Source: Candidatus Zambryskibacteria bacterium RIFCSPHIGHO2_01_FULL_43_25
GTDB taxonomy: Bacteria > Patescibacteriota > Minisyncoccia > Phycocordibacterales > Zambryskibacteraceae
Direction: 5' to 3'
Assembly (NCBI GenBank): GCA_001823695.1
Contig: MHVD01000002.1
Location: forward strand, 15,215 to 79,214
DNA length: 64,000 bases
In this document: positions 1 to 64,000 of the stretch, one piece after another
Layout of the letters: each line of letters starts with the position of its first letter
How positions within the stretch are numbered: the stretch's first letter is position 1
Position numbers and translations under genes: made by a program
Notes under the pieces: generated by a model
Database searches by the model: none
What the model was told of the DNA's origin: nothing
What the model saw: only the letters and a program-made list of their open reading frames with translations

Positions 1-680
1 GCACTAAATACGCATCATTTATAAAAGCCCTTAGAACAAAGAAGGGCATTTCGCAGTTAGTAGTAGCCGAAAAACTCGGACTTTCACGTCAATCCTACAT
101 GGCTGTAGAGCGTGGAATACGCGAAATGACATTACAGGAAGCAGAAAAACTATGCGAACTGTATGGCATTTCAATTGAAGAACTTTCAAAAGTAACTGCT
201 CCGCAGTATGAAAAATACAAGCAGATGATTCTTGCGTATCTCAAATCTCCAGTATCAACAGATGGACGAGTGCCGAAAACGAAACTTGCAAAACTTCTCT
301 ATCTTGCCGACTTTGCTTGGTATTACAAAAAACTGGAAAGCATGAGTGGAATGCAGTACTTACGTCGTGCCTACGGGCCGGTCCCTGATTCGTACTTCCG
401 TGCGCTCGACGAACTTGAGGAGGAAGGAAAGATAACGATAGATCGCAAGGGAGAAGCAATGCTTGTGTCTATTGGTGCGGGAGCAATCCGTCATAAGCTT
501 GATCTTCTGCAAGGTGAAGAAGTAGAGCTTATGAAAAAGATTTCCACAAAATGGAAAGGTAAAAGAACTCAGGAAATTGTCGATTTTACGCATGAACAGC
601 TCCCGTACAAACTGTGTGCGCCGGATGAGGTTATTCCTTACGAACTAATCACACAGGAAAATCAGGAGTATGTCTACTAA
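1..680 (+). CDS. HTH_XRE-Panacea (DUF4065/SocA-like) antitoxin-type protein, 5' partial (continues upstream of window)
   Basis: ORF frame is open back to nt 3. The upstream part translates to ...GISQLVVAEKLGLSRQSYMAVERG..., a typical HTH_3/XRE. The C-terminal part KLAKLLYLADFAWYYKKLESMSGMQYLRRAYGPVPDSYF matches the Panacea/DUF4065 core. The 3' end overlaps the next ORF. Confidence 0.6.
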   Translation, partial: TKYASFIKALRTKKGISQLVVAEKLGLSRQSYMAVERGIREMTLQEAEKLCELYGISIEELSKVTAPQYEKYKQMILAYLKSPVSTDGRVPKTKLAKLLYLADFAWYYKKLESMSGMQYLRRAYGPVPDSYFRALDELEEEGKITIDRKGEAMLVSIGAGAIRHKLDLLQGEEVELMKKISTKWKGKRTQEIVDFTHEQLPYKLCAPDEVIPYELITQENQEYVY

Positions 681-1065
681 TTATGCGGTCATTGTAGAAA
701 AATTTGCCGAACGACATTACATCTCAAAATTTAAGAAAAAGCATAAAAATGCTTGGGATATTACATGGAACGCTATCGCAGAGCAATTTAAGCGCATAGA
801 ATCACTAATCGGAATTAATAGTATTGTGGAGATAATCTGCGATGCTGGCGACATAAAGATTTGTAAAACAGAATTTCGAATCGCAGGGCCTGGAAAATCT
901 AGGCATGCTTCGGGGAATAGGTGCATTATCGTGGTGCAGAAAAGTAGCGCGGTTGTACATGTGCTTCTTGTATACTCAAAAGGAGACATTGGTGGGACGA
1001 ATGAGACAACAGGGTGGAAAACAGTTATAAAAGATAACTACCCAGCGTATAGAGCTCTTTTATAA
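670..1065 (+). CDS. RelE/ParE-fold toxin candidate, translationally coupled to the upstream Panacea protein
   Basis: ATG at 670 overlaps the stop of the upstream gene by 11 nt, with AGGAG 5 nt upstream. The C-terminal block IKICKTEFRIAG...GNRCIIVVQKSSAVVHVLLVYSKGD resembles the RelE motif KIKLR..GYRLVYQV..VVVFVISVGKRE. Confidence 0.45.
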   Translation: MSTNYAVIVEKFAERHYISKFKKKHKNAWDITWNAIAEQFKRIESLIGINSIVEIICDAGDIKICKTEFRIAGPGKSRHASGNRCIIVVQKSSAVVHVLLVYSKGDIGGTNETTGWKTVIKDNYPAYRALL

Positions 1066-1147
1066 GTTCGGATAGTCAACGGTATTTTCTCCCTTATCCG
1101 AACAGCTAGTTCAACAAGTAATTGCACCACTTCTGTAAAATGAAGTG

Positions 1148-1282
1148 ATGAAATATAAACATTTTTCAATTGAGGAACGCGAACAAATCCAGGAATTTGT
1201 CTGGCAGAGAGTATCTCTGCGGAAATTTGAAGAGTTTTTTGTTTTTTTGTTGACTTTTATAGCTATTTTACTAACATTCTGA
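1148..1282 (+). pseudogene. Possible degraded IS30-family transposase N-terminal fragment (44 codons)
   Basis: Translation MKYKHFSIEEREQIQEFVWQRVSLRKFEE... resembles the conserved M-x-Y-T-H-L-T-x-x-E-R-x-x-I start of IS30-family transposases. It is truncated and has no catalytic region. Confidence 0.2.
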
Positions 1283-1321
1283 TTAGGCATAGTACACAGA
1301 GAACTGAATAGGAGGTGGCAC

Positions 1322-2095
1322 TTGACCACGTCTTTGTTTTGGCAGCTCTTTGCCGAGAAAAAGCCGATCATCGCAATGGTTCATGTCTTCGATGGTAAAC
1401 GTCAACGGCAACTTGACCAAGCCCTTGAAGACACTGAACGGCTCCAGCGGGGTGGTGTAGATGCACTACTCGTAGAGAACTATGACTGCGGGTATCTCGA
1501 CGCGAACTGTGCTACTGATGAGATGGCGGAACGGCTCGCCGAAATCGCCATCGCAGTCAAGAAGCACTCGAAAGTCCCCGTCGGCATCAACATCCTCCCG
1601 AATGATTACTGGAAGTCGTTCTCGGTAGCACTTTCTACTGGCGGCGTGTTCATCCAGATGGACCACATCACCGGCGACTTCGGTGGTTGCGAGTCGGTTG
1701 ATCCTGATGATTACCTAGCAACACGAGAGTGCTATCGTAGCGTCGCGGTCTTCGGCGGCATTCATCCCAAATACTATGAGCTCCTAGAGCCGACTTGCTC
1801 ACTCGCGGAATGCGCAAGGAAAGCAATGTCGCTTGCGGACGCAGTGGTAGTAACTGGGCAAGTCACAGGTGATCCTGCGACTCTTGATGACCTTCGCGTT
1901 GCGCGGGAGGCAATAGGCGAGCATCCTCTCGTCATAGGAAGTGGCCTGACTCCACAGAATGTACAGGCGCAACTTGCTATTGCTGACGGCGCGATTGTTG
2001 GCACAGCATTCAAGAGGAGTGGTGTGCGGCCCAGTGAGCCGGTTGATGTTGAGTTGGTCAAGCAACTTATGGACGAAGTTGCGAAGTTACGATAA
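1322..2095 (+). CDS. BtpA/SgcQ-family (TIM-barrel) protein on a GC-rich (~58% GC) island
   Basis: TTG start preceded by AGGAGGTGG. Motifs such as IIAMVHV...GVDALLVEN are BtpA-like. Codon usage is GC3-rich, unlike the neighbouring genes. Confidence 0.5.
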   Translation: MTTSLFWQLFAEKKPIIAMVHVFDGKRQRQLDQALEDTERLQRGGVDALLVENYDCGYLDANCATDEMAERLAEIAIAVKKHSKVPVGINILPNDYWKSFSVALSTGGVFIQMDHITGDFGGCESVDPDDYLATRECYRSVAVFGGIHPKYYELLEPTCSLAECARKAMSLADAVVVTGQVTGDPATLDDLRVAREAIGEHPLVIGSGLTPQNVQAQLAIADGAIVGTAFKRSGVRPSEPVDVELVKQLMDEVAKLR

Positions 2096-2108
2096 ACACA
2101 GTCAGTAC

Positions 2109-2146
2109 GGGGCGTCTCGATGCGTCGAGCGCCCTTTCTGTTTCTT
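2109..2146 (+). terminator. Intrinsic terminator after the BtpA-like gene
   Basis: GC stem ggggcgtctcga / tcgagcgccc followed by tttctgtttctt. Confidence 0.5.
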
Positions 2147-2201
2147 AACTTTGATTTTAATGTGTTATAATTTGATATATATAAGCTAATTTAAAAACAA
2201 T

Positions 2202-2408
2202 ATGTTTTTTGGATACCTTCTTGTTGTTGTAGGTTCCTGGTTCTTCCTTGAGAACATGGGAGTAATCGCCGAGTTGCCGACAGGACTCTATTGGCCGGTA
2301 GTTGTCATCATTATCGGTTTGTGGATGGTTGGCAAGCGCAAGGGCTACTGGTGTGACCATGGAAAACATGGAAACTGCGATAAATGTGGCAAGGGTGGAA
2401 TGAACTAG
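2202..2408 (+). CDS. Small 2-TM membrane protein with Cys/His-rich C-terminal tail
   Basis: Two hydrophobic helices and a KRKGYWCDHGKHGNCDKCGKGG tail. Confidence 0.35.
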   Translation: MFFGYLLVVVGSWFFLENMGVIAELPTGLYWPVVVIIIGLWMVGKRKGYWCDHGKHGNCDKCGKGGMN

Positions 2409-2416
2409 CAGTTTTG

Positions 2417-2857
2417 ATGTCAGAAGATAAAAAAATCTCCGAAGAGGAAATCAAAGAGAAGCTTTCCGCTGAAGCATATAATGTGCTTCGCCGAGGCGGG
2501 ACAGAGGCGCCATTTTCCGGCGAATATGTTCATACCAAAGATAGGGGAATGTATAAGTGCAGGGTGTGCGGCTCGCAACTTTTCTCGTCTGATACGAAGT
2601 TTGATTCTGGCACTGGCTGGCCGAGCTTTGACTCGGCAATACCTGGAAGCGTTGAGTTCGTAGAAGACCGCTCTTATGGCATGGCGAGGGCAGAAGTCAG
2701 GTGCAAGAAGTGCGGTTCTCATTTGGGCCATGTGTTTGACGAACCTTCGGCAAGCTCAGGACAGGTGGATGGCCAGATACTTCGTCAAGACGGCAAACCA
2801 GTAACAAAAAGGTATTGTATAAACTCGGTATGTCTGGACCTGGAGAAAGACAAGTAA
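2417..2857 (+). CDS. msrB: Peptide-methionine (R)-S-oxide reductase MsrB
   Basis: RGGTEAPFSGEY...CRVCGSQLF...GWPSF...RCKKCGSHLGHVFDE...RYCINS is the classic SelR/MsrB signature with two CxxC pairs. ATG at 2417 chosen over the overlapping upstream in-frame start. Confidence 0.85.
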   Translation: MSEDKKISEEEIKEKLSAEAYNVLRRGGTEAPFSGEYVHTKDRGMYKCRVCGSQLFSSDTKFDSGTGWPSFDSAIPGSVEFVEDRSYGMARAEVRCKKCGSHLGHVFDEPSASSGQVDGQILRQDGKPVTKRYCINSVCLDLEKDK

Positions 2858-2944
2858 AAATTTCTAATTAACCCGAACAATTTTTACTTTATAAAATTTG
2901 AACGGGCAAGCCTAGTTTCTAATTGACCTAAAATAATAAAAAAC

Positions 2945-3565
2945 ATGACAAACAACAAAGGAACAAAATTTTTAATAAGTTTGCTTGTTGTCATCATAAT
3001 TATTCTGGCCGCTTTTTTGTTTCGGGACAAATTCTCCAAAAAGGAAGTTGTGCCGGAAGGCAGCGTGCTGGAGACCAAAGTTGCCGAAAAAGAAGTTTTT
3101 ACAAATGAAAAATACGGTTTCTCCCTGTCATTTAAAAGTAGTTTATCCGCAAAAAAATTGAGTGATAGGCAATTTTCAATAATTAACGGCGGTGAAGAGG
3201 TAGTTCTGGAAGGAGTGGTTCTGGACAATGCTGGAGAATCTGAGCTTCAAAGTTATGAAGAATTTGTCTTGGACAGTTCAAGACTTCTGTGCGCCGAACA
3301 GCTTGAATCAGAATCCAAATGTTTGCTCATAGAGGATATTAGCTCCTTTACCTCCAGCGCGGGAGTAACGGGCGAGATATTTTATATTCGCGGCATTGAG
3401 CCAAATAGTGGAGACCTGCGCGGGCCGGTCTTTGCTTTTAATGTCTCGGACGAAAGCTCGGGGACAGTAAGCGCCCTGCTCATCTTTAGCCCGTTTAATC
3501 AGACTTTTTCCCAAGGTCGCGACGGCTTGGTGCGGGAGATTGTTGACACTGTTGAGATTGATTAA
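2945..3565 (+). CDS. Hypothetical exported/membrane-anchored protein
   Basis: N-terminal TM/signal-anchor LISLLVVIIIILAAFLF. No recognisable domain. Confidence 0.4.
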   Translation: MTNNKGTKFLISLLVVIIIILAAFLFRDKFSKKEVVPEGSVLETKVAEKEVFTNEKYGFSLSFKSSLSAKKLSDRQFSIINGGEEVVLEGVVLDNAGESELQSYEEFVLDSSRLLCAEQLESESKCLLIEDISSFTSSAGVTGEIFYIRGIEPNSGDLRGPVFAFNVSDESSGTVSALLIFSPFNQTFSQGRDGLVREIVDTVEID

Positions 3566-3593
3566 ACCACAGTCGGTGGATAGTGCTTTTGAC

Positions 3594-3622
3594 TTTTGTT
3601 CCAAATCTGGTAGAATAGCTCC
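3594..3622 (+). promoter_or_regulatory. Sigma70-like promoter (TTGACT-17-TGgTAGAAT) with a long leader for the RRM gene
   Basis: ttgacttttgttccaaatctggtagaat. Confidence 0.4.
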
Positions 3623-3748
3623 TATGTAAGTTGTGTCTCCCAGGGTTTTCTTAGGGTGTGTACGCATTTGTGTCTCATCGAGAAAAAAGCAAGAGAGTTT
3701 CTAGTCGCCTTACATCAGTAGAAGTAAAAGACTAGACAAGTAAGTTAA

Positions 3749-4012
3749 ATGAACAAGAGATTGTTTGTCGGCGGTATTCCGTGGGCGGCTACAGAAGATG
3801 AGCTTCGTAGCGCCTTTGAGAAAGCCGGCACTATCGTTGACCTTCAGATCAGGAGAGATCCTACGAGGGACAATCAGTCGAAAGGTTTCGGCTTTGTCGA
3901 AATGGCGACTGATGAGGAGGCCCAAGCGGCTATTGATCTGCTCAATGGAAAAGACTTCCAGGGCAGAACTCTGACTGTCAATGAAGCTCGTCCGATGAGA
4001 CGACCAGAATAA
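3749..4012 (+). CDS. RRM-type RNA-binding protein (RNP-1 motif KGFGFVEM)
   Basis: LFVGGIPWAATEDELRSAFEKAG...KGFGFVEM...AIDLLNGKDFQGRTLTVNEA is a canonical RRM. Confidence 0.8.
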   Translation: MNKRLFVGGIPWAATEDELRSAFEKAGTIVDLQIRRDPTRDNQSKGFGFVEMATDEEAQAAIDLLNGKDFQGRTLTVNEARPMRRPE

Positions 4013-4026
4013 GTAGATATTCTTGC

Positions 4027-4068
4027 AAAACCCCTCGCGCCGCCACTGGCGGACTGCGAGGGGTTTTG
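4027..4068 (+). terminator. Intrinsic terminator
   Basis: aaaacccctcgc...gcgaggggttttgta, an 8-bp GC stem with a U-tail. Confidence 0.7.
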
Positions 4069-4085
4069 TATTATTATAGTTATAT

Positions 4086-5183
4086 ATGGATGCCGGTAAT
4101 TTACTTGTATTGTCTATCATTGTTGTTTTGGTTCCTTATTTCCGGCGGATGTTTTTTTATAACCAGGAATCGCATAAGGAGCCAAGGCCCACAGGTGACA
4201 GGTTGCCTGTATTTGATTTCCTAAGGGGCGTTGCGATAATGGCCGTGGTAATTATCCACGTCGCCTGGGTTTATATTTTGAGCAATCCCGACAGAAGCGA
4301 CATCTTCTTGTTTTTTGTAAACAATGTCTCCCGTTTTGCCATATCAATATTCTTTATTGTTTCTGGCGCACTGCTTCAAATCGGCGATCTGTCTCTTAAG
4401 AGTTTGGCAAAATTTTACAGGACGAAACTAATAAGAGTATTTTTGCCCTATATTTTGGTCGTATCTTTCCTATCTTTCTATTTCCAGGATTCTTTCAGCG
4501 AGTTTGCTTACAATTTACTGACGGGAAACTCCTTACCGCCGTTTTATTTTATTATTATACTTTTGCAGTTCTATATTATATTTCCGTTTCTTTCAAAGTT
4601 TCGCACCAACAAATATCTTTTGCCGATAAGTTTTGTCATTTCTTGGGTCTCTTTTCTAGTGCCCGCTCTTCTTAGTCTCGGCGGGGTTCCGTTTTTCGGG
4701 CAATATTTGTTCTTTTTTGCATACGGTCTTACTCACCGAAACCAGCTTATTGCCGAATCAGCCAAAAAAGGAATTGATAAGAAGAAAATTAAATTGTGTT
4801 CAGTCCTTGTATTGCTGTACTTGTTGATTTGTCTTCTTGACCCAGGATATTATTACAACACCCAGCTGATCTATGGAACTGCCGTTTTCGTGATTCTCTT
4901 TGAGATATACAAAAAATATTATTCCGGACTTATCGCAAAACTTTTTGTATTATTCGGAAGTTTGAGCTTGTGGATCTTTTTGCTCCATTTCCCGATTACG
5001 GAAATGTTTACAATAAAAATTCCAGCTCTAGTCGGTGAATTTTATCCAGCTTTTTACATATCGGCAATATTGTCATTAGTTTTCAGTCTAGCCGTTGCCT
5101 TTGTTGCGAGCCGTCTTTTCTCTTTTATAAAAAAATACCTGATGTCTTATACTTTAGATTATAATAAGTCTATCAATGAATAA
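4086..5183 (+). CDS. Acyltransferase 3 (OafA/YrhL-like) family membrane protein
   Basis: About 10 TM segments. N-terminal RLPVFDFLRGVAIMAVVIIHV matches the acyl_transf_3 start. Confidence 0.6.
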   Translation: MDAGNLLVLSIIVVLVPYFRRMFFYNQESHKEPRPTGDRLPVFDFLRGVAIMAVVIIHVAWVYILSNPDRSDIFLFFVNNVSRFAISIFFIVSGALLQIGDLSLKSLAKFYRTKLIRVFLPYILVVSFLSFYFQDSFSEFAYNLLTGNSLPPFYFIIILLQFYIIFPFLSKFRTNKYLLPISFVISWVSFLVPALLSLGGVPFFGQYLFFFAYGLTHRNQLIAESAKKGIDKKKIKLCSVLVLLYLLICLLDPGYYYNTQLIYGTAVFVILFEIYKKYYSGLIAKLFVLFGSLSLWIFLLHFPITEMFTIKIPALVGEFYPAFYISAILSLVFSLAVAFVASRLFSFIKKYLMSYTLDYNKSINE

Positions 5184-5646
5184 TAGCCGTCAGTTAATAG
5201 TAATTGGAATAATTTTTCTCATTGCTGTTATTCTGTTTGGTTTTTTTGCCCTGAAGCATGACGGCCGCGATGTAGGGAATAATTCCCTTGAATTCACCGA
5301 TAGGATACAAGTAGGGGATGACTTTATCAATGTGGCAATTGCCGACTCTCCGGAAGAACAGGCGAAGGGGTTATCGGACCAGTTGCCAATTGAGAGCCAT
5401 CAGGGTTTGCTGATCACCTTTCAGTCAAGCGGAATATATAGCATATGGATGAAGGACATGAAATTTGCTTTGGATGCAATCTGGATAGATAAAAATGGAG
5501 AAGTTGTTGATATAAAAACCAATTTAACTCCGGAAACGTATCCGGCGGTGTTTACTCCAAGGGTTCCGGCTTTGTATATATTGGAAATTCCGGCTGGTTC
5601 GGTCGAAAATTTCGGCATAAAAATAGGAGACAAGGTGGTTTTTTGA
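5176..5646 (+). CDS. DUF192-domain protein
   Basis: Signal anchor followed by ...AIADSPEEQAKGLSD...IWMKDMKFALDAIWIDKNGEVVDI...ALYILEIPAG, the DUF192/COG1430 pattern. Confidence 0.6.
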   Translation: MNNSRQLIVIGIIFLIAVILFGFFALKHDGRDVGNNSLEFTDRIQVGDDFINVAIADSPEEQAKGLSDQLPIESHQGLLITFQSSGIYSIWMKDMKFALDAIWIDKNGEVVDIKTNLTPETYPAVFTPRVPALYILEIPAGSVENFGIKIGDKVVF

Positions 5647-5920
5647 GATATCTATCAATCTTTTCGGCTTGCCCCGTTAGATAAATACTAAAATATCACC
5701 GTTTGTCTGACATGTTTTATTGCCGACGTAGAGCGAGGGTGCTGGAAAGTCAGCAGACTTTCCAGCACCGAGCCGAGGAGAGCAAAAAAAGGTTTAATGC
5801 CCCGCCCCTCTGGGGCGAACCCGTGCGAGCTCTCCGCCGGCTGGCGGAGAGCTCCAAATCGGGCCCAAGGTCCTGCCCTGGGGTTAATACCTTTTATTTA
5901 ATGGGGTATAATAAATACGT

Positions 5921-6946
5921 ATGCAAAAAATCAAAGTTGCTGTAAACGGTGCGGGACGCATAGGCCGTGCTTTCATAAAGTTGGCCATTGAGAGGGAAGA
6001 AATAGAAATCGTCGCCGTGAATGATCTCGGCGATATTGAAAATATAGCTTATTTAATTAAGTACGATTCCGTTTACGGCAAGGCGCCGTTTGAAGTGTCT
6101 GTTGAAAGTGATGTTCTTAATCTGGGCGGGAAGAGGATAAAATTTATTTCTGAAAAAGAACCCGCAAAGTTGCCATGGGCCGAGCTTGGCATTGATGTCG
6201 CGGTGGAATCAACCGGTTTTTTTGTTACTTATGAAGAAGCAAAGACTCACCTTGATGCAGGGGCAAAGAGAGTGATAGTTACCGCTCCCATGAAAGATGA
6301 CCCGCATCCGGAAATCCCCGGGGCCACTGTGCTTATGGGTGTCAATGAGTCGCAACTCTCAACTTGTGTTATAAGTTCAAATGCCTCTTGCACTACAAAT
6401 GCGGCAAGTCCACTTATAGCAATTCTTGATGAAGCGTTAGGTATTGAGAAGGCGGTTCTAAACACCGCGCACGCCATGACAAACAGCCAGCCCACGGTGG
6501 ATGGGCCGAACAAACATAATGTTCGGGAAGGAAGAGCCGCTTCGCACAATATCGTGCCGAACACAACGGGTGCGGCAATCGCGGTTACGAAAGCTTTTCC
6601 CAAGCTCTCCGGCCTTTTTGACGGGGTGGCTATGCGGGTTCCTGTAATCGCCGGTTCAATGGTGGATGTTACGTTTATCTCAAAGAAAATGACCAGTAAA
6701 GAAGAGGTGAATGAGATACTGAAAAATGCATCTAAAGAAGAACGTTGGAAGAAGGTTTTCTCCGTTACCGAAGAAGAGCTGGTATCAAGCGACATAATAG
6801 GGAGTCGCTATGGCGCTATAGCAGATTTGTCCCTCACCCGGGTTGTCGGCGGCAATCTAGTGAAAGTTCTGGCGTGGTATGACAACGAAATGGGGTATAC
6901 ATATACTCTTTTGGAACATGTGGTGAAAGCAGGCCAGGGAATATAA
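5921..6946 (+). CDS. gap: Glyceraldehyde-3-phosphate dehydrogenase, type I
   Basis: NGAGRIGR Rossmann motif and SNASCTTNAASPL catalytic Cys motif. A TATAAT sits 8 nt upstream of the ATG (leaderless or near-leaderless). Confidence 0.95.
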   Translation: MQKIKVAVNGAGRIGRAFIKLAIEREEIEIVAVNDLGDIENIAYLIKYDSVYGKAPFEVSVESDVLNLGGKRIKFISEKEPAKLPWAELGIDVAVESTGFFVTYEEAKTHLDAGAKRVIVTAPMKDDPHPEIPGATVLMGVNESQLSTCVISSNASCTTNAASPLIAILDEALGIEKAVLNTAHAMTNSQPTVDGPNKHNVREGRAASHNIVPNTTGAAIAVTKAFPKLSGLFDGVAMRVPVIAGSMVDVTFISKKMTSKEEVNEILKNASKEERWKKVFSVTEEELVSSDIIGSRYGAIADLSLTRVVGGNLVKVLAWYDNEMGYTYTLLEHVVKAGQGI

Positions 6947-6951
6947 TTAGT

Positions 6952-7257
6952 ATGAAAAAATACAATAAATTGGTCAGGGATAGAATTCCGGAAACTCTTG
7001 ATTTGAAAGGTATACCATATGAAAAGAGGATTGCATCTACGGAGGAATATAGAAATGAACTCATAAAAAAACTCAAAGAAGAAGTGGATGAATTTATGAA
7101 AGAAGAAAGTATGGGTGAACTAGCTGATGTTGTGGAGGTTGTTGAATCACTAAAAATCTTGGATGAATTTAAAGACGTTGAAAAACTTAGAATTCAAAAG
7201 AAAGAAGAAAGAGGAGGATTTGATAAAAGAATAATTCTTAAGGGGGAAAAGGATTGA
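6952..7257 (+). CDS. MazG-like / phosphoribosyl-ATP pyrophosphohydrolase-like NTP pyrophosphatase
   Basis: KLVRDRIPE...EY...L..KL.EE..EF...EELADVVEV..SL pattern of small MazG-like proteins. Confidence 0.6.
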   Translation: MKKYNKLVRDRIPETLDLKGIPYEKRIASTEEYRNELIKKLKEEVDEFMKEESMGELADVVEVVESLKILDEFKDVEKLRIQKKEERGGFDKRIILKGEKD

Positions 7258-7277
7258 TATAATTAATTTTTAGTATA

Positions 7278-7748
7278 ATGAAAATCTTTATAGGTACAGA
7301 TCACGCCGGTTTAGCACAAAAAGAGAGAATAATCTCTTATCTAAAAGAAGCTGGTTATGAAGTGGTTGATTGCGGTGCTTATGAATATGATGAATCAGAT
7401 GACTACCCAGATTTTGTTATTCCTGTAGCCAGAGAAGTTTCCAGAAACCCGCAAGGCGTCAGAGGGGTGATTCTTGGCGGATCCGGACAGGGGGAAGCGA
7501 TGACGGCAAACAGGCTTCACCATGTCAGGGCGGCAGTTTACTATGGCGATAAGCGCTCTCTAACGAACAATATATCAATACTTGATCTGGCTAGGACCCA
7601 CAATGACGCGAATGTGCTGGCTTTGGGTGCGAGGTTCATTACAGACGAAGAAGCCGTAGATGCGGTGAGGTCTTGGCTTGAAATTCCATTTTCAAACGGC
7701 GAGCGGCATAAAAGAAGAATTGCCAAAATGGAGCGGGCGCACGAGTAG
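7278..7748 (+). CDS. rpiB: Ribose-5-phosphate isomerase B
   Basis: IFIGTDHAGLAQKERI...GVILGGSGQGEAMTANR is the RpiB/LacAB family signature. Confidence 0.85.
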   Translation: MKIFIGTDHAGLAQKERIISYLKEAGYEVVDCGAYEYDESDDYPDFVIPVAREVSRNPQGVRGVILGGSGQGEAMTANRLHHVRAAVYYGDKRSLTNNISILDLARTHNDANVLALGARFITDEEAVDAVRSWLEIPFSNGERHKRRIAKMERAHE

Positions 7749-7771
7749 TACTATAGCGAATTTCTAACGGG

Positions 7772-8476
7772 ATGGCAGATGTAATTCCAGCAATAATACC
7801 CAAAAGTTTTTCGGACTTGGAGGAGAAACTCTCCTTAGTCTCCGAGTTGGTGTCTTTTGTTCAAATTGACGTCTTGGACGGCCAATTAACTGCGGAAAAA
7901 TCCTGGCCAATGATTGATATACCGGACCCCGATTTTTCTAGAATTATAAAAGAGGAAGATAGCCTGCCTTTTTGGGAAAAATTGGATTTTGAAGTTGACT
8001 TAATGACCCTAAAACCCGAAACCCTAATTGACAACTGGGTTTTTGCCGGTGCAGCTAGGGTGATAGTCCACTATGAGTCTTTTCCGTCGGCGGATGTTGC
8101 CGAAAACACCATATCCGAATTTGTCAAAAAATTTTCAAACAAAGATTCGCTTATAAATACCGAAATTGGCGTCGCTCTAAATATTGATACGGATATTTCT
8201 GCCGTGGAAAAAATGATTGGAGAAATTAATTTTGTCCAACTTATGGGTATAGCGCACATTGGTTATCAGGGTGAGCCGTTTGATGAGAGGGTATTGGGTA
8301 AAGTAAGAAGTTTGCGGCAGAAGTACAGAGAACTTATAATTAGCATTGACGGCGGAGTGAATGAAGAGTCGGCGCCACGCTTGGTAGAAGCAGGGGCGAA
8401 TCGGCTCGTTGTCGGCTCTGCTTTGCTTAAAAGCGATAACATAAAAGGAACTTACGATTTCTTCAAAAACCTCTAA
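7772..8476 (+). CDS. rpe: Ribulose-phosphate 3-epimerase (divergent)
   Basis: IDVLDG near the N-terminus and ISIDGGVN...AGANRLVVGSALL at the C-terminus match Rpe. Stop overlaps the tkt start (TAATG). Confidence 0.65.
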   Translation: MADVIPAIIPKSFSDLEEKLSLVSELVSFVQIDVLDGQLTAEKSWPMIDIPDPDFSRIIKEEDSLPFWEKLDFEVDLMTLKPETLIDNWVFAGAARVIVHYESFPSADVAENTISEFVKKFSNKDSLINTEIGVALNIDTDISAVEKMIGEINFVQLMGIAHIGYQGEPFDERVLGKVRSLRQKYRELIISIDGGVNEESAPRLVEAGANRLVVGSALLKSDNIKGTYDFFKNL

Positions 8477-9354
8477 TGGACAATCTGGACGACGACAAAA
8501 TAAAATTTCTTGAACAAAAAGCCAATCTCATCCGCCAGACTATAATTGAAGCTCTAATTGAAGCAAAAAGCGGCCACACGGCGGGACCTTTGGGCATGGC
8601 TGATATTTTCACTTTGCTTTTTTTTCATGTTCTCCGCCACGACCCCCAAAATCCTTTATGGGAAGACAGGGACAGACTAGTGCTCTCCAACGGGCACATA
8701 TGTCCGGTGCTATACGCTACTATGGCTTATGCGGGATACGTATCCGTAGACGAATTTAAACAGACGCTAAGAAAATTCGGAACTAAATTTCAAGGGCATC
8801 CTCACCGAGAATTTTTTCCAGCGTTAGAAAACAGTTCAGGCCCTTTGGGTTCCGGACTCTCACAGACTGTTGGTATGGCTCTCGCTGACAGGATGGATAG
8901 CGGCAGATCTTCGCAGAGATTCTTCTTCTGTCTAATGAGCGACGGAGAGATGAATGCTGGCAATACCTGGGAGGGGGCAATGCTTGCCGGAAAGGAAAAA
9001 CTTCACAACATCATTGCCGTCGCGGACAGAAATAATATCCAGATAGACGGCTTTACAGAAGACATAATGCCACTTGAACCTCTAGCTGACAAATGGCGCG
9101 CCTGGAACTGGCATGTTATAGAAGCCAACGGGCATGACTTTGAAGATATGAATAATGCAATACATGAAGCAAAAGCGGTATTTGAAAAACCGAGCATGAT
9201 TATCGCTCATACAATTCCGGGCAAGGGAGTTGCTGAATTTGAAAGGAAATTTGAATGGCATGGCAAACCGCCAAACAAAGAAGAGGGGGAGAGGGCACTC
9301 AAAGAACTTCGCAGTTTGGGAGGGAAGATAAAGGGAGGATATCATCAGGATTAG
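8476..9354 (+). CDS. Transketolase, N-terminal (TPP-binding) subunit
   Basis: GHTAGPLGMADIF...LSNGH...GPLGSGLSQTVGMA are split-transketolase N-subunit motifs. Confidence 0.85.
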   Translation: MDNLDDDKIKFLEQKANLIRQTIIEALIEAKSGHTAGPLGMADIFTLLFFHVLRHDPQNPLWEDRDRLVLSNGHICPVLYATMAYAGYVSVDEFKQTLRKFGTKFQGHPHREFFPALENSSGPLGSGLSQTVGMALADRMDSGRSSQRFFFCLMSDGEMNAGNTWEGAMLAGKEKLHNIIAVADRNNIQIDGFTEDIMPLEPLADKWRAWNWHVIEANGHDFEDMNNAIHEAKAVFEKPSMIIAHTIPGKGVAEFERKFEWHGKPPNKEEGERALKELRSLGGKIKGGYHQD

Positions 9355-9397
9355 AACAAAAAATTTCTAATTGATCTAATTTCTAAAAAATAAAACC

Positions 9398-10390
9398 ATG
9401 TTAAATTCTGAAGCTAAATTAAATCCTAAAGTTTTTGATCTTGATGTAGAACAAGTGCCAATCCGAAAAGGATTTGGCGAAGGTTTGCTTGCCGCTGGGG
9501 AAATTGACGAGCGGGTTGTCGGACTTTGCGCGGACCTCACAGAATCCACCCAGATGCATCTTTTCAAAAACCGCTTCCCCAATCGCTTTGTTGAAATAGG
9601 CGTAGCTGAACAGAATCTGGCGACGGTTGCATCGGGTATGGCGGCTATGGGCAAGATTCCTTTCATTACATCTTATGCGACATTCTCCCCGGGCAGAAAT
9701 TGGGAACAAATAAGGACGACGATTTGTTTCAATGACAGACCGGTAAAAATTGCCGGTTCTCACGCGGGAATCTCTGTGGGGCCGGATGGCGGGACGCATC
9801 AAGCAGTTGAGGATATTGCTCTGACTAGAGTAATTCCCAATATGGTGGTGATATCTCCGTGCGACGCTATTGAAGCGAAAAAAGCGACCCTTGCTATGGC
9901 AAAAACGAAAGAACCAACATATATTCGTCTGGCTCGAGAGAAGACGCCTGTCATTACGACAGAAGCAACACCTTTTGAAATCGGCAAGGCGCAGATTTTT
10001 TATAATTGTGATGGGAAACCGGAAGTTGGAATAATCGCGACAGGAGCTCTGGTGCATAAAGCCCTTGTAGCCGCGCGCCAGCTTGAAAATGAAGGAGTAA
10101 AGGTCAAGGTTCTTAATTTGGCGACTATAAAACCAATTGATACGGAGACGATTATATCTATAGCTCGTGAATCGGGTGCGATTGTTTCCGTGGAAGAGCA
10201 TCAGGTAAATGGAGGGATGGGGTCTGCAGTTGCTGAAGTATTGGTCAAAAATTGCCCAGTGCCGCAAGAATTTATTGGTGTGCAGGACAAATTTGGACAA
10301 TCGGGCTTACCCGCCGAACTTTTAAAACATTACGGAATGGAAGTTGAGGATATAGTAAAAGCTGTAAAAGAAGTAATTAGAAGGAAGTAG
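9398..10390 (+). CDS. Transketolase, C-terminal (pyrimidine-binding) subunit
   Basis: RKGFGEGLL..., EIGVAEQNLATVASGMAA and the C-terminal domain. Confidence 0.85.
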   Translation: MLNSEAKLNPKVFDLDVEQVPIRKGFGEGLLAAGEIDERVVGLCADLTESTQMHLFKNRFPNRFVEIGVAEQNLATVASGMAAMGKIPFITSYATFSPGRNWEQIRTTICFNDRPVKIAGSHAGISVGPDGGTHQAVEDIALTRVIPNMVVISPCDAIEAKKATLAMAKTKEPTYIRLAREKTPVITTEATPFEIGKAQIFYNCDGKPEVGIIATGALVHKALVAARQLENEGVKVKVLNLATIKPIDTETIISIARESGAIVSVEEHQVNGGMGSAVAEVLVKNCPVPQEFIGVQDKFGQSGLPAELLKHYGMEVEDIVKAVKEVIRRK

Positions 10391-10394
10391 GAAA

Positions 10395-10688
10395 ATGAAA
10401 AAGATAATTTATATTTTAATTATTATTGCTATATTTGGTAGCCTGATTTTAGTCATAAATCGTAAAAATAACAACGGTATTAGTAACAACGGTATTAGTA
10501 ACAACGGTATTAGTAACAACGGTATTAGTAACAACGGTATTAGTAACAACGGTATTACAGAGGAAGAATGTAATAACCTCAGTGGGAAAATTGTTACCAT
10601 TCAAGATCAGTTAGATGGTGGAATTAGCGGAAAAGTTATTGGTAATATTAAATATAATCAAGCAGGATTGCTTTGTGTTGTTGAATGA
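10395..10688 (+). CDS. Small exported protein with (NNGIS)n tandem repeat
   Basis: N-terminal signal/TM, then NNGISNNGISNNGISNNGISNNGISNNGIT. Confidence 0.5.
   Translation: MKKIIYILIIIAIFGSLILVINRKNNNGISNNGISNNGISNNGISNNGISNNGITEEECNNLSGKIVTIQDQLDGGISGKVIGNIKYNQAGLLCVVE
10470..10557 (+). repeat. Perfect 15-bp tandem repeat (aacaacggtattagt) x ~5.9, in-frame within the CDS
   Basis: Exact copies at 10470, 10485, 10500, 10515, 10530 and a partial copy at 10545. Confidence 0.9.
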
Positions 10689-10718
10689 AACTCTATAAAT
10701 TAACCTAAAACAACGAAG

Positions 10719-11057
10719 ATGAAGAAAAAACTGGAAATAAAAGCGGGTCTTTATAAACACAGCAAAAGCGGGAAGCTGTATAGGGTCGATGAGCTCGACC
10801 GTGAGTACGAGGCCCGCAACCTCCGACCGGACCCCTACGCTGTGACCCAGGTGATGGCTGACGATCCAGCCTTCGCAGACAAGCGTCCTGTCGCTGTTCA
10901 GTGGCGTGACAAGCGTGGATGTGCTTGCTACGCGCTCTTCGACCGCGACGACGCCGGGCGTGAGGTCGGTATTGTCCGCCGCCGCGGTAGCGGTAGCAGG
11001 TGGAGTCGGAGCGTCCAGTTCGGCGGCGTTCGCCTGCCTGCGCAGGCAGGCAAGTAG
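10719..11057 (+). CDS. Chimeric small protein: AT-rich DUF1653-like N-terminus joined to a ~65% GC C-terminal segment
   Basis: N-terminus KAGLYKHSKSGKLYRV resembles the DUF1653 G-YRHYKG-LY-V motif. From ~10790 the composition switches to very GC-rich, continuing through the terminator. Confidence 0.35.
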   Translation: MKKKLEIKAGLYKHSKSGKLYRVDELDREYEARNLRPDPYAVTQVMADDPAFADKRPVAVQWRDKRGCACYALFDRDDAGREVGIVRRRGSGSRWSRSVQFGGVRLPAQAGK

Positions 11058-11111
11058 TACATGGCCACCGGTTTCTTGGGTCCTCCTAGTCCCCTGGAAC
11101 ATGGTTTCCGG

Positions 11112-11142
11112 CCCCCGCGGCTTACACAGCGCGGGGGTTTTG
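11112..11142 (+). terminator. Intrinsic terminator (GC-rich)
   Basis: cccccgcg-loop-cgcggggg followed by ttttgtat. Confidence 0.65.
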
Positions 11143-11170
11143 TATATAATAGGATTTGTCGCTCCGAAAG

Positions 11171-12154
11171 CTAAATAATTTTTGGCTTATAATCCTCGGG
11201 TGCTTCGCGCAAGTATTTTTCTATAGTTTCTTTATCTAAAAGTCCGCGCTGGGCGCCGATGTACTGAACAACCGACATTGAATTGATTGGCCCCCACATA
11301 AGTGCCTCCTCAACACTTTTGCCTAGTGCAATTGCTGCCGTAAATGTGGAAGAGAAAGCGTCTCCTGCGCCGGTTCTATCGTATGGCGGTTTTGGGTCTG
11401 GATACAGAGGCATAAAGAGCATTTTTTGTCCGTCAAAAGTATAAGCGCCTTTTCTGCCGTCAGTAATTACGGTGAGCTTCGGACCGAGTTCGTGTATTTT
11501 TTGCAAAAGCAATTTTATATCTACCTCTTCTATAATTCCAAGAATTCTTTTTGCCTCCTCTACATTGCAGAAAAATATCTCTGTTCTTTTGTAAATTTCT
11601 TTCAAATTATCCACGCCCATATTCATCTGGAAAGTTCCCGGCTGAAAGACCAATTTTGTACTGGGGTGATTTTCTAAAAAGCCGGCAATCTCTTTGTGAT
11701 AGGAGAGAGTTTTTTCTCCAAGCGAACTTAGATATATCCATCTTGGCTCATCCAAATCGGGCAGTTTGTAGTTGTATTCGTGGTGTTTCACCAAAATCGT
11801 TCTGTCGTCTTCAAACCACAATACATAATGGTAGTTCGTCTCTTTATGCTGGTGGGCTTTTATAAATTCTATTGAAACACCGTTGCGTTTAAGCGTTGCC
11901 AAACACTCCCCGCCATTATGGTCATCGCCGACGTTGGCAACAAGCGCCGAAGTTAGTCCGAGTCTTTTGGCCGCCACCGCCGCATTCGGCGAATTGCCGA
12001 CAGCGCGGACAACTTCCACAAACTCATAAGGCACCTTGTCGCCAAAAGAAAGCAGAAGTTTTCGCTTGTCGCGGCTAGTTTCGGCGGACTTTATCCGGAT
12101 GAAAGCATCTGTCGTTATATCACCGATAGCAACAAAATCGAAATGTGAACTCAT
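11171..12154 (-). CDS. PfkB-family carbohydrate kinase (ribokinase/fructokinase-like)
   Basis: FVAIGDITTD... N-terminus and DRTGAGDAFSSTF ATP-binding motif. Confidence 0.75.
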   Translation of the reverse strand: MSSHFDFVAIGDITTDAFIRIKSAETSRDKRKLLLSFGDKVPYEFVEVVRAVGNSPNAAVAAKRLGLTSALVANVGDDHNGGECLATLKRNGVSIEFIKAHQHKETNYHYVLWFEDDRTILVKHHEYNYKLPDLDEPRWIYLSSLGEKTLSYHKEIAGFLENHPSTKLVFQPGTFQMNMGVDNLKEIYKRTEIFFCNVEEAKRILGIIEEVDIKLLLQKIHELGPKLTVITDGRKGAYTFDGQKMLFMPLYPDPKPPYDRTGAGDAFSSTFTAAIALGKSVEEALMWGPINSMSVVQYIGAQRGLLDKETIEKYLREAPEDYKPKII

Positions 12155-12199
12155 AATAAAATTATACCACGCTTAAATGTCTGTGATACAATAAACTTG

Positions 12200-13069
12200 A
12201 TGGAAAAAACTCTAAGGCAATGCCTAAGTGATGCGCAGGCGGGCAATTATGCCATTGGACATTTTAACATTTCAAATATAGAGGGTTTGTGGGCGGTCGT
12301 GCATGCTGCGCAAAATACAGGCAAGTCGGTAATTGTAGGGGTTTCGGAAGGGGAAAGGGACTTTCTTGGCATCAAACAAGTGAAAGCGCTGGTTTCAAGT
12401 GTTAGAGATGAATTTCAGGTTCCAATTTTTCTCAATGCTGACCATACATATTCATTTGATAGAGTGAAAGAAGCAATAGATGCGGGGTTTGACTCGGTAA
12501 TATTTGACGGCGCAAAACTGTCTTTTGAAGAAAATCTTAAGGAAACAAAGAAATGCGTTGAATATGCCAGGTCAGTAAATCCCGAAATTTTGGTTGAAGC
12601 CGAACTCGGCTATATCGGCCAGTCTTCTAAGGTATTGGATGAAATTCCAGAAGGAGCTAGTCTGTCAGAAGAAACGTTGACCAAACCGGAGGAAGCGGAG
12701 AAGTTCGTAAAAGAAACTGGAATAGATATGCTGGCGCCGGCAGTCGGGACACTTCACGGTATACTTCGGAGCGGAGTTAATCCCGAAATCAATATAGAAA
12801 GAATCAAAGCTATAAAAAAAGCGGTTAAGGTGCCTTTGGTCTTGCATGGCGGATCCGGTAGCACTTCTAGTGATTTTGAAAAGGCAGTTGAGGCGGGGAT
12901 ATCAATAGTTCATATAAGCACGGAGATAAGAATCGCTTTTCGAGATGCTCTAAAAAAGGATTTGCAAGAGAATCCTGAAGAGGTGGCTCCGTACAAGATA
13001 ATGAAGGGCGCAGTTCAGGCGATGCAGAAAATTGTAGAGGACAGAATCCGCCTGTTTTCGGGCGAATGA
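12200..13069 (+). CDS. fba: Class II fructose/tagatose-bisphosphate aldolase
   Basis: YAIGHFNISN, LNADHT and LHGGSG motifs. ATG at 12200 chosen; the TTG at 12197 is listed as the start by the ORF track. Confidence 0.8.
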   Translation: MEKTLRQCLSDAQAGNYAIGHFNISNIEGLWAVVHAAQNTGKSVIVGVSEGERDFLGIKQVKALVSSVRDEFQVPIFLNADHTYSFDRVKEAIDAGFDSVIFDGAKLSFEENLKETKKCVEYARSVNPEILVEAELGYIGQSSKVLDEIPEGASLSEETLTKPEEAEKFVKETGIDMLAPAVGTLHGILRSGVNPEINIERIKAIKKAVKVPLVLHGGSGSTSSDFEKAVEAGISIVHISTEIRIAFRDALKKDLQENPEEVAPYKIMKGAVQAMQKIVEDRIRLFSGE

Positions 13070-13097
13070 GGTCTTTGTGTGAATTCTTGGGACATAT

Positions 13098-14756
13098 ATG
13101 GAAGCAGAATTGAAATCAATATTGAAAGGCGTGATTCTCACCGACGAGAAATCGCTTCTGAAATACAGCCGCGACGCTAGTTTGTTTGAAGTGAAGCCGT
13201 CTCTGGTTGTTTTGCCAAAGGACTCTCAAGATATAAGGGAGGTCATAAGGTATGTCTCTGCCAATAAAGAAAAAAACTCATCTCTGTCGGTGTCCGTCAG
13301 AGCCGGCGGTTCATGCATGTCCGGCGGTTCTCTTAACGAATCAATTGTTCTTGACGTATCGGCCAATATGAGCGGGATAGTATCCTTTGAGGGCAACCAT
13401 ATAACCGTGCTCCCGGGCACTCCTTATAGGGATATTGAAAAAGAAACCCTAAAACGCGGTCTGATTTTACCGTGCTTTCCAGCGTCAAAAAATCTATGCG
13501 CCATTGGCGGGATGATAGGAAACAACGCTGCCGGCGAGAAGACGCTGTCTCACGGCAAGATGGAGGATTTTATTGAAAGCCTAAATGTCATTTTGTCCGA
13601 CGGCAACGAGTATGAGTTTAGAGCTTTAAGTGGAGGCGAATTGTCAAAAAAGGAAGGTCAGGACGACCTTGAAGGCCAAATCTATCGTCAGATGCATAAA
13701 CTCATTGAGGACAACAAGGAGCTGATAGACAGAAGCAAGCCCAAAGTTTCAAAAAACTCTGCCGGATATTATTTGTGGAATGTTTACCCCGGCCACGCCC
13801 TAGAGTCTGGAGAAGAAAGAAAATTTGACCTAACCAAACTCCTTGTCGGCTCTCAAGGGACACTCGGCATAGTAACAGAGGCCACCTTGCGGCTTATACC
13901 GGTCAAGAAACAGTCAAAACTGTTTGTTATTTTCTTAAAAAATCTGGAACCGCTTTCAGAACTTGTGAACGTTATCCTGACTCTAAAGCCGGAAACTCTT
14001 GAATCTTATGACGACGCAACGCTCAAACTCGGTATGAGATTTTTCCCAGAAATGCTTAAGACGATGAAAACCAAGCATTTTTTTAAAATGGCTATGTCTT
14101 TTATTCCCGAAGGGCTGATTATGCTCTCTAGTGGAATTCCAAAACTAATGCTTCTCGTTGAATTCGTCGGGGATAACAGCCAAGAGATTGATAGTAAGAT
14201 GGATGGACTGGAGAAAATCATATCCAGATTTAACTTAAGAACGCACAGAACCAAAGACCAAGACGAGTCGGAGAAATACTGGGCAATCAGAAGAGAGAGC
14301 TTTAATCTTCTTCGCAAACACGTGAAAGGCAAGAGAACGGCGCCGTTTGTTGACGACGTGGTGATTGAACCGAAATTCTTGCCGGAATTTTTGCCTAAAA
14401 TGAGGAAAATTCTTGATGATTACAATCTCTACTACACTATTGCCGGCCACGCGGGCAACGGCAATTTTCATATAATTCCCCTGATGGATGTCAGCGATCC
14501 AAGCACGGAAAAAATAATACTTGAAGTCTCAAACAAGGTCTATGACCTGGTTGCGCAATATGGTGGCTCAATTACCGGAGAACACAATGATGGAATAGTG
14601 AGAACACCTTTTCTATCCAAAATGTACAATCCAGAAATTCTCGGCTTATTCTCCCAAACTAAGCGCATTTTTGACCCAAAAAATATATTTAACCCGGGCA
14701 AAAAAGTTAACGGATCAATAGATTATCTAAAAAAACACCTGATAAAAACTCTTTAA
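13098..14756 (+). CDS. FAD-linked oxidase (GlcD / D-lactate dehydrogenase-like, FAD_binding_4 + C-terminal oxidase domain)
   Basis: RAGGSCMSGGS... and AIGGMIGNNAAGEKTLSHG FAD-binding PCMH-type motifs. C-terminal ...AGHAGNGNFHIIP. Confidence 0.7.
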   Translation: MEAELKSILKGVILTDEKSLLKYSRDASLFEVKPSLVVLPKDSQDIREVIRYVSANKEKNSSLSVSVRAGGSCMSGGSLNESIVLDVSANMSGIVSFEGNHITVLPGTPYRDIEKETLKRGLILPCFPASKNLCAIGGMIGNNAAGEKTLSHGKMEDFIESLNVILSDGNEYEFRALSGGELSKKEGQDDLEGQIYRQMHKLIEDNKELIDRSKPKVSKNSAGYYLWNVYPGHALESGEERKFDLTKLLVGSQGTLGIVTEATLRLIPVKKQSKLFVIFLKNLEPLSELVNVILTLKPETLESYDDATLKLGMRFFPEMLKTMKTKHFFKMAMSFIPEGLIMLSSGIPKLMLLVEFVGDNSQEIDSKMDGLEKIISRFNLRTHRTKDQDESEKYWAIRRESFNLLRKHVKGKRTAPFVDDVVIEPKFLPEFLPKMRKILDDYNLYYTIAGHAGNGNFHIIPLMDVSDPSTEKIILEVSNKVYDLVAQYGGSITGEHNDGIVRTPFLSKMYNPEILGLFSQTKRIFDPKNIFNPGKKVNGSIDYLKKHLIKTL

Positions 14757-14798
14757 CGGTGATTGTGTTTTTAATAATAGTCGGTATAATACTCCCGT

Positions 14799-15464
14799 AT
14801 GTTTTCTATTGAAGTAAAAGACAGGGACGGAGGAGTCTCTTTGGACAAGCTTCGTCAGGAGGGGTTCTTGCCGGCTGTTTTCTATGGCAGGAAAGAAGCA
14901 TCCACGCCGATAACTATTCTCCTGAAAGATTTTCAAAAAGTCTGGCTTGCGGCTGGTGAATCATCCGTGGTAAGTCTGAAAAGGAGTGGAGGGGCGACTT
15001 TGGACGCTATCATACAGGATGTTGATATTGATCCGGTAACCGAATTGCCGAGACATGCGGACTTCTACGTGTTTGACAAGGACAAGAAGATTGAAGTTGA
15101 GATTTCTCTGAATTTCGTCGGCATAGCGCCGGCGGTGAAAGAACAAGGAGGCATTTTGGTTAAGGTTTTATATGAATTGAAAATTGAAGCCTTGCCGAAG
15201 GACCTGCCTCAAGAAATTGCGGTTGATGTATCAAAGCTAATTGAAATTGGGAGCCGTATATCTGCAAAAGATATTGAATTACCACCCGGGGTTTCTCTGC
15301 TCGAAAATCCAGAAGAAATAATCGCATCAGTATCTGCACCGAAGGAGGAGGAAGAAAAACCAGCCGAGCCGGTTGATATATCTTCTATAGAGGTGGAAAA
15401 GAAGGGCAAGGAAAAGGAGGGAGAAGAGGCAGAAGTTGTCACTGAAGAAAAAAAGGCGGAATAA
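14799..15464 (+). CDS. rplY: 50S ribosomal protein L25 / general stress protein Ctc form
   Basis: Typical L25 fold sequence with an acidic/lysine-rich C-terminal extension. TATAAT ends ~10 nt before the ATG. Confidence 0.75.
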   Translation: MFSIEVKDRDGGVSLDKLRQEGFLPAVFYGRKEASTPITILLKDFQKVWLAAGESSVVSLKRSGGATLDAIIQDVDIDPVTELPRHADFYVFDKDKKIEVEISLNFVGIAPAVKEQGGILVKVLYELKIEALPKDLPQEIAVDVSKLIEIGSRISAKDIELPPGVSLLENPEEIIASVSAPKEEEEKPAEPVDISSIEVEKKGKEKEGEEAEVVTEEKKAE

Positions 15465-15550
15465 TTTCCGCCTTTGTTCGTCTTATATACGGCCTAAGAG
15501 CCGTTTTTTTAATGGCTAATTTGGGTTAGAATGTAGCTACTGAATCTCTT

Positions 15551-16936
15551 ATGAATGTCTTTAAATTTTTCAATTTTTTCATCTTTGCTCTGATTGTCTC
15601 CTTTGCTTTCGGCCAGGCGAATTTTTCTTACGCCCTTACGGAAAGGGAAATTGCAGAACAAGAGGCGAAACTTCAAGCTGAATACGACGAACTCCAAAAA
15701 GATATACAAAAATGGGAAGGCATTTTATCCGAAACCAAAAAAAAGGCCAACACAATTGAGGGGGATATAACGATACTTAACGCCAAGATAAAAGAAGCCG
15801 AGGCCACCATAAAGGCGAAAAATATCGCCATAAATCAATTGTCAAAAGAAATAGGCAATAAGACTCAAACGATAGAGGATCTTGAGACAAGGATTGAAAA
15901 AGGGCGGGAATCACTGGCGGAGCTTATACGTAAAACAGATGAGATTGACACATATTCCATTGCGGAAATTGTCTTAGCCGGTCAGGATTTGTCCGATTTT
16001 CTGGGTGATCTGGATTCTTTTGCGTCTATCAAACGGTCTCTGAAAGAGCGTTTTTTTGAGATCAGAGAAGTCAAAGCGGCCACTGAAGAAGAGAAGAAAC
16101 AGCTTGATTTGAAGAAAAATCAGGAGATTGACGCAAAATATGTTGTAGAAACCAGGAAGCAAACCGTTGCCAAGAGTGAAGCGGAGAAGAAACAGCTCCT
16201 TACCATCACAAAACAGGAAGAGAAAGCCTACCAAGCAGTCTTGGCAGAACGCCAGAGAAAGGCGGCACAGATAAGAGCTGCTTTGTTTAACCTGCGTGAC
16301 ACGGAAGGCATTCCGTTCGGAGAAGCCCTTGAATATGCCAACGTTGCCGGCCAGAAGGCAGGGATCAGGCCAGCTTTGATTTTGGCGATTCTTACCCAAG
16401 AATCTGATCTGGGCAAAAATCAAGGGTCTTGTCTTATGACTGATTCGACAACTGGAGATGGTGTGGGCACAAATACCGGGACTTTTTTTGAGAAAGTTAT
16501 GAAAGCTCCTCGGGATACTGCGCCGTTTTTGGCTATAACCGACCGACTCGGACGAAACTGGAAGAATACTCCCGTTTCTTGTCCGCCAGGTTATACCTGG
16601 TCGCCGAGCAGGGGATATGGCGGCGGCATGGGACCTTCCCAATTTATTCCTTCTACTTGGGAGTTGTTTAAGGTCAGGATTGCCGGTATGTTCAATATCT
16701 TTGCCGACCAGGCCAATCCTTGGGATCCCCAACACGCTATTATGGCAACAGCAATCTACCTTTCGGACCTCGGGGCTGTGAGCGGCAGTTTTACTTCGGA
16801 GAGAAATGCAGCTTGTCGGTACTATTCTGGCAGGAGCTGTGACAGCAAAAGACCTGCCAACTCATTCTATGGTGATCAAGTTATGACAAAAGTGCAGGGA
16901 ATTCAGGACAATATAGACTTTTTGCAGAGTGTTTAG
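15551..16936 (+). CDS. Secreted coiled-coil protein with C-terminal lytic transglycosylase (SLT/lysozyme-like) domain
   Basis: Signal peptide, ~230 aa heptad-rich region, then ILTQESDLG (catalytic Glu) and GPSQFIPSTW motifs. Confidence 0.55.
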   Translation: MNVFKFFNFFIFALIVSFAFGQANFSYALTEREIAEQEAKLQAEYDELQKDIQKWEGILSETKKKANTIEGDITILNAKIKEAEATIKAKNIAINQLSKEIGNKTQTIEDLETRIEKGRESLAELIRKTDEIDTYSIAEIVLAGQDLSDFLGDLDSFASIKRSLKERFFEIREVKAATEEEKKQLDLKKNQEIDAKYVVETRKQTVAKSEAEKKQLLTITKQEEKAYQAVLAERQRKAAQIRAALFNLRDTEGIPFGEALEYANVAGQKAGIRPALILAILTQESDLGKNQGSCLMTDSTTGDGVGTNTGTFFEKVMKAPRDTAPFLAITDRLGRNWKNTPVSCPPGYTWSPSRGYGGGMGPSQFIPSTWELFKVRIAGMFNIFADQANPWDPQHAIMATAIYLSDLGAVSGSFTSERNAACRYYSGRSCDSKRPANSFYGDQVMTKVQGIQDNIDFLQSV

Positions 16937-16999
16937 ATCGGTAAACTATTAATGGTCCGTATTGCGCTAGTTTAATCTTTCTGTTATATTCATCAGGCG

Positions 17000-17239
17000 A
17001 TGAAAAAGGATTTACACCCTAAATATTTTGAAAAAGCCCAAGTCGTCTGCGCCTGCGGGAACACCTTTACTGTTGGTTCTACGAAGGAAAAACTGGAGGT
17101 TGAAATCTGTAGCTCTTGCCATCCTTTCTATACCGGAACTGAAAAAATTATTGATACTGCCGGCAGAGTAGAGAAATTTAAGACCAGACAGGCAACTGCG
17201 GCCAAAGGCAAAAAACTCGCCAACAAAAGAAAAAACTAA
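17000..17239 (+). CDS. rpmE: 50S ribosomal protein L31
   Basis: MKKDLHPKY...CACGNTF...[10 protein letters not shown]...DTAGRVEKF. Confidence 0.9.
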
Positions 17240-17330
17240 CAATTTACAGCAAGCATACAATTTTTTAGTTGTTGTATGTCTATTCTGATTACGGTGGTAG
17301 GTTGTAAGTAGTTGGTTGTTGGCCAATTTT

Positions 17331-18311
17331 ATGGATCTGGAAAAATACAGAAACAATTCAAAAACCAGTTTTCTGGTTCAATCGTATGAAAAGCTTTTAA
17401 AAGATGAAGCTGAACTTGAGTTGCTTTTAAAGGACGACCAATCTCTCTCTCCGCTCGCCGGTGATGAGCTGAAAATCATAAATAAACGCAAAGAAACCAT
17501 TATTAAACAAATGGACGCTATTTTGGCCGAAGAAAAATCAGAAGAATCCACCGGCTGGCAGGCCAATGAAATAATACTTGAGGTCAGGGCTGGTGCCGGA
17601 GGAGAAGAAGCAGCTTTGTTTGCGGAGAATTTGGCGGATATGTATCACGGATATGCTTCAATGAGGGACTGGTCTTTTATGCCTGTCTATGAATCAAAAA
17701 GCGCTCTTGCGGGCTACAAAGAGGCGGCTTTTGAGATAAAGGGCAAAGGTGTTTTCAAAGAACTTCGTTTTGAAACCGGAGTTCACAGGATTCAGCGGGT
17801 GCCAGAAACGGAGAAAACAGGCCGAGTGCATACTTCAACCGCTTCAGTGGCTATTTTGCCGATGAGAAAAAAAGAGAAGTCAGAAATAAATCCAGCTGAC
17901 TTGGAAGTTGAATTTTCTCGAGCTGGCGGAAAAGGCGGGCAGAATGTCAACAAGGTAGAAACGGCCGTTCGCATTGTACATAAACCCACCGGCATTGACG
18001 TCAGGTCTACCGCGGAGCGTAGCCAGTCTAAAAATCGGGAGAGAGCAATGTCCATTCTTACGGCCAAACTAGCCGCTCTTAAGGAAGAAGAAGACCATAA
18101 AAAAGAATCTGCGCATAGGAAAAAACAAATCGGCACGGGCGACAGATCAGAAAAGATCCGCACTTACAATGTGCTTCAAGACAGAGTGACTGACCACAGG
18201 ATAAAAAAAACGTGGCATAACATACCTCTAATTTTTTCGGGCAACCTTTCATCTATTATTGAAGCTTTAAACCAGGCCTCCGAAGATCTGGAGTCGGGGG
18301 TTGCAGAATAA
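17331..18311 (+). CDS. prfA: Peptide chain release factor 1
   Basis: GGQ motif ([11 protein letters not shown]) and [14 protein letters not shown] (P-x-T tripeptide type, RF1-like rather than the SPF of RF2). ATG at 17331 chosen; the TTG at 17316 is listed as the start by the ORF track. Confidence 0.8.
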
Positions 18312-18347
18312 CTCTATCTTTGTTAGTATTTTGAGCGCTTTTGTTTT

Positions 18348-19094
18348 ATGAAATTAGCCGAAACTAAAAACGAAACGGGAATTCTAGACAAGCTTTTTGA
18401 AATAGGAGCACATTTTGGGTTGGTCAAATCTCGCCGGCATCCTTCAACCAAGCCGTATCTTTTCGGAGTCAAGAATAAAGTCGAGATTTTTAATCTTGAG
18501 AAAACCAAATCCTCTCTAGATTCCGCGAAGGAATTTGTCGAGGGAGTGGCAAAGGAAAGAGGTGTAATACTGTTCGTCGGCGGCAAGAGCGAAGCCAAGG
18601 AAGCTCTCCGAGCCGGAGCAGAAAGAATAAAAATGCCGTACGTTGCTGGCAGATGGTTAGGCGGGACACTCACAAATTTTTCTGAAATCCGGAAGAGGAT
18701 AAGCAAACTTGAGTCGCTTGTAAGTCAGAAAGAAAAAGGTGAATTGGTAAAATATACGAAGAAAGAGAGGCTTTTGATTGACAGGGAAATAGAGTATTTG
18801 GGGAGATTTTTCGGAGGGTTGTCTTATCTGACTCGATTACCCAAAACTCTGTTTATCATTGACTCCCGTAGGGAGAAAAATGCTGTCCTAGAGGCAGTGA
18901 AGCTAAACATACCGATAGTATCTCTTTCAAGTTCTGATTGCGACCTATCATTTATTGACTATCCCATTCCGGCAAATGATGCTGGAATGGCGAGCATAAA
19001 ATACTTTGTTGATGAGATTGTTTCTGCTTACGAGAACGGTCTCAAAATGGTGCCAACGGCAAAAGAGGAGACAAAAGAAAAAAACGTGGTTTAG
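18348..19094 (+). CDS. rpsB: 30S ribosomal protein S2
   Basis: LFEIGAHFGLVKSRRHPSTKPYLFG...NKVEIFNLEKT. Confidence 0.9.
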   Translation: MKLAETKNETGILDKLFEIGAHFGLVKSRRHPSTKPYLFGVKNKVEIFNLEKTKSSLDSAKEFVEGVAKERGVILFVGGKSEAKEALRAGAERIKMPYVAGRWLGGTLTNFSEIRKRISKLESLVSQKEKGELVKYTKKERLLIDREIEYLGRFFGGLSYLTRLPKTLFIIDSRREKNAVLEAVKLNIPIVSLSSSDCDLSFIDYPIPANDAGMASIKYFVDEIVSAYENGLKMVPTAKEETKEKNVV

Positions 19095-19151
19095 ATATAA
19101 TTTCCTAAGCCATCCTTTAGGGGTTAGCTTAGTTTTGATATAATTCGTGCC

Positions 19152-19736
19152 ATGATTACTACTGAACAAGTAAAAGAACTTAGGAATAAAACAGGGGTAT
19201 CGGTGATGCAATGCCGAAGGGCTCTTGAGGAAGCGGGGGGTAATATTGAAAAGGCGGTTATTATACTCCAGCGGAAAGGCAGCGATATCGCAGAAAAAAA
19301 GGCCAACAGGGCCCTGAAATCCGGAGCAGTCCAGTCATATATTCACGCCAATGGTAGCATCGGTGCAATAGTTGAACTTTCGTGCGAAACTGATTTTGTT
19401 GCCAAGAACAGCGATTTTATCGCCCTAGCTTACGACATTGCTATGCATACTGCCGCAACTGACCCGCAATTCTTAAAAATGGAAGATATTACAGAGAGCG
19501 TAAAAAAACAAGCAGTGGAGATATTTGAAAAAGAAGTTATTGACAAGCCAAAAGACCTGAAGGAAAAAATAATTGAAGGCAAGCTCAAAGCTTATTTTGG
19601 GGAACAAGTTCTTCTGGACCAGCAATTCATCAAAAATCCGGATATGACAATCCGTAATTTGATAAACAGCGCAACGCAGAAATTTGGCGAACGCATTGAA
19701 GTAAGGCGTTTTGTCCGATTTTCCACATTGCAGTAG
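19152..19736 (+). CDS. tsf: Elongation factor Ts (short form)
   Basis: TTEQVKELRNKTGVSVMQCRRALEEAGGNIEKA UBA-like N-terminus and GSIGAIVELSCETDFVAKN. Confidence 0.85.
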   Translation: MITTEQVKELRNKTGVSVMQCRRALEEAGGNIEKAVIILQRKGSDIAEKKANRALKSGAVQSYIHANGSIGAIVELSCETDFVAKNSDFIALAYDIAMHTAATDPQFLKMEDITESVKKQAVEIFEKEVIDKPKDLKEKIIEGKLKAYFGEQVLLDQQFIKNPDMTIRNLINSATQKFGERIEVRRFVRFSTLQ

Positions 19737-19747
19737 GGGAAATTATT

Positions 19748-20161
19748 ATGACTCTAACATACACTTTTTTTATTTCTTTGGGATTGATTGTTATTCTCAT
19801 AGCCCACAAAGCGTTTGAGATAAAAAGGGGAAGAGAAACTTTTGTCTCCAGCCTCTTCGTTGCGCTGGATAAACCGATGAGAAATTTGTTTGATTCCGGC
19901 CGCAACGCAATGATTGAGAGGCGAGAGAGGATAATGGTTTTTTTGCGACAAGACGTTCCTCATCATACTCTCAATATGGGCGAGCAATTTGGTTTTTTTC
20001 TGGGCGGAAAGTACAAAAACTTTTTGAGAAAAATGAGAGGCATAAAATCTCTTGAACACGGCAACGGCGGGTCAATCTTTATGAGAGCGATGACAGAACA
20101 CAAGAGAAAGAGCGCAAATAACGGCAGTTTTAATCAGAACCTTAAAGGTGATTCAAAATAG
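19748..20161 (+). CDS. Hypothetical membrane-anchored protein
   Basis: ATG 11 nt after the tsf stop, one N-terminal TM. No domain recognised. Confidence 0.3.
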   Translation: MTLTYTFFISLGLIVILIAHKAFEIKRGRETFVSSLFVALDKPMRNLFDSGRNAMIERRERIMVFLRQDVPHHTLNMGEQFGFFLGGKYKNFLRKMRGIKSLEHGNGGSIFMRAMTEHKRKSANNGSFNQNLKGDSK

Positions 20162-20187
20162 TCTTTTGTGGTATTATCCCATTGTTT

Positions 20188-20260
20188 GCCACCTTAGCTC
20201 AGTTGGTAGAGCAACGCTTTTGTAAAGCGAAGGTCCCCGGTTCGAGTCCGGGAGGTGGCT
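20188..20260 (+). tRNA. tRNA-Thr (anticodon UGU)
   Basis: Cloverleaf: acceptor gccacct/aggtggc, D arm gctc-agttggta-gagc, anticodon stem acgct/agcga with loop ttTGTaa, T arm cccgg-ttcgagt-ccggg. CCA not encoded. Confidence 0.85.
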
Positions 20261-20272
20261 CAAAGACTAAAC

Positions 20273-20303
20273 AAAACCTCCGTTTAGAACGGAGGTTTTG
20301 TTT
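20273..20303. terminator. Bidirectional intrinsic terminator (tRNA on + strand, thioredoxin-like gene on - strand)
   Basis: aaaacctccgtt-tag-aacggaggtttt, flanked by T-runs on both strands. Confidence 0.75.
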
Positions 20304-20987
20304 CTAGCTTTCTTCTGTGCTAGTAGCTTGTTTATCTTGTTCTTCTTTCCACTCTTTGAGTATTGGTATGGCCTTTTCTATGTCTTCAATGCTCTGGAAA
20401 CCATAAAATATATTATCGTCAATATAAACAGCCGGAAGCGACTGTTTTATTTCGTTGATAGAGATCAGTGTCTTTACTGCAGGCAAGTCAATGTTGTAAT
20501 CAAATGAATAAACCCGAAGCTGAGGGAAATCCTCTTTGAGTCGTGTCAGGACATAACCTTGTTTCTGGCATTCATCGCAACTCTCCTTGTAAAAATAGAG
20601 TATGAAAACATTCCCCGCCCCGCATTTCTCGTTCACTCTCTTCATAAGCAGGAAGTCTTTTATCTGGAGCAGAGAGTAGTATTTTTTTAAGGCCTCAACC
20701 TCCGCATCGTCAGGCCCCCTTGTTTCTTCTGTGAATGACAGCCTCTCTCCTAGGCGGTTTAATTCTTTGGAAAGAATAGTATTGCCGATCTCCTTGCAGG
20801 AAAATTCTTCAAGCAGAGACGATTGGACTTCGGAAGAAAGAATGTCCGTTGATATCTGGTCTTGGATAAGTCTGATTTCCGCGACCTTCTTCCTACTTAT
20901 ATAATCGGCCAGAAAAATCGCCGTGATAAAAATTAGCGCAGTTATTACAAGAGCGACTAAGTATCTTCTTATATCCGGGTTTTTCAT
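20304..20987 (-). CDS. Membrane-anchored thioredoxin-fold protein (CxxC = CDEC)
   Basis: N-terminal TM, then ...FILYFYKESCDECQKQ... thioredoxin-like motif. Confidence 0.55.
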   Translation of the reverse strand: MKNPDIRRYLVALVITALIFITAIFLADYISRKKVAEIRLIQDQISTDILSSEVQSSLLEEFSCKEIGNTILSKELNRLGERLSFTEETRGPDDAEVEALKKYYSLLQIKDFLLMKRVNEKCGAGNVFILYFYKESCDECQKQGYVLTRLKEDFPQLRVYSFDYNIDLPAVKTLISINEIKQSLPAVYIDDNIFYGFQSIEDIEKAIPILKEWKEEQDKQATSTEES

Positions 20988-20988
20988 T

Positions 20989-22224
20989 TTATTTCCAGCT
21001 TATATCTCTCGCGAAAGCGGTGCTATAGAGGGCCTTAGCCAGCCATAAGGGCGCTATAAGTCCATAAAAAAGCAAGAAATAAAAGACATCTCGACCCAAA
21101 TATACACGCCCATACGTCATTTTTCGACTGATGAAAATTATAGCCAGTGTTCCCAGAAGTATTACTGCCGTGACTATGGCAATTGGATTGATATTGATAA
21201 AAAATAAATCAAAAGACGGTATGGACAAGTTAAGACCGGCGGCCTGTATCTGCTCAAACCTCTCGGCTCCCTTGACTGCAGCGTTGACTATCAGCGTTCC
21301 GGTGAAATAAAGGGCGATAAATATTGAAACAATTGCCATGGGAAGGATATACATTCCTATATTGCCGAATTTCCTGCGGAATATCATGTGTCTGTAATCA
21401 ATCATATTGTTCAGAAATCCATAGGTCCATCTTAGTCTCTGTTTATAGAGACTCTTTAGGGTATATGGAGCAACTGTGTAGATGTGCGCATTGTGGGCAT
21501 TGACTATCTTCATATGGTTACTGTGCATACGAAGAGCGATTTCAAAATCTTCTGTGAAATGAGCGTGCTTATAACCTCCCAATTCATCAAAGACCTGCTT
21601 TCTGAATATAGAAAACGGTCCTGGAGTTATATATATTGCGCCTAGAAATGAGAGCATCTTTCTTAGGAATATTCCCCACGAGTATTCAACTTTCTGTATA
21701 AGCTGGATTATACTTGTGGGTTCAAAGACTTTTATCGCGGGAGTGACGGCCATTATTTCGGAACTAGTGAAATGGGAAATAATTATTTTCAATGTTTGTT
21801 TTTCAACAAACGAATCTGCATCCAGACAACCCACAAACGGCGTGGTTACATATTTCAACCCGAAATTTAGCGCCGAATATTTCCCGCCGTTTTCTTTTTT
21901 TAGAATTTCAATTTGTTTATTGTTTCTAAAACGGTTTAGAACATTCTGCGTGTTGTCGGTGCTGCCATCGTCAACGATTATTATGTTTAATTTTTCTTTT
22001 GGATAATCAAGATCAAGAATGGATTCAATTGTTTTGGTTATGGTTTGTTCCTCGTTAAAGCAGGGTACAATGACACTGACTGCAGGAAGGTCGGTTGGCA
22101 TAGGTCTGTCCTCTTCTTGCTTTATTGAATGCCTTCTCTCAAGATAAGTAAGAAGCATGAATATCTCAAAATACAGAGATATAAAAAGCGACAGATATAT
22201 AATTGTTTGGGCAATGTCGGACAT
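20989..22224 (-). CDS. Processive family-2 glycosyltransferase (membrane-bound, QxxRW motif)
   Basis: VSVIVPCFNEE...IVDDGSTDNT DxD region, QRLRW motif and multiple C-terminal TMs. Confidence 0.8.
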   Translation of the reverse strand: MSDIAQTIIYLSLFISLYFEIFMLLTYLERRHSIKQEEDRPMPTDLPAVSVIVPCFNEEQTITKTIESILDLDYPKEKLNIIIVDDGSTDNTQNVLNRFRNNKQIEILKKENGGKYSALNFGLKYVTTPFVGCLDADSFVEKQTLKIIISHFTSSEIMAVTPAIKVFEPTSIIQLIQKVEYSWGIFLRKMLSFLGAIYITPGPFSIFRKQVFDELGGYKHAHFTEDFEIALRMHSNHMKIVNAHNAHIYTVAPYTLKSLYKQRLRWTYGFLNNMIDYRHMIFRRKFGNIGMYILPMAIVSIFIALYFTGTLIVNAAVKGAERFEQIQAAGLNLSIPSFDLFFININPIAIVTAVILLGTLAIIFISRKMTYGRVYLGRDVFYFLLFYGLIAPLWLAKALYSTAFARDISWK

Positions 22225-22335
22225 TAGTTTCTTCTAAAACTAAGCGATTATACTATCTATTTGCGCTTTTTTCAATATTTTGCTTTTTTGAAAAAAGGCC
22301 AGATTTATATATAATTACCAGCAGTTACCATCAAA

Positions 22336-23142
22336 ATGAAAGAGTACGAAGCTGACACATACGGCCACCTGCATCCTATAAGCCACATTATCAGGCAAAC
22401 AGCCTATATTTTTTCTCAAATTGGATTTTCTACAGTCAGCGGACCTGAAATAGAAACAGAGTATTATAATTTTGATGCTCTAAACATTCCTGCTCATCAC
22501 CCGGCTCGTGATATGTGGGACACTTTTTGGCTTAAGCAAACCAACAACCAACAGTCGGCAGCCGATGACGGACTAGCAGGCGGTAAAGATAGCAAGTCAT
22601 CAGTTGTTGGTAGTAAGTTATTACGAACTCACACCTCGCCGGTACAAGTACGTTTTGCGGAAAAAAACAAACCTCCGATCAGGATTATTGTGCCTGGCAA
22701 AACCTTTCGTCACGAAGCGACAGATGCCACCCACGAAGCCCAATTTTTCCAACTTGAAGGTTTATATATTGATACTGATGTGTCGCTAGCGAATTTAAAA
22801 TTCGTTCTTGAGTTTTACCTTGAGAAGTTGTTTGGCTCCAAAACCGATATCAGATTCAGGCCGAGTTTTTTCCCGTTTGTCGAACCGGGCGTTGAAATTG
22901 ACATGTCCTGTTTCAAATGCGGCGGGAGTGGTTGTCCTACATGCAAACAATCTGGTTGGATTGAAATAATGGGGGCAGGAATGGTGCATCCTAAGGTCTT
23001 AAGTAACATGGGCATTCATCCAAAGAGATTCAGCGGTTTTGCCTTCGGCGGCGGTATAGACAGACTGGCAATGCTTAAATTCGGGATAGGTGATATAAGA
23101 TCGCTTTATACGGGCGATTTGCGGCTTATAAATCAGTTTTAG
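22336..23142 (+). CDS. pheS: Phenylalanine--tRNA ligase alpha subunit
   Basis: NIPAHHPARDMWDTFW, FRHEATDATHEAQFFQLEG and FFPFVEPGVEIDM class II motifs. Short N-terminus. Confidence 0.9.
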   Translation: MKEYEADTYGHLHPISHIIRQTAYIFSQIGFSTVSGPEIETEYYNFDALNIPAHHPARDMWDTFWLKQTNNQQSAADDGLAGGKDSKSSVVGSKLLRTHTSPVQVRFAEKNKPPIRIIVPGKTFRHEATDATHEAQFFQLEGLYIDTDVSLANLKFVLEFYLEKLFGSKTDIRFRPSFFPFVEPGVEIDMSCFKCGGSGCPTCKQSGWIEIMGAGMVHPKVLSNMGIHPKRFSGFAFGGGIDRLAMLKFGIGDIRSLYTGDLRLINQF

Positions 23143-23160
23143 TCCGGCAATTAAAAGAAC

Positions 23161-25539
23161 ATGCTTATCAGTTATAAATGGCTAGAGAGGTACTTTGATG
23201 AAAAACTGCCGGAAGCGGAAAAAATTTCCAGTGCGCTCACAATGCATTCCTTTGAGGTTGAATCTTTTGAAGCTGTTGAAGGAGATACGGTTTTCAACAT
23301 CAAAATTTTACCTGACCGTGCCCATGACTGTCTGTCGCACAGAGGTATTGCCAGAGAGATATCGGTAATTCTCGGTACGAGGCTTAACAAGGAAGAGTAT
23401 GAACTCAAGCCGCTGTCAGGTATCCCAGAATCCAAGAAAGTCACAATTAATTACATTGACCAAAAAATCTGTCCGCGTTTCTCAGCGCTTGTCATTGAAA
23501 ATATAAAAATAAAAGAAAGCCCAGGATGGCTTCGTGAAATCCTCAAATCCATAGGCCAGAAATCAATAAACAACGTAGTTGATATAACCAATTACGTGAT
23601 GTTTTCAATGGGACAACCGCTTCATGCATATGACTTAAGTCGCCTTAATCAAAAAGATGGGGTGATTGATTTCGGGGTAAGAATGAGTCAAAAAGGAGAA
23701 AAACTTATAACCTTGGACGGCAAGGAGTATGAAATGCCTGGAGGGTTGCTAGTTATAGAAAACGAAGGCGCTGTGGGTATTGCTGGAATAAAGGGTGGCA
23801 ATTCAAGCAGAATAGATGAAAATACAAAATCAATTGTGATTGAGGCGGCAAATTTTAATCCAGTAGCGGTCAGAAAATCATCTAAAGCTATAGGTTTGAG
23901 GACTGATGCCTCAATCAGGTTTGAAAATGATATATCTCCAAAACTTACACTCCGCGCTCTTGAAATGGCCAGGGGGCTTGTTTTAGAGCTCGCAAGCACA
24001 AAAGATACGATTATTGAAGGATTTGCCGATTTTTACCCCATTAGGAGGTCGGACTACAAGGTTGGAGTATCTCTGGAAGAAATTAAAAAAATTACCGGTA
24101 TTGATTTTGATGATAAAGAAATTAAAAAAATTTTAGATCGAGCACTGCTGAAATATGAGGTAATCAATCCTCGTGATGTTATTGTGTCTCTTGCGAAAGA
24201 AAATCTAGGCAAACCATATAAATACGGCGCAAGCGTGACTGCTGATGCACCAAACGCTTTTGACTGTTCCTCGTTTATTTCTTGGCTTTATGCCCAGGCT
24301 GGTATTTCTATACCAAGAATTTCCATAGACCAATATATTTACGGAGCAGAAATTTCCAGAGAAAAAACCAAGCCTGGGGATTTAGTTTTTTGTAATACGC
24401 ACAGAGACAACAGGGGTGTTTTTCATCGTAAGTCCATAGAGTTTTTACCTGGAACTGAGGTTACTAAACCAGTTGATCATGACGGTATTTACCTTGGTAA
24501 TGGCGAAGTTGCACATTCTACTGAAATTAAAGGAAAGATAATTGTTGAACTTTTAGATGAAAGTGATTCTTTTAAGGATATAGTTGGGTTCAGAAGGGTT
24601 AAAGAAATTGATAAAGATAGATATGTTATTTCCGTTCCTTTCGAAAGACTTGACTTGAGGCAACCCGCAGATCTTATAGAAGAAATTGCAAGAATCTATG
24701 GGTACGAAAATATAAAGCCAAAAAAACTGGAAGAAACTTCAGCAGAAGTTTTTACTGATAAAAATTCATATTATGCAGATTTGATGAAAGACATTTTAAT
24801 TGGCGAAGGTTTCTCGGAAATCATAAGTTATTCTTTTAAAAATAATGGCAAAATTGAACTCCTTAACCCGATTGCTTCTGATAAGGGCTTTCTCAGGGCG
24901 GATTTAAAAAACTCTATGCACGACCTGCTTGAATTTAATTTCAGTAATGCTGAACTCCTTGGCTTGACGGAAGTTAAAGTATTTGAAGTTGGCACCATTT
25001 TTAACAGCAAAGCGGAACACCTATCCTTGGCTGTGGCTGTAAAGAATAATGAAAAACAAAAGGTGGTTGATGAAGCAGTACGAGCGGTTATATCAAAAAT
25101 TAGTGATGATTTGAAGATTGACTTAATGAAATTTGGCGTTATTGAAGGCGGTATATACGAAGGCGATTTTGAAAAAGCAATAAAGAATTTGCCTGAGCCG
25201 AAAGAAGTAATTAAATTTGAATCAAGACCAAATCTCAAATTTAAAACCCCGTCAGTATACCCCTTTGTCTTGAGAGATGTGGCGGTTTTTGTGCCAAACG
25301 GAATTTCGGCGGATGAAGTTTTTGCTATTATAAAAAAAGAAGGCGGCAATTTACTTACACGTGTCAGACTTTTTGATGTATTTGAAAAAACAACAGAAGA
25401 TGGTGAAAAGAAAATCTCGTACGCTTTTAGACTTGTCTTTCAGTCCCAAAGCAGGACTTTAACAGATGAAGAAATGAACACAATAATGGAGAGAATTAAT
25501 AAGGCAGTCAATGCCAAGTTAAACTGGCAAGTGAGGTAA
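23161..25539 (+). CDS. pheT: Phenylalanine--tRNA ligase beta subunit carrying an inserted NlpC/P60 domain. The N-terminal OB tRNA-binding domain is absent.
   Basis: B3/B4 region (VDITNYVMFSMGQPLHAYD), B5 region split by a ~148-aa insert, EEIARIYGYENI motif, and C-terminal FDX-ACB-like domain. Confidence 0.85.
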   Translation: MLISYKWLERYFDEKLPEAEKISSALTMHSFEVESFEAVEGDTVFNIKILPDRAHDCLSHRGIAREISVILGTRLNKEEYELKPLSGIPESKKVTINYIDQKICPRFSALVIENIKIKESPGWLREILKSIGQKSINNVVDITNYVMFSMGQPLHAYDLSRLNQKDGVIDFGVRMSQKGEKLITLDGKEYEMPGGLLVIENEGAVGIAGIKGGNSSRIDENTKSIVIEAANFNPVAVRKSSKAIGLRTDASIRFENDISPKLTLRALEMARGLVLELASTKDTIIEGFADFYPIRRSDYKVGVSLEEIKKITGIDFDDKEIKKILDRALLKYEVINPRDVIVSLAKENLGKPYKYGASVTADAPNAFDCSSFISWLYAQAGISIPRISIDQYIYGAEISREKTKPGDLVFCNTHRDNRGVFHRKSIEFLPGTEVTKPVDHDGIYLGNGEVAHSTEIKGKIIVELLDESDSFKDIVGFRRVKEIDKDRYVISVPFERLDLRQPADLIEEIARIYGYENIKPKKLEETSAEVFTDKNSYYADLMKDILIGEGFSEIISYSFKNNGKIELLNPIASDKGFLRADLKNSMHDLLEFNFSNAELLGLTEVKVFEVGTIFNSKAEHLSLAVAVKNNEKQKVVDEAVRAVISKISDDLKIDLMKFGVIEGGIYEGDFEKAIKNLPEPKEVIKFESRPNLKFKTPSVYPFVLRDVAVFVPNGISADEVFAIIKKEGGNLLTRVRLFDVFEKTTEDGEKKISYAFRLVFQSQSRTLTDEEMNTIMERINKAVNAKLNWQVR
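24166..24609 (+). other. NlpC/P60 (papain-like Cys/His) domain inserted in-frame within the PheT B5 domain
   Basis: AFDCSSFISWLYAQAG (catalytic Cys), KPGDLVFC and HDGIYLGNGEVAHST (catalytic His) are all three canonical NlpC/P60 motifs. They lie between PheT blocks ...LLKYEV and DKDRYVISVPFERLDL.... Confidence 0.7.
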
Positions 25540-25542
25540 TAT

Positions 25543-26109
25543 ATGATTTTAGACGTACCATATTATTCACAATATAACGACGTGGAGTCGATTAATTGGC
25601 AGGATAAGGCGTGCACTATGACCTGCCTCAAAATGGCGCTGGATTTTAAAACCAAAACCGATATGCCGTCTATTAACGAGCTTATTACCGAAGGCCACGC
25701 TATTGGCGGTTACGGAGAGTACGGGTGGACGCACCAGGCGATAGTTCTCCTGTCACATAACTATGGGATACCCGCCTATCAGGAAGAGTTTCGTTCGGTA
25801 TTTGTTGATGTACAGGAAAAGACTTTCGTTCCGAGTAAATTTGAATCAGAGATATTGAATGAAGGCATCGTTCGTCTGAAGAAAGGAATAGACGAAATGC
25901 GCCTGCCGATAGTCTCTGTTAGAAGAAATTGGGAGCAAAATGGTACTTTCCATTCAATTATTATTATTGGTTATGAGCTGAAAGACCGCGAAATATCCGG
26001 TTTTTACTACCACGATCCGGATACAAAAAATGAAGAAAAAAGGAAACAATTTATTCCACTTGATAAATTTACTTCCAACTGGAGAAAAATGGCTATATTT
26101 ATAGGTTAA
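25543..26109 (+). CDS. Peptidase_C39-like (C39_2) papain-fold protein, no signal peptide
   Basis: N-terminal LDVPYYSQ...ACTMTCLKMAL matches the C39-like start. His/Asp candidates in FHSIIIIGYE / YYHDPD. Starts 4 nt after the pheT stop. Confidence 0.5.
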   Translation: MILDVPYYSQYNDVESINWQDKACTMTCLKMALDFKTKTDMPSINELITEGHAIGGYGEYGWTHQAIVLLSHNYGIPAYQEEFRSVFVDVQEKTFVPSKFESEILNEGIVRLKKGIDEMRLPIVSVRRNWEQNGTFHSIIIIGYELKDREISGFYYHDPDTKNEEKRKQFIPLDKFTSNWRKMAIFIG

Positions 26110-26219
26110 ATAGTGCACAAAAAGCTTTCATTTTTGGGTCTTTTGTGCTAATATTAAGTATATAAATCATAGTCTTTTTGGGGAGACAATCCGTCCAAAA
26201 AGCGGATTGTTATCTGTTT

Positions 26220-28298
26220 ATGGCAAGAGAAAAATCAGTAAAAAGGGGTCCTGCTAAAAACGGCTATACAGCCGAGGACATTACAGTCCTTGAGGGATTG
26301 GAGCCGGTTCGCAAGAGGCCGGGAATGTATATCGGAACAACCGGACCTGATGGACTCCACCACCTTATAACGGAAATTTTTGACAATGCCCGCGATGAGG
26401 CGATGGGGGGATTTGCCAACAATATTGAGGTTGTTTTACTGCCGGGCAACAGAGTAAGAGTCGTAGACAATGGCAGAGGCATTCCTATAGATATCCATAA
26501 GCAGACTAAAGTTTCCGCCCTGGAAACTATAATGACAACTCTTCATGCCGGTGGAAAATTTGGCGGAGGCAGCTATAAGGTTTCTGGTGGTCTTCATGGA
26601 GTCGGCGCATCGGTAGTTAATGCACTTTCGGACTATATGAAAGTGTTGGTTCACAGGGATGGCGGTTTGTATATACAGGAATATTCCGCAGGCAAAAGGA
26701 AAGCCGCTGTCAAAAAAATAGGCAGTTCAAAATTAACAGGAACAATTGTTGTCTTTGAGCCGGACCCTAAAATCTTTCCAGAAATAAAATTTGATTACGG
26801 TCGTGTAGTCAGTCATATGCGCCAGCAGGCCTACTTGGTAAAGGGGCTTCGCATTTCTGTTATTGATGCGCGTTCTGTTCCAGAAAAGGAACTTGAGAAA
26901 GAGACTTTTTGGATCAGAGACCTACACATTGAGGCGTCGAACAACTCATTTTATTTTGAGGGGGGCCTTCTTTCCTTGGTCAAATTTTACAATCAAACCC
27001 AAAAACCAATCCACAAAAACATCTTCTACACCGAGAAAAAAATAAATGAGTACGAGTCGGTAGAAGTAGCGCTGCAGTATGTAGACGACATATCTTCCAG
27101 GGTTGTTCCATTTGCAAACAACGTTTATAACACCGAGGGCGGGACTCATGTTACGGGCTTCAAAACCGCTTTGACTAGAACACTCAATGCTTATGCGCGA
27201 AAAAGCAATTCAGTAAAGGAAAGCGAAGACAATTTCACAGGAGATGACGTCTTAGAGGGCCTGACCGCCGTTATTTCAGTGAAATTGCGTGAAATTCAAT
27301 TTGAAGGGCAGACGAAGGCTAAGTTGGGCACCGTGGAAGCTAGAGGAATGGTTGAAGCGGTTTTTGGCGACGGATTCGCGGCATTTCTTGAAGAAAATCC
27401 CGATGATGCCAAGGCGATGATAGGGAAAGTCGTTTTGGCTCTTAAGGCCCGCAAAGCGGCCAAAGCGGCCAAAGAGTCAGTTCTTCGTAAGGGAGCGCTT
27501 GAGGGAATGACTTTGCCGGGGAAACTTGCTGATTGCCAAAGTAAATCAGCTGAAGAGTCGGAACTTTTCATTGTTGAGGGAGATTCAGCCGGCGGTACTG
27601 CAAAAATGGGCAGAGACAGGCGCATCCAGGCGATACTTCCTTTGCGTGGCAAAATTCTTAACATCGAACGAGCCCGTTTGGACAAGATGCTTTCTTCCGA
27701 ACAGATAAAAAATTTAGTAGTTGCTTTCGGCACAGCCATTGGCGATGTCTTTGATATAAGCAAACTACGATATCACAAGATAATCATTGCGACAGATGCC
27801 GATGTTGACGGTGCCCATATCAGAACTCTTTTATTGACCTTGCTTTATCGATTTTTCCGACCATTAGTTGATAATGGTCATGTTTATATTGCCCAGCCGC
27901 CTCTTTATAAAATAAAGAAGGGTAAAGAGATTTTCTATGCTTATACCGATGAAGAGAAAATAAATATTGTAGGGGCAGATATTACACCTGAAGATACTAT
28001 TGAAGGTGGCGAAGAAGTTGATATTGAACAAGGAGAGGAAAGTGAAGAAATAGGAGAAAAAGACACTAAAACAAAAGTTGCCAAAGTGTCTATTCAGAGA
28101 TACAAGGGTTTGGGTGAGATGAATTCGGAGGAGCTTTGGGAAACCACTATGGATCCGGCTCGAAGAATTCTAAAACAAATCACGGTTCTAGACGCTCAAG
28201 AAGCTGACAGGATATTTGATATATTGATGGGAACTGATGTCCCAGCCCGCAAGTCTTTTATTCAGACAAACGCCAAAACAGCAAATTTGGATATATAA
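26220..28298 (+). CDS. gyrB: DNA gyrase subunit B
   Basis: GHKL ATPase motifs (LHHLITEIFDNARDE, GGLHGVGASVVNALS), TOPRIM EGDSAGG, PLRGKILN and the C-terminal tail. ATG at 26220 chosen over the in-frame 26178. Confidence 0.9.
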   Translation: MAREKSVKRGPAKNGYTAEDITVLEGLEPVRKRPGMYIGTTGPDGLHHLITEIFDNARDEAMGGFANNIEVVLLPGNRVRVVDNGRGIPIDIHKQTKVSALETIMTTLHAGGKFGGGSYKVSGGLHGVGASVVNALSDYMKVLVHRDGGLYIQEYSAGKRKAAVKKIGSSKLTGTIVVFEPDPKIFPEIKFDYGRVVSHMRQQAYLVKGLRISVIDARSVPEKELEKETFWIRDLHIEASNNSFYFEGGLLSLVKFYNQTQKPIHKNIFYTEKKINEYESVEVALQYVDDISSRVVPFANNVYNTEGGTHVTGFKTALTRTLNAYARKSNSVKESEDNFTGDDVLEGLTAVISVKLREIQFEGQTKAKLGTVEARGMVEAVFGDGFAAFLEENPDDAKAMIGKVVLALKARKAAKAAKESVLRKGALEGMTLPGKLADCQSKSAEESELFIVEGDSAGGTAKMGRDRRIQAILPLRGKILNIERARLDKMLSSEQIKNLVVAFGTAIGDVFDISKLRYHKIIIATDADVDGAHIRTLLLTLLYRFFRPLVDNGHVYIAQPPLYKIKKGKEIFYAYTDEEKINIVGADITPEDTIEGGEEVDIEQGEESEEIGEKDTKTKVAKVSIQRYKGLGEMNSEELWETTMDPARRILKQITVLDAQEADRIFDILMGTDVPARKSFIQTNAKTANLDI

Positions 28299-28311
28299 AA
28301 TATCAACTTTG

Positions 28312-28782
28312 CTATTGATGCTTCAAATCTCTTAAAACTACAATTGCAGAGATTAAGCTCAGCAGGAATATTGTTGAACCGAAGAAACAAGGAGTAAGAA
28401 ATGGATTGGTGATAAGCTGTCCGGAGCAACCTATAACTTCTGTAGTCTGAGCTCCGTAAAATCTCAGCAACTCCAAAGTCATATTGGTCCAAGCAAAAAT
28501 GTTTCCAGCTACAAGTAAAATTAAAAGCCTTTTAATATTTTTTATTTGCGCAGGTAACTCTTTTTTGCCGATTTTTATAACCCAGATAAGAGCTATGAGA
28601 AATGCTATAGCGCCATAGAAGCACGGGGTGGTTACCGGATTTGGAGTAAAACAGTCTTGTATCTTAAATATAGTGCCTTCTATTTTCGCGAACCTTAAAA
28701 AGTCATTTGCGACAGAAAGCCAAGCGAAAACTGTGCCTGCTAAAAGCGGTAAAAATATAATTCTATATGTTTGTTTTTCCAT
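28312..28782 (-). CDS. Hypothetical 4-TM membrane protein with internal duplication and paired Cys motifs
   Basis: Two homologous halves, each FAW...C-x(n)-TPC(F)(Y/F)G-TM. Local GC ~33%. Confidence 0.4.
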   Translation of the reverse strand: MEKQTYRIIFLPLLAGTVFAWLSVANDFLRFAKIEGTIFKIQDCFTPNPVTTPCFYGAIAFLIALIWVIKIGKKELPAQIKNIKRLLILLVAGNIFAWTNMTLELLRFYGAQTTEVIGCSGQLITNPFLTPCFFGSTIFLLSLISAIVVLRDLKHQ

Positions 28783-29467
28783 ATTGATTATTGCTAGTAA
28801 CTAGGACTTTATTTTTTGCCCGGTTCAATAAAAGTGAAAAAGTCAACATCCAAATTGACGAAAGTATTTCAATTAGTAGTGGTAGAGTATCTATTTTAAA
28901 ACGCATTGTTAAAAAAACTAGAACTGCAAGAAGCGTAGCAATCATGGCTGTAACAAGTGGCATTTTTTTGCTGTTTAGTTCCGCAAACATCTTCTCAAAA
29001 GCAGTTAGGAATCTTTTTGAAATGTCCTGGAAAATAAAAAATAGAATTAATACAGAGATTGTATAAAATGTAACAGGATCAGATTTTCCTGGTGATGACC
29101 CAAATATCACCATAACCATTATAACAGTAAGTATTAGAAAAATACCTATAAGAACAGTAAAAAAAGACTTAATACATGTAACCAACCAAATTGATATGGA
29201 TCCATTTGGACTTTTATTAGGAGTTATTTTTTGCAAATACTTAATGAAGATCGTGGAAATTATAATAAAAAATACAAAACTTGTAGGAATTAATGATAAT
29301 ATTGGGACAGGTAGAAAAGTAATTTCAGGCATTGACATTATTGTAGGGGGTGTGGGTTTATTATAATTTATTATGAATATTGGAAGAGTTGAAATAATGA
29401 TCCCCAATAACGAACAAAGCAAAGCAACTATTAAAAACCCGTGTTTTATAAGAAAAGAGTTTTTCAT
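28763..29467 (-). CDS. Hypothetical polytopic membrane protein
   Basis: About 6 TM segments. Start taken at the internal ATG (MKNSF...), which overlaps the thrS stop by 4 nt. Confidence 0.4.
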   Translation of the reverse strand: MKNSFLIKHGFLIVALLCSLLGIIISTLPIFIINYNKPTPPTIMSMPEITFLPVPILSLIPTSFVFFIIISTIFIKYLQKITPNKSPNGSISIWLVTCIKSFFTVLIGIFLILTVIMVMVIFGSSPGKSDPVTFYTISVLILFFIFQDISKRFLTAFEKMFAELNSKKMPLVTAMIATLLAVLVFLTMRFKIDTLPLLIEILSSIWMLTFSLLLNRAKNKVLVTSNNQYGKTNI

Positions 29468-29468
29468 A

Positions 29469-31220
29469 TTATTTTCTATTGTTAATTTCTTCTTTGATTT
29501 GGCTGACAAAATCTTCTAGTTTCAAAGAACCGATATTACCTTTGTCTCTGCTTTCAACTGAAACATTTTTGTTTTCAATTTCTTTATCTCCGATAACGAT
29601 CCAGTAAGGGATTTTTTGCATCTTAACTCCGCGGACTTTCTTGCCAACGCTCTCATCTGAATTATCCAGTTCTGCCCTGATATTCTCTGCCATTAAGCTT
29701 TTTACCACCATCTGAACGTATTCTCTATGCTTTTCTCCCACTGACAAAACCTTTACCTGCACCGGGGAGAGCCAGATCGGAAACGCCCCAGCGTAATGCT
29801 CAATTAAAAAACCAATAAAACGCTCATGAGTTCCCAAGGGCGCGCGGTGAATGCACACAGGGGTCTTATCCTTTCCGTCTTTGTCGGTGTAAACTAGACC
29901 AAAACGACGAGGTTGGGCGAAATCAACTTGGTTGGTCGCCAATGTAAACTCGCGTCCAATAGCACTCCATACCTGCACATCAATTTTAGGTCCGTAAAAT
30001 GCAGCTTCATTTGGCACTTCAACAAACGGGATCTTGGATTCAATTAGAGTTTTGCGCACCATATCTTCTGTTTTTTTCCATAACTCTGGTTCGTCGACAT
30101 ACTTTTGGCCAAGATGTTTTGGGTCGTGGGTTGAGAAACGCATCAAATATTTTTTTATACCGAAAATCTGAAAGTAATTTATGTACATATCATTAACAGC
30201 TCTGAATTCGCTCGGAAATTGTTCCTCGGTGCAGTACATATGCGCATCATTCATCTGCAAAAATCTAACACGCATAAGCCCGAATAATTCTCCGGATTTC
30301 TCGTTTCGATATACCGTTCCGTATTCTGCGAGCCGCAGGGGCAAGTCGCGGTAGCTTCTCGATTCAGAAGCGAAAATCTTGTGATGATGAGGGCAGTTCA
30401 TTGCTCTGAGATAATACCTGCCGCCCTCGCATTCCATAGGCGGATACATACTTTCCTGGTAATAGGGAAGATGCCCGCTTTTTATGTACATTGATTCTTT
30501 TGCGATATGGGGGGTTCTTACCCTTTTATATCCAGCCTTAAACTCAGTTTCACTTGCCAACTTCTCAAGTTCCTCAATTATGACAGCTCCATTAGGAAGC
30601 CAAAGAGGCAGACCAGGTCCGACGTCGTCATCAAATGTAAAAATTTTCAGTTCTTTGCCAAGTTTCCTGTGATCTCTTTTCTCAGCTTCTTCTTGCTGTT
30701 TTATATAATCTTCAAGTTCTTTTTTATCATTGAAAGCCAATCCGTATATTCGGGTGAGCATTTGGTTTTTTTCATCTCCCCGCCAATAGGCGCCGGCAAT
30801 CTTGTCTAGTTTGAAAGAATCAGGTTTTATGTTTTTTGCGCTTTTTATATGTCCGCCTCGGCAGAGGTCGGTGAATTTACCCGAGGTGTAGAGCGTTATC
30901 TTTTCTCCCTTTCCCGCTATTTCATTGATAAGTTCTTTTTTATAAGGGTTATCTTTGTACAGAATCAGCGCTTCTTCTTGGGTTGTCTCGCGTCCTTCAA
31001 ACTTGTCCCAAGTCTTGAGGATGTCCCTCATTTTTTTCTCAATTACAGGTAATTCGCTGTCAGTTATTTTTCGGTCTTTGAAATCAAAGTCGTAATAAAA
31101 GCCGTTTTCAATCGCCGGCCCTAATGTAGGGAGTGCGTTTGGGTAAACTTCTAAAACAGCCGCAGCAAGCAAGTGGGAAAGGGAATGTCTTAAAACCCCG
31201 ATATCTTCATCTTTAGTCAT
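29469..31220 (-). CDS. thrS: Threonine--tRNA ligase (no N-terminal TGS domain)
   Basis: HSLSHLLAAAVLEVYP editing-domain start, class II core and C-terminal anticodon-binding domain. Confidence 0.9.
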   Translation of the reverse strand: MTKDEDIGVLRHSLSHLLAAAVLEVYPNALPTLGPAIENGFYYDFDFKDRKITDSELPVIEKKMRDILKTWDKFEGRETTQEEALILYKDNPYKKELINEIAGKGEKITLYTSGKFTDLCRGGHIKSAKNIKPDSFKLDKIAGAYWRGDEKNQMLTRIYGLAFNDKKELEDYIKQQEEAEKRDHRKLGKELKIFTFDDDVGPGLPLWLPNGAVIIEELEKLASETEFKAGYKRVRTPHIAKESMYIKSGHLPYYQESMYPPMECEGGRYYLRAMNCPHHHKIFASESRSYRDLPLRLAEYGTVYRNEKSGELFGLMRVRFLQMNDAHMYCTEEQFPSEFRAVNDMYINYFQIFGIKKYLMRFSTHDPKHLGQKYVDEPELWKKTEDMVRKTLIESKIPFVEVPNEAAFYGPKIDVQVWSAIGREFTLATNQVDFAQPRRFGLVYTDKDGKDKTPVCIHRAPLGTHERFIGFLIEHYAGAFPIWLSPVQVKVLSVGEKHREYVQMVVKSLMAENIRAELDNSDESVGKKVRGVKMQKIPYWIVIGDKEIENKNVSVESRDKGNIGSLKLEDFVSQIKEEINNRK

Positions 31221-31278
31221 ATCTAAATATTACACCGAAACATGGCTTATAAAAAGGTTATTTTAGGGTAATTTTTGC

Positions 31279-31308
31279 TTGACAGAATTATATAAAATAT
31301 GCTATAAT
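31279..31308 (+). promoter_or_regulatory. Consensus sigma70 promoter TTGACA-18-TATAAT with no downstream same-strand gene
   Basis: ttgacagaattatataaaatatgctataat. Confidence 0.5.
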
Positions 31309-31336
31309 TAAACATAGATAAGGGACTGTTAAATGA

Positions 31337-31385
31337 CCCGCCTAGTATCCGTCAGCTGACGGAGAACGGCGGGTTTCGTTTTTTC
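31337..31385 (+). terminator. Two-tier hairpin plus U-tract ending the short transcript from the orphan promoter
   Basis: cccgcc...ccgtcagctgacgg...ggcggg followed by tttcgttttttt. It encloses an 8-codon ORF (31333-31359, MTRLVSVS) preceded by AAGGGA. Confidence 0.45.
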
Positions 31386-31394
31386 ACATTTACG

Positions 31395-31436
31395 AACAAC
31401 GCATAAAAAACGCTATAGCGTTTTTTATGCGTTGTT
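31395..31436. repeat. 42-bp perfect palindrome (family member 1) between convergent transcription units
   Basis: aacaacgcataaaaaacgcta|tagcgttttttatgcgttgtt. Confidence 0.8.
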
Positions 31437-31444
31437 GTGCGGTT

Positions 31445-34400
31445 TTAAAAAATTCTTATTTTCTCAGCGATTATTGAAATAGAATTGTTTCTCTTTGAAA
31501 CAGAGCCGACGACTACCACGCAATTTTCGGGTTTTATTACCTCTTTAAATTCATTTAGAACTCTGGGAAAAACCACTACTTCCATAGAATCTGATAAATC
31601 AGCTATACGAACAAACATCATTTTCTCATTTCCTTTCGTAATTACTTCGCGCGCATCTTCAATAATTCCGGCTACTGTTGCTCGAAGGCCTTCGGGGAAC
31701 TCCTTTTTTATTCTGGCGATATTTACACTCCGTTCTTCAAGTTTACTCTTGTACTGGTTGAGCGGATGGCCTGAAATATAAAGTCCCAAGAGTTCCTTTT
31801 CCCATACCAGTTTGTCTTTTTCTGTCGCTGGTTTTGATTTGGATAGGGTCAACCTTGAAGTTTGTGAATTTTCAGACATCAAGCCAAACAAAGAATCTTG
31901 AGCTTTTACACCTTGGGCGCTTTCTTTGTGAAAAGTAAGCAAAGTTTCGAGATTTTGGAGCATCTGTCCTCTTTCGCCAAACTCTTCCAGCGCTCCCGCT
32001 TTGATAAGCGATTCAAGAGATTTTTTGTTCAAGTTTCTGTCTCCCACCCTCTCCAAGAAATCGGCAAGAGATGTGTATTTTCCGCCTTCTTTTCTTTCTC
32101 TAACAATTGATTGCGAAATTCCCTCGCCGAAGTTCTTTATCGTAGCAAGCCCGAATCTGATTTTGTCGGGGCTTCCAGCTCCTCTGACTACCGAAAACCC
32201 GCGGAAACTTTCATTGGCGCTTGGCGGCATAACAGGAATATTCATTCTTTTGCACTCTGATATTATCTCACCGACTTTTTCTACATCTCCGGAGTCGGCA
32301 GTGAGTACGGCTGACATATAGATAGCAGGGTAATTCGCTTTAAAATAAGCGGTTTGATAAGCAACCCGCCCATAACTTGCGGCGTGTGCTTTGTTGAATC
32401 CATAAGCGGCAAATGGTTCTATCCAAGTCCAGAGCTCCACAGCTTTTTTGTGTGGCCAATTGCTGTGGGAGATACAACCGTCTATAAATTTTTCCTTTTG
32501 TGCCACCATTTCTTTAGGAATTTTCTTGCCGACCGCCTTTCTGAATTTGTCCACCTCTCCCCAGGTATATCCGGCTATGTCTTTGGCAATAAGAAGAAGG
32601 TCGTCTTGATAAACAAGGACCCCGTATGTTCTCTCAAGTATTGGTGCAAGTGCCATATCAAGATATTTTATTAAAGATGGGTTGTGCTTCCTCTTTATAA
32701 ATTCTGGAATAAACTGCATTGGTCCCGGGCGATAAAGAGCAACCATCGCATTTATATCATGGATCGTTGAAGGTTTGAGTTCCATCAGGAATTTCGTCAT
32801 TGCTTCACCGTTGAGCTGGAACAATCCTTCTGTTTCTCCGCGGGCAAGTATGCTGAATGTTTTCGGATCATCAAGCGGGATATTTTCTGGGTCAATGAGT
32901 TTTTCTTCGATTGCCCTTATGCGGTCTACGGTATCAGCAAGTATTGATAGATTTTTTAGTCCCAGAAAGTCAAATTTAAGCAAGCCAGCATCTTCTACGC
33001 TGTACATATCGTATTGAGTAATGATTTTCCTTTCACCTTTTGGGTCGTACTGGAGCGGAACATAATCGGTAATATCAGTCGGCGAGATAATCACGCCAGC
33101 TGCGTGGACGGAAATGTGCCTGGCGCACCCCTCAATTTTCCTCGCCATGTCTATTACTTCTCTGACGTCGTCCTCCTTTTGGTATATATCTTTAAGCTCG
33201 GGGATCATCTCAAAAGCCCTATCAATTGTCATAGGGAAGCCTTGGGAACCAAAGGGCATAAGTCTGGCGATACGGTCGCCCGTGCTGTAAGGATAACCCA
33301 GCGCTCTAGCAACGTCTCTCACTGCTCCCCGGGCCATCATAGTTCCAAATGTTCCGATCTGGGCAACCTTATCTGCGCCATATTTTTGCCTGGCGTATTC
33401 AATCATTTCGTCACGCCTGTTGTCAGCGAAATCCATATCAATATCTGGGGGTGACGGTCTTTCCGGGTTGAGAAATCGTTCAAACGGCAAACCGTATTCT
33501 ATAGGATTTACATTTGTAATCCCGGCAAGATAAGTGACCATTGACCCGGCAACTGACCCCCTAATGTTTGTGAGGATTCCATTTTCATGCGCATACCTTA
33601 GCAAGTCACCGACAACCAGGAAATATGGAGCATAGCCCTTATCGTTTATGATTTTCAATTCATATTCTATTCTTTCTTCAACTTCTTTGGTTTTTTTCAG
33701 ACCTCTTTTGTCTAGGCCTTCACAAACCAATCGCCTTAATTCTTTGTCCGGGGAAAGACCACTTTCAACTTTGAAATCAGGGAAAACCCAGGAACCGAAT
33801 TTCAACTCGAGATTACAGCTCCCAACTATCTCGTCGACTGACGATAGGGCTTCGGGAATATTTTTAAAAGCTTCAGTCATCTGTTCTCTGTCTCTGAATG
33901 AAAAGTCCTTCTCTTCTTCGTCAAACTCATGTCGCCCCCTGTCGGAATTTGTTTGCACCGACATCAAAGTCTGCCAAGCTTTCTTATCTTCGGGATTTAT
34001 ATAAAAAATATCTTGAGCAGCGACAACCTTTATGTTTTCTTTTTTTGCAAATTCCAAAAGTTCTTTCATAAGTTCAGCATGACCGGGAATTTCTGGGTGG
34101 TAAGTTAATTCAATGAAGAAATTTTTTCTACCAAAAATATTTTTGTACCGGTCAGCAATATCAGTCGCTTTTTTTCTATCCTTGTTGCGCAGAGCTTTGG
34201 CGATTTCTCCGGAGTTGGAAGGTGATATGGCCGTTAGTCCTTCGGAGTATTTCTCCAGTAGCTCTTTATCAATTCTCGGCTTGTAATAAAATCCTTCCAA
34301 GTGCGATAAGCTGGTGAGTTTTATTAGGTTTTTATAACCTGTCTCGTCCCGCGCCAACAATATCAATCTGAATCTTGTATTGTCTACACCGGCCTGCTTG

Positions 34401-34630
34401 TCGTGTCTTGTTCGCAACGCAACATAAGCATCCACTCCTATTATCGGTTTGATGTCGTTCTTTTTGCACTCCTGGAAAAATTCAATCGCTCCGTATAGAT
34501 TCCCGTTGTCAGTCAAAGCCAGCGCTTTCATGCCAAATTTTTTTGCCGCAGAAACCAATTCCGGTATTTTAGGCAAAGCGCCCAAGAGACTATAGTGGCT
34601 ATGGGTATGGAGATGAGAGAAGGAAGACAT
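31445..34630 (-). CDS. dnaE: DNA polymerase III alpha subunit
   Basis: PHP domain HLHTHSHYSLLGA, polymerase core and OB domain. Start taken at the internal ATG (MSSFSHLH...). Confidence 0.9.
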   Translation of the reverse strand: MSSFSHLHTHSHYSLLGALPKIPELVSAAKKFGMKALALTDNGNLYGAIEFFQECKKNDIKPIIGVDAYVALRTRHDKQAGVDNTRFRLILLARDETGYKNLIKLTSLSHLEGFYYKPRIDKELLEKYSEGLTAISPSNSGEIAKALRNKDRKKATDIADRYKNIFGRKNFFIELTYHPEIPGHAELMKELLEFAKKENIKVVAAQDIFYINPEDKKAWQTLMSVQTNSDRGRHEFDEEEKDFSFRDREQMTEAFKNIPEALSSVDEIVGSCNLELKFGSWVFPDFKVESGLSPDKELRRLVCEGLDKRGLKKTKEVEERIEYELKIINDKGYAPYFLVVGDLLRYAHENGILTNIRGSVAGSMVTYLAGITNVNPIEYGLPFERFLNPERPSPPDIDMDFADNRRDEMIEYARQKYGADKVAQIGTFGTMMARGAVRDVARALGYPYSTGDRIARLMPFGSQGFPMTIDRAFEMIPELKDIYQKEDDVREVIDMARKIEGCARHISVHAAGVIISPTDITDYVPLQYDPKGERKIITQYDMYSVEDAGLLKFDFLGLKNLSILADTVDRIRAIEEKLIDPENIPLDDPKTFSILARGETEGLFQLNGEAMTKFLMELKPSTIHDINAMVALYRPGPMQFIPEFIKRKHNPSLIKYLDMALAPILERTYGVLVYQDDLLLIAKDIAGYTWGEVDKFRKAVGKKIPKEMVAQKEKFIDGCISHSNWPHKKAVELWTWIEPFAAYGFNKAHAASYGRVAYQTAYFKANYPAIYMSAVLTADSGDVEKVGEIISECKRMNIPVMPPSANESFRGFSVVRGAGSPDKIRFGLATIKNFGEGISQSIVRERKEGGKYTSLADFLERVGDRNLNKKSLESLIKAGALEEFGERGQMLQNLETLLTFHKESAQGVKAQDSLFGLMSENSQTSRLTLSKSKPATEKDKLVWEKELLGLYISGHPLNQYKSKLEERSVNIARIKKEFPEGLRATVAGIIEDAREVITKGNEKMMFVRIADLSDSMEVVVFPRVLNEFKEVIKPENCVVVVGSVSKRNNSISIIAEKIRIF

Positions 34631-34723
34631 GCCCAGATATAATATCAGGTAAAGCGGCGGAAACAGCGCTTCTTCGTGGAAATCTAATTGACAGAGAGAG
34701 CTTATGGCATCTATCATGTATGT

Positions 34724-35266
34724 ATGTCAAACTCTCTGCCAAAAAAAGAAGAAAAAAACAGGGGTTTCAGCCTAGTTGAATTGCTTGTGGTTGTTGGAAT
34801 AATCGCGATTTTGATTTCTGTGGTAATAGTCGGGTCGCAAACTGTCCGTTCGCGAGGCAGGGACGCGCAGGTTAGGTCGGACGTTTCAACGATCATTTTG
34901 GCGTTTGAGAGATTCAGGAATAACAGTGCCGATAGTCCTAACTATAGATATCCTGGAGTTTATAACCAAGTCCAATGTTTGAAAGCAAGCGGTACATGCT
35001 GGGGTGGAGCATATAACGGCAATTCAACAATTAGCGCCAATCTGGCGAACTATCTCTCTACTATACCTACACCTCCCGGCACCAAGTCTGGTGAGTTGAG
35101 GCATGATGCCTACCTGTTTTACTCAGGCAGTTCCGATCCGTTCGGTTTGGGAATCGGCAATGGTAGTTGGCTGGTGTGGCCCCAGGAGAAACCTATTCCT
35201 GACTGTAAGGGTTTAGCAAGACAAGAAAGCGATGGAATATACTACTGCTATCAGCTACTTCGTTAG
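34724..35266 (+). CDS. Type IV pilin / pseudopilin (class III signal peptide)
   Basis: KNRG|FSLVELLVVVGIIAIL prepilin cleavage/methylation motif. Confidence 0.7.
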   Translation: MSNSLPKKEEKNRGFSLVELLVVVGIIAILISVVIVGSQTVRSRGRDAQVRSDVSTIILAFERFRNNSADSPNYRYPGVYNQVQCLKASGTCWGGAYNGNSTISANLANYLSTIPTPPGTKSGELRHDAYLFYSGSSDPFGLGIGNGSWLVWPQEKPIPDCKGLARQESDGIYYCYQLLR

Positions 35267-35299
35267 AAGACTGGAAGAACTTAAAGTTCCAAACCAAAA

Positions 35300-35893
35300 A
35301 TGAAAGTCAGATACATTGTGGGAGTTGATGAGGCGGGCAGGGGGCCTCTGGCCGGCCCCGTCTCTGTTGGCGTTGTGGCGATTCCAGTCAAATTGTCAAA
35401 AAATTATAAAAATATAAAAAACAGCAAACTGTTGTCCAAAAAAAGAAGGGAGGAATGGTTTTCTGTCTTAAAAAAAGAGAGAAAAGAAGGGAAACTAAAC
35501 TGGGGTGTCTCCACGGTCAGTCATTTGATTGTTGATAGGGACGGTATTTCCAGAGCCGTAAGGGTGGCTATCAGAAGAAGTTTGAAAAAAATTGATGTTG
35601 AACCGAAGGAATGCAGGATTCTTCTTGACGGCGGGCTTAAAGCGCCTAAGGAATTTGCATTCCAAGAGACTTTTATAAGAGGCGATGAAAGAATTTCTAT
35701 AATAGCTCTGGCTTCAATCGTTGCAAAGGTTTATCGAGACAAGAAGATGACCAGACTGGCGAAGGTCTATCCGGAATTTAAGTTTGATATTCACAAGGGC
35801 TATGGCACGAAACTCCACAGGAGACTTATAAGAAAATACGGGCCGTCTCCGATACACAGGATTTCTTTTCTGACGCGAATTCTGACTAAGTAA
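35300..35893 (+). CDS. rnhB: Ribonuclease HII
   Basis: VGVDEAGRGPLAGPV catalytic motif. Confidence 0.85.
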   Translation: MKVRYIVGVDEAGRGPLAGPVSVGVVAIPVKLSKNYKNIKNSKLLSKKRREEWFSVLKKERKEGKLNWGVSTVSHLIVDRDGISRAVRVAIRRSLKKIDVEPKECRILLDGGLKAPKEFAFQETFIRGDERISIIALASIVAKVYRDKKMTRLAKVYPEFKFDIHKGYGTKLHRRLIRKYGPSPIHRISFLTRILTK

Positions 35894-35982
35894 CCTACCC
35901 GCCATAAGCCTAGTACCATACTTAGCAAAAATAGAAATGGTAGCAGTTTATCCGAATGAAGTAATGCTTTTGACAGCAGGCG

Positions 35983-36018
35983 ATTGACAGGCGAGTTGAC
36001 ATTTGTATATTTTGATAT
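35983..36018 (+). promoter_or_regulatory. Promoter region with three tandem TTGACA hexamers; the last is paired with TACTAT at 17 nt
   Basis: ttgacagcaggcgattgacaggcgagttgacatttgtatattttgatattactat. Confidence 0.35.
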
Positions 36019-36068
36019 TACTATACTAACAGATTGCACCTCCGGAGAAACATTTGCAAGGAGTCAGC

Positions 36069-36341
36069 ATGGACCTATCAAATGATGAGAAAGGCCGGCG
36101 GTTTGGCTTCTTTTACTTTGGTGGTTATCCAGTGAGAGAGGAAGAGAGAATCGCTGGTTTTGGCTGGGAAGGGGAACCCGGTGCCGTAGTTCCAAAGCGC
36201 TTTGACGATGAGGCATTCAATGAGCTGCTGGGTGATCCCATAGTTCCGAAGTCTCAGCCACAGAAGAGAATCAGCCAACCACCATCTCCGGCCGAAACAA
36301 AGCCCGCTGGGTTTTGGGAAGGGGACGAGCCTATCCGCTAG
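36069..36341 (+). CDS. Hypothetical small protein (moderately GC-rich) with its own terminator
   Basis: ATG with AAGGAG 7 nt upstream. The ORF track starts at the TTG 36054. Confidence 0.35.
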   Translation: MDLSNDEKGRRFGFFYFGGYPVREEERIAGFGWEGEPGAVVPKRFDDEAFNELLGDPIVPKSQPQKRISQPPSPAETKPAGFWEGDEPIR

Positions 36342-36362
36342 CCCGGATCTTCGGATGTATGT

Positions 36363-36400
36363 GCCCCAGCGCGCTTTCGCGCGCTGGGGCATTGCTTTTT
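36363..36400 (+). terminator. Intrinsic terminator
   Basis: gccccagcgcgc-tttc-gcgcgctggggc followed by attgcttttt. Confidence 0.7.
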
Positions 36401-36428
36401 ACCTGATTTTATATACAATGTGCCTATT

Positions 36429-36692
36429 ATGGTTGTAAGAATGCGTCATACCAGGTCCCATACGAGGAATCGCCGCGCTCATCATGCCTTGAAAGAGCGG
36501 GCTTTATCGGCTTGCAGTCATTGTGGCGCTGTTAAGAAAAACCACTTAGTCTGCATGAATTGCGGCTACTACAGGGAGAGGGAAATTATTGACGTTATAT
36601 CAAGCACGTCAAAAAAAGAAGCAAAGAAAAAGAATAAAAAGGCGGAGGCCGGAGCGGAAGCAAAGGCGGAAGCCAAAGAAGAATCCAAATAG
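36429..36692 (+). CDS. rpmF: 50S ribosomal protein L32 with Lys/Ala/Glu-rich tail
   Basis: MVVRMRHTRSHTRNRRAHHAL...CSHCG...HLVCMNCGYY zinc ribbon. The alternative GTG start at 36420 is the one listed by the ORF track. Confidence 0.8.
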   Translation: MVVRMRHTRSHTRNRRAHHALKERALSACSHCGAVKKNHLVCMNCGYYREREIIDVISSTSKKEAKKKNKKAEAGAEAKAEAKEESK

Positions 36693-36717
36693 AGAAGAAG
36701 TTGTTCTTTAGAACCTT

Positions 36718-37632
36718 ATGGCAAATCGGCACCTCGCAAGATCAGTAGTAATGCAGTCCCTGTTTGAATGGGATTTTAGAGGGTTTGATAAAAAGACGGC
36801 CCTAAAAGTCCTTGAAAGGAATGTTGAAGAATTTGCCGCGGGTGAAAACGACATCGATTTCATAGAAAATCTGTACAAAACAGTCTTGGAAAAGCGCAAA
36901 GAACTAGACCTCATCATTACCAAAGCCGCACCAGACTGGCCTGTAGAAAAAATATCAATTATTGACCGGAATGTCCTGCGCATCGGGCTTTCCGAGCTTT
37001 TATTTGCTGATAGGAAAGAAGTTCCGCCGAAAGTCGCCATAAATGAAGCGATTGAATTGGCAAAAAATTTTGGCGGCGAAACAAGCGGCAAGTTCGTAAA
37101 CGGAGTTTTAGGCGCCGTGTACAAAGAAATGGGAGAGCCGGGCAAAGATGAAGTTTCAACTAAAAAGAAAAATCCTGATAATATCCCTGATGAAAAAGCC
37201 CCCCTTCTTATTTTAGGTGGAGCTGTGGTATATTCTGAAAAAGAAGGCAGAATTTACATAGCTTTGGTTCATGACGTATTTGGCCATTGGACCTTGTCTA
37301 AGGGTAAACTCGAAGATAATGAAGATATAAAAGCTGGTACTATTCGTGAGATAAAAGAAGAATTAGGACTCGATATTGAGATAGAACAAGAATTAGGCGT
37401 AAACGAATACATTGCCTATCACCCTGAACACGGAAAACTACGCAAGAGGGTGTATTACTTTTTAGCAAGGTCGCAGTACGCAGAAATGATTTTGGAGAAA
37501 GAAGGCGGTCTTGATAATGCCAAATGGTTTTCCTTGGACCAGATCGCCGAACTCAACTTTTATGACGATGTTTTGCCGCTTGTAACCAAGGCAGTCATGA
37601 TACTTGCCAGAGCGCAGCAGAATAAAAAATAA
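36718..37632 (+). CDS. nusB: NusB (N-terminal) - NUDIX hydrolase (C-terminal) fusion protein
   Basis: Residues 1-140 carry KVAINEAIELAKNFGGETSGKFVNGVL, the NusB signature. Residues ~170-300 carry a perfect Nudix box GKLEDNEDIKAGTIREIKEELGL. One continuous ORF. Confidence 0.75.
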   Translation: MANRHLARSVVMQSLFEWDFRGFDKKTALKVLERNVEEFAAGENDIDFIENLYKTVLEKRKELDLIITKAAPDWPVEKISIIDRNVLRIGLSELLFADRKEVPPKVAINEAIELAKNFGGETSGKFVNGVLGAVYKEMGEPGKDEVSTKKKNPDNIPDEKAPLLILGGAVVYSEKEGRIYIALVHDVFGHWTLSKGKLEDNEDIKAGTIREIKEELGLDIEIEQELGVNEYIAYHPEHGKLRKRVYYFLARSQYAEMILEKEGGLDNAKWFSLDQIAELNFYDDVLPLVTKAVMILARAQQNKK

Positions 37633-37633
37633 A

Positions 37634-38323
37634 ATGGACTTTTCTTTGTTTGAAAACAAAATAGGCATAAATTTCAAAGATAAAAACCTGCTTAAACAGG
37701 CATTTGTCCACCGTTCGTATCTAAATGAAAACCGCGATTTTCCCCTAGGACACAACGAAAGGCTAGAGTTTCTGGGCGACGCGGTCTTGGAGCTTGTGGT
37801 AACGGAGGATCTGTACAGCCGTTTTCCCGAAAAGAATGAGGGAGAGATGACCAGTCTTCGCTCGGCCCTTGTCAACGCGAACACTCTCCATCTGGTCGCC
37901 AACAATCTCGGGGTCAATGGCTTTTTACTTCTTTCTCGCGGGGAGTCCAAAGACACCGGCCGGGCCAGACAATATATTCTGGCAAACACCATTGAATCCA
38001 TAATTGGCTCTATCTATATGGACCAAGGATACGAAGCGGCCAAGAAATTCGTCCACGACCACATCACCCCATTGATTGAGGCGATAATTTCGGAAGGCAG
38101 TTTTATGGACGCCAAGAGCACGTTCCAGGAAAAATCTCAAGACGAATACGGCATAACTCCCGTCTATAAGACGATTAAAGAATCAGGCCCGGATCATGAC
38201 AAGAAGTTTACCATTGGCGTTTTCATAGGCGATCAGCCCATTGCTTCGGGAGAAGGCGACTCAAAACAAGACGCCGAACAAGAAGCAGCCAGAAAAGCTT
38301 TGAAAAAAAAGAACTGGATGTAG
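37634..38323 (+). CDS. rnc: Ribonuclease III
   Basis: ERLEFLGDAVLELVV signature and C-terminal dsRBD. ATG immediately after the nusB-nudix stop. Confidence 0.9.
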   Translation: MDFSLFENKIGINFKDKNLLKQAFVHRSYLNENRDFPLGHNERLEFLGDAVLELVVTEDLYSRFPEKNEGEMTSLRSALVNANTLHLVANNLGVNGFLLLSRGESKDTGRARQYILANTIESIIGSIYMDQGYEAAKKFVHDHITPLIEAIISEGSFMDAKSTFQEKSQDEYGITPVYKTIKESGPDHDKKFTIGVFIGDQPIASGEGDSKQDAEQEAARKALKKKNWM

Positions 38324-38385
38324 GGACAGTCAGGGAAGTTTATAAGCTGTTAATTTATCAAATTTTATAAATTGGGTAAGTTGAG

Positions 38386-40638
38386 ATGTTGTTAAAATCT
38401 GTAGAATTATCCGGTTTTAAATCATTCGCTAAAAAAAGCGCATTCCAATTTACTTCCGCCATCTCAGCGATAGTAGGTCCTAACGGTTCCGGCAAAAGCA
38501 ATGTAGCCGAAGCTTTTCGTTTCGTTTTGGGAGAGCAATCAATAAAGTCACTGCGCGGCAAGCGCGGAGAAGATTTAATTTGGAACGGAGGCAAAGATGC
38601 GCCAAGATCAAATAGGGCAGATGTGAAAGTCATCTTTGATAACAGCAGGCGATTCCTGAATATTGATTTTGATGAAGTGTCAATTGAACGTGTCGTGAAC
38701 AGGGACTCAAGCAATGAGTATTTTATCAATGGCAGCCAAGTTCGGCTCAAAGATATAGTAGAACTTTTAGCTCATGCCCATATCGGTTCCTCCGGACACC
38801 ACATTATTTCTCAAGGCGAGGCAGACAGAATCTTGGGCAGTTCAATGAAGGAGCGCAGGGAAATGATTGAAGATGCGCTAGGTCTAAAGATATATCAATA
38901 CAAAAGACAGGAGAGTGAGCGCAAGCTTGAGAAAACCTTAAGCAATCTTGTCCAAGTTGAATCCTTAAGAAGAGAAGTGGCTCCCCACTTACGTTTTCTT
39001 AAAAAACAGGTGGAAAAGCTGGAAAGAATTGAACAGTTGAAAGAGAATCTCAAAGTCAAGGCGTTAGAATATCTAAAACGGGAGGAAATTTATCTTTCAA
39101 ACGAGGAGAAGAGCATTGAGGGAGCAAGAAAACCCCTTGAAGACGAGTTCAAAACTTGCGGAGAGGAGCTCAATTCGGCTAAGGAAGCTCTTGAGAAATC
39201 ATCAGGCAAGGATAAAAAAAGCGATGAGCTTATCTCTCTTGAGAAAAAAATCAAAGAAGCGAGGGAAAAATCTGAAGGAATAATACAAAAGGTAGGGAAA
39301 CTTGAAGGCCGTATTGTTGCGGAAGAGGAGATTTTAAATAAACAGAAGGAGATCGCCCTCTCTAGCGAACATAAGACAGTGCCTTTGGTTGAGGTTGAAA
39401 ATCTGGTTAAGGAAGCGGAAGGAAGCATTGAAGAAGCTGAAAAAGCGGGAGGCCTTGAAACTTTCAAAGCAGTGCTCTTCTCGCTTCGGCAGATGCTTCG
39501 TTCCTTTATTGAAAACAAAAAAGGCCAGACTGACAGCAGGATTATACAGGATACAGAACGAAAGATTCAGGAGTTTAAACATCTAAAAGACGAAGCCGAT
39601 AATAATCTGGCGGGTATAAAAAAGATCGAAGAGGAGCTGTACCGTCAGTACGAAAGTCTAAGAAAGGAGATTGAAACGGCCAAAGATTCAAGCCGAGATG
39701 CGGAAAAGAAAATGTTTGAAATAATGTCGCGGCAGAAAGAGATAAGTGCGGAACTCAATGTTTTGAGAGAAAGAGCCAGGCGTCTGACGTCGGAGAGTGA
39801 GGAGTTTAAGCGCGAAATTGCCGAAATTGCCGCTCTGGCCGGCAGAGAAATACTTGAGTACAAATCTTTCAGCGTTGATTCTTCTGATGAAAATAGAGAG
39901 AAACAGGAAGAGAGAAAAAGAGAAATAGAAAAATTTAAAATCCGCCTTGAGGATTCTGGACTTTTGGGCGGCGAAGACGTAATGAAGGAATTTAAGGAAA
40001 CCAGCGAAAGAGACTCTTTCTTGGAAAAAGAGATAAATGACTTGAGGGATTCGGCCGAATCCCTCAAGAAACTAATTGTTGACTTAGGCGAACAGCTTGA
40101 CCGCGAGTTTAAGGAGGGAATTGAGAAGATAAATAAGGAATTTCAGAACCTGTTTGCTCTAATGTTTAACGGTGGCTCGGCTTCCCTTAAGCTTATCAAA
40201 GCGCAAAAAAGGATAAAAAAGGAAACCGATGATCTGGAGCTTCCGACTGATAATGTGGAATCGGAGGAGAAAGAAGAGTTTGAAGAGGGAATTGACATTG
40301 ACGTGGTGCTTCCTAGAAAGAAAATAAAAGGGCTGATGATGCTCTCCGGCGGCGAGAGGGCGCTTACCTCCATAGCGCTTCTCTTCGCGATGTCTCAAGT
40401 CAACCCGCCGCCTTTTATTATTCTTGATGAAACGGATGCGGCGCTTGATGAAGCCAACTCCAAAAAATACGGCGATATGATAGAGGATCTCTCAAAATCT
40501 TCCCAGCTTATTCTCATAACCCACAACAGGGAAACAATGTCGCGCGCCGGCGTTATCTACGGAGTAACAATGGATTCAGGCGGCGTATCAAAAACTCTTT
40601 CAATCCAATTTGACGAGGCCACAGCAGTCGCAAAATAA
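38386..40638 (+). CDS. smc: SMC-family chromosome segregation ATPase, short (750 aa) form
   Basis: Walker A GPNGSGKSN, coiled-coil middle, LSGGERALTSIAL signature, Walker B ILDETDAALD. Canonical rnc-smc neighbourhood. Confidence 0.75.
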   Translation: MLLKSVELSGFKSFAKKSAFQFTSAISAIVGPNGSGKSNVAEAFRFVLGEQSIKSLRGKRGEDLIWNGGKDAPRSNRADVKVIFDNSRRFLNIDFDEVSIERVVNRDSSNEYFINGSQVRLKDIVELLAHAHIGSSGHHIISQGEADRILGSSMKERREMIEDALGLKIYQYKRQESERKLEKTLSNLVQVESLRREVAPHLRFLKKQVEKLERIEQLKENLKVKALEYLKREEIYLSNEEKSIEGARKPLEDEFKTCGEELNSAKEALEKSSGKDKKSDELISLEKKIKEAREKSEGIIQKVGKLEGRIVAEEEILNKQKEIALSSEHKTVPLVEVENLVKEAEGSIEEAEKAGGLETFKAVLFSLRQMLRSFIENKKGQTDSRIIQDTERKIQEFKHLKDEADNNLAGIKKIEEELYRQYESLRKEIETAKDSSRDAEKKMFEIMSRQKEISAELNVLRERARRLTSESEEFKREIAEIAALAGREILEYKSFSVDSSDENREKQEERKREIEKFKIRLEDSGLLGGEDVMKEFKETSERDSFLEKEINDLRDSAESLKKLIVDLGEQLDREFKEGIEKINKEFQNLFALMFNGGSASLKLIKAQKRIKKETDDLELPTDNVESEEKEEFEEGIDIDVVLPRKKIKGLMMLSGGERALTSIALLFAMSQVNPPPFIILDETDAALDEANSKKYGDMIEDLSKSSQLILITHNRETMSRAGVIYGVTMDSGGVSKTLSIQFDEATAVAK

Positions 40639-40765
40639 TTTGTGACACGCTATTAGGCATAAGCGATAAGCGTTGTGAAATAGCATTTTGCAATGGGGGC
40701 TTATAGTTTACCGTTTTCTCACTCGTTTAAATATTGTGTAGTAATAGCTATTTGGTTTAGTTTAT

Positions 40766-40805
40766 CAACTATATCCCTTATTCGCGCGAATAAGGGATAT
40801 AGTTG
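40766..40805. repeat. 40-bp perfect palindrome with GCGC centre
   Basis: caactatatcccttattcgc|gcgaataagggatatagttg. Confidence 0.85.
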
Positions 40806-40885
40806 GGAGTGGTTTTAAATTAAAGTAAATTAAGGCGAAAACATCTAGATATAATTGTATTTATCAGCTGATGGAAACATTTCGT

Positions 40886-40923
40886 ATTCTATTTGATATT
40901 TTGCGCAAAATATCAAATAGAAT
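40886..40923. repeat. 38-bp perfect palindrome with GCGC centre
   Basis: attctatttgatattttgc|gcaaaatatcaaatagaat. Confidence 0.85.
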
Positions 40924-40969
40924 GCTGGATTAGCGAGTAATAGTTAACGTTAAATTTTTTAAGCACAAA

Positions 40970-41000
40970 CCCTGACGTAACAAGTCCCGTTACGTCAGGG
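40970..41000 (-). terminator. Intrinsic terminator (GACGTAAC hairpin family) for the minus-strand GC-rich gene
   Basis: ccctgacgtaac-loop-gttacgtcaggg; on the minus strand it is followed by tttgtgctt. Confidence 0.6.
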
Positions 41001-41017
41001 TGGCCACGGGGGTCAGT

Positions 41018-41401
41018 TCACAGTTCCATACATGCTCTGATGAACTTCTCAGTGATTGCGTACCGTCCGTCGGTGAACAATACGAGGTATGGCGGTGCAT
41101 CCGTCCACTCTTCTCTGTTGGCCTGCTTGAGACTTGCATCGTCGTACCACACTCCGGACAGTCCGAAAAACATCAAGTCTGGGTCCCAACCTTGAGAGTT
41201 GTAGAACTCAACCAGCTCCCGAATCGTAAATCTGGTCCACTCTCCACGTGATCTGAAGAAAAGGAGCAGTTTGGCGGCGGCGACCTCAACCTCATGCTTG
41301 CCAAACCTCCCTACCGCGAGCCCTCTCATCTCGATTTGCAATGGAGTTGACAGTTTGAGGGCGGCCGCGTCCGAATTGCTCCATACCTCTTGGGTGGTCA
41401 T
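41018..41401 (-). CDS. Hypothetical protein on a GC-rich cassette (~56% GC)
   Basis: AGGAGG RBS before the internal ATG (MTTQEV...). No recognisable domain. Own terminator. Confidence 0.4.
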   Translation of the reverse strand: MTTQEVWSNSDAAALKLSTPLQIEMRGLAVGRFGKHEVEVAAAKLLLFFRSRGEWTRFTIRELVEFYNSQGWDPDLMFFGLSGVWYDDASLKQANREEWTDAPPYLVLFTDGRYAITEKFIRACMEL

Positions 41402-41533
41402 TTTCCAGCCTCCTGTTTTCTGTGGTTGTACTTCCAAAGCAAAGACTATCACTGGCAGAGTAGTGTGTCAAAAGCCGAAACTCCTGATGTATAAGTATGT
41501 TGAAAGAAACCTAAAATCTACACAAAAACAAAA

Positions 41534-41567
41534 CCCCGACGTAATTACGTATGTAATTACGTCGGGG
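41534..41567 (-). terminator. Intrinsic terminator (15-bp stem, same GACGTAA family) for the CYTH gene
   Basis: ccccgacgtaattac-gtat-gtaattacgtcgggg; on the minus strand it is followed by ttttgtttttgtg. Confidence 0.7.
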
Positions 41568-41600
41568 GGCAGAACTGTTTCAGTTGTCAGGGTGAGCGGG

Positions 41601-42101
41601 CTAACCCAACGATCCTCGGGCGATTTCTCTGTTGGAGTACTTCTTCTGGCCGGTGACTTCAACGTATCTCCTACCGAGGTGCTCGGGGAAATGAACCATC
41701 TCGTTCATGTCCTCAAGCTCAACCTCAAGGATGACCAGCCAGTCCACGGGCTCCAAATACTTATCCAGTTCGAATGTGTGGCCCATGTATTCAAACGTAT
41801 AGCGGATCTTTCGGATGGTGGCGCTATCAAGGTCCCTTTCTTTCAGAAAAAGAGAGTACTCTTCGGCGCTGATTTCCAACTCTTCCTCTTGGCGAATGCC
41901 TGTCTTGCCCGCCGGCTTCTTGGTTGTATAGAAGAATCTCGTGGAACCTGCGGTGATGACCTTTCTGACGCGCCTTTCAGCGCCGGAATCGTCCGTGAGG
42001 TAGGTCTGCTCTATCTCTCTTACGGATGCGTCCTCCGGAATCATGAACGGGCTGAAGTCCGATACGCGAAACTTCCTCTCAATCTCAAGCTTGTTTGCCA
42101 T
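41601..42101 (-). CDS. CYTH-domain protein (CyaB/thiamine-triphosphatase-like triphosphate tunnel metalloenzyme)
   Basis: N-terminal LEIERKF (ExExK), acidic EEELEISAEE and LEVELE strands. Own promoter TTGATC-16-TAATAT and AGGAG RBS upstream. Confidence 0.65.
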   Translation of the reverse strand: MANKLEIERKFRVSDFSPFMIPEDASVREIEQTYLTDDSGAERRVRKVITAGSTRFFYTTKKPAGKTGIRQEEELEISAEEYSLFLKERDLDSATIRKIRYTFEYMGHTFELDKYLEPVDWLVILEVELEDMNEMVHFPEHLGRRYVEVTGQKKYSNREIARGSLG

Positions 42102-42169
42102 TGCAGTTCTCCTGTGGAGGAAGGAACTATACCAACGTCTATATTACATTCTTAATTTTTTTGATCAAA

Positions 42170-44095
42170 CTACACAAAAACAAAATCCAGTGTTCTTTTG
42201 TCCAGGTCGGCATCAACGAGTTTCACTCTTACTTTGTCTCCAAGCGTAAACTTCCTTTTTAATTTTGTGCCAACGATAGCGTAATTTTCTCTTTGGAGTT
42301 CATAAAAATCATCAGTCATATCTCTCATTCTGACCATTCCTTCCGCTTTGGTTTCAGTTTCTTCAACATAGACACCCCACTCGGATACTCCGGAAACGAC
42401 AGCATTAAATTCCTCGCCGACATGTCCGAGCATATACTCAACCTGTTTGTATTTGATTGAAGCTCTCTCCGCTTCGGCAGCAGAAATTTCCTTGTCTGAC
42501 GAGTCTTGAGCGATGCTTTGATAGAGAGCGATCTCATCTCTGGCGACCTGTCCGCTTGTCAGGTAACGCTCAAAAAGCCGGTGAACTATGAGGTCGGGAT
42601 ACCGGCGGATTGGGGAAGTGAAATGGGTGTAGTACTTGAAAGCCAAGCCAAAATGGCCAATGTTTTTTGTGGAATAAATCGCTTTTGCCATAGAACGGAT
42701 AGCCGCAGTCTTGACCAAAGATTCTTCCTCCGTGCCATCAACTTGTTTGAGCAGGACGTTCATATCCTTTGCGGAAATCGTACCGTTCTCAATCGGCAGG
42801 TGGTATCCCAGCGCTTTGATAAAGACCGACAGCTCGGCAATCTTATCCCTGTCCGGTATGTCGTGTATTCGGTATATGAACGATTTGTTCTGGCGGGTTT
42901 TCTTCTCGTCTTTGTACATAAACTCGGCTACCTCGCGATTTGCCAAAAGCATAAATTCCTCCACCAATTTGTGGGTGTCCTTACGCTCCTTCTTGTATAT
43001 GCGGACGGGTACGCCGTCTTTATCAAGCTCAAACTTTATTTCTTCCGCTTCAAAATCTATGGCGCCGGCGGCAAACTTCTTCTCAGCGAGTTTTTTTGCG
43101 ATGCGATTCAGTATGTTGAGTTCATTATAAAAATCACCCCGTTTTTTGTCCAAAATATCTTGTGCCTCTTCATAGACGAAACGCCTGTTCGAGTGAATTA
43201 CTGTTTTGCCGAACCACCTCTCCAAAACCTCCCCGTTTTCATTCATTGTGAAGACGGCCGAGAAAGTCAGTTTATCTTGGTTGGGGTTCAGGGAGCAGAG
43301 TTCGTTTGAAAGCGTTTCCGGAAGCATCGGGATAGTGCGGTCAACGAGGTAAACCGAAAATCCTCTTTTGCGCGCCTCCCTGTCTAGTGCATTTTTAGGC
43401 CTGACAAAAAAGGAAACATCCGCGATGTGAATACCTATTTCATATTTGCCGCCAGGTAGCTCTTTTATGGAGAGCGCATCGTCAAAGTCTTTGGCGTCCT
43501 GCGGGTCAATAGTAAACGTTGTAGTGCCCCGGAAGTTTCTTCTTTTGGCTGCCTCGACTTCAAATTCTTTCGGATATCCTGTCTTTATCTTTTGGGCCTC
43601 TTTCTCAACCGTGGCGGAAAACTCGGTATCAAAACCTCGCTCGAGCACAATGGCCCGCATCTCAACCTCGTGGCTGCCCTTGCGGCCGAGGATTTGAATG
43701 ACCCTGCCTTCAGGCGACTTGTCGGGGTCCTTCCAGCTGATTATTTCAACAAATACCTTGTCTCCATCTTTGGCCTTTTTTGATTTTGATGAATGGACGA
43801 AAATGTCCCGATACATTCGGCGATCGTCCGGCTTCAGGAAAAAGAAGTCACCCGACTGCTCCAATACTCCAACGAAGCGTATCTTTGTGCGCTTAATAAT
43901 CCTTAAAACCTCGCCCTGCTGCCGCAGATTCTTCTTTTTGGGAAAAACGGCTATTTCCACCTCGTCGCCGTTAAGAGCGGTTTTAAGCAGGCCTTCAGGA
44001 ATTTCAATATCTTCTTCAAATCGGTCCGACTCGAAGTAGCCGATTCCCCGGCCGGTTACTATTATCGGTCCGGTAAGCTTAGTGTTTTCTTTCAT
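42170..44095 (-). CDS. rnr: Ribonuclease R (RNB family) with C-terminal S1 domain
   Basis: Cold-shock/OB N-terminus, RNB catalytic region and S1 domain GEEFNAVVSGVSEWGVYVE. Confidence 0.85.
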   Translation of the reverse strand: MKENTKLTGPIIVTGRGIGYFESDRFEEDIEIPEGLLKTALNGDEVEIAVFPKKKNLRQQGEVLRIIKRTKIRFVGVLEQSGDFFFLKPDDRRMYRDIFVHSSKSKKAKDGDKVFVEIISWKDPDKSPEGRVIQILGRKGSHEVEMRAIVLERGFDTEFSATVEKEAQKIKTGYPKEFEVEAAKRRNFRGTTTFTIDPQDAKDFDDALSIKELPGGKYEIGIHIADVSFFVRPKNALDREARKRGFSVYLVDRTIPMLPETLSNELCSLNPNQDKLTFSAVFTMNENGEVLERWFGKTVIHSNRRFVYEEAQDILDKKRGDFYNELNILNRIAKKLAEKKFAAGAIDFEAEEIKFELDKDGVPVRIYKKERKDTHKLVEEFMLLANREVAEFMYKDEKKTRQNKSFIYRIHDIPDRDKIAELSVFIKALGYHLPIENGTISAKDMNVLLKQVDGTEEESLVKTAAIRSMAKAIYSTKNIGHFGLAFKYYTHFTSPIRRYPDLIVHRLFERYLTSGQVARDEIALYQSIAQDSSDKEISAAEAERASIKYKQVEYMLGHVGEEFNAVVSGVSEWGVYVEETETKAEGMVRMRDMTDDFYELQRENYAIVGTKLKRKFTLGDKVRVKLVDADLDKRTLDFVFV

Positions 44096-44204
44096 CGTTT
44101 GAATTTGTCACGGTTAATCATCTTACTATTTTATGGTGTTATTTTCCAGTTTCTATTGAAACTCTGGTTAATGACTTCTGCAAAAAACAATGGACCCCAT
44201 TTTT

Positions 44205-44233
44205 GACATATTTTCTCTGGGCAGATAATCTTT
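44205..44233 (+). promoter_or_regulatory. Promoter TTGACA-17-TAATCT upstream of a small membrane-protein gene
   Basis: ttgacatattttctctgggcagataatct, then GGAGGAGGG RBS. Confidence 0.4.
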
Positions 44234-44254
44234 ACCTGGATTAAGCACACCCTT

Positions 44255-44512
44255 TTGGAGGAGGGTACGATGGAGAGAAACACAGTCGGTAGCCGCGGCG
44301 CTCTGAATCACGAGTACTGCCGGAGCGAATCACTTGGCTGGATGAGGATTTTGATTGTCCTCATCGAATATCCCTTTTTCGTGTTTCTTACCGCACTGGG
44401 AGTCGTCGCTTTCTTCTTACTTGGTTCAATTCTGGTGGTTGTATTCGGCTGGCGGAATTTGCTCTCGGATGCTAGGGAGTCTACCGACTCTCTCTTTTGG
44501 ACCGATTCCTGA
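44255..44512 (+). CDS. Hypothetical small membrane protein
   Basis: Strong RBS, one long hydrophobic span, followed by a very strong terminator. Confidence 0.45.
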   Translation: MEEGTMERNTVGSRGALNHEYCRSESLGWMRILIVLIEYPFFVFLTALGVVAFFLLGSILVVVFGWRNLLSDARESTDSLFWTDS

Positions 44513-44530
44513 CATGGCCCACAACTTGCA

Positions 44531-44576
44531 AACCGCCCCCGTTTCGCCCTAGGCGAGACGGGGGCGGTTCTTTGTT
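44531..44576 (+). terminator. Intrinsic terminator (~18-bp GC stem)
   Basis: aaccgcccccgtttcgcc-ctag-gcgagacgggggcggtt followed by ctttgtt. Confidence 0.75.
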
Positions 44577-44720
44577 GACCAAATTTAATTTTTTAGTTAC
44601 TATACTGGCCACATTGCCCCGTTGTAAATTCAATTTGAGTTAATGTTGCTTTTAAGGTACATTTACGGAGCAAGTTTTTGGAGTTACTGACTTTAATTAT
44701 CAGATAAAATTTACTTCGGG

Positions 44721-45209
44721 ATGTTGAAAATACGGCTGGAGAGAGTTGGCAGAAAAAATGACCCGTCTTTCAGGGTTGTTCTAACTGAATCAAAAAATGC
44801 CGCAAAGAGCGGCAAATTTCTGAAAGTCTTGGGCCATTATGACTCGAGAAAAGACACTATCCGCTTGGAAGGGGAAGAGATAAAAAGTTGGATTTCAAAA
44901 GGCGCTCAAGTTTCGGATACGATGCACAATCTCTTAATTTCAAACAAAATACTGGAAGGCAAGAAGAAAAATGTTCTGCCGCGCAAGAGACCAATAACAA
45001 AGGAACCTACAACGAACGACTTACAACAGACAACACAATCAGAGCAGATAGCAACAAACGAAGCGGAAACCCAGTCAGAATCTCAGCCGGAGAGCGCCGA
45101 AGAAGAGGCCAAAGCGCAAGAATCTCCGGTCGCGAAGATTTCTAGCCAAGAATCTCTCGTCCCGGTCCCAGAAGAGAGGGAGGCTTCCGAGGGCGAAGAG
45201 AAGACCTAA
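44721..45209 (+). CDS. rpsP: 30S ribosomal protein S16 with C-terminal extension
   Basis: MLKIRLERVGRKNDPSFRVV. Confidence 0.85.
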   Translation: MLKIRLERVGRKNDPSFRVVLTESKNAAKSGKFLKVLGHYDSRKDTIRLEGEEIKSWISKGAQVSDTMHNLLISNKILEGKKKNVLPRKRPITKEPTTNDLQQTTQSEQIATNEAETQSESQPESAEEEAKAQESPVAKISSQESLVPVPEEREASEGEEKT

Positions 45210-45299
45210 TTATTGGGGCTTTTACAACTCCTATTTTTTTGGTAATATGTTTTAAAGCATTAACTGAAATGCTGTTTAGTAGTAGTTGAACAGAAAAAC

Positions 45300-45608
45300 A
45301 TGGAAAGAGACGTAGAATTTTTGGAGATGGTTGTTAAGGCGCTTGTAGACAATCCTCAAGACGTTAAGACCAATCGGACAGTAGACGAAATGGGCGTGCT
45401 CATAACTCTCGATGTCAATTCGGCCGATATGGGCAAGATTATCGGGCGGTCAGGAAATACTGCCAAGGCGATAAGAACATTACTTAGAGTTGTTGGGATG
45501 AAGAATAATGCCAGGGTGAACCTCAAGATCAATGAACCGGAGGGGGCAAAGAGGAACGACTCTGTGACCAAAGATTTTGACCAGGCAATGGAAGATCTCA
45601 AATTATAG
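45300..45608 (+). CDS. KH-domain RNA-binding protein (YlqC/UPF0109-like)
   Basis: GKIIGRSGNTAKAIRTLL KH motif. Typical position between rpsP and trmD. Confidence 0.8.
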   Translation: MERDVEFLEMVVKALVDNPQDVKTNRTVDEMGVLITLDVNSADMGKIIGRSGNTAKAIRTLLRVVGMKNNARVNLKINEPEGAKRNDSVTKDFDQAMEDLKL

Positions 45609-45641
45609 CTTGCTAGCTAATTAGCTGCTTAGCTTGTTAAA

Positions 45642-45675
45642 CACAAACGCCCCCGAGCGGGGCGTTTGTGTTTTC
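45642..45675 (+). terminator. Intrinsic terminator
   Basis: cacaaacgcccc-cgagc-ggggcgtttgtg followed by ttttctc. Confidence 0.7.
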
Positions 45676-45715
45676 TCGGAAAAGCTTATAAGCTGAAAAA
45701 CCAAGAAGTTAATTT

Positions 45716-46366
45716 ATGACTTTTCACATAGTAACCCTTTTCCCCAAAGCTTTTGATTCATATCTCAATGAGTCAATCCTTAAGCGCGCCATTAAAGACA
45801 GGAAGATAAAGGTCAGGTTTTACAATCCGAGGGATTTCACGAAGGATAAGTGGCGACGAATAGACCGCAAACCTTTTGGCGGCGGTCCCGGTATGGTCAT
45901 CGAAGCGGTGCCCGTAATAAAAGCAGTTGCCAAAGCAACTGCTGGAATTAAGAATAAGGAATTAGGAATAAAGATTGTCTGGTTAAGTCCTGGAGGAAAA
46001 CAGTTTACGAATCAATATGCCGAAAAAGTCCGCAAGTCATCAAGTGACATTATAATTATCTGCGGAAGGTATGAAGGGATTGATTCAAGGATAAAAAAAG
46101 TTTTCAAAGTAGACGAGATATCTGTAGGACCGTATGTGCTTACAGGAGGGGAGTTACCGGCAATGATTATAATTGATGCGATAAGCCGAAGGGTTCCCGG
46201 AGTGCTGGGGGACAATCTTTCGGTAGAGGAAAACAGGGTTTCTTCGCACGATGTTTACACAAGGCCGGAAATTTTTGAATACAAAGGCAAAAAATACAAA
46301 GTGCCAAAAGTGCTTCTCTCTGGTCATCACAAGAAAATAGAAGAGTGGAAAAAAAGATATAAGTAA
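45716..46366 (+). CDS. trmD: tRNA (guanine37-N1)-methyltransferase
   Basis: MTFHIVTLFPKAF...RPFGGGPGMV and the SPOUT knot region. Confidence 0.9.
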   Translation: MTFHIVTLFPKAFDSYLNESILKRAIKDRKIKVRFYNPRDFTKDKWRRIDRKPFGGGPGMVIEAVPVIKAVAKATAGIKNKELGIKIVWLSPGGKQFTNQYAEKVRKSSSDIIIICGRYEGIDSRIKKVFKVDEISVGPYVLTGGELPAMIIIDAISRRVPGVLGDNLSVEENRVSSHDVYTRPEIFEYKGKKYKVPKVLLSGHHKKIEEWKKRYK

Positions 46367-46397
46367 AAAGGTTATCCACAGGGAGAATGGCGGCCTC

Positions 46398-46425
46398 TTG
46401 ACAGGAAAAACAGGGAGAGTATACT
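46398..46425 (+). promoter_or_regulatory. Promoter TTGACA-16-TATACT for rpoBC
   Basis: ttgacaggaaaaacagggagagtatact. About 140-nt leader containing a hairpin plus U-tract (46537-46565) just before the rpoB ATG. Confidence 0.45.
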
Positions 46426-46568
46426 ATTTCCACTTCGGCAAGATTGAGTTACGGCGGGAAAACGAAGTAGTTGCGGTCTCGTTTTTTAGTATCTTGCTTC
46501 TAATAAGCCATTAACAGGGAGAGGTAATAATAGGTAGCCCTTATCAGAAGGGCGGCTTTTTTGTTTTT

Positions 46569-49500
46569 ATGAGCACAACAAAAACAACCAGGCGGGAAAA
46601 GAAGTATTTCGGCAAATTCAAAAAGCCGTTTGTTCCCGTATCCAATCTGGTTACGACTCAAGTTGAGTCATTTAAGTGGTTGATAGAAAAAGGCCTCAAG
46701 GAAGTCTTCAGCGAGTTTTCTTCAATCAAGGATTTCTCCGAAAAGAAGTTCACTCTGGACTTTGCGAGTTTTGAGCTGACGGAGCCGAAATACGACGAGT
46801 ATTACGCCAAGGACAACAAGCTTACATACGAGGCTCCACTTAAGGTCAAGGTCAAACTCACCAATCATATTCTAAAGACGGAAAGGGAGCAGGAGATATT
46901 CATGGCCGATTTCCCGCTGATGACCGGTCACGGCAGTTTCATAATTTCGGGAATTGAGAGAGTCGTAGTACCCCAGCTGGCGCGATCTTTCGGCGTATTT
47001 TTCACCAGCCAGATGATTCGCGGCCGAGAGATGTTTGGCGCAAAAATCATTCCTTCAAGAGGCGCCTGGATAGAGTTTGAGTCGGACCTTGAAGGCGCTA
47101 TTTTCGTCCGTATAGACAAAAAGAGGAAATTTGCGGCAAGCTCTCTTCTGCGGGCTTTTGGCTCCGTTGATGACAAGGAAATTGTCGCTTTGTTCAAGAA
47201 TGTTTCCGGCGGCAAGGTTGCTATGGAGAAAACTCTGGCAAAAGATCACGCCAAGACTTCGGATGAATCCTTTGTTGAAATATATAAACGCTTGCGTGAT
47301 GGCGACCTTGCCAACGTTGACAATGCTATTGAATTTTTCAAGTCGATATTCTCAAGCGAAAGGTATGACCTCTCCAAAGTCGGCAGGTTCCGATTCAACA
47401 GCCGCTTCGGCAAAAATATGGGCGCGAAAGAACTGGAAAGACGAACCATATCTCTCGACGATATCGTTACGATAATCTCCCACATAATAACCCTAAACAA
47501 TACTCCCGAGGCAATGGCGGACGATATAGACCACCTGGGTTCAAGGCGAGTTCGTTCAGTCGGCGAGATGTTCCAGCAGAAAATCAGGGTTGGCATGGCT
47601 CAGATAAAGCGCAATATTCAAAACAGGATGTCTGTCGTTGACACCGATGTCACACTGCCGGTCCAGTTCATAAGCCCCAAACCTCTGCAGGCGAGAATCA
47701 AAGAATTTTTCACCACCAACCAGCTGTCGCAGTTTATGCAACAGACCAACGCCCTTGAGGAAATAGAGCACCTACGCACCCTCTCTGCCCTTGGTCCCGG
47801 CGGATTAACCAGGGCCAGAGCCGGTTTTGAAGTCAGAGACGTACATCCTTCCCACTACGGCAGACTCTGCCCGATACAAACTCCAGAAGGTCCGAACATC
47901 GGCTTGATTCTGCGTTTGACCGTTCACGCCCGGGTAAATGACTTCGGAATGATAGAAACTCCGTATGTGAAAGTAGAAGACGGGAAAATCACGGGCAAAA
48001 TAGAATATCTTAACGCTCTGGAAGAAGAAGACTCCTTTATTGCTCATGCGGCCACTCCCTACGATGAAGAGGGGAATATCACAGTTTCAAATGTTGAAGT
48101 CAGACATTCCAGGAAGCCGACTTCAGTACCAAAATCAAAAGTCAATTACATAGACGTATCAACCAACCAAGCGTTCTCAATAGCCACTGGACTCATTCCT
48201 TTCCTTGAGCACGATGACGCCAACAGAGCTCTCATGGGATCAAACATGCAGAAACAGGCAACGCCGTGCATAATCCCCGAAGCTCCGGTAGTGGCCACGG
48301 GGGTGGAAGAAATCGCGGTCAGAGATACAGGCAGACTCGTATTTTCCGAAGAAGAAGGCACGGTTTCTTATGTTGACGGCCAGAAAATAAAAGTAAAAAA
48401 CAGCAAAGGCAAAGAGAAGGAATACAAGCTGATTAACTTTTCAAGAACAAATGGCTTCACCGCATTCCATCAGAGGCCGGCGGTTGAATTGGGAGAAAAG
48501 GTCAAAAAGGGCTCTCTCTTGGCCGATACATCTTCAAGCGACAAGGGGCAGATGGCGCTGGGGCAGAACATTCTCATTGCTTTTCTTTCATGGTCAGGAG
48601 CGAATTATGAAGACGCAATAATCGTTTCTGAAAAACTGGTAAAAGAGAGCAAGTTTTCAAGCATTCACATAGAAGAATTCGTAGTCAACGTCCGCGATAC
48701 CAAGCTTGGACCGGAAGTTACCACCTGTGATATTCCCAATGTCGGAGAGACGAAGCTAAAAAATCTGGACGAAGAAGGCATCGTCAGAATCGGCGCTGAA
48801 GTCAGACCGGGCGACATTTTGGTCGGGAAAATTACTCCAAAGGGCGAAACCCAGCTTACACCGGAAGAACGTCTGTTGCGTTCGCTTTTCGGCGAAAAGG
48901 CCCGCGACGTGAAGGATACTTCAAAGAGGATGGAAGGCGGCAAGCGTGGAAGAGTTATAGACGTTCAAGTCTTTTCAAGAGAAAAAGGCGATAAGCTTGA
49001 ATCGGGAATCATCAAGAGAATTCATATAGAAGTCGCCCAACTGCGGCACGTATCGGTAGGCGACAAGCTTGCCGGCAGACACGGCAACAAGGGCGTCATA
49101 TCAAAAATCCTTCCGGTTGAAGATATGCCTTATATGGCCGACGGCACGCCGATTGACATCATCCTTACTCCTCTGGGCGTGCCCTCAAGAATGAACCTCG
49201 GCCAGATTCTTGAAATGCATCTAGGTCTGGCGGCTCACACTCTGAATTATCAAGCGATAGTCCCGCCATTTTCCGGAGCCACTGATTCGGAAATAAAAGA
49301 TGAGCTGAAAAAAGCCGGCTGGAGCGAAAACGGCAAAATTCCGCTTTTTGACGGCAGAACAGGACGCAAATTTGACCAAGATGTGGCAGTCGGATATATG
49401 TACATTCTTAAACTTCACCACATGGTTGAAGACAAAATTCATATGCGCTCTATCGGCCCCTATTCTCTCATTACTCAACAGCCGCTGGGCGGTAAAGCAC

Positions 49501-49775
49501 AGGGCGGAGGGCAGAGATTTGGAGAAATGGAAGTTTGGGCGCTTTTGGGACACGGAACGGCTTATACTCTTCAGGAAATGCTCACCATAAAGTCTGACGA
49601 CATTGTCGGGCGTTCGGTTGCTTTTGACGCGATTGTCAAAGGCGAGCGCATTCCGGAATCCCATTCTCCGGCCGCCTTCAACGTCTTGCTCAACAACCTG
49701 CGGGCGCTTCTGATTGATGTTGATCCGAAAATCGCCAAAGAGGCCGAAGATTTAGAAGCGGAAGAAGAAAAATAA
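46569..49775 (+). CDS. rpoB: DNA-directed RNA polymerase subunit beta (compact, 1068 aa)
   Basis: Conserved beta blocks throughout, e.g. GRHGNKGVISKI and PFSGATD. Confidence 0.95.
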   Translation: MSTTKTTRREKKYFGKFKKPFVPVSNLVTTQVESFKWLIEKGLKEVFSEFSSIKDFSEKKFTLDFASFELTEPKYDEYYAKDNKLTYEAPLKVKVKLTNHILKTEREQEIFMADFPLMTGHGSFIISGIERVVVPQLARSFGVFFTSQMIRGREMFGAKIIPSRGAWIEFESDLEGAIFVRIDKKRKFAASSLLRAFGSVDDKEIVALFKNVSGGKVAMEKTLAKDHAKTSDESFVEIYKRLRDGDLANVDNAIEFFKSIFSSERYDLSKVGRFRFNSRFGKNMGAKELERRTISLDDIVTIISHIITLNNTPEAMADDIDHLGSRRVRSVGEMFQQKIRVGMAQIKRNIQNRMSVVDTDVTLPVQFISPKPLQARIKEFFTTNQLSQFMQQTNALEEIEHLRTLSALGPGGLTRARAGFEVRDVHPSHYGRLCPIQTPEGPNIGLILRLTVHARVNDFGMIETPYVKVEDGKITGKIEYLNALEEEDSFIAHAATPYDEEGNITVSNVEVRHSRKPTSVPKSKVNYIDVSTNQAFSIATGLIPFLEHDDANRALMGSNMQKQATPCIIPEAPVVATGVEEIAVRDTGRLVFSEEEGTVSYVDGQKIKVKNSKGKEKEYKLINFSRTNGFTAFHQRPAVELGEKVKKGSLLADTSSSDKGQMALGQNILIAFLSWSGANYEDAIIVSEKLVKESKFSSIHIEEFVVNVRDTKLGPEVTTCDIPNVGETKLKNLDEEGIVRIGAEVRPGDILVGKITPKGETQLTPEERLLRSLFGEKARDVKDTSKRMEGGKRGRVIDVQVFSREKGDKLESGIIKRIHIEVAQLRHVSVGDKLAGRHGNKGVISKILPVEDMPYMADGTPIDIILTPLGVPSRMNLGQILEMHLGLAAHTLNYQAIVPPFSGATDSEIKDELKKAGWSENGKIPLFDGRTGRKFDQDVAVGYMYILKLHHMVEDKIHMRSIGPYSLITQQPLGGKAQGGGQRFGEMEVWALLGHGTAYTLQEMLTIKSDDIVGRSVAFDAIVKGERIPESHSPAAFNVLLNNLRALLIDVDPKIAKEAEDLEAEEEK

Positions 49776-49785
49776 TTTTACTACC

Positions 49786-52700
49786 ATGAGACAAAGACGA
49801 GACGACAACAATTTCAGCTCAATCGGCATTAGAATTGCCTCTCCGGAGAGGATAAAGGAGTGGTCTTTCGGCGAGGTTACCAAGCCCGAGACCATAAACT
49901 ACAGAACCCAGAGAAGCGAGAGGAACGGATTGTTTGACGAAAAAATTTTTGGTCCCGACAAGGATTATGAATGCTACTGCGGCAAATACAGAGGGATCAG
50001 ATACAAAGGAATAGTTTGCGAAAAATGCGGCGTTGAAATTACCCGCTCTATTGTCCGTCGTGAAAGAATGGGCCACATAGAGCTTGCCACGCCGGTCTGC
50101 CACATCTGGTTTTTGAAAAGCATGCCTTCGCGTCTGGCTCTGCTTATGGGCATACCAGCCAATGATTTGGAAAAGGTAATATACTTTGCCGGATACATAA
50201 TCACCAAAGTTTCGCAGGAAGAAAAGCAAAGAGTGCTTCGCGACCTTGACTCCGAGTTCAAATCAAAGGTCAAAGCCCTGTCTGACGAAAAGTCAAAGGA
50301 GTCACTGCGGGAACTCTTGCTCATTACCAAGCGCGACATTGAAAGCATCGTAGAAGGAAGGGTGATAGACGAAGTTGAATATCACAACTACTCGGTCAAA
50401 TACGGTTCAATGTTTGAAGCTGGAATCGGCGCCGAAGCAATCTACAACATTCTCCGCAATATTGACCTCCATAAACTGATGGGAGAGCTGTCAGCCAGTC
50501 TTGAAAAAGCATCTTCTCTGGAAACGCCGAAAATCCAAAAGAGGATGAACTTAGTTGAACAGCTTATCAATTCAAACACTCGTCCCGAGTGGATGTTTAT
50601 CATGCGTATTCCGGTTATGCCGCCGGCTCTCCGGCCGATGGTGCCTCTCGATGGAGGCAGATATGCGACATCCGACGTCAATGACCTCTACAGGAGGGTT
50701 ATCAACAGAAACAACCGCTTGAAAAAACTCAAGGAGATAAATGCTCCGGACGTCATATTGCGCAACGAAAAAAGAATTTTACAGGAAGCTGTTGACGCTC
50801 TGATTGATAATTCTATACGCCACGGAAACGCCATATCAGCCGGTGTAAGCCAAGCCCAGCGTCGGCCTCTGAAATCACTTGCTGACAATCTGAAAGGCAA
50901 AAGAGGGCTTTTCAGGCAAAATCTTCTTGGCAAAAGAGTTGATTACTCCGGAAGGTCTGTTATTGTCGTCGGTCCCGATTTGAAAATGCACGAGTGCGGC
51001 CTACCCAAACATATGGCTCTTGAGTTATTCCGTCCTTTTGTCATTTCGCAACTTCTAAAGAAAGAACTGGCATACAACATTCGCGGAGCCAACCGTCTGA
51101 TAGAAGAGGGGATTCCGGAGGTTTGGGCGATACTGGAAGATGTTATCAAGGATAAATATGTCTTGCTCAACAGAGCTCCTACTCTTCACCGTCTCGGTAT
51201 TCAAGCTTTCAAGCCGGTGCTTATAGAAGGCAACGCCATCCAAGTTCATCCGCTGGTTTGCACGGCCTTCAACGCCGACTTTGACGGAGATCAAATGGCG
51301 GTGCACGTTCCGCTGTCGGAGGAAGCCCAGCTTGAAGCCCGCGAAATAATGGCTTCGGACAAAAATATTCTCAAACCGGGAAGCGGCGACCCGACCATTT
51401 CGGCAAAAATGCTGGACATTGTCTTGGGCTGTTACTGGATGACTAAATCGGTTACAGGCGAGAAAGGAGAAGGAAGGATTTTCCACAATCCGAACAGCGC
51501 CATTACCGCGCACGACTTCGGCGAAGTCAGCCACCGCGCAGCCATAAAGGTTATGGGCACTGACAACCAGAAATATTCTCAGTTTGGAGGCAAACTCTTT
51601 GAAACCACAATCGGCCGACTTCTGTTCAATAGCGTATTGCCGAGCGACTATCCGTTTATAAACCAGGAAATTGAGAGAAAGAAAATATCTTCTTTGGTTG
51701 ACGATCTGATAGAACGCTATGGAGTTGATAAAGTTCCGGCGATTCTTGATAAGATAAAAAACTTTGGCTTCCGCTATGCCACTTACTCTGGTATTACTTG
51801 GGGTATTGATGATGTGAAGATTCCTTCAGGCAAAACGGAGGTGGTCAAGAAGGCGAAAATCAAAGCCGACGAGGTTAATGACCAGTACCGTTCCGGACTT
51901 TTGTCGGAAGAAGAAAGGGCTCGCAAACGTACCGAAATCTGGCACGCCGCCAAAGCCGAAGTGGAGAAACTAGTGCCCGACGCCCTTGATAAAAACAGTT
52001 CAGTCTATGACATGCTTAAGTCTGGCGCCAGAGGTTCTGTAAGCCAGCTTACCCAAATGGCCGGCATGAAAGGGTTGATAACCAATACAGCAGGCGAAAC
52101 GATTGATTTCCCCATAGTTTCCTGTAGCAAGGAGGGTTTGACTCCTCTTGAGTATTTCATTACCACTCACGGTTCGCGCAAGGGTCTTACCGATACCGCC
52201 CTAAACACCGCCAAAGCGGGCTATCTTACCAGGCGTCTCTTTGATGTGGCCCAGGATGCCATTGTTACGGAAGAAGATTGCGGAACGAAAGAAGGAATTG
52301 TAATAAGTTCGCACAACGCGGTGGGGATTGAAGCGTCACTGCAGAAGAATATAAAGGGAAGATTTCTGGCCACTGATGTTTTGGACCAATCCGGCAAGGT
52401 CTTATTTGAAAAAGGTCATTTCCTTTCGAAAAATGACGCGTTGGCGATAGAGAATGCCGGGGTCAAGGAAATTAAAGTCAGGTCTCCTCTGACATGCCAT
52501 AGCTCGCGAGGAGTTTGCGTCAAATGTTACGGAGCCGATTTGGGCAAGCATAAAGTCATTGATCTCGGAGAAGCCGTGGGAACCATCGCGGCTCAAGCCA
52601 TCGGCGAACCGGGAACCCAGCTTACGATGAGAACATTCCATGCTGGAGGGACCGCCTCTATCGGCGGCGACATTACGCTTGGTCTGCCTAGAGTTGAAGA

Positions 52701-53448
52701 AGTGTTTGAAAACCGAAGGCCCAAAAACCCTGCTGTAGTGAGCCATGTTGAAGGAATAGTTACCAACATTGTTCAAGACGGCAGTGAAAAGAAAATCCTA
52801 ATAGCTTCGGAGAAAAGCGCCAAGGGCAAAGAGTCCGTGGAGTACGCAGTACCGGTGCACAGGATGATTTCTGTGAAAAAAGGCGATAGCGTATCACGTG
52901 GTGAAATACTGACCGACGGATCAGTTGATGTTGACGAATTATTCAGATACGCGGGCAAAGAAGCGGCTCAAAACTACATCATTAGAGAAATATCAAAACC
53001 TTACGAACTTCAAGGCGAAAGCGTGTCGCGCAAACATATTGAAGTTATCGTTAAGCAGATGTTTTCCCGCAGAAAAATCAAGGACTCTGGAGACACCAGT
53101 CTTAACAAAGGTGAAGTTGTCGGTATGAGCGAACTTGTAGTGGAGAACGAAAAAGCCAAGGAGGCGGGTGGAGCTGAAGCAAAGGCCGATGAGGTGCTGA
53201 TGGGAATTACGGAAGTTTCCCTAAATCGCAGAAGTTTCTTGTCTGCCGCCTCTTTCCAGCATACAACTAGGGTGCTCATAGCGACTGCTATTCGCGGGGT
53301 TGATGACAAGCTGGTCGGCCTGAAAGAGAATGTCATAATCGGGAGATTGATTCCAGCAGGTACGGGGTTTGACGGCAGTCCGAAAAAGCAATTGATAAGC
53401 GACCTGCAGAAAGAGCTGGACAGAGAAGACAGAGAGGGGAATCTTTAA
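49786..53448 (+). CDS. rpoC: DNA-directed RNA polymerase subunit beta'
   Basis: Zinc finger CGVEITRS, NADFDGDQMAVHVPLS catalytic loop, and trigger-loop region. Confidence 0.95.
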   Translation: MRQRRDDNNFSSIGIRIASPERIKEWSFGEVTKPETINYRTQRSERNGLFDEKIFGPDKDYECYCGKYRGIRYKGIVCEKCGVEITRSIVRRERMGHIELATPVCHIWFLKSMPSRLALLMGIPANDLEKVIYFAGYIITKVSQEEKQRVLRDLDSEFKSKVKALSDEKSKESLRELLLITKRDIESIVEGRVIDEVEYHNYSVKYGSMFEAGIGAEAIYNILRNIDLHKLMGELSASLEKASSLETPKIQKRMNLVEQLINSNTRPEWMFIMRIPVMPPALRPMVPLDGGRYATSDVNDLYRRVINRNNRLKKLKEINAPDVILRNEKRILQEAVDALIDNSIRHGNAISAGVSQAQRRPLKSLADNLKGKRGLFRQNLLGKRVDYSGRSVIVVGPDLKMHECGLPKHMALELFRPFVISQLLKKELAYNIRGANRLIEEGIPEVWAILEDVIKDKYVLLNRAPTLHRLGIQAFKPVLIEGNAIQVHPLVCTAFNADFDGDQMAVHVPLSEEAQLEAREIMASDKNILKPGSGDPTISAKMLDIVLGCYWMTKSVTGEKGEGRIFHNPNSAITAHDFGEVSHRAAIKVMGTDNQKYSQFGGKLFETTIGRLLFNSVLPSDYPFINQEIERKKISSLVDDLIERYGVDKVPAILDKIKNFGFRYATYSGITWGIDDVKIPSGKTEVVKKAKIKADEVNDQYRSGLLSEEERARKRTEIWHAAKAEVEKLVPDALDKNSSVYDMLKSGARGSVSQLTQMAGMKGLITNTAGETIDFPIVSCSKEGLTPLEYFITTHGSRKGLTDTALNTAKAGYLTRRLFDVAQDAIVTEEDCGTKEGIVISSHNAVGIEASLQKNIKGRFLATDVLDQSGKVLFEKGHFLSKNDALAIENAGVKEIKVRSPLTCHSSRGVCVKCYGADLGKHKVIDLGEAVGTIAAQAIGEPGTQLTMRTFHAGGTASIGGDITLGLPRVEEVFENRRPKNPAVVSHVEGIVTNIVQDGSEKKILIASEKSAKGKESVEYAVPVHRMISVKKGDSVSRGEILTDGSVDVDELFRYAGKEAAQNYIIREISKPYELQGESVSRKHIEVIVKQMFSRRKIKDSGDTSLNKGEVVGMSELVVENEKAKEAGGAEAKADEVLMGITEVSLNRRSFLSAASFQHTTRVLIATAIRGVDDKLVGLKENVIIGRLIPAGTGFDGSPKKQLISDLQKELDREDREGNL

Positions 53449-53493
53449 TTGTTCCAAAAGGGCGGGTTTTGGTTTGATTAGCGCAAGAATCTT

Positions 53494-55218
53494 ATGCCAT
53501 CCCCAGTAGAACAAATAAAAGAGCGTCTTGATATTGCTGAAGTCATCGGCTCTTATATAAAACTTGAAAAGGCGGGCGGCAACTTCAAGGCGAAGTGTCC
53601 TTTCCACAACGAAAAAACACCATCATTCTTCGTGTCTCCCGATCGGGGAACTTATTATTGTTTTGGCTGTGGGGCAAAGGGCGACATTTTCACCTTTATT
53701 CAGGAATTTGAAGGAGTTGACTTCCCCGAAGCGTTGAAAATGCTTGCTGAAAGAGCAGGAGTGAAATTATCTGACCGGAAAAACGTCAACTACAAGGAAC
53801 ACTCCGAACTTTATGGAATACTCGCCGAAGCGGCGGAATTCTTTGTCAAGAATTTGAAAGACAATCCTAAAGCTCGGAAGTATCTGCTCAATCGCGGCCT
53901 GAAAGAAAAAACCATAGAAGATTGGCAAATTGGTTTTGCGCCAGACGAATGGCGTTCCCTGTTTGAATATTTCAAGGCGAAAAATGTGAGTGACGAGAAA
54001 CTTCTTGCCGCCGGACTTATAAAGAAGACATCGGAAGATGGCAAGAGAGAAACTTTCTACGATGTTTTCAGGGGACGGATTATGTTTCCGATTTCAGACA
54101 GCAGAGGCAAGATAGTCGGTTTTAGCGGAAGGATTTTAGTAGCCACTGACAAAGCGCCCAAATACGTGAACAGTCCGGAAACTGCGATTTTCAAAAAATC
54201 AGAAATATTGTATGGCCTCGATAGGGCCAAAAAAGAAATCAGACGCATGGATTATTCAATCTTGGTGGAAGGACAGATGGATTTGCTCATGGCGCACCAA
54301 GAGGGCTTTGCCAACGCAGTCGCCTCTTCGGGAACAGCTTTTACCGAAAACCACATTCTTCGCCTGAAGCGCCTGTCAGGAAGGATAATAATGGCTTTTG
54401 ATGCTGACAGCGCCGGCTTTCAGGCGGCGAAGAAGAGCGCGGAGCTGTCTTTGTCGCTGGGTATGGAAGTCAAGATCGCCCCACTGCCCAAAGGCACCGA
54501 TCCAGCCGAGCTCATAAAATCAGACCTGTCTGGCTGGCGGGACTGCTTGAAAAATTCAAAACACATCATTGACCACTATCTTGATACTCTGCTCACTTCC
54601 GGCATAAGCGGCAGAAATTTGGCCAAAGAGATAAAACTGAATGTCTTGCCGATTGTTGGACTTCTGCCAAGTTCGATAGACAAATCGCACTTTGTCTCCC
54701 AAATTGCAAAAAAGAGCGGACTTAGGGAAGATGCGATCTGGCAAGATTTGAAAATTACCGCCGAGTCGGGCATGTCTCAAGATATGGAGGACGGGCTGGA
54801 AGAATTAAGCCACCACAGAAACCATATAATAAGGAAGCTTGTAGGGATTCTGCTGTGGCAGGAAGGATCTGCGATAAAAAATATTGATGTGGAAGATTTG
54901 GGAGAGAACATTAAAAGAGTTTTGGGTTCGGAGAATTTTTATAAACTTTATAAACAATATGGCGACAATCGCGAGGAGCTCGTATTTGAAGTTGAAAATT
55001 ATTACGGCGACGGGTCAATTTTGGAAAGGGATTTATCGGAGCTTCTGGTTCATTTTGAAGAGGACGCACTTAAGGAGCGTTTGGTGTCCGCAATGAGGGA
55101 GCTTCAGGTGTCTGAGGAGAGGAAGGATGAAGGGCGGTCAGCGGAACTGCTTTCTGTCTGCCAGTCAATCTCCGAACGGCTTGCAGAATTATCAAAAAAA
55201 TCAAAGGCGTCGTTTTGA
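53494..55218 (+). CDS. dnaG: DNA primase
   Basis: CPFHNEKTPSF...YCFGCGAKGD zinc ribbon and TOPRIM EGQMDLL. Confidence 0.9.
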   Translation: MPSPVEQIKERLDIAEVIGSYIKLEKAGGNFKAKCPFHNEKTPSFFVSPDRGTYYCFGCGAKGDIFTFIQEFEGVDFPEALKMLAERAGVKLSDRKNVNYKEHSELYGILAEAAEFFVKNLKDNPKARKYLLNRGLKEKTIEDWQIGFAPDEWRSLFEYFKAKNVSDEKLLAAGLIKKTSEDGKRETFYDVFRGRIMFPISDSRGKIVGFSGRILVATDKAPKYVNSPETAIFKKSEILYGLDRAKKEIRRMDYSILVEGQMDLLMAHQEGFANAVASSGTAFTENHILRLKRLSGRIIMAFDADSAGFQAAKKSAELSLSLGMEVKIAPLPKGTDPAELIKSDLSGWRDCLKNSKHIIDHYLDTLLTSGISGRNLAKEIKLNVLPIVGLLPSSIDKSHFVSQIAKKSGLREDAIWQDLKITAESGMSQDMEDGLEELSHHRNHIIRKLVGILLWQEGSAIKNIDVEDLGENIKRVLGSENFYKLYKQYGDNREELVFEVENYYGDGSILERDLSELLVHFEEDALKERLVSAMRELQVSEERKDEGRSAELLSVCQSISERLAELSKKSKASF

Positions 55219-55260
55219 CGGCTTTGGCGCGGTTGCTTAAAATTTTAAAAATTTAAACAT

Positions 55261-56541
55261 ATGGCAAAGAAAAAACAAAAAAAGGTAAAGTCGAGGTCAA
55301 AAAAAGCTTTAAGAAAAAAGAGAGCCAATTCTTCCAAAAGAAAAATCAGGGCCAAGACGAAATACCAAAGCAGGAAACGACAGAAGAAAACAAAGGTCTC
55401 GAAAGCCAAGACGAAGAAATCCTTTGTCGTGATTCCCAAGAAACTTTCCGCCAAAGCCGCCAAGAAAGCCGAAGAGATACAGCACAAGGTTGACCTGCTT
55501 ATGTCCAAGGGCAAAGAAAGGGGTTTCATAACCTATGATGAAATTCTCAGACAATTTCCGACCGTAGAGGAAGACATTCTCTTTCTTGAGGATTTGTATG
55601 CACAACTAGCCGTGTCGGGGATTGATGTGCTGGAGGGTGGCGGGTTACTTGAAATTCCCGAAGAGAAAGAAGCCAGCAAAAAATTTGAATACGGACGGAG
55701 CGATTCCTCGTACGACTCTATCCAGATTTATCTTAAGGAAATCGGCCAGTATCCGCTTATTACCGGCGGAATGGAGAAAGAACTGGCCAAGAGAATAGAA
55801 GCAGGGGATGAAGAAGCCAAAAATTTGCTGGCTCGGGCAAACCTGCGTCTAGTTGTGTCTATCGCCAAGAAATATGTCGGCAGAAGCCCGGACCTTACCT
55901 TGCTTGACCTCATACAAGAAGGCAATCTGGGCCTCTTCAAGGCGGTTGATAAATTTGATTGGACCAAGGGCTATAAATTCTCTACCTACGCCACTTGGTG
56001 GATCAGGCAGGCCATAACCAGAGCGCTGGCCGACCAATCTCGAACTATTCGTGTGCCGGTCCACATGGTTGAAACCATCACGAAATACAAACAGGTTGTG
56101 AGGCGGCTTACCCAAGACCTGGGCCGCGATCCTCTGCCTGAAGAAGTGGCGACAGAAATGAATCTGGATGTGGAGAAAGTATATCAAATTGAAAAGATAG
56201 ACCAGTCCACGGTTTCTCTTGAAAGCCCGATTGGAGATGACAACGATGACGGCAAAAGTAAATTGGGCGATTTTCTGTCCGATGACAAACTGCTTTCTCC
56301 CGACCAGGAATCTTCCCGCCGGATTGTCGCCGACCAGGTCAAGGAAATTCTAAACGACCTGCCGATAAAAGAGCGCCAGATTCTTGAAATGCGCCACGGG
56401 TTGGTTGACGGCATCACTCATACGCTGGAGGAAGTAGGCAAGGTGTTTGGCGTTACCAGAGAGCGAATCAGGCAGATTGAAGCCAAAGCGCACGAAAAAA
56501 TCCGCCAGCATGAGAAAATCAATCGTTTAAGGAATTACTAA
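55261..56541 (+). CDS. rpoD: RNA polymerase primary sigma factor with Lys-rich N-terminal extension
   Basis: Regions 1.2-4.2, including [18 protein letters not shown] and [20 protein letters not shown]. Confidence 0.9.
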
Positions 56542-56584
56542 TTTTGAAAATCAGCAACTTTAACTGCTGTGATACAATTTCCTT

Positions 56585-59500
56585 ATGTCGGAAATCTCCT
56601 TTGAAAATGCCTATAAAAAGCTGAACAAAGAGCAGAGAGAGGCGGTGGACACCGTTGAGGGGCCTGTTATGGTCATAGCCGGACCAGGAACGGGCAAAAC
56701 CTCAATTCTCACTTTGCGTATTGCCAATATCCTGCGCCGGACGGATACAAGCCCGGGCAGTATATTGGCGCTGACCTTTACCGAATCCGGCGTTCATTCA
56801 ATGAGGCGCAAACTCGTGGAAATTATCGGGCCTGCCGCATACAGGGTTGGCATATTCACTTTTCACGGATTTTGCAATGAAGTCATGAGAAGATTCCCGG
56901 ACTGCTTTGAAAGAATTTTGGGCGGGCACTTAGCAACCGAAGTGGACCAAATCAAAGTTGTTGAAAACATAATTAGGGATGGCAAATTCCACCACCTGAA
57001 ACTCTTTGGCAACAATTTCTTCTATGCCCGTCCGGCTCTGCAGTCTATCAGGTCGCTTAAAAGAGAGAATATAACGCCGAAAGAATTTTCCGGTATTCTG
57101 GCCGAAAAACAAAAAGAATTTGACAGCTTTCCTAACCTCTATCACGAGAGGGGACAGTACAAGGGCCGTCTCAAAGGCAGGTACGCCGAATTACAGAAAA
57201 AAATTGAAAAAAACAGGGAATTGTCATCTCTCTATTTAAGTTACGAGAAAGCGCTCAAGAAAGACAACCTGTACGACTACGAAGATATGATAATTGAAGT
57301 TGTTTTGGCCCTTGAGAAAAATAATGACTTACTGCTTATGCTTGAGGAAGAGTACCAGTACATACTTGCCGACGAGCACCAGGACGCCAACAACGCCCAG
57401 AACAAAATTCTTCTGCTTCTGTCTTCATTCCACAAATCCCCCAACCTGTTCATAGTCGGCGACGAGAAACAGGCGATTTACCGCTTTCAGGGCGCGTCCT
57501 TGGAGAATTTCCTATATTTCAAGAAGAAGTTTAAGGACGCTCAAGTTATAAGGTTGCCGATAAATTATCGCTCCACGCAAAAGATTCTTGACGCTTCTCA
57601 CACTTTGATAATGAAGGCTGGCGATTCGAACCACAGTTTGCGCAGGAGATTAATCGCAAAAAACAAGAAACTGGGCCGGGCGATAAAGTTTTATGAATTT
57701 GAATCCGCCGATGCCGAGCCGCTGTTCTTGATTACCGATATAGAAAAGAAAATAGAAAGCGGTGTGACGCCGTCAGACATTGCCGTGCTTTTCCGCGATA
57801 ATAATGACGCAGTACCGATAGTTCAGGTGATGGAGAAAACGGATATACCTTTTTTGGTTCTCTCAAGCGACGATGTGTTGGAGGATTCTCTTATCAGACA
57901 ATACATCGCTCTGCTTAAGGCGGTAAATAACTTTGGCAATGATGATTATCTTTCGAGGGTTCTGTTCGCCGAGTTTCTGTCCATCGCGCCGCTTGATGCC
58001 TACAGGATAAACAAATACGCGCATACCCGCCGCCTTGGCGTATCGGCAGTTCTTGAGAGTCGAAATGAGCTGGCGCGCTCCGGAGTAACCGACAAAATAA
58101 AGTTTAAAAAACTCTATTCTGATATGAGCAGGTGGTCCAAAGTTGCCAAGAATGACGGGCTCCTGTCTTCTGCCGAAAAAATTGCCAGAGAGTCTGGCTT
58201 TATTGATTATTTGATGTCACAGAAGAACTCCGTTTCAAATTTTGAGAAAATTGACGCCCTTTTCCGGCAGATGAGATCAATAGTGGAGACCCACAGGGAT
58301 TACACCTTGGCTGATTTCATTGAATATATATCGGTCTTGGAAAACCATTCAATCCGAATGGAGATACCCTACAGGCCGGTATTCAAGACGGGTGTCCACC
58401 TTATGACCGCCCACCGCTCCAAAGGGCTGGAGTTTAAGTATGTTTACATCGTCGGAGCTTACGATGGACACTGGGGCAACCGCCGCGCCGTTGTGCATTT
58501 TCATCTTCCCATAACAGGCAAGCCGCTTATCGGTTTTGATGAAGACGAAGATGAACGTCGGCTTTTTTATGTCGCTCTAACCAGGGCGAAAGACGAAGTG
58601 GTGATTACTTCATCCAAATGGAGCAAGGACAACAAGCCGCGCCTGCCAAGCCGGTTTGTGGAAGAGATTGACATGAAGTTCTTGGAGAAAGTGTCGCCGG
58701 TGCCGGAGAAGGAACTTTCAAAATTGAAGGAAGGCCTCATTCACAAAACGCCGCAGGGCGGTGCTGGTGTCGACGATGCCGAATACCTGCGAAATTTATT
58801 TCTGGACCAAGGCTTGTCGGTTACGGCTGTCAACAATTATTTGGAGTGTCCGTGGAAATTCTTTTTTCAAAATCTTATACGCGTGCCGAAAAATCCGGAA
58901 AAGCACCAGCTCTACGGGACGGCTGTACACGAAGCGCTTAAATATTTCTTTGATAAGTACAAAGACGGTTACAATCCAACACTAAAGGATCTGAAAGACT
59001 GGTTTAGCATAGCAGTATCGAGAAAGCCTCTGTCCCAGAATGATTTCGCCGAAGCTCTTGACCGCGGTGGCAAGGCGCTTGCCGGCTATTTCAAGAAATA
59101 CAATAAGTTGTGGCCGAGGGCGATTATAAACGAGTTGGCGATAGCCGGCGTCTTCATTCCCATTGACGGGGGCAAGAAAATTCTTTTGCGTGGCATATTG
59201 GACAAAGTGGAATTTATCTCCGGAAGCGAAGTTAGAGTCGTTGATTACAAAACCGGCAAGCCTCGTTCGCGCAATGACATTTTGGGCAAAACTAAAGGTT
59301 CGAAGGGCAATATAGGGCGCCAGCTTGATTTTTATAACGTGCTTCTTCAGGATTATGAGAATGGAAAGTACAGAATGAAAGAGGGGATGATTGATTTTGT
59401 GGAGCCCAATGATCAAGGCAATTACCGGCAGGAGAAATTTGAAGCGAATGGTCAAGACGCGGAAGAGCTGAAAAATTTGATTAAAAAAATAGCTTCCGAA

Positions 59501-59596
59501 ATATACTCCCTGTCGTTTTGGGACAAGAGGTGTGGGGATCGCAATTGCGAGTATTGCCGCTTAAGAGGGTCAATAAGCGCCGCCGAGCTTCACTGA
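56585..59596 (+). CDS. UvrD/PcrA-like SF1 helicase fused to a C-terminal PD-(D/E)xK (Cas4/AddB-like, 4-Cys) nuclease
   Basis: Walker A AGPGTGKTS, motif II ADEHQD. C-terminal RVVDYKTGKP nuclease motif and Cys cluster C...C-x4-C-x2-C. Confidence 0.7.
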   Translation: MSEISFENAYKKLNKEQREAVDTVEGPVMVIAGPGTGKTSILTLRIANILRRTDTSPGSILALTFTESGVHSMRRKLVEIIGPAAYRVGIFTFHGFCNEVMRRFPDCFERILGGHLATEVDQIKVVENIIRDGKFHHLKLFGNNFFYARPALQSIRSLKRENITPKEFSGILAEKQKEFDSFPNLYHERGQYKGRLKGRYAELQKKIEKNRELSSLYLSYEKALKKDNLYDYEDMIIEVVLALEKNNDLLLMLEEEYQYILADEHQDANNAQNKILLLLSSFHKSPNLFIVGDEKQAIYRFQGASLENFLYFKKKFKDAQVIRLPINYRSTQKILDASHTLIMKAGDSNHSLRRRLIAKNKKLGRAIKFYEFESADAEPLFLITDIEKKIESGVTPSDIAVLFRDNNDAVPIVQVMEKTDIPFLVLSSDDVLEDSLIRQYIALLKAVNNFGNDDYLSRVLFAEFLSIAPLDAYRINKYAHTRRLGVSAVLESRNELARSGVTDKIKFKKLYSDMSRWSKVAKNDGLLSSAEKIARESGFIDYLMSQKNSVSNFEKIDALFRQMRSIVETHRDYTLADFIEYISVLENHSIRMEIPYRPVFKTGVHLMTAHRSKGLEFKYVYIVGAYDGHWGNRRAVVHFHLPITGKPLIGFDEDEDERRLFYVALTRAKDEVVITSSKWSKDNKPRLPSRFVEEIDMKFLEKVSPVPEKELSKLKEGLIHKTPQGGAGVDDAEYLRNLFLDQGLSVTAVNNYLECPWKFFFQNLIRVPKNPEKHQLYGTAVHEALKYFFDKYKDGYNPTLKDLKDWFSIAVSRKPLSQNDFAEALDRGGKALAGYFKKYNKLWPRAIINELAIAGVFIPIDGGKKILLRGILDKVEFISGSEVRVVDYKTGKPRSRNDILGKTKGSKGNIGRQLDFYNVLLQDYENGKYRMKEGMIDFVEPNDQGNYRQEKFEANGQDAEELKNLIKKIASEIYSLSFWDKRCGDRNCEYCRLRGSISAAELH

Positions 59597-60303
59597 ATGC
59601 CTTGGTTGAGAAGAGCCGCGTCAATGATGGTTTTCATCACATCATAGGGCTGGCCGCCTTCTATGGCGATTCTTTCTCCGCTTCTGGTGACAAGTATGCT
59701 ATAAGGAGTTCCTCCGGCTCCGGCCAATACAGCGTCTTGGAAGTCTTCTTGGATTTTGTTTGCATATTTGCCGCTTGAAAGACAGGATTCAAAATCGGAA
59801 ACTTTAATTCCAACCTCGTCCGCTATTTTGGGCAACTCGCTAAGATCAAGTCCGTTATTTGACGGGGTCTTTGCAAATAATGCGTCAATATAGACCCAGA
59901 ATTCTTCTTTGCCTCCAAGCTCTGCCGCGCACTCCGTAGCTTCCGCTTCTTTTCTGGCTTTGGAATGCAGACTGTCAATGGGGAAGTGGCGATACACCCA
60001 AGCCAGTTTTCCGTCCTTGCCGTACTCATCTATCAGACGGTGCATCGTATTGTGGAAAGTTTTGCAGAAAGGGCACTCCGTATCGGAGTATTCAACTATC
60101 ACGACTGGCGCGTTCGGATTGCCCAATATATGGTCATCCTCGCTCACCGCGCGTATATTTATGCCGCGCACCACGCTGTCATCGTTATTGAATATCTTGG
60201 AATCAGTTTGCCGGTTTGAAAGATAAAACCCAGCACCCACCAAAGCGCCGGCTAGAATGATTGCTACCGGTAGCATAAACGGACTGCCTTTTTGTGTTTC
60301 CAT
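59590..60303 (-). CDS. DsbA-like thiol:disulfide oxidoreductase, membrane-anchored
   Basis: N-terminal TM and CPFC active site within a thioredoxin fold. Confidence 0.65.
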   Translation of the reverse strand: METQKGSPFMLPVAIILAGALVGAGFYLSNRQTDSKIFNNDDSVVRGINIRAVSEDDHILGNPNAPVVIVEYSDTECPFCKTFHNTMHRLIDEYGKDGKLAWVYRHFPIDSLHSKARKEAEATECAAELGGKEEFWVYIDALFAKTPSNNGLDLSELPKIADEVGIKVSDFESCLSSGKYANKIQEDFQDAVLAGAGGTPYSILVTRSGERIAIEGGQPYDVMKTIIDAALLNQGIQ

Positions 60304-60434
60304 GTTGGAAACTAAGTATACTTCCTAAACTCACAACTAACAACCTGCTACCCACAGCTTGTAACTTATAACTTGTGTCTAACAATCGATAAGCTTATGA
60401 CGGACAACCAATAATTGACGAATAATCGACGAAA

Positions 60435-60486
60435 AACAAAACAACACATAAAAACCGCTATAGCGGTTTTTATGTGTTGTTTTGTT
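60435..60486. repeat. 52-bp perfect palindrome (family member 2) in a divergent promoter region
   Basis: aacaaaacaacacataaaaaccgcta|tagcggtttttatgtgttgttttgtt. It shares the core with the 31395-31436 palindrome, differing by compensatory substitutions. Confidence 0.8.
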
Positions 60487-60570
60487 ATGCGATATACATG
60501 GTGTGTATTATGTTAGAAAATGGTATATACAATACCCGAAAAAGTGGCGGAAATATGCTAACCTACACTC

Positions 60571-61371
60571 ATGTCTTTTTTTGAAGCGACAATCCTAGGC
60601 CTGGTTCAGGGCCTTGCCGAGTTCATACCAGTTTCATCTTCCGGCCATCTTATCTTGGCCAGAGAATTTTTCAGCCTCGCCAGTTTTGAAGATTTGGCGG
60701 TTGACGCCGTGCTTCAGCTGGCGACCGCCCTGGCCGTACTTTTATATTTCCGCCGCGATGTCCTGTCTCTGCTTCGGACTTTTTTCAGATGGATCGGACG
60801 AAAACCCGTCTCGGATACAGATTCAAAAATGTTATTAGCTATAATTATTGGCACTATACCAACAGTGGTATTCGGGCTTCTTCTTGAGAATTATATGGAA
60901 ACAGTTTTCAGGAACGCATCCTTGGTAGCGTTGGCACTTCTAGCCGGAAGCGCGTTGATGATGTTTGCCGAAAAGCGCTTCAATAGCTCTGCCGTTAAAG
61001 AAATTTCGGCCAAGATGGGATTCTTCGTTGGTCTTTTTCAGTCTCTGGCTTTGATACCCGGGGTATCGCGTTCCGGTGCAACGATTTCCGGAGGGTTATT
61101 AAATGGTTTAAGCAGGGTAGAAGCGGCGCGTTTTAGCTTTCTTCTGTCTTTGCCCATAATCTTGGGTTCAGGAATTAAAAAACTTCTTGAACTTAATATA
61201 GGAGGCTCTCTCTCCGATATCGGTTTGCCACTTCTCCTTGGGGCAGTAGTTGCTTTCGTATCAGGTTTTTGGGCTATAAAATTCCTTATAAATTATCTGA
61301 AAACCAGAACTCTCAATGTATTTATCATTTACAGAATTGTTCTGGCTGTTTTGATTTTTATTCTTTTGTAA
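60571..61371 (+). CDS. uppP: Undecaprenyl-diphosphatase
   Basis: GLVQGLAEFIPVSSSGH... and ...PGVSRSGATISGG BacA motifs. Confidence 0.85.
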   Translation: MSFFEATILGLVQGLAEFIPVSSSGHLILAREFFSLASFEDLAVDAVLQLATALAVLLYFRRDVLSLLRTFFRWIGRKPVSDTDSKMLLAIIIGTIPTVVFGLLLENYMETVFRNASLVALALLAGSALMMFAEKRFNSSAVKEISAKMGFFVGLFQSLALIPGVSRSGATISGGLLNGLSRVEAARFSFLLSLPIILGSGIKKLLELNIGGSLSDIGLPLLLGAVVAFVSGFWAIKFLINYLKTRTLNVFIIYRIVLAVLIFILL

Positions 61372-61460
61372 AACATTCAACCTACAAGTCAGACCTGTAG
61401 GAAACGATCTGTAGGAAACATGTGTTTTTTATTATCAGTAATTGCAATAAAAGTGAAAGC

Positions 61461-61505
61461 CCGCCGGTGCTTGCCTGCCTGAGCAGACAGGCGCGCGCGG
61501 CGGGC
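61461..61505 (-). terminator. Complex GC hairpin terminator for the minus-strand GC-rich gene
   Basis: gcccgccg...gcctgcctgagcagacaggc...cggcgggc; on the minus strand it is followed by tttcacttttatt. Confidence 0.5.
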
Positions 61506-61513
61506 CCATTTCC

Positions 61514-61822
61514 TTACCGTAGTAAGGGAACGACATAGAGGGTTCCGGTTCGGCTGAGGGTGTTGAAGTATACCCGGTGTCGCTTGCCGAGCATGTTGAG
61601 GACGAGGTTCCAGCTGTTACCGCTACCGTCCTCAACCTGAATGCTTTCAATGAATGCATCGAATACTTCACCCTTCACCTTGAATTGCGGATTCGTCTGC
61701 AGGATCATCGGTTCCACAGTGAAGGAAATCTTTCTTCCTTCATGCCGAAGCCGGAGGGCGTCGAAGAGTTGTTCCCGCGACGGGCCAGCGACGATGATTT
61801 TCCGTGTCTCTTGGTTGGTCAT
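61514..61822 (-). CDS. Hypothetical protein (102 aa) on a GC-rich (~54% GC) cassette
   Basis: GGAGG 6 nt before the ATG (MTNQETRK...). No recognisable domain. Confidence 0.45.
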   Translation of the reverse strand: MTNQETRKIIVAGPSREQLFDALRLRHEGRKISFTVEPMILQTNPQFKVKGEVFDAFIESIQVEDGSGNSWNLVLNMLGKRHRVYFNTLSRTGTLYVVPLLR

Positions 61823-61912
61823 AACGACCTCCATGAAGAACAATCTCCTTATTGGGGAAGAAGTACCCCGTTGCTCCGAGGAGCCACCTACCCATAACGA
61901 GTAGGAATTCTT

Positions 61913-61947
61913 TTTACATTATATCACATTTAATATATAAAAGTCAA
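61913..61947 (-). promoter_or_regulatory. Consensus promoter TTGACT-18-TATAAT on the minus strand driving the GC-rich 61514-61822 gene
   Basis: Minus strand reads gcTTGACTtttatatattaaatgtgaTATAATgt. Confidence 0.5.
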
Positions 61948-62063
61948 GCACAAAATTCCGCTAACTAGCGGACCTTATTTTAAGCCACATTTTGACCGTC
62001 TTAATTCTTTATTCCCCGACTGAACGATGTCAGTCGTTCGGGCGGGCTGATTCCTTATTCTAA

Positions 62064-62639
62064 TCAAAATGGCAACGTATGCGTAATAGAATTCTCCTCA
62101 AATCTCTCCCATTCGCTGGTGTCTAGAGGTATTTCTATCAACTTTCCGCCCTCTTTAAAAATCAGTTTGTTGTTGGCAATCGCGAAGTCGTAAATCTCTT
62201 TGGTGATTTTCACATCCTCAAGGCAGTAATCTATAACTTTCTGATATTCTCTTTTTTTCCACCACTCGTTTGCCATAAAGCTATGAGCGGTTTTATTTCT
62301 GCCGAGCGTCCCTTCGGCTATTTGGTTCAGCTTCATTCTTCGGCCGTATGAATTTTTTATCTCATGCAGAATATCCAAACTTTTTATTTTTGTAAGATCG
62401 CCCGGGTAGTATTTGTTGAGCAGGGGAATGTCGAAGTGGTCCGAATTGAAGCCGATAAGCATGTCTGCTTTTTCTATAATGGGCCAAAGGCCTTTCAGCT
62501 GATTTTCCGGAAAAGAGCTGTATAAATTCGTTTCCGAGTCATAAATGCATACGACAGAAATATCCAGAGCCGCCGGATCATTCACACCAACGTCAGGGAA
62601 AAAATTGCTGGTCTCAATATCAAAGACTATTTTGCGCAT
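62064..62639 (-). CDS. DEDD-family 3'-5' exonuclease (PolB-exonuclease-like / COG3298-type)
   Basis: Exo I VFDIETS, Exo II FNSDHFDIPLL, Exo III YCLEDV. Confidence 0.6.
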   Translation of the reverse strand: MRKIVFDIETSNFFPDVGVNDPAALDISVVCIYDSETNLYSSFPENQLKGLWPIIEKADMLIGFNSDHFDIPLLNKYYPGDLTKIKSLDILHEIKNSYGRRMKLNQIAEGTLGRNKTAHSFMANEWWKKREYQKVIDYCLEDVKITKEIYDFAIANNKLIFKEGGKLIEIPLDTSEWERFEENSITHTLPF

Positions 62640-63878
62640 TTACCGCTGGTTATCTTTTAGAAAATTAACCACTCCATCTTCATCAAATTCCCGCTCATCT
62701 CCTGAAGATAGCTCTTTTATTTTAAATTTATTTGTGTTCTGCTCTTCTTCGCCGAAAGCCATAAAGAAGGGAACTCTGTTTTTGTCTGCCGCTTTGATTT
62801 TATCGCCAACTTTTCTGTTTGTAGTATCGGTGGCGACATTCAACTCCCGCTCTCTTAGTCTTTTGGCTATGGAGATTGTATTGGGAACATCGTCCTCGTT
62901 TATTGAAGCTATGCAAATTTGTGTTTCTGGCTTATAAGCAGGCAAGAGGTTTCGTGATTTCAAAAATTCACGGAGAGTAACATCTCCCATGCCAAAGCCG
63001 ACAGCCGGAATGCTTTCATCATCAAAGAGTTTCGTCAGGTCGTCATAGCGCCCTCCGCCAAAGATTGAACGGGGATTGTCTTTATTTGTGTCAAATACTT
63101 CAAATATCATGCCGGTATAGTAATCAAACCCGCGAGCTAGAGCGGGCGAGAATGATGTGTTATTGATGCCGATCTCTCCAAGCGCGCTTATTATCTGTTT
63201 AGTTTTCTCACTTTCCTCAAATTCCAACTCTAGAGATTCACCGAGAATCTCTGCCGCTCTTTTCCGAAAATCCGAGCCAGAAATTTTGTCCTTTTTATCA
63301 AGCAATTGCCACATCCCGCGCTCTTGCTCCGGCGAGAGAGATTTTTCTCTCAACCCTTTGAGTTTGTTTTGTCTGTCATTTATCCTGATTTCAAAATCTT
63401 CATCCTTCGCCCCAAAACCTTTCATAATCGCGCAGGCAAGGGAAATTATTTCAATTTCCGCCTCAACGCCGGAAATTCCGAATATGTCGGCATTTAACTG
63501 CCAATGTTCTCTTTGGCGGCCCTTTTGGGGGTTTTCGTAACGAAAGAGGTTTGGTATTGAATACCAGCGAAGAGGAAATCCCAAATCCCGCCTGCGAGCG
63601 GCGACCATACGCGCCGCGGTCGGCGTCATTTCAGGCCGAAGCGTTACACTCCTGCCGCCTCTGTCCGTGAAAGTGTAAGTCTGCTCGTTGACAATTTCCT
63701 CCCCGCTTTTTGCGGCGTATAGTTCCGTCGGCTCAAGAATAGACGCTCCGTATTCCACGTATCCGTACGATTCAACCACTTTGCGGATTTTTTCAAACAT
63801 CCATTTGAGAATCCGCATATCTTCAGGGAAGAAATCGCGCACCCCCCTGTAAGGCCCGGTATCCAGCTTTTTGTTCAT
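62640..63878 (-). CDS. hisS: Histidine--tRNA ligase
   Basis: GVRDFFPEDM, class II motifs and the C-terminal anticodon-binding domain. Confidence 0.9.
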   Translation of the reverse strand: MNKKLDTGPYRGVRDFFPEDMRILKWMFEKIRKVVESYGYVEYGASILEPTELYAAKSGEEIVNEQTYTFTDRGGRSVTLRPEMTPTAARMVAARRRDLGFPLRWYSIPNLFRYENPQKGRQREHWQLNADIFGISGVEAEIEIISLACAIMKGFGAKDEDFEIRINDRQNKLKGLREKSLSPEQERGMWQLLDKKDKISGSDFRKRAAEILGESLELEFEESEKTKQIISALGEIGINNTSFSPALARGFDYYTGMIFEVFDTNKDNPRSIFGGGRYDDLTKLFDDESIPAVGFGMGDVTLREFLKSRNLLPAYKPETQICIASINEDDVPNTISIAKRLRERELNVATDTTNRKVGDKIKAADKNRVPFFMAFGEEEQNTNKFKIKELSSGDEREFDEDGVVNFLKDNQR

Positions 63879-64000
63879 CCCGTTAGAAATCTCTTAGTTT
63901 GTCTTGTAATACGACCATGATTTATTTAATGATTTTTATATTAATACACCCGCAAGTTGCTAAACCACGAAAATGCTTATGCCCAAGTGTTGATGTTTAG

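Follow-up and report, generated by a model that had tools for sequence, protein, structure and literature searches.

The window, a 64,000-nt stretch of DNA from a Candidatus Zambryskibacteria genome, begins with two overlapping genes on its forward strand: a panA-like antitoxin gene (ORF1) and, directly behind it, a gene for a RelE/ParE-fold toxin candidate (ORF2, panT-like; Table 1). The host is a CPR bacterium, as the first-pass annotation had surmised from the DNA alone. ORF1 is already open at the window edge (frame of nt 3), ends with a stop codon at 678-680 and has 225 residues in the window; its 5' end is cut by the edge, and 1-7 codons are missing. In identical contigs the full-length gene is called at 232 aa, and the true product is more likely the 227 aa that start at the second ATG (MSTKY). 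ORF2 has an ATG start codon and a TAA stop.

Table 1 Features of the ORF1/ORF2 locus, in window coordinates.
Feature	Position	Strand	Remarks
panA-like antitoxin gene ORF1	3..680	+	HTH_3 and SocA_Panacea above Pfam cut-offs
XRE-type helix-turn-helix DNA-binding domain	21..185	+	PF01381; aa 7-61 of the window translation
Panacea (DUF4065/SocA) domain	285..608	+	PF13274; includes the GPV motif
Conserved acidic C-terminal antitoxin tail CAPDEVIPYELITQENQEYVY	609..677	+	outside the Panacea profile
SD-like elements before the toxin start	655..668	+	AGGA 655-658 (-15), AGGAG 664-668
11-nt ORF1/ORF2 overlap ATGTCTACTAA	670..680	+	antitoxin end ...YVY and stop, toxin start MST...
RelE/ParE-fold toxin candidate ORF2 (panT-like)	670..1065	+	131 aa, pI 9.5
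Stretch with family-invariant polar residues, candidate active site	865..1005	+	counts over 101 sequences
K66; basic residue 79; R84	865-867; 904-906; 919-921	+	ORF2 codons
Y102; K104; E112	973-975; 979-981; 1003-1005	+	ORF2 codons
Hairpin right after the toxin stop codon	1066..1103	+	10-bp stem

ORF1 joins a DNA-binding domain to a Panacea domain

The N-terminal part of ORF1 matches HTH_3 (PF01381) over aa 7-61 (E 7e-13, 48.8 bits against a cut-off of 23), and the AF2 model places helices over residues 11-69, arranged in the five-helix HTH fold. Foldseek likens this region of the model to the restriction-modification controllers C.BclI and C.AhdI and to lambda cI and SinR (TMt 0.74-0.83; 0.63-0.83 for lambda cI, SinR and C proteins taken together), and PADLOC matches it to 'Control_protein' (E 3e-8). 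The profile search that the first-pass annotation had proposed for the second domain returned SocA_Panacea (PF13274) at aa 95-202 (E 1.2e-11, 46 bits against a cut-off of 25.7), with positions 1-112 of the 113 in the profile covered. The suggested architecture, an XRE helix-turn-helix followed by a Panacea/DUF4065 core, is thus borne out by two Pfam models above their gathering scores, and both of the strings that had been quoted from it are present: KLAKLLYLADFAW at nt 282-320 and YGPVP at nt 372-386, with the GPV codons at nt 375-383.

ORF1 has 2628 homologues, and PF13274 matched all 120 of those listed. The G, P and V of the GPV motif are invariant in alignments of 49 and of 25 homologues; this motif is the Panacea signature and is critical for neutralisation (PMC8832971). 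Foldseek matches of the ORF1 model were confined to the HTH part, and none of them was a solved Panacea structure. A sensory role has been proposed for Panacea in NetFlax (PMC10440598).

An alignment of 49 homologues shows invariant C, D, E, I, P, Y, L, Q and V residues in the acidic tail that follows the Panacea domain. The tail is modelled at a pLDDT of 37-56 in the monomer and carries a net charge of -4 (median -5), against a pI of 9.5 for the toxin. We counted this charge complementarity in favour of a toxin-antitoxin reading, and the tail is a candidate for the toxin-binding segment.

ORF2 is predicted to adopt a RelE-like fold

We regard ORF2 as a real gene because it has 427 homologues, because substitutions relative to 8 homologues are biased between codon positions (190, 149 and 538 at positions 1, 2 and 3), and because the antisense frame is not kept open: a 90-aa antisense ORF at 717-989 has an open stretch of at least 90 aa in only 23 of 77 relatives, and was set aside as a shadow ORF. 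At 50% identity the family falls into ~214 clusters, most of them from Patescibacteria, with a branch in Clostridia.

The model of ORF2 shows a pair of N-terminal helices lying against an antiparallel sheet, in agreement with the RelE/ParE-like fold that had been suggested for it, and is structurally closest to the ribosome-dependent mRNA endonucleases RelE, YoeB and HigB2. The best structural matches in both methods used were all RNases, and no ParE entry was found in the Foldseek top 32. The RelE/ParE fold itself does not distinguish RNases from the gyrase-poisoning ParE.

At the sequence level, searches with ORF2 gave no significant match in Pfam, NCBIfam, PHROGs or PADLOC, nor among PDB sequences, where both the single sequence and a profile were used, and profiles did not place it in ParE_toxin, RelE, HigB, YoeB, Gp49 or similar families. 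Pfam searches with 101 diverse family members returned one weak match (1/101; PF06296, E 0.014), and aligning the family profile to E. coli RelE and YoeB with hhalign was not significant, at probabilities of 1% and 0.2%. In UniRef, a member of the 90%-identity cluster of ORF2 bears the name 'Addiction module toxin RelE'.

Across the same number of sequences (101, at 26-53% identity), E112 is conserved in 101, K66, R84 and K104 in 100 each and Y102 in 99, and only K, H or R occurs at position 79. In the model, strands b3-b5 and the beginning of helix a3 carry these residues. Invariance of polar and basic residues at such divergence argues for a maintained active site. A non-significant hhalign alignment places R84 on the catalytic R61 of E. 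coli RelE, and the proposed equivalence to RelE K54/R61/R81 comes from that same alignment only.

The fold invites comparison with the ribosome-dependent mRNA endonuclease pairs Vibrio cholerae HigBA2, Pyrococcus horikoshii aRelE-aRelB and S. aureus YefM-YoeB. ORF2 shares 12-19% identity with HigB2, aRelE and YoeB, with no profile match, and is longer (131 aa, compared with 85-110 aa). It also has an extra C-terminal helix and an additional 13-residue b3-b4 loop, modelled with low confidence, that bears a conserved S-x-K-x-SGNR motif. ORF1 is unrelated to RelB, YefM and HigA2.

Gene overlap and expression signals

The reported overlap of ORF2 with ORF1 is exact at 11 nt, and such spacing is the rule in the family: over 76 loci it is -11 in 53, -14 in 14, +2 in 8 and +3 in 1, so that 67 of the 76 overlap by 11 or 14 nt. 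As read from the sequence, the overlap implies translational coupling of the two genes. ORF2 had also been credited with its own AGGAG. The motif is there, but it ends 1 nt before the ATG, too near to serve as an ordinary ribosome-binding site. What relatives conserve is AGGA(A/G) at -15 (window 655-659), and no more than 41 of 77 loci have an SD-like motif within 20 nt, most often between -15 and -9.

Just outside the window, upstream of ORF1, two adjacent TGT-N11-ACA dyads overlap a predicted promoter for a leaderless transcript; the double dyad and the -10 box are conserved in 43-49 of 77 loci. Two adjacent dyad sites overlapping the promoter are also found in C-protein systems, and C.BclI, C.AhdI and C.Esp1396I resemble the HTH domain of ORF1 (26-38% identity, TMt 0.67-0.82). 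C proteins, however, are stand-alone proteins of 70-80 aa which control restriction genes, whereas the HTH of ORF1 is fused to Panacea and the gene behind it is always that of the toxin, not a restriction gene.

The hairpin behind ORF2 has an MFE of -12.6 kcal/mol (z -2.09; 6/200 shuffles fold as well). There is no T-run behind it and the terminator scan made no call there; it is possibly, on weak grounds, the end of the transcript. The Rfam match at the locus, a sub-threshold snoRNA only, was treated as chance.

The pair is conserved in varying genomic settings

In all 80 species genomes (80/80), a full-length HTH-Panacea gene lies directly upstream of the toxin gene on the same strand, and in the 38%-identical Clostridia subgroup the toxin gene likewise comes right after an HTH-Panacea gene. 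The flanks vary, with a restriction-modification enzyme, an HNH nuclease, a ParE pair, a serine recombinase or housekeeping genes next to the pair. Constant pairing in the 80 genomes and in a distant branch despite unrelated flanks is the classic genomic hallmark of toxin-antitoxin cassettes; as in a type II module, the genes are adjacent, co-oriented, coupled and paired in varying contexts. The identities of the two proteins co-vary across loci (r 0.67-0.82), with mean pairwise identities of 0.58 for the antitoxin and 0.57 for the toxin. One MAG has two copies of the cassette (L038, L065), and at another locus (L063) the copy is disrupted.

No relatives of ORF2 were found in IMG/VR, GenBank phages or PLSDB plasmids, so a plasmid-addiction or phage-borne role has no direct support from sequenced plasmids or phages. 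In the source genome, a gene of ~1013 aa with N6_Mtase/MmeI_Mtase/Eco57I/Type_ISP_C matches lies 1.2 kb upstream, as it also does in one relative, and a divergent DUF1508 gene stands between this restriction enzyme and the pair. The GC-rich island described nearby is seen over the neighbouring BtpA gene (GC 0.55 vs ~0.41). The 'IS30-like fragment' said to adjoin the pair (1145-1282) did not hold up: its HTH_38 match is below threshold (E 0.0038, 17.4 bits against a cut-off of 27, over 24 residues), and neither NCBIfam models nor blastn against plasmids gave any support for IS30.

Proposed function and alternatives

We propose, with a probability of roughly 0.7, that ORF1 and ORF2 form a chromosomal toxin-antitoxin cassette of type II, of the PanAT kind and with a RelE-like toxin. 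ORF1 would be a three-part antitoxin composed of the XRE helix-turn-helix domain, the Panacea domain and the short acidic tail. On sequence grounds it is co-transcribed with ORF2 and translationally coupled to it through the overlap. The antitoxin presumably inhibits the toxin by direct binding, and would most likely contact it through the conserved acidic C-terminal tail, predicted to be disordered on its own, possibly together with the GPV-bearing Panacea core. From the conserved upstream region, the HTH domain would repress the operon at the two dyads. Loss or triggering of the antitoxin would free the toxin to cleave mRNA on the ribosome and arrest growth, and such release would stabilise the locus or abort phage infection, by analogy with the family. 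ORF2 is accordingly a putative toxin and a putative RNase.

A ParE-like toxin that poisons DNA gyrase, instead of cleaving mRNA on the ribosome, would be compatible with the fold. We consider it unlikely: the best matches of both structural methods are all RNases, the Foldseek top 32 contains no ParE entry, and the invariant Lys/Arg/Lys/Tyr/Glu set lies on the face of the sheet as in RelE and YoeB. ParE toxins are not known to have such a conserved catalytic constellation. It is a little less likely again that there is no poison and antidote here, with ORF2 a non-toxic RelE-fold partner (a co-repressor or degenerate toxin) and ORF1 a transcription factor that carries a sensor domain. Toxins usually vary less than their antitoxins, and here the conservation of the antitoxin equals or exceeds that of the toxin; ORF2 also belongs to no toxin family at the sequence level, and a sensor domain would suit the role that NetFlax proposes for Panacea (PMC10440598). 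The invariant polar and basic residues and the strongly basic character of ORF2 point the other way, as do the overlap, the varying contexts, the two copies in one genome and the disrupted L063 copy, which are typical toxin-antitoxin traits.

Panacea also occurs in the founding system of its domain family, SocAB of Caulobacter crescentus, whose SocA shares PF13274 with ORF1. SocB is an inhibitor of DNA replication that acts on the beta-clamp, and SocA is a ClpXP adaptor; ORF2, by contrast, has a RelE fold. An arrangement of this type VI kind, in which the Panacea protein delivers the toxin to a protease such as ClpXP with no direct inhibition, appears very improbable for ORF1/ORF2: the antitoxin-first order, the HTH domain and the disordered acidic tail are as in classical type II systems, with neutralisation by direct contact. 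All of the PanAT pairs tested for complexes (5/5) formed stable ones, consistent with direct type II neutralisation, and Kurata et al. state that the two modes need not exclude each other (PMC8832971). The idea that ORF1 serves the neighbouring MmeI-like type IIG restriction-modification enzyme as its controller (C protein), with the pair as an accessory, has in its favour the position of that gene in the source genome and one relative, the best structural and PADLOC matches of the HTH, which are restriction-modification controllers, and upstream dyads that resemble C-box pairs. We rejected it as hardly credible, given that the divergent DUF1508 gene separates the enzyme from the pair and that the enzyme is absent near the more distant homologues inspected, where the two-gene pair is always kept.

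A broader role in defence is conceivable but doubtful. The pair would then be a CPR-wide abortive-infection module in which Panacea senses a phage cue and frees a RelE-like RNase tethered through the acidic tail, a single HTH-Panacea lineage having co-evolved with it, and the MmeI-like neighbour would mark a defence island. If this were true, co-evolution with a single lineage would be the opposite of the hyperpromiscuity reported for Panacea.

Relation to known PanAT systems

The first-pass annotation took the pairing of Panacea with a RelE-like fold to be possibly uncharacterised. The cassette is real and strongly conserved, and pairs of this kind were already catalogued in 2022: Kurata et al. 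2022 (PNAS, PMC8832971, Dataset S1) list PanA with HigB-2/RelE-like (T14) and YoeB/ParE-like (T28) toxins, as predicted pairs. T14, whose HigB-2/RelE-like nature was predicted by HHpred, includes WP_015641600.1 and WP_067091868.1 and lists HTH-PanA pairs in Saccharibacteria with -11 spacing; its CPR entries are Candidatus Saccharimonas aalborgensis and TM7 HOT_356, and its Pedobacter entries have +2 spacing (PMC8832971). The same study found 343 PanAs with an N-terminal HTH, and PanA proteins form complexes with their toxins (PMC8832971). ORF1/ORF2 and T14 have in common a Panacea/DUF4065 domain with GPV, an N-terminal HTH, the antitoxin-then-toxin order and a RelE/HigB-2-like fold, and the ORF2 family shares with T14 the CPR hosts and the -11 spacing, with +2 also seen. 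We liken ORF2 to T14 by description (domains, order, hosts, spacing and HHpred), and the match is circumstantial. The Zambryskibacteria MAG that hosts the pair lies outside the RefSeq sampling of Kurata et al. 2022.

The Burkholderia fungorum MqsR:PanA pair (ZBD-HTH-Panacea; NetFlax, PMC10440598) likewise combines a multidomain HTH PanA with a toxin of the mRNA-interferase type. Its HTH is thought to autoregulate the operon, and in some multidomain PanAs the Panacea domain is not itself neutralising (PMC10440598).

Current understanding of toxin-antitoxin biology is unchanged by these results. The PanAT repertoire gains a well-delimited and apparently monogamous toxin family, one for which there is no Pfam model. 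Its members keep to one fixed partnership instead of swapping partners, and this fixed pairing is a clean system in which to study how Panacea neutralises a RelE-fold toxin; the acidic tail, together with the leaderless promoter and its two dyads, makes the question of neutralisation easier to approach. The same fixed pairing would also allow Panacea to be tested as a sensor. Such cassettes are retained in CPR genomes of very small size, in some cases as two copies.

Domain content and predicted fold of the two proteins

ORF1, the antitoxin gene, encodes an XRE helix-turn-helix (HTH) joined to a Panacea domain, as the first-pass annotation had proposed: both Pfam matches lie above their cut-offs, with HTH_3 at residues 7-61 (E 7e-13, 48.8 bits against a cut-off of 23) and SocA_Panacea (PF13274) at residues 95-202 (E 1.2e-11, 46 bits against 25.7), the latter spanning nearly the whole profile. 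The protein contains the GPV motif, described by Kurata et al. (PMC8832971) as the Panacea signature and critical for neutralisation, and invariant among the homologues of ORF1. The AlphaFold model has a pLDDT of 77.8. The C-terminal tail has low model confidence, yet 49 homologues share nine invariant positions within it; it is acidic, with a net charge of -4 (family median -5). Foldseek searches with the model matched the HTH part alone, the best matches being restriction-modification controller proteins, lambda cI, SinR and HipB.

No curated family was found for ORF2, the toxin candidate, in Pfam, NCBIfam, PHROGs, PADLOC or PDB sequences with either the single sequence or a 77-sequence profile, and one of 101 diverged homologues gave a weak RelE match (PF06296, E 0.014). 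ORF2 is nevertheless a real and conserved gene: there are 427 homologues in a 90%-clustered database, at 50% identity the family falls into 214 clusters among 1.84 billion representatives, and substitutions at codon positions 1, 2 and 3 number 190, 149 and 538, so that third positions dominate. A 90-aa antisense ORF within it, whose register aligns its third codon positions with the third positions of the sense frame, was rejected as a shadow ORF, since it stays open over at least 90 aa in only 23 of 77 relatives.

The AlphaFold model of ORF2 is confident (pLDDT 87.2, pTM 0.83) and orders its elements as β1, α1, α2, β2, β3, a disordered 13-residue loop, β4, β5 and α3. Because the top 32 Foldseek matches to it are RelE, HigB2, YoeB, HigB or YafQ without exception, the RelE/ParE fold first read from the sequence holds, and the closest relatives, as judged from the model, are ribosome-dependent mRNA endonucleases rather than ParE. 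Of the 101 sequences, which are 26-53% identical to ORF2, all have E112, 100 have K66, 100 have R84, 100 have K104 and 99 have Y102; position 79 is K, H or R in all. The model puts these conserved residues on the sheet and where the last helix begins. In an hhalign alignment to RelE that is not significant, R84 falls over the catalytic R61 and K66 over K54, a correspondence that fits an RNase active site, short of proof. The protein is basic (pI 9.5, net charge +8).

Positions of the cassette and of features near it or in related loci (L001, the window's own contig; L007, a relative; L014, L063 and L101, other cassette loci)
Feature	Position	Strand	Description
ORF1, antitoxin	window 3-680	+	open at window edge, frame of nt 3; stop codon 678-680
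HTH bundle	ORF1 residues 11-69		AlphaFold model; linker helix next
Panacea domain	ORF1 residues 97-211		AlphaFold model
C-terminal tail	ORF1 residues 212-232		AlphaFold model, pLDDT 37-56 (low confidence)
ORF2, toxin candidate	window 670-1065	+	ATG 670 to TAA 1065, 131 aa
AGGAG	window 664-668		
Antisense ORF	window 717-989	-	90 aa, within toxin gene
Hairpin	window 1066-1103		GTTCGGATAG...TTATCCGAAC; 10-bp stem, directly 3' of toxin stop codon, z -2.09
45-aa ORF	window 1145-1282		MMKYKHFSIEEREQIQEF...; sub-threshold HTH_38 match, E 0.0038, 24 residues
BtpA/SgcQ-family gene	window 1322-2095		PF03437, E 1e-38
RRM_1 gene	window 3749-4012		87 aa, eukaryote-type RNA-recognition motif
Conserved promoter region	L001:5245-5330		roughly 65 nt, just upstream of window start
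MmeI-like type IIG/ISP restriction-modification enzyme	L001:1833-4874; L007:835-3939		N6_Mtase, MmeI_Mtase, Eco57I, Type_ISP_C; about 1013-1034 aa
Split toxin homologue	L063:3004-3393		ORFs 3004-3144 and 3145-3393
Serine recombinase	L101:4062-5636		Resolvase/Recombinase/Zn_ribbon_recom, 524 aa
Second toxin-antitoxin pair	L014:3751-4186		61-aa gene and 81-aa gene, the latter with a weak ParE_toxin match

Gene layout and promoter

The two genes, from a Candidatus Zambryskibacteria MAG (a Patescibacteria/CPR bacterium), overlap by 11 nt (ATGTCTACTAA). The AGGAG assigned to ORF2 is present, but only 1 nt separates it from the ATG; the SD-like element that is conserved ahead of the toxin gene lies at -15, and such an element occurs in only about half of the loci.

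Contigs identical to the window carry a 232-aa call for ORF1, the first 7 codons of which lie outside the window. A second ATG (MSTKY, 227 aa) is the start in most homologues and is preceded at 6 nt by a conserved -10-like box (TATACT), which suggests that the transcript is leaderless, that this ATG is the true start and that ORF1 probably loses just its start codon to the window edge. Loci that are otherwise unrelated share a conserved 65-nt stretch ahead of the antitoxin start (consensus ATGTCAAnnTTATCAACAnnnnATGTTTGAnTTTTTTACATAnnTnnTATATACTnnnnnnATG) with two TGT-N11-ACA dyads, the second of which overlaps a -35-like TTGACT. Both dyads are present in 43 of 77 loci; the corresponding figure for shuffles is 0.015, a control which ignores sequence relatedness. 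Autorepression by the antitoxin is the norm in most type II systems, and by analogy the HTH domain would repress its own promoter via the two dyads.

Pairing across genomes and neighbourhood

A toxin motif scan of one genome per species returned 135 positive genomes, from which 80 loci were fetched; toxin-bearing loci are nearly all from Patescibacteria. A full-length ORF1 homologue lies immediately upstream of the toxin on the same strand in all 80. In 53 loci the toxin gene begins 11 nt inside the end of the antitoxin gene and in 14 loci 14 nt inside it, while in 9 a gap of 2-3 nt separates the two; the identities of the two proteins co-vary (r 0.67-0.82). Even in a 38%-identical toxin subgroup from Oscillospiraceae and Clostridiales MAGs, a gene with HTH_3 and SocA_Panacea precedes, with a 20-nt overlap. 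The Paceibacterota MAG SMAG_U8008 carries two copies (L038 and L065, contigs DATDSR010000043 and DATDSR010000052), and in L063 the toxin is split, probably by frameshift or pseudogenisation, beside an intact antitoxin. The flanks vary, and include an MmeI-like type IIG enzyme, DUF1508, an HNH nuclease, a ParE pair, a large serine recombinase and housekeeping genes. The invariable pairing, overlaps, co-variation, differing flanks and copies are how a mobile two-gene toxin-antitoxin cassette usually behaves, and the cassette does not extend to the restriction enzyme, the BtpA gene or any other neighbour.

In both the source genome and the 82%-identical relative L007, the MmeI-like enzyme is encoded upstream of the cassette; a divergent DUF1508 gene separates the two in the former, and none was called there in the latter. 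This region may be a small defence island; the enzyme showed no conservation in more distant cassette loci. Downstream, the BtpA gene is richer in GC (about 0.55) than the cassette (about 0.41) and the vicinity (0.35-0.48), and the syntenic L007 has other genes at its position, which suggests a locally acquired insert. The reported IS30-like fragment found no support beyond the sub-threshold match to HTH_38, an HTH domain typical of IS30 transposases; the 45-aa ORF could be a transposase remnant. The hairpin is followed by no T-run and could mark the end of a transcript or be a scar left by recombination.

In one lineage (L101, L102 and L103), a serine recombinase overlaps the toxin 3' end, a hint that an integrative element carries the cassette in some cases. 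In L014 the PanAT cassette is directly preceded by another toxin-antitoxin pair, of the classical type, which lies beside smpB. The RRM_1 gene, a few kb downstream in the window, is conserved on identical contigs.

Relation to known PanAT systems and proposed mechanism

PanAT systems were defined by Kurata et al. 2022 (PMC8832971), who found 343 PanAs with an N-terminal HTH and listed ParE-like toxins as one kind of partner. Dataset S1 of that work gives toxin group T14, by HHpred prediction of its class, as HigB-2 (99.7%), RelE, YoeB and others, and T28 as YoeB/ParE (89%). T14 HTH-PanA pairs occur in Candidatus Saccharimonas aalborgensis and a TM7 strain, antitoxin before toxin with a spacing of -11, and T14 also has Pedobacter pairs with a spacing of +2 (PMC8832971). 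Both spacings are typical of the ORF2 family too. Given the shared HTH-PanA architecture, gene order, CPR hosts and spacings, this family is very probably T14 or a close relative. In UniRef, one member of the 90%-identity cluster that contains ORF2 already bears the name 'Addiction module toxin RelE'. The pair thus belongs to an already catalogued kind: the description "possibly uncharacterised" remains apt experimentally but not bioinformatically. The domain content, predicted fold, overlap and conserved pairing are shown and support the PanAT-type interpretation; as a PanAT cassette the pair is ordinary, though cleanly defined.

The antitoxin would neutralise the toxin directly through protein binding. 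The best candidate contact is the conserved acidic tail, predicted to be disordered alone, by analogy with the tails of RelB, YefM and Phd; failing that, the contact may be the Panacea domain's GPV face. According to NetFlax (PMC10440598), standalone Panacea neutralises directly, multidomain PanAs use other domains, and Panacea is proposed as a sensor. Freed toxin would cleave mRNA on the ribosome, and the biological role of the cassette may be to stabilise the locus or to abort phage infection. The pair is useful chiefly as a tractable model, with a fixed partner, for Panacea-mediated neutralisation of a RelE-fold toxin in CPR bacteria.

Follow-up and report, generated by a model that had tools for sequence, protein, structure and literature searches.

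Oliveira, Touchon and Rocha reportedly described, in 2017, integration hotspots between conserved core genes, and recently acquired genes are said, after work by Daubin, Lawrence and Ochman in 2003, to be more often A+T-rich. Homology-facilitated illegitimate recombination occurs in naturally transformable bacteria. A study of aquifer Patescibacteria assigned as much as 13% of genome length to horizontal gene transfer and found that 83% of the single-gene transfers it detected had both partners within Patescibacteria (PMC12455944). Here we analysed a 64,000-nt stretch of a groundwater Zambryskibacteria genome (the window) in which about seven short G+C-rich units interrupt a conserved housekeeping backbone (Table 1). 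This lineage probably gained them, as accessory genes or parts of genes, by horizontal transfer from higher-G+C donors, and they landed in variable gaps.

Table 1. Coordinates, elements and composition of the units and neighbouring features (positions within the window; GC refers to the interval given).
Feature	Span	Strand	Elements	GC interval	GC (%)	GC3	Codon-fit z
BtpA block	1302..2157	+	likely promoter TTGACT 1250-1255 / TAACAT 1272-1277, outside the conserved block; RBS AGGAGG 1310-1315; ORF 1322-2095; hairpin 2109-2134; T run to ~2146	1322-2095	53.6	0.554	-4.6
RRM gene	3749..4012	+	native; outside the pattern	3749-4012	50.4		+0.69
DUF1653 remnant	10719..10787	+	first 23 codons of native gene; AT-rich promoter region upstream (39% GC)				
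Putative foreign segment, 65% GC	10788..11142	+	in-frame fusion to DUF1653 remnant; hairpin arms 11112-11119 / 11130-11137, then T run	10790-11142	65.2	0.719 (10791-11057)	-4.1 (10791 part)
Unit 36069	35996..36401	+	TTGACA 35996-36001, 17 nt, TACTAT 36019-36024; RBS AAGGAG 36058-36063; ORF 36069-36341 (90 aa, no family); hairpin 36362-36391 and T run	36069-36400	54.5	0.505	-2.8
Unit 41018	40960..41471	-	-35 TTGACA (41471-41466), 17 nt, -10 TAGTCT (41448-41443); RBS AGGAGG (41414-41409); ORF 41401-41018 (127 aa); hairpin 41001-40969 and T run	41018-41401	53.1	0.633	-3.0
CYTH unit with flanking direct repeats	41515..42188	-	-35 TTGATC (42168-42163), 16 nt, -10 TAATAT (42146-42141); RBS 42113-42108; ORF 42101-41601 (166 aa); hairpin 41567-41534	41601-42101	51.5	0.677	-2.2
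CYTH direct repeats	41518-41533 and 42170-42185		16 nt exact; 20/22 when extended				
Unit 44203	44203..44576	+	TTGACA 44203-44208, 17 nt, TAATCT 44226-44231; RBS GGAGGAGG 44257-44264; ORF 44270-44512 (80 aa); hairpin 44533-44567				-0.5
Unit 61514	61449..61947	-	-35 TTGACT (61947-61942), 18 nt, -10 TATAAT (61923-61918); ~95-nt leader; RBS GGAGG (61832-61828); ORF 61822-61514 (102 aa, no family); long hairpin 61505-61459 and T run	61514-61822	52.4	0.650	-4.6

The window as a whole is 43.65% GC, where the first-pass annotation had put the background at ~42%; across 300-nt windows the mean was 43.7% (sd 5.0, 99th percentile 54.7%). The six loci listed in that annotation span 51.5-65.2%, confirming short G+C-rich loci in a lower-GC genome. 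GC alone is nevertheless a weak criterion, because MsrB, rpoB, rpoC and HisRS locally reach 53% or more; the case is carried by codon use and synteny. The GC3 reference consisted of ORFs above ~100 aa chosen by a simple longest-ORF rule (mean 0.45, sd 0.078), and the 36069 ORF is unremarkable by this measure. Codon fit was scored against 28 conserved genes, by comparison with length-matched blocks of the same genes, all 28 of which lay between -1.33 and +2.25. Since the six listed loci all fell at z -2.2 to -4.6 and no core gene fell below -1.4, their deviation in composition and codon use exceeds chance. The RRM gene, proposed as a lesser member of the pattern, is native, because it occupies the same position upstream of DUF192-GAPDH in 6 relatives and its codon use is normal.

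Direct reading of the sequence identified a near-consensus -35/-10 pair with an AGGAG-type RBS in five of the six units and showed that all six close with a G+C-rich hairpin and a T run behind it, in agreement with the sigma70-like promoters, RBSs and stem-loop terminators claimed earlier. GC is 36-40% in the 120 nt 5′ of the units and 50-81% in their terminator hairpins; native terminators (e.g., 31395-31436 and 60435-60486) are A/T-rich by contrast. The single-gene build failed for 10790-11142, which is fused to a native DUF1653 remnant and is not self-contained. One unit of the same build, 44203, was absent from the original list. It occupies the RNase R/S16 gap (median 123 bp in relatives), and its 80-aa ORF, which has no homolog in relatives' loci, contains a hydrophobic stretch that suggests a membrane protein. 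Its foreign origin is less certain because its codon use is not deviant.

We compared about 160 syntenic loci of related Patescibacteria, drawn from genomes (80) and metagenomes, for five of the six listed loci: BtpA, the 10790 segment, 36069, 41018 and CYTH. None of the five was present in any of these loci (80 loci in the case of 36069), although the housekeeping backbone was kept. The order rpoC-rpoB-TrmD-KhpA-S16-RNaseR-SMC-like-RNaseIII-NusB/NUDIX-L32-RNaseHII-PolIIIa was conserved in about 60 of the 80 genome loci without CYTH, 41018, 36069 or the 80-aa ORF, and RRM-DUF192-GAPDH-RpiB-Rpe-Tkt-PfkB-FBA-... was conserved in metagenome loci without BtpA or the 10790 ORF. Among relatives, the gaps that hold the five units can be a few bp or as much as 4 kb long. 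The RNaseR/SMC-like gap measures 6-4153 bp and contains 87 ORFs in 60 families, the TktC/PfkB gap ranges from overlapping genes to 1940 bp, and the RNase HII/L32 gap occupied by unit 36069 measures 35-1456 bp. These gaps are hotspots. The closest relatives are distant (RNase R 58-60%, TktC up to 80% identity), so absence from them dates the gains only loosely; formally, gene-by-gene loss in other lineages could stand in place of gain.

The BtpA ORF has a TTG start, encodes 257 aa and matches Pfam BtpA (1e-38). Three other loci (L186, L190 and L191) share the block around it at 78-80% DNA identity, and this identity is confined to window 1302-2143/2157, that is, to ~850 bp running from -20 through the terminator; the stretch comprises the RBS, the ORF and the terminator and lacks a promoter. 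Since conservation sets in as late as ~20 nt ahead of the start codon, a local promoter is supported. Past the stop codon, the window sequence stays homologous for +47 to +62 nt, and L186 and L190 match each other to +117 nt, leaving ragged ends. Homologs are 50-86% identical in protein sequence, and those carrying a name belong to Patescibacteria. The L186 copy shares 81% identity with the window BtpA, against 43% for sigma-70 and 47% for RNase III, the two other shared proteins. Copies elsewhere occupy unrelated contexts, some of them in other Patescibacteria of 38-42% GC; the copies have 54%, 56% and 62% GC where the surrounding locus has 38%, 41% and 58%, respectively. Distant copies follow host GC, yet BtpA is 54-56% GC in three AT-rich hosts in differing contexts. 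GC3 is lower in the window copy than in other copies (0.55 vs 0.62-0.68). BtpA circulates among Patescibacteria as an ~850-bp block. One contig with the 56% GC copy also carries a serine recombinase, and another a transposase; in the present genome BtpA adjoins a restriction-modification and toxin-antitoxin island.

At the TktC/PfkB site, the G+C-rich DNA has apparently overwritten a gene. An intact DUF1653 gene lies directly after TktC in two relatives (L114 and L152; Pfam PF07866, 1e-23 and 8e-19), and the L114 protein matches 10731-10787 with 58% identity (tblastn, E 1e-4). In the window this match gives way to the fused segment, producing a chimeric ORF (10719-11057, 112 aa), and composition shifts at 10768 and 11137. 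The 10788-11142 segment replaced the 3′ two-thirds of the native gene, keeping its promoter and first 23 codons. The segment had no homolog in relatives' syntenic loci and matched nothing in Pfam or Rfam or among plasmids and viruses; its fold z is -1.1. Promoter capture, a further suggestion of the first-pass annotation, is supported for two units, by the limits of the BtpA block and by this in-frame fusion behind the DUF1653 promoter.

The 41018 protein belongs to a real family (178 clusters, best identity 55%), with no Pfam match and no significant fold match of its AlphaFold2 model (pLDDT 89). The CYTH ORF matches Pfam CYTH (3e-8) and phrog_6660 (1e-17), and its best homologs are 44-46% identical. 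No other non-tandem direct repeat in the window is as long as the pair around it (0.125 expected per window), and the second copy consists of the last five codons and stop codon of RNase R. Since the best relatives of CYTH and 41018 are only 44-55% identical, no donor can be named for either; their acquisition may be old, or their source lineages may be unsampled. A donor appears traceable, in broad terms, for BtpA alone. The first-pass annotation had proposed a high-GC host or community member: acquisition stands, and a host donor is not required, the closest named BtpA relatives being Patescibacteria and one carrier being a 58% GC, Patescibacterium-like contig.

The units are real and are not assembly chimeras. 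Every copy recovered from aquifer assemblies was 100% identical in DNA, BtpA was linked to MsrB and downstream genes in six separate assemblies, the 10719 ORF was found in 23 contigs of independent assemblies, CYTH and 41018 adjoined RNase R in 15-20 contigs, and 61514 was present on 11 contigs, with a 106-aa variant on 5 more. Contaminating high-GC reads joined to a CPR contig might be suspected from the sharp GC steps, which are typical of chimeras, from the breaks that several assemblies show immediately right of BtpA (near window 2040-2340 at the start of L008 and L009), and from the NCBI contig, which by coordinate arithmetic appears to end near 3640. Identical junctions in many independent assemblies, made from different samples with different assemblers, and a 10788 junction lying inside an ORF predicted by gene callers in all of them, leave this reading virtually no weight. 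Ancestral gene-specific bias, by which native genes would owe their high GC to amino-acid composition, expression level or mRNA structure, does hold for the RRM gene; core genes, rpoB, rpoC, MsrB and RNase R among them, are also at 46-48% GC and locally peak at 53% or more, and part of the BtpA excess lies at codon position 1 (GC 0.65), reflecting amino-acid content. This reading is largely refuted and very improbable for the units: the excess lies at synonymous sites, with codon-fit z scores down to -4.6, BtpA keeps its GC in AT-rich hosts, and same-position orthologs of similar composition, looked for at five of the six loci, were found in no syntenic relative.

Dedicated cassette capture, integron-like or other, would have a specific recombinase insert promoterless ORF-hairpin pieces at defined sites downstream of resident promoters. 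The promoterless, hairpin-ended BtpA block, the side-by-side 41018 and CYTH units with similar hairpins (CCC(T/C)GACGTAA...), the 16-nt duplication flanking CYTH, a palindrome (GCCTGCCTG.GCAG.CAGGC) in two units and a serine recombinase 1.2 kb from the L191 BtpA copy all fit such a system. However, no motif or recombination site is common to all units, and Pfam annotations and scans covering most of the window's larger ORFs revealed no integrase, transposase or recombinase. Moreover, the hairpins are short perfect G+C stems with T runs, as in intrinsic terminators, the units are scattered over 60 kb with no array, the BtpA ends are ragged, and the three junction types differ (gene overwrite, 16-nt duplication, no repeat). 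This mechanism, offered as an alternative in the first-pass annotation, is thus highly unlikely. Decayed prophages or plasmids that left the units as cargo would be a variant of horizontal acquisition differing only in vector. CYTH matches the phrog better than Pfam CYTH and has one homolog in a phage-like 78-kb contig, BtpA copies lie near a transposase (L190) or serine recombinase (L191), and the island bordering BtpA points the same way. Yet CYTH, 61514 and the 10790 ORF had no relatives in the viral contigs scanned, among which the family profile of 41018 gave one distant match, phage records (61514) and plasmid records (61514, 10790 segment, 41018) gave none, and no phage structural or integration gene lies beside any unit in the window; we consider this vector rather unlikely.

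Our verdict is ordinary single-gene horizontal acquisition, with no sign of a special capture system. Gene-sized pieces would have entered by DNA uptake, or via a phage or other mobile element, and would have been received by short, evolutionarily variable gaps between conserved housekeeping blocks. Integration may have relied on illegitimate recombination or on microhomology as a guide, with no site-specific system involved. BtpA and the 10790 segment would then be transcribed from resident AT-rich promoters, and CYTH from a co-arrived promoter if the repeats mark the insert. The units would have retained the donor's G+C-rich terminator, and their composition would be only partly ameliorated, as the GC3 of the window BtpA copy suggests.

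Among known systems, integron cassettes resemble the BtpA block, a promoterless ORF with an inverted repeat behind a resident promoter, and the tandem of cassette-like 41018 and CYTH units. They differ in that here IntI, attI and a conserved core at the ends are absent, the hairpins are terminator-like rather than attC, and the units are dispersed with imprecise boundaries. Illegitimate-recombination fusions are closer: 10788-11142 takes the place of the DUF1653 3′ part in an in-frame chimera on the native promoter, and the CYTH terminator ends in a T-rich tail that matches the RNase R 3′ end exactly, a possible microhomology anchor. Here the event is read from the sequence. As at core-gene integration hotspots, the RNaseR/SMC-like, L32/RNaseHII, TktC/PfkB and S16/RNaseR sites carry lineage-specific genes that differ from one relative to another, but the inserts are of 1-2 genes, not large islands, and the spots lack a tRNA gene, integrase or mobile-element gene. 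The units are G+C-richer than their recipient, whereas recently acquired genes are more often A+T-rich; with a 44% GC genome amid relatives of 31-57% GC, such acquisitions need no special explanation. In other respects the units match genomic islets and the single-gene transfers of aquifer Patescibacteria, with atypical GC and codon use, patchy distribution and insertion between core genes. The source, where visible (BtpA), is likewise mostly Patescibacteria-to-Patescibacteria, and the ~20% divergence between copies is near the ~24% mean reported there (PMC12455944).

The six loci singled out by the first-pass annotation as short GC-rich units range from 51.5 to 65.2% GC, against 43.65% for the window. 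In 300-nt windows (mean 43.7%, sd 5.0) most of them lie ~1.5-2 sd above the mean, and 10790-11142 lies more than 4 sd above it. GC alone is a weak criterion, since stretches within MsrB, rpoB, rpoC and HisRS also reach 53%. The GC excess of the units is located at synonymous sites, GC3 being 0.63-0.72 in four units compared with a mean of 0.45. Synonymous codon use was scored against 28 genes conserved in relatives, each score being compared with length-matched blocks from those genes (codon-fit z; negative values denote poor fit). All 28 conserved genes fell between -1.33 and +2.25, and the six loci were outliers within the window (-2.2 to -4.6), confirming that they are compositionally deviant. 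Neither the RRM gene nor an additional, previously unlisted unit of the same build, an 80-aa ORF with normal codon use, showed the atypical composition expected of horizontal transfer.

Features of the window with their positions, codon-fit z-scores and predicted promoters (-35 hexamer, spacer in nt, -10 hexamer; read directly from the sequence)
Feature	Position	Codon-fit z	Predicted promoter
BtpA unit	1322-2095	-4.6	TTGACT-16-TAACAT
10790 segment	10788-11142	-4.1 (part from 10791)	
36069 unit	36069-36400	-2.8	TTGACA-17-TACTAT
41018 unit	41018-41401	-3.0	TTGACA-17-TAGTCT
CYTH unit	41601-42101	-2.2	TTGATC-16-TAATAT
61514 unit	61514-61822	-4.6	TTGACT-18-TATAAT
80-aa ORF unit	44203-44576		
RRM gene	3749-4012	+0.69	
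SocA/Panacea-like gene and overlapping partner	99-1065		
G+C-rich non-coding stretch	5690-5885		
Its perfect hairpins	5738-5769; 5827-5854		
AT-rich ORF, 32% GC	6952-7257		
AT-rich ORF, 30% GC, 97 aa	10395-10688		
Chimeric ORF, 112 aa	10719-11057		
DUF1653 remnant	10719-10787		
GCCTGCCTGCGCAGGCAGGC palindrome	11032-11051		
Variant of GCCTGCCTGCGCAGGCAGGC	61473-61492		
tRNA-Thr	20188-20261		
Phenylalanyl-tRNA synthetase beta gene	23161-25539		
Overlapping ORF pair (-)	28312-29509		
Its 29% GC member	28763-29509		
Terminator-like palindromes	31395-31436; 60435-60486		
TTGACA hexamers	35970, 35984, 35996 (32 nt, 35970-36001)		
Spacer-less palindromes	40766-40805; 40886-40923		
CTACACAAAAACAAAA repeats at CYTH	41518; 42170		
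11-nt pair	61447/61937		

The units are not assembly artefacts; many assemblies made independently (NCBI, JGI, ENA and Logan; several samples) show these genes with the same junctions, and all same-species copies fetched were 100% identical in DNA. The organism is a Rifle-aquifer Patescibacterium (CPR), its NCBI protein names beginning Candidatus Zambryskibacteria bacterium RIFCSPHIGHO2_01_F. Housekeeping genes are densely packed in the window (rpoB/C, sigma-70, primase, GyrB, PolIII alpha, RNase R/III/HII, tRNA synthetases, pentose-phosphate and glycolytic enzymes). Known RNA genes were rejected as the source of the GC peaks: Rfam gathering thresholds gave tRNA-Thr alone, and permissive searches of 10700-11200 and 5600-5950 returned sub-threshold matches only. 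A structured RNA at the 10790 segment was likewise rejected (fold z -1.1 against shuffled controls; sole Rfam match 19 bits against a gathering score of 49.5 bits). The G+C-rich non-coding stretch between DUF192 and GAPDH has a fold z of -5.2 against shuffled controls, no Rfam match and no DNA match in relatives' loci; it could be a small RNA, a stack of terminators or what is left of a further GC-rich insertion.

AT-rich ORFs without a homolog in relatives' loci are also present (6952-7257 and 10395-10688), and the minus-strand ORF 28763-29509 is similarly AT-rich. The latter overlaps a second ORF between GyrB and ThrRS (156 and 248 aa, 37% and 29% GC; no Pfam match for either), and the two may form an A+T-rich parallel to the acquired GC-rich units. 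The ORF at 10395-10688 encodes NNGIS in a 15-nt tandem repeat, and its product is predicted to have a hydrophobic segment at the N-terminus; the ORF is 97, 92, 87 or 77 aa long across assemblies of the same organism, and repeat copy number therefore varies within the population. We also noted an NlpC/P60 peptidase domain inserted between B3/4 and B5 (residues 350-414) of the phenylalanyl-tRNA synthetase beta chain, whose gene has an unusually low GC3 (0.325).

Near-consensus sigma70-type promoters and AGGAG-type RBSs are predicted in five units (BtpA, 36069, 41018, CYTH and 61514), and every unit ends with a G+C-rich hairpin followed by a T run, much as the first-pass annotation had described. 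The 120 nt 5' of the units are 36-40% GC, the terminator hairpins 50-81%. Because a promoter-consensus scan of the region found 38 sites against 33 expected from shuffled controls, no overall excess, the unit promoters should be read as consensus matches and not as proof of function. Three TTGACA hexamers lie upstream of the 36069 ORF, of which only the last has a correctly spaced -10. Two intergenic perfect palindromes (31395-31436, 21+21 nt; 60435-60486, 26+26 nt) with the common core AAAAAC(C)GCTATAGC(G)GTTTTT look like native bidirectional terminators, unlike the G+C-rich unit hairpins. Since these native terminators are A/T-rich, the unit hairpins seem to have arrived together with the genes, which for BtpA is shown directly.

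We compared the window with ~160 syntenic loci. Around RNase R, 80 genome loci were fetched (58-48% identical; Paceibacteria and relatives, 31-56% GC), and the order rpoC-rpoB-TrmD-KhpA-S16-RNaseR-SMC-like-RNaseIII-NusB/NUDIX-L32-RNaseHII-PolIIIa is kept in ~60 of them; none contains a homolog of CYTH, 41018, 36069 or the 80-aa ORF. Around the transketolase C-terminal subunit (TktC), 80 metagenome loci (80-70% identical) retain RRM-DUF192-GAPDH-RpiB-Rpe-TktN-TktC-PfkB-FBA-FAD oxidase-L25-...-RF1-S2-Tsf, with no homolog of BtpA or of the 10790 ORF. Six TktC loci have the RRM gene at that same position, and it is therefore native; the proposal that it is a lesser member of the pattern is thus withdrawn. 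Orthologs at the same position with similar composition, which would argue against acquisition, were found for RRM alone, and five of the six loci (BtpA, the 10790 segment, 36069, 41018 and CYTH), together with the 80-aa ORF, are absent from the syntenic position. Because the nearest relatives are fairly distant, the gains would be dated only loosely.

The units are located precisely in gaps where relatives vary: RNaseR/SMC-like (6-4153 bp), L32/RNaseHII (35-1456 bp), S16/RNaseR (median 123 bp, up to 9.3 kb) and TktC/PfkB (overlapping to 1940 bp). Across 53 relatives, the RNaseR/SMC-like gap accommodates 87 ORFs belonging to 60 families. A general GC-rich trend in such gaps was rejected (gap minus locus GC 0.00 +/- 0.04; 9 of the 87 ORFs above +0.08). 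Such gaps act as hotspots in which lineage-specific genes, mixed in composition, are found, and the GC-rich tail of the mixture is well represented in the Zambryskibacteria genome.

At the 10790 locus the junction lies inside a gene. The chimeric ORF begins with MKKKLEIKAGLYKHSKSGKLYRV at 39% GC and shifts to 65% GC at ~10788. An intact DUF1653 gene of 71-75 aa directly follows TktC in L114 and L152, two of the closest relatives (Pfam 1e-23 and 8e-19), and its N-terminus aligns to window 10731-10787 and not beyond; on these grounds, a foreign ~355-bp segment with its own terminator appears to have replaced the 3' two-thirds of a native DUF1653 gene. The segment, which has no Pfam match in any reading frame and no plasmid or viral match, would be read in frame from the predicted native DUF1653 promoter. 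Promoter capture would thus be literal here, while the description as a single-gene unit gives way to a gene overwrite.

BtpA matches the BtpA/SgcQ family over its full length (PF03437, 133.6 bits against a cutoff of 30; profile positions 2-253 of 254), with a score below the NCBIfam equivalog and subfamily cutoffs, so that only family membership is assigned. Its homologs form a graded series from 86% down to 50% identity. The taxonomic affiliation of best matches was checked for this gene, and the named relatives are all Patescibacteria (Paceibacterota, Parcubacteria, Patescibacteria). On the fetched carrier contigs we found at least four contexts, unrelated to one another: after a 147-aa ORF and before CutA1 (L186, L187), after a short-chain dehydrogenase (L190-L192, with a large serine recombinase on L191 and a transposase on L190), after FtsZ with HicAB/ParE nearby (L193), and further different contexts in each of L188 and L189. 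L192 and the same-species contig L009 come from one ENA assembly; both BtpA carriers therefore co-occur in one sample. GC of gene and locus is 54.0/38.3% (L186), 56.2/41-42% (L190-L192), 52.8/45.7% (L193), 61.8/58.5% (L188) and 45.4/40.9% (L189), and the ~80%-identical clade stays at 54-56% GC across three different AT-rich hosts. BtpA looks compositionally at home in one higher-GC carrier, a 58% GC contig whose RRM gene is 61% identical to that of the window.

Window BtpA DNA is 78-80% identical to that of L186 and L190; homology begins ~20 nt before the start codon (AGGAGGTGGCAC, common to window and L190) and stops 47-62 nt past the stop codon, just beyond the shared hairpin GGGGCGTCTCGATGCGTCGAGCGCCC. 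L186 and L190 share ~70 nt more downstream than either shares with the window, and the block therefore ends ragged. Between window and L186, BtpA is 81% identical, as against 43% for sigma-70 and 47% for RNase III; BtpA alone showed similarity above core genes and/or a different context. Since homology starts at -20, the block would have no promoter, and BtpA appears to be a mobile promoterless block.

BtpA adjoins an MmeI/type ISP-kind restriction-modification enzyme and a SocA/Panacea toxin-antitoxin pair. The HTH-SocA/Panacea antitoxin-like gene, called at 193 aa in the window and at 232-240 aa elsewhere, overlaps its 131-aa partner, and a DUF1508 gene and the ~1000-aa enzyme precede them upstream (L194 1181-5744); together they form a defence island abutting BtpA. 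Several assemblies break just right of BtpA, which suggests strain variability there.

The CYTH unit has a different junction. Its product matches PF01928 (34.1 bits against a cutoff of 23.2), with the ExExK motif present as EIERK at residues 6-10. The unit is bracketed by two copies of CTACACAAAAACAAAA (16 nt exact, 20/22 when extended), the 16-nt repeat shared with RNase R also being written TTTTGTTTTTGTGTAG. The T-rich tail of the CYTH terminator forms the first copy, and the second comprises the final five codons of RNase R (DFVFV) with the stop codon. No other non-tandem direct repeat of the window is as long, and simulations give 0.125 such repeats per window. The arrangement is compatible with duplication of the target or with an insertion, guided by microhomology, that would have brought its own promoter, a predicted one being enclosed by the repeats. 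Flanking direct repeats were sought at every unit and a convincing one was found at CYTH only; the 11-nt pair at 61447/61937 does not exceed chance expectation. The best relatives of CYTH reach at most 46% identity, and it matches phage family phrog_6660 (1e-17). One of two homolog contexts fetched is a phage-like contig of 64% GC; the other, a 56% GC contig with anaerobic ribonucleotide reductase, ComEC, and rnmV- and ksgA-type genes, looks Firmicutes-like by gene content.

The 41018 protein belongs to a family of ~130-aa proteins (178 clusters, best identity 55%) with no Pfam match and no named homolog; cluster look-ups of its top homologs gave no organism names, and its confident model (pLDDT 89) matched no fold in the PDB significantly (best E 1.2), nor did its sequence match any PDB entry. 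A single-sequence AlphaFold2 model of 61514 (pLDDT 37) was unusable, and looking up the exact 61514 protein gave no record. The interval that separates the SMC-like gene from the 41018 unit contains two different perfect palindromes without a spacer, A/T-rich (20+20 and 19+19 nt) and 80 bp apart, which may serve as operators, form cruciforms or mark the ends of an element.

A 20-nt perfect G+C palindrome, GCCTGCCTGCGCAGGCAGGC, encodes LPAQAG at the end of the chimeric ORF, and a variant lies within the 61514 terminator; none is expected in shuffles. Further copies occur in other Patescibacteria, in frame within unrelated genes (L022 3726-3745, L133 1681-1700, L050 20501-20520). Its translation is 'DKGLPAQAGGDY' in the L022 RNase R, at the place of DKKRGDFY in the window, and GLSAQAGAG in the L133 LemA. 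A sister palindrome, CCTGCCTGCCGGCAGGCAGG, is intergenic (L105 17083 and 20102, L050 378), followed in L105 by a T-rich stretch, terminator-like. Exact copies number only 5 across the whole of IMG/VR. Such a palindrome could represent a small insertion element that is dispersed and palindromic.

These observations are best accounted for if DNA of about gene size was acquired repeatedly and independently from donors of higher GC, at least some of them other Patescibacteria, with phages or other elements of theirs as possible vehicles. For BtpA, the named relatives are Patescibacteria and one carrier has 58% GC; for CYTH and 41018, homolog searches traced no donor. IMG/VR gave no close relatives for CYTH, 61514 or the 10790 ORF and one distant match for the 41018 family profile; phage records gave none for 61514, plasmid records none for 61514, the 10790 segment or 41018, and PADLOC matched no unit. 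Integration would be illegitimate, into permissive gaps, and partial amelioration would follow (window BtpA GC3 0.55, against 0.62-0.68 in other copies).

A dedicated capture mechanism, integron-like or other, had been offered as the alternative for units of shared build. Such a system is not supported, because Pfam annotations and scans covering most larger ORFs of the window revealed no domain of an integrase, a transposase or a recombinase, the units as a class share no motif, the unit-end hairpins appear to be ordinary terminators, the units are dispersed, and the junctions are of three types (overwrite, 16-nt duplication, no repeat). We regard as quite improbable a broader proposal, that Patescibacteria exchange promoterless <1-kb RBS-ORF-terminator modules without a linked recombinase, integration being guided by short T-rich or palindromic sequences; the guides would be the 16-nt tail of RNase R, which is present twice around CYTH, and the dispersed palindrome GCCTGCCTGCGCAGGCAGGC. 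If true, it would provide a minimal route of cassette mobility, possibly tied to dependence on DNA uptake. Of the initial interpretation, acquisition itself and, for two units, use of a resident promoter stood; RRM membership was wrong, and a capture mechanism is unsupported.

Known systems differ from the units in several respects. Integron attC sites are imperfect palindromes of 57-141 nt with a conserved GTTRRRY core at the cassette boundary, whereas the unit hairpins are 25-47 nt, mostly perfect G+C-rich stems, all followed by T runs. Unlike an array beside IntI and attI/Pc, the units are spread over 60 kb, and the Pfam annotations and scans of most larger ORFs showed no integrase or recombinase domain. 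Integron cassettes carry promoterless ORFs; on this point the units give a mixed picture, the BtpA block starting at -20 and the CYTH repeats enclosing a predicted promoter. Classical genomic islands exceed 10 kb, target tRNA or tmRNA genes, and carry an integrase and flanking direct repeats. The units measure 0.35-0.9 kb, have no integrase and show a flanking repeat at CYTH only, and the only tRNA of the window adjoins none of them.

The analysis gives a base-pair-resolution view of gene gain in a streamlined CPR genome: single genes or fragments would enter a few variable gaps of a rigid housekeeping backbone, keeping donor terminators and using predicted resident promoters. The BtpA block and the DUF1653 fusion offer clean, datable cases for studying amelioration rates and integration junctions in uncultured Patescibacteria. 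The events are of an ordinary kind, with two neat, well-resolved examples, and reveal no new mechanism. In aquifer Patescibacteria, a survey reported islands and single-gene transfers in the hundreds, 83% of which took place between Patescibacteria, at ~24% mean divergence (PMC12455944). The units agree with this published picture of mostly Patescibacteria-to-Patescibacteria single-gene transfer (PMC12455944).

Follow-up and report, generated by a model that had tools for sequence, protein, structure and literature searches.

A putative small RNA transcription unit in the thrS–dnaE spacer of a Candidatus Zambryskibacteria genome

What is a perfect-consensus promoter doing on a strand on which no gene follows it? 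The question is raised by a mini unit in the 224-nt spacer between thrS and dnaE (31221–31444) of Candidatus Zambryskibacteria, an uncultured groundwater CPR/Patescibacteria MAG, of which a stretch of 64,000 nucleotides (hereafter designated the window) was analysed. To our knowledge, almost nothing is known about RNA-based regulation in the CPR/Patescibacteria with their tiny genomes, and a search of the literature on leaderless and Shine-Dalgarno (SD) usage in Patescibacteria and on CPR small RNAs retrieved nothing relevant. Against this background, a 70-nt RNA transcribed from the best of the promoters in 64 kb would offer a concrete candidate. A previous inspection of the letters (hereafter the sequence-only reading) had stated that no plus-strand gene follows the unit and that dnaE is antisense to it; both statements hold, and thrS also lies on the minus strand (Table 1). 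With both neighbours on the minus strand, the unit (~70 nt) is self-contained and divergent from thrS. Indeed, no plus-strand gene was found within 3 kb upstream of the unit, downstream of which there is just the antisense dnaE, and the thrS–dnaE spacer contains no plus-strand ORF of at least 20 aa.

Table 1 Features of the thrS–dnaE region of the window and positions of the antisense units in two related loci.
Feature	Position	Strand	Remarks
thrS (threonine-tRNA ligase)	29469–31220	-	Pfam tRNA_SAD, tRNA-synt_2b, HGTP_anticodon
Probable leaderless thrS promoter TG-T-AATATT/TAATAT	31221–31236	-	directly before the thrS ATG (31220)
A/T-rich tract upstream of the promoter	31247–31278	+	
Sigma-70-type promoter	31279–31308	+	-35 at 31279–31284, extended -10 TG at 31300–31301, -10 TATAAT at 31303–31308
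Predicted transcript start	A31314–G31317	+	6–9 nt after the -10
Unstructured A/G-rich 5' tail AUAGAUAAGGGACUGUUAAAU (~20 nt)	31314–31334	+	unpaired in the centroid structure
8-codon ORF MTRLVSVS*	31333–31359	+	ATG ACC CGC CTA GTA TCC GTC AGC TGA
Intrinsic terminator	31335–31384	+	two-tier hairpin 31335–31375, then tail UUUCGUUUUUU 31374–31384
Perfect 42-nt palindrome (arms AACAACGCATAAAAAACGCTA and TAGCGTTTTTTATGCGTTGTT)	31395–31436	.	8 nt past the dnaE stop codon
dnaE (DNA polymerase III alpha subunit)	31445–34717	-	Pfam PHP, DNA_pol3_alpha, finger, HHH_6
Antisense mini-unit	L010 5810–5930, L011 5620–5740	-	

The plus-strand promoter (31279–31308), which had been described as a perfect TTGACA-18-TATAAT, indeed matches the consensus at 12/12 positions and carries TG-n in its 18-nt spacer, so that every element of a sigma-70-type promoter (TTGACA, a spacer of 16–18 nt, TATAAT, and the optional TG) is present. 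Moreover, it is the sole 12/12 match on either strand of the 64-kb window, in which only 0.03 such matches are expected by chance; any match at all occurred in just 3 of 100 shuffles. On paper, it surpasses the promoters of the tRNA-Thr gene and of all protein genes in the window. Real genes are preceded by near-consensus promoters of this type, for example at the divergent pair 22275/22288, indicating that the sigma-70 consensus applies in this organism.

The two-tier hairpin noticed previously was recovered by folding (31335–31375), with a minimum free energy of -25.5 kcal/mol (z = -2.7) that was equalled in 3 of 200 shuffles. It consists of an 8-bp outer stem (31335–31342/31368–31375) and a 6-bp inner stem (31348–31353/31358–31363), separated by a 5x4 internal loop and closed by the loop AGCU. 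The U7 tract ascribed to it has to be corrected: the tail TTTCGTTTTTT (31374–31384) corresponds to U3-CG-U6 and has at most six U in a row. Almost symmetric, the hairpin can form on either strand; its U tract is found on the plus strand only. In a scan for hairpins followed by a U tract, the site 31335–31384 scored -24.6 kcal/mol, starting 26 nt after the -10, and was among ~10 sites at or below -23 kcal/mol over 128 kb (both strands). Comparable sites lie just past real genes (36357–36395, 44531–44569, 45642–45670, and 20269–20303), where the hairpins are equally long and GC-rich and sometimes two-tier as well (e.g., 36357–36395 and 44531–44569). Thus, 31335–31384 combines a G+C-rich stem-loop, a U tract, and a same-strand promoter upstream, as an intrinsic terminator does, and, because there is no plus-strand gene around, a plus-strand terminator at this place makes sense only with a plus-strand promoter. 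We infer that a perfect promoter with a strong hairpin and U tract starting no more than 50 nt away is expected at ~1e-4 per window, and conclude that the co-occurrence of the promoter and terminator signals is real and non-random.

The neighbouring thrS promoter has a different layout. In every relative examined, thrS is preceded by an extended -10 (TGnTAnnAT), followed by 6–13 nt and then the ATG, and thrS is probably leaderless both here and across the clade; its mRNA would then not overlap the mini unit. The thrS promoter and the mini-unit promoter stand back to back, ~45 bp apart. Among the 55 genes of the window, 14 show a leaderless layout (a 5/6-or-better -10 hexamer 4–10 nt before the start codon; 0–7 in shifted controls), and 7 show an SD-like motif. 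The genes of this organism are thus largely SD-less, and the counts suggest that leaderless mRNAs are frequent.

What, then, would the unit produce? The sequence-only reading had left a choice between a small RNA and a micropeptide within a self-contained transcription unit of ~60–70 nt; the plus-strand sequence logic supports such a unit, and the small RNA is the better function. We tentatively favour, with slightly less than even confidence, the reading that the unit is an independent, lineage-specific gene for a small non-coding regulatory RNA. Thus, the consensus sigma-70 promoter, with its extended -10 and A/T-rich upstream tract, would fire divergently from the leaderless thrS promoter, and transcription, as predicted from these signals, would begin at ~31314–31317 and end ~70 nt later at the intrinsic terminator. 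The product would be an RNA of 66–72 nt, composed of the ~20-nt unstructured 5' tail AUAGAUAAGGGACUGUUAAAU and the very stable two-tier terminator hairpin with its U tail. Presumably, the RNA itself is the active product, acting through the 5' tail.

In its simplest form, a base-pairing regulatory RNA consists of a single-stranded 5' tail joined to a terminator hairpin and its U tail, and minimal terminator-ended members of this class have a 5' single-stranded seed and an intrinsic terminator directly after it. The unit possesses the independent promoter, the terminator, and the single-stranded region expected of a base-pairing small RNA (sRNA), and resembles the minimal members in its strong promoter of its own, its length of ~70 nt, its unstructured 5' tail, its terminator hairpin and U tail, and its intergenic site divergent from a housekeeping gene. 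It differs from them in that no homologue was found, no chaperone is known in the lineage, and the copies are all identical. The RNA would have no structured body of its own, because the hairpin is just a normal terminator. When the 5' tail was paired in silico with 52 gene starts, representing ~7% of the genome, the best duplex energy was -17.2 kcal/mol (gene 36718); with the 1st percentile of the background at -15.8 kcal/mol, this best of 52 is about the chance level and not significant. As a target of the 5' tail, thrS was rejected: its 10-nt match to codons 11–14 (direct repeat D3) gave only -12.6 kcal/mol, which falls within the background.

Five other assemblies of the same population contain the unit without a single base difference, and it is, therefore, not an assembly artefact; as all available copies are identical, neither covariation nor seed conservation can be demonstrated from them. 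No ThrRS relative between 100% and 75% identity was found in a collection of 5.8 billion proteins. With the nearest relatives at just 75% ThrRS identity, intergenic homology is expected only if it is selected, and conservation of the promoter hexamers cannot be fairly judged, the more so as the whole unit is absent at the syntenic site. The genome and metagenome scans with ThrRS were seeded narrowly by exact peptides and returned mostly Chloroflexi and few CPR loci. Among the relatives, RNase HII, dnaE, thrS, and gyrB follow one another in a widely conserved order, and the unit was absent from the syntenic site in the seven nearest lineages, all of which retain the dnaE–thrS synteny. Homology searches gave a similar picture. 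The window spacer yielded nothing beyond promoter words against the spacers of 18 relatives in blastn-short, and a covariance model of the 72-nt unit (R1) retrieved only itself from the window and 46 related loci (468 kb), with the next best hit at E = 1.4. In Rfam 15, the tRNA-Thr at 20188 was the sole above-threshold match in the window; apart from it, nothing was obtained over the whole window at the gathering threshold or at E ≤ 0.05, nor in the spacer at E ≤ 10, and membership of a curated RNA family was accordingly rejected. The best plus-strand scores in the spacer (rimP leader, 19.9 versus 47 bits; isrK, 15.8 versus 50 bits) mostly reflect hairpins. An exact-pattern scan of viral contigs for the hairpin gave no match, and BLAST of the spacer against phage records retrieved promoter-like A/T matches only. 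On this evidence, the unit is a single-species, unconserved promoter–terminator pair, for which "putative sRNA" is a reasonable annotation rather than a discovery.

Although the unit itself is absent from the relatives, their dnaE–thrS spacers are far from uniform. In six of them (L085, L017, L018, L024, L081, and L084) the spacer measures only a few tens of bases (68 nt in L085), L088 contains larger insertions, and four others have antisense ORFs with their own promoters and terminators (113 aa in L087, 128 aa in L090, 129 aa in L015, and 86 aa in L173). These cassettes share the position and orientation of the unit and contain real ORFs, whereas the window has room for 8 codons only. No similarity was found among the ORFs of L087, L090, and L015, a comparison from which L173 was left out. 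Judged from these layouts, the dnaE–thrS spacer appears to be a hotspot for antisense insertions.

The closest counterpart of the unit was found in two uncultured Paceibacteria-type MAGs, CAZYBH01 and CAZPKQ01 (L010 and L011), whose ThrRS are 91% identical to each other and ~67% identical to the query. Antisense in their dnaE–thrS spacer lies TTGA(A/C)T-17/18-TTGCTATAAT, followed after 7 nt by ATGACAAGTTT and then by an intrinsic terminator; the 8-codon ORFs encode MTSLVQHY* and MTSFAVCY*, respectively. The blocks TTGCTATAAT-7 nt-ATGACAAGTTT and TACTAAGnGAGGCA are identical between L010 and L011, whereas the 12 nt between them and the terminators differ. This mini-unit had no match in Rfam. 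It resembles the window unit in its spacer, antisense orientation, near-consensus promoter, 8-codon ORF starting with ATGAC, and intrinsic terminator, which in L010 is also two-tier, with the outer arms ACCGC/GCGGT. On the other hand, its ATG lies 7 nt after the -10, as in the leaderless layout, in contrast to 24 nt in the window unit, and its transcribed sequence cannot be aligned with that of the window unit and was missed by the covariance model. It may thus be regarded as an analogue, for which homology cannot be called, a further reason being that the middle of its ORF diverges between L010 and L011 (see below). Nevertheless, its antisense promoter, short transcript, and terminator indicate that small antisense units recur in the dnaE–thrS spacer.

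In L011, the promoter TTGACT-18-TGCTATAAT, antisense to thrS (5684–5810 of CAZPKQ010000010.1), is located in a segment of 85 bp that has on either side a 21-nt inverted repeat; the two repeats are 90% complementary and contain ATGACAAGTTTCGCC. An invertible promoter has such a layout, and the flipping of this one would aim the promoter at thrS; L010 has the promoter without the repeats, and the window unit also lacks any comparable repeats. An inverton was accordingly rejected for the window, where no inverted repeat brackets 31279–31308 and only short A/T-rich pairs occur (e.g., 15 nt, 87%, reaching into the palindrome).

A broader generalisation, to which we give little credence, is that the dnaE–thrS spacer of Paceibacteria-type CPR may repeatedly host strong antisense mini units controlling the leaderless thrS. 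The window unit, the L010/L011 unit, and the possibly invertible L011 promoter may be examples, and control of thrS could be exerted via divergent transcription or a small RNA. If this were true, the window unit would be one of the earliest candidates for a regulatory sRNA in a CPR organism. The interest of the locus depends on transcripts that confirm the unit, or on antisense mini-units at thrS proving to be a general regulatory device.

The turnover of the spacer leads to the best surviving alternative to the small RNA gene, which we nevertheless consider rather unlikely: antisense cassettes would come and go between dnaE and thrS, only a promoter and a terminator having been retained or acquired here, and the RNA would have no function of its own, so that only the act of head-on, divergent transcription might matter. 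The antisense ORFs of 86–129 aa in L087, L090, L015, and L173 at exactly the same position, together with the almost empty spacers of the six relatives named above, fit such a leftover, as do the lack of conservation of the unit and an RNA that would be made up solely of a short tail and the terminator. However, neither the 12/12 promoter with its TG nor the terminator, both of them perfect, shows signs of decay, a streamlined genome of ~1 Mb is expected to shed useless DNA, and no residual similarity to the cassette of any relative remains. In a version in which transcription alone is of use, the unit would shield thrS from read-through out of dnaE, or provide the weak leaderless thrS promoter ~45 bp off with negative supercoils. 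Read-through from dnaE is plausible, since the palindrome (31395–31436) lacks a proper minus-strand U tract, and this speaks for insulation, although the insulating and supercoiling effects are alike purely conjectural.

It is improbable that promoter and hairpin merely coincide in an A/T-rich spacer, with the hairpin serving the minus strand, for example in processing or stability of the dnaE–thrS transcript. Perfect promoter matches arising at 0.03 per window will turn up when many windows are screened, and the near symmetry of the hairpin, which allows it to fold on the minus strand, and the lack of conservation are in keeping with such a coincidence. Nevertheless, the inferred joint expectation of ~1e-4 per window is far lower, the U tract occurs on the plus strand only, and the promoter match is strengthened by the TG of the extended -10 and by the A/T tract upstream.

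Still less probable, and in our view very unlikely, is a coding role of the unit, as a micropeptide gene or as a translated leader, in which MTRLVSVS would be made or a ribosome would melt the terminator and control read-through. The sequence-only reading had placed AAGGGA and the ORF ~25 nt past the promoter; more exactly, it is the ATG that lies 24 nt after the -10. The micropeptide attached to this ORF is weakly supported. An ATG with an in-frame stop behind a strong promoter and an unstructured 5' region could favour translation, as could UAAGG 9 nt upstream, given that a few window genes use a GGAGG-type SD, and the antisense units of L010 and L011 also have 8-codon ORFs, with an MTS start 7 nt after the -10. 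However, the AAGGGA (31320–31325) 7 nt upstream of the ATG is a poor SD and, with SD-like motifs in only 7/55 genes, no evidence of translation. The ATG is not at the transcript start, where a leaderless mRNA would have it, and the mini-ORF has neither of the initiation signals typical of this genome, namely, a -10 box adjoining the ATG or a GGAGG-type SD, and only UAAGG upstream; together with the distance of 24 nt from the -10, this argues against a protein gene. Moreover, from the G of its ATG onward, the ORF is buried in the terminator hairpin (31335–31375; -25 kcal/mol). Between L010 and L011, codons 4–7 differ at 8 of 12 bases with identical flanks, which is not the pattern of a conserved peptide and indicates that nucleic-acid motifs are conserved rather than the peptide.

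The overlap of the ORF with the terminator also recalls the leader-peptide transcription attenuators that occur in amino-acid and aminoacyl-tRNA synthetase operons (thrL and pheM type). Like these, the unit has a very short ORF overlapping an intrinsic terminator beside an aminoacyl-tRNA synthetase gene. Unlike these, it points away from thrS with no gene following on its strand, so that read-through would run into the palindrome and on antisense to dnaE; the ORF for MTRLVSVS contains a single Thr codon and lacks any repeated stretch of regulatory codons; and there is no antiterminator, the only alternative pairing being that of the A-rich tail with the U tail. An attenuator was thus rejected, with just one defining feature present, that is, the ORF (31333–31359) within the hairpin (31335–31375).

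Several further identities were tried and rejected. A T-box leader or ThrRS operator would be on the wrong strand, with no T-box match and an apparently leaderless thrS. A tRNA-Thr mimic recognised by ThrRS does not fit either, the anticodon arm CGCU/AGCG and loop UUUGUAA being unlike the CCGUC-AGCU-GACGG hairpin. A cis-antisense RNA to a thrS 5' UTR would find no overlap with a leaderless thrS mRNA unless dnaE read-through provided it. Descent from a gene was likewise rejected, as the relatives' antisense ORFs that were compared (L087, L090, and L015) are mutually unrelated and blastn-short of the spacer gave only promoter words. The thrS promoter of a further relative, L172, shares ATGCTATAATTAAA, followed by GGACT...ATG, with the mini unit; 9 of these 14 bases represent the extended -10 consensus. 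An inverted copy of a thrS promoter was nevertheless rejected and the likeness judged to be convergence, because the window thrS has its own promoter and there are no flanking inverted repeats. In the same L172 locus (contig_79000, ERZ25039512), positions 1–1172 upstream of thrS encode, instead of dnaE, an RVT_1 reverse transcriptase and bAvd, the signature of a diversity-generating retroelement.

The perfect 42-nt palindrome next to dnaE begins ten nt beyond the terminator of the mini unit and is probably the dnaE terminator and a back-stop for the plus-strand unit. A second copy was found at 60439–60482, between the divergent starts of a DsbA-like gene (59590–60303, minus strand) and uppP (60571–61371, plus strand), where it overlaps a -35-like TTGTTA. 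In each arm, two positions distinguish this copy from the first, both changes being compensated, and the pair defines a family with the arms AACAAC(G/A)CATAAAAA(A/C)CGCTA and TAGCG(T/G)TTTTTATG(C/T)GTTGTT. The existence of a second copy elsewhere indicates that the palindrome belongs to a small repeat family and is not simply the dnaE terminator; the family could represent a terminator, an operator, or a REP-like element. A search of 171 related loci and of viral contigs revealed no further copies. Other perfect palindromes crowd a non-coding stretch of ~630 nt (40640–41270), namely, 40766–40805 with 20-nt arms, 40886–40923 with 19-nt arms, 40853–40882, and 40939–40958, and the same stretch contains a strong minus-strand hairpin with a U tract (41001–40969). 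Finally, a 625-nt apparent gap elsewhere in the window was found to contain a probable gene for a membrane protein of 80 aa (MERNTVGSRG..., 44271–44514), which falls below both the 90-aa and the 100-aa length cut-offs of the ORF lists used. It has a clear Shine-Dalgarno sequence, GGAGGAGGG, and downstream of it lies the strongest terminator of the whole window (44531–44569, -37.5 kcal/mol).
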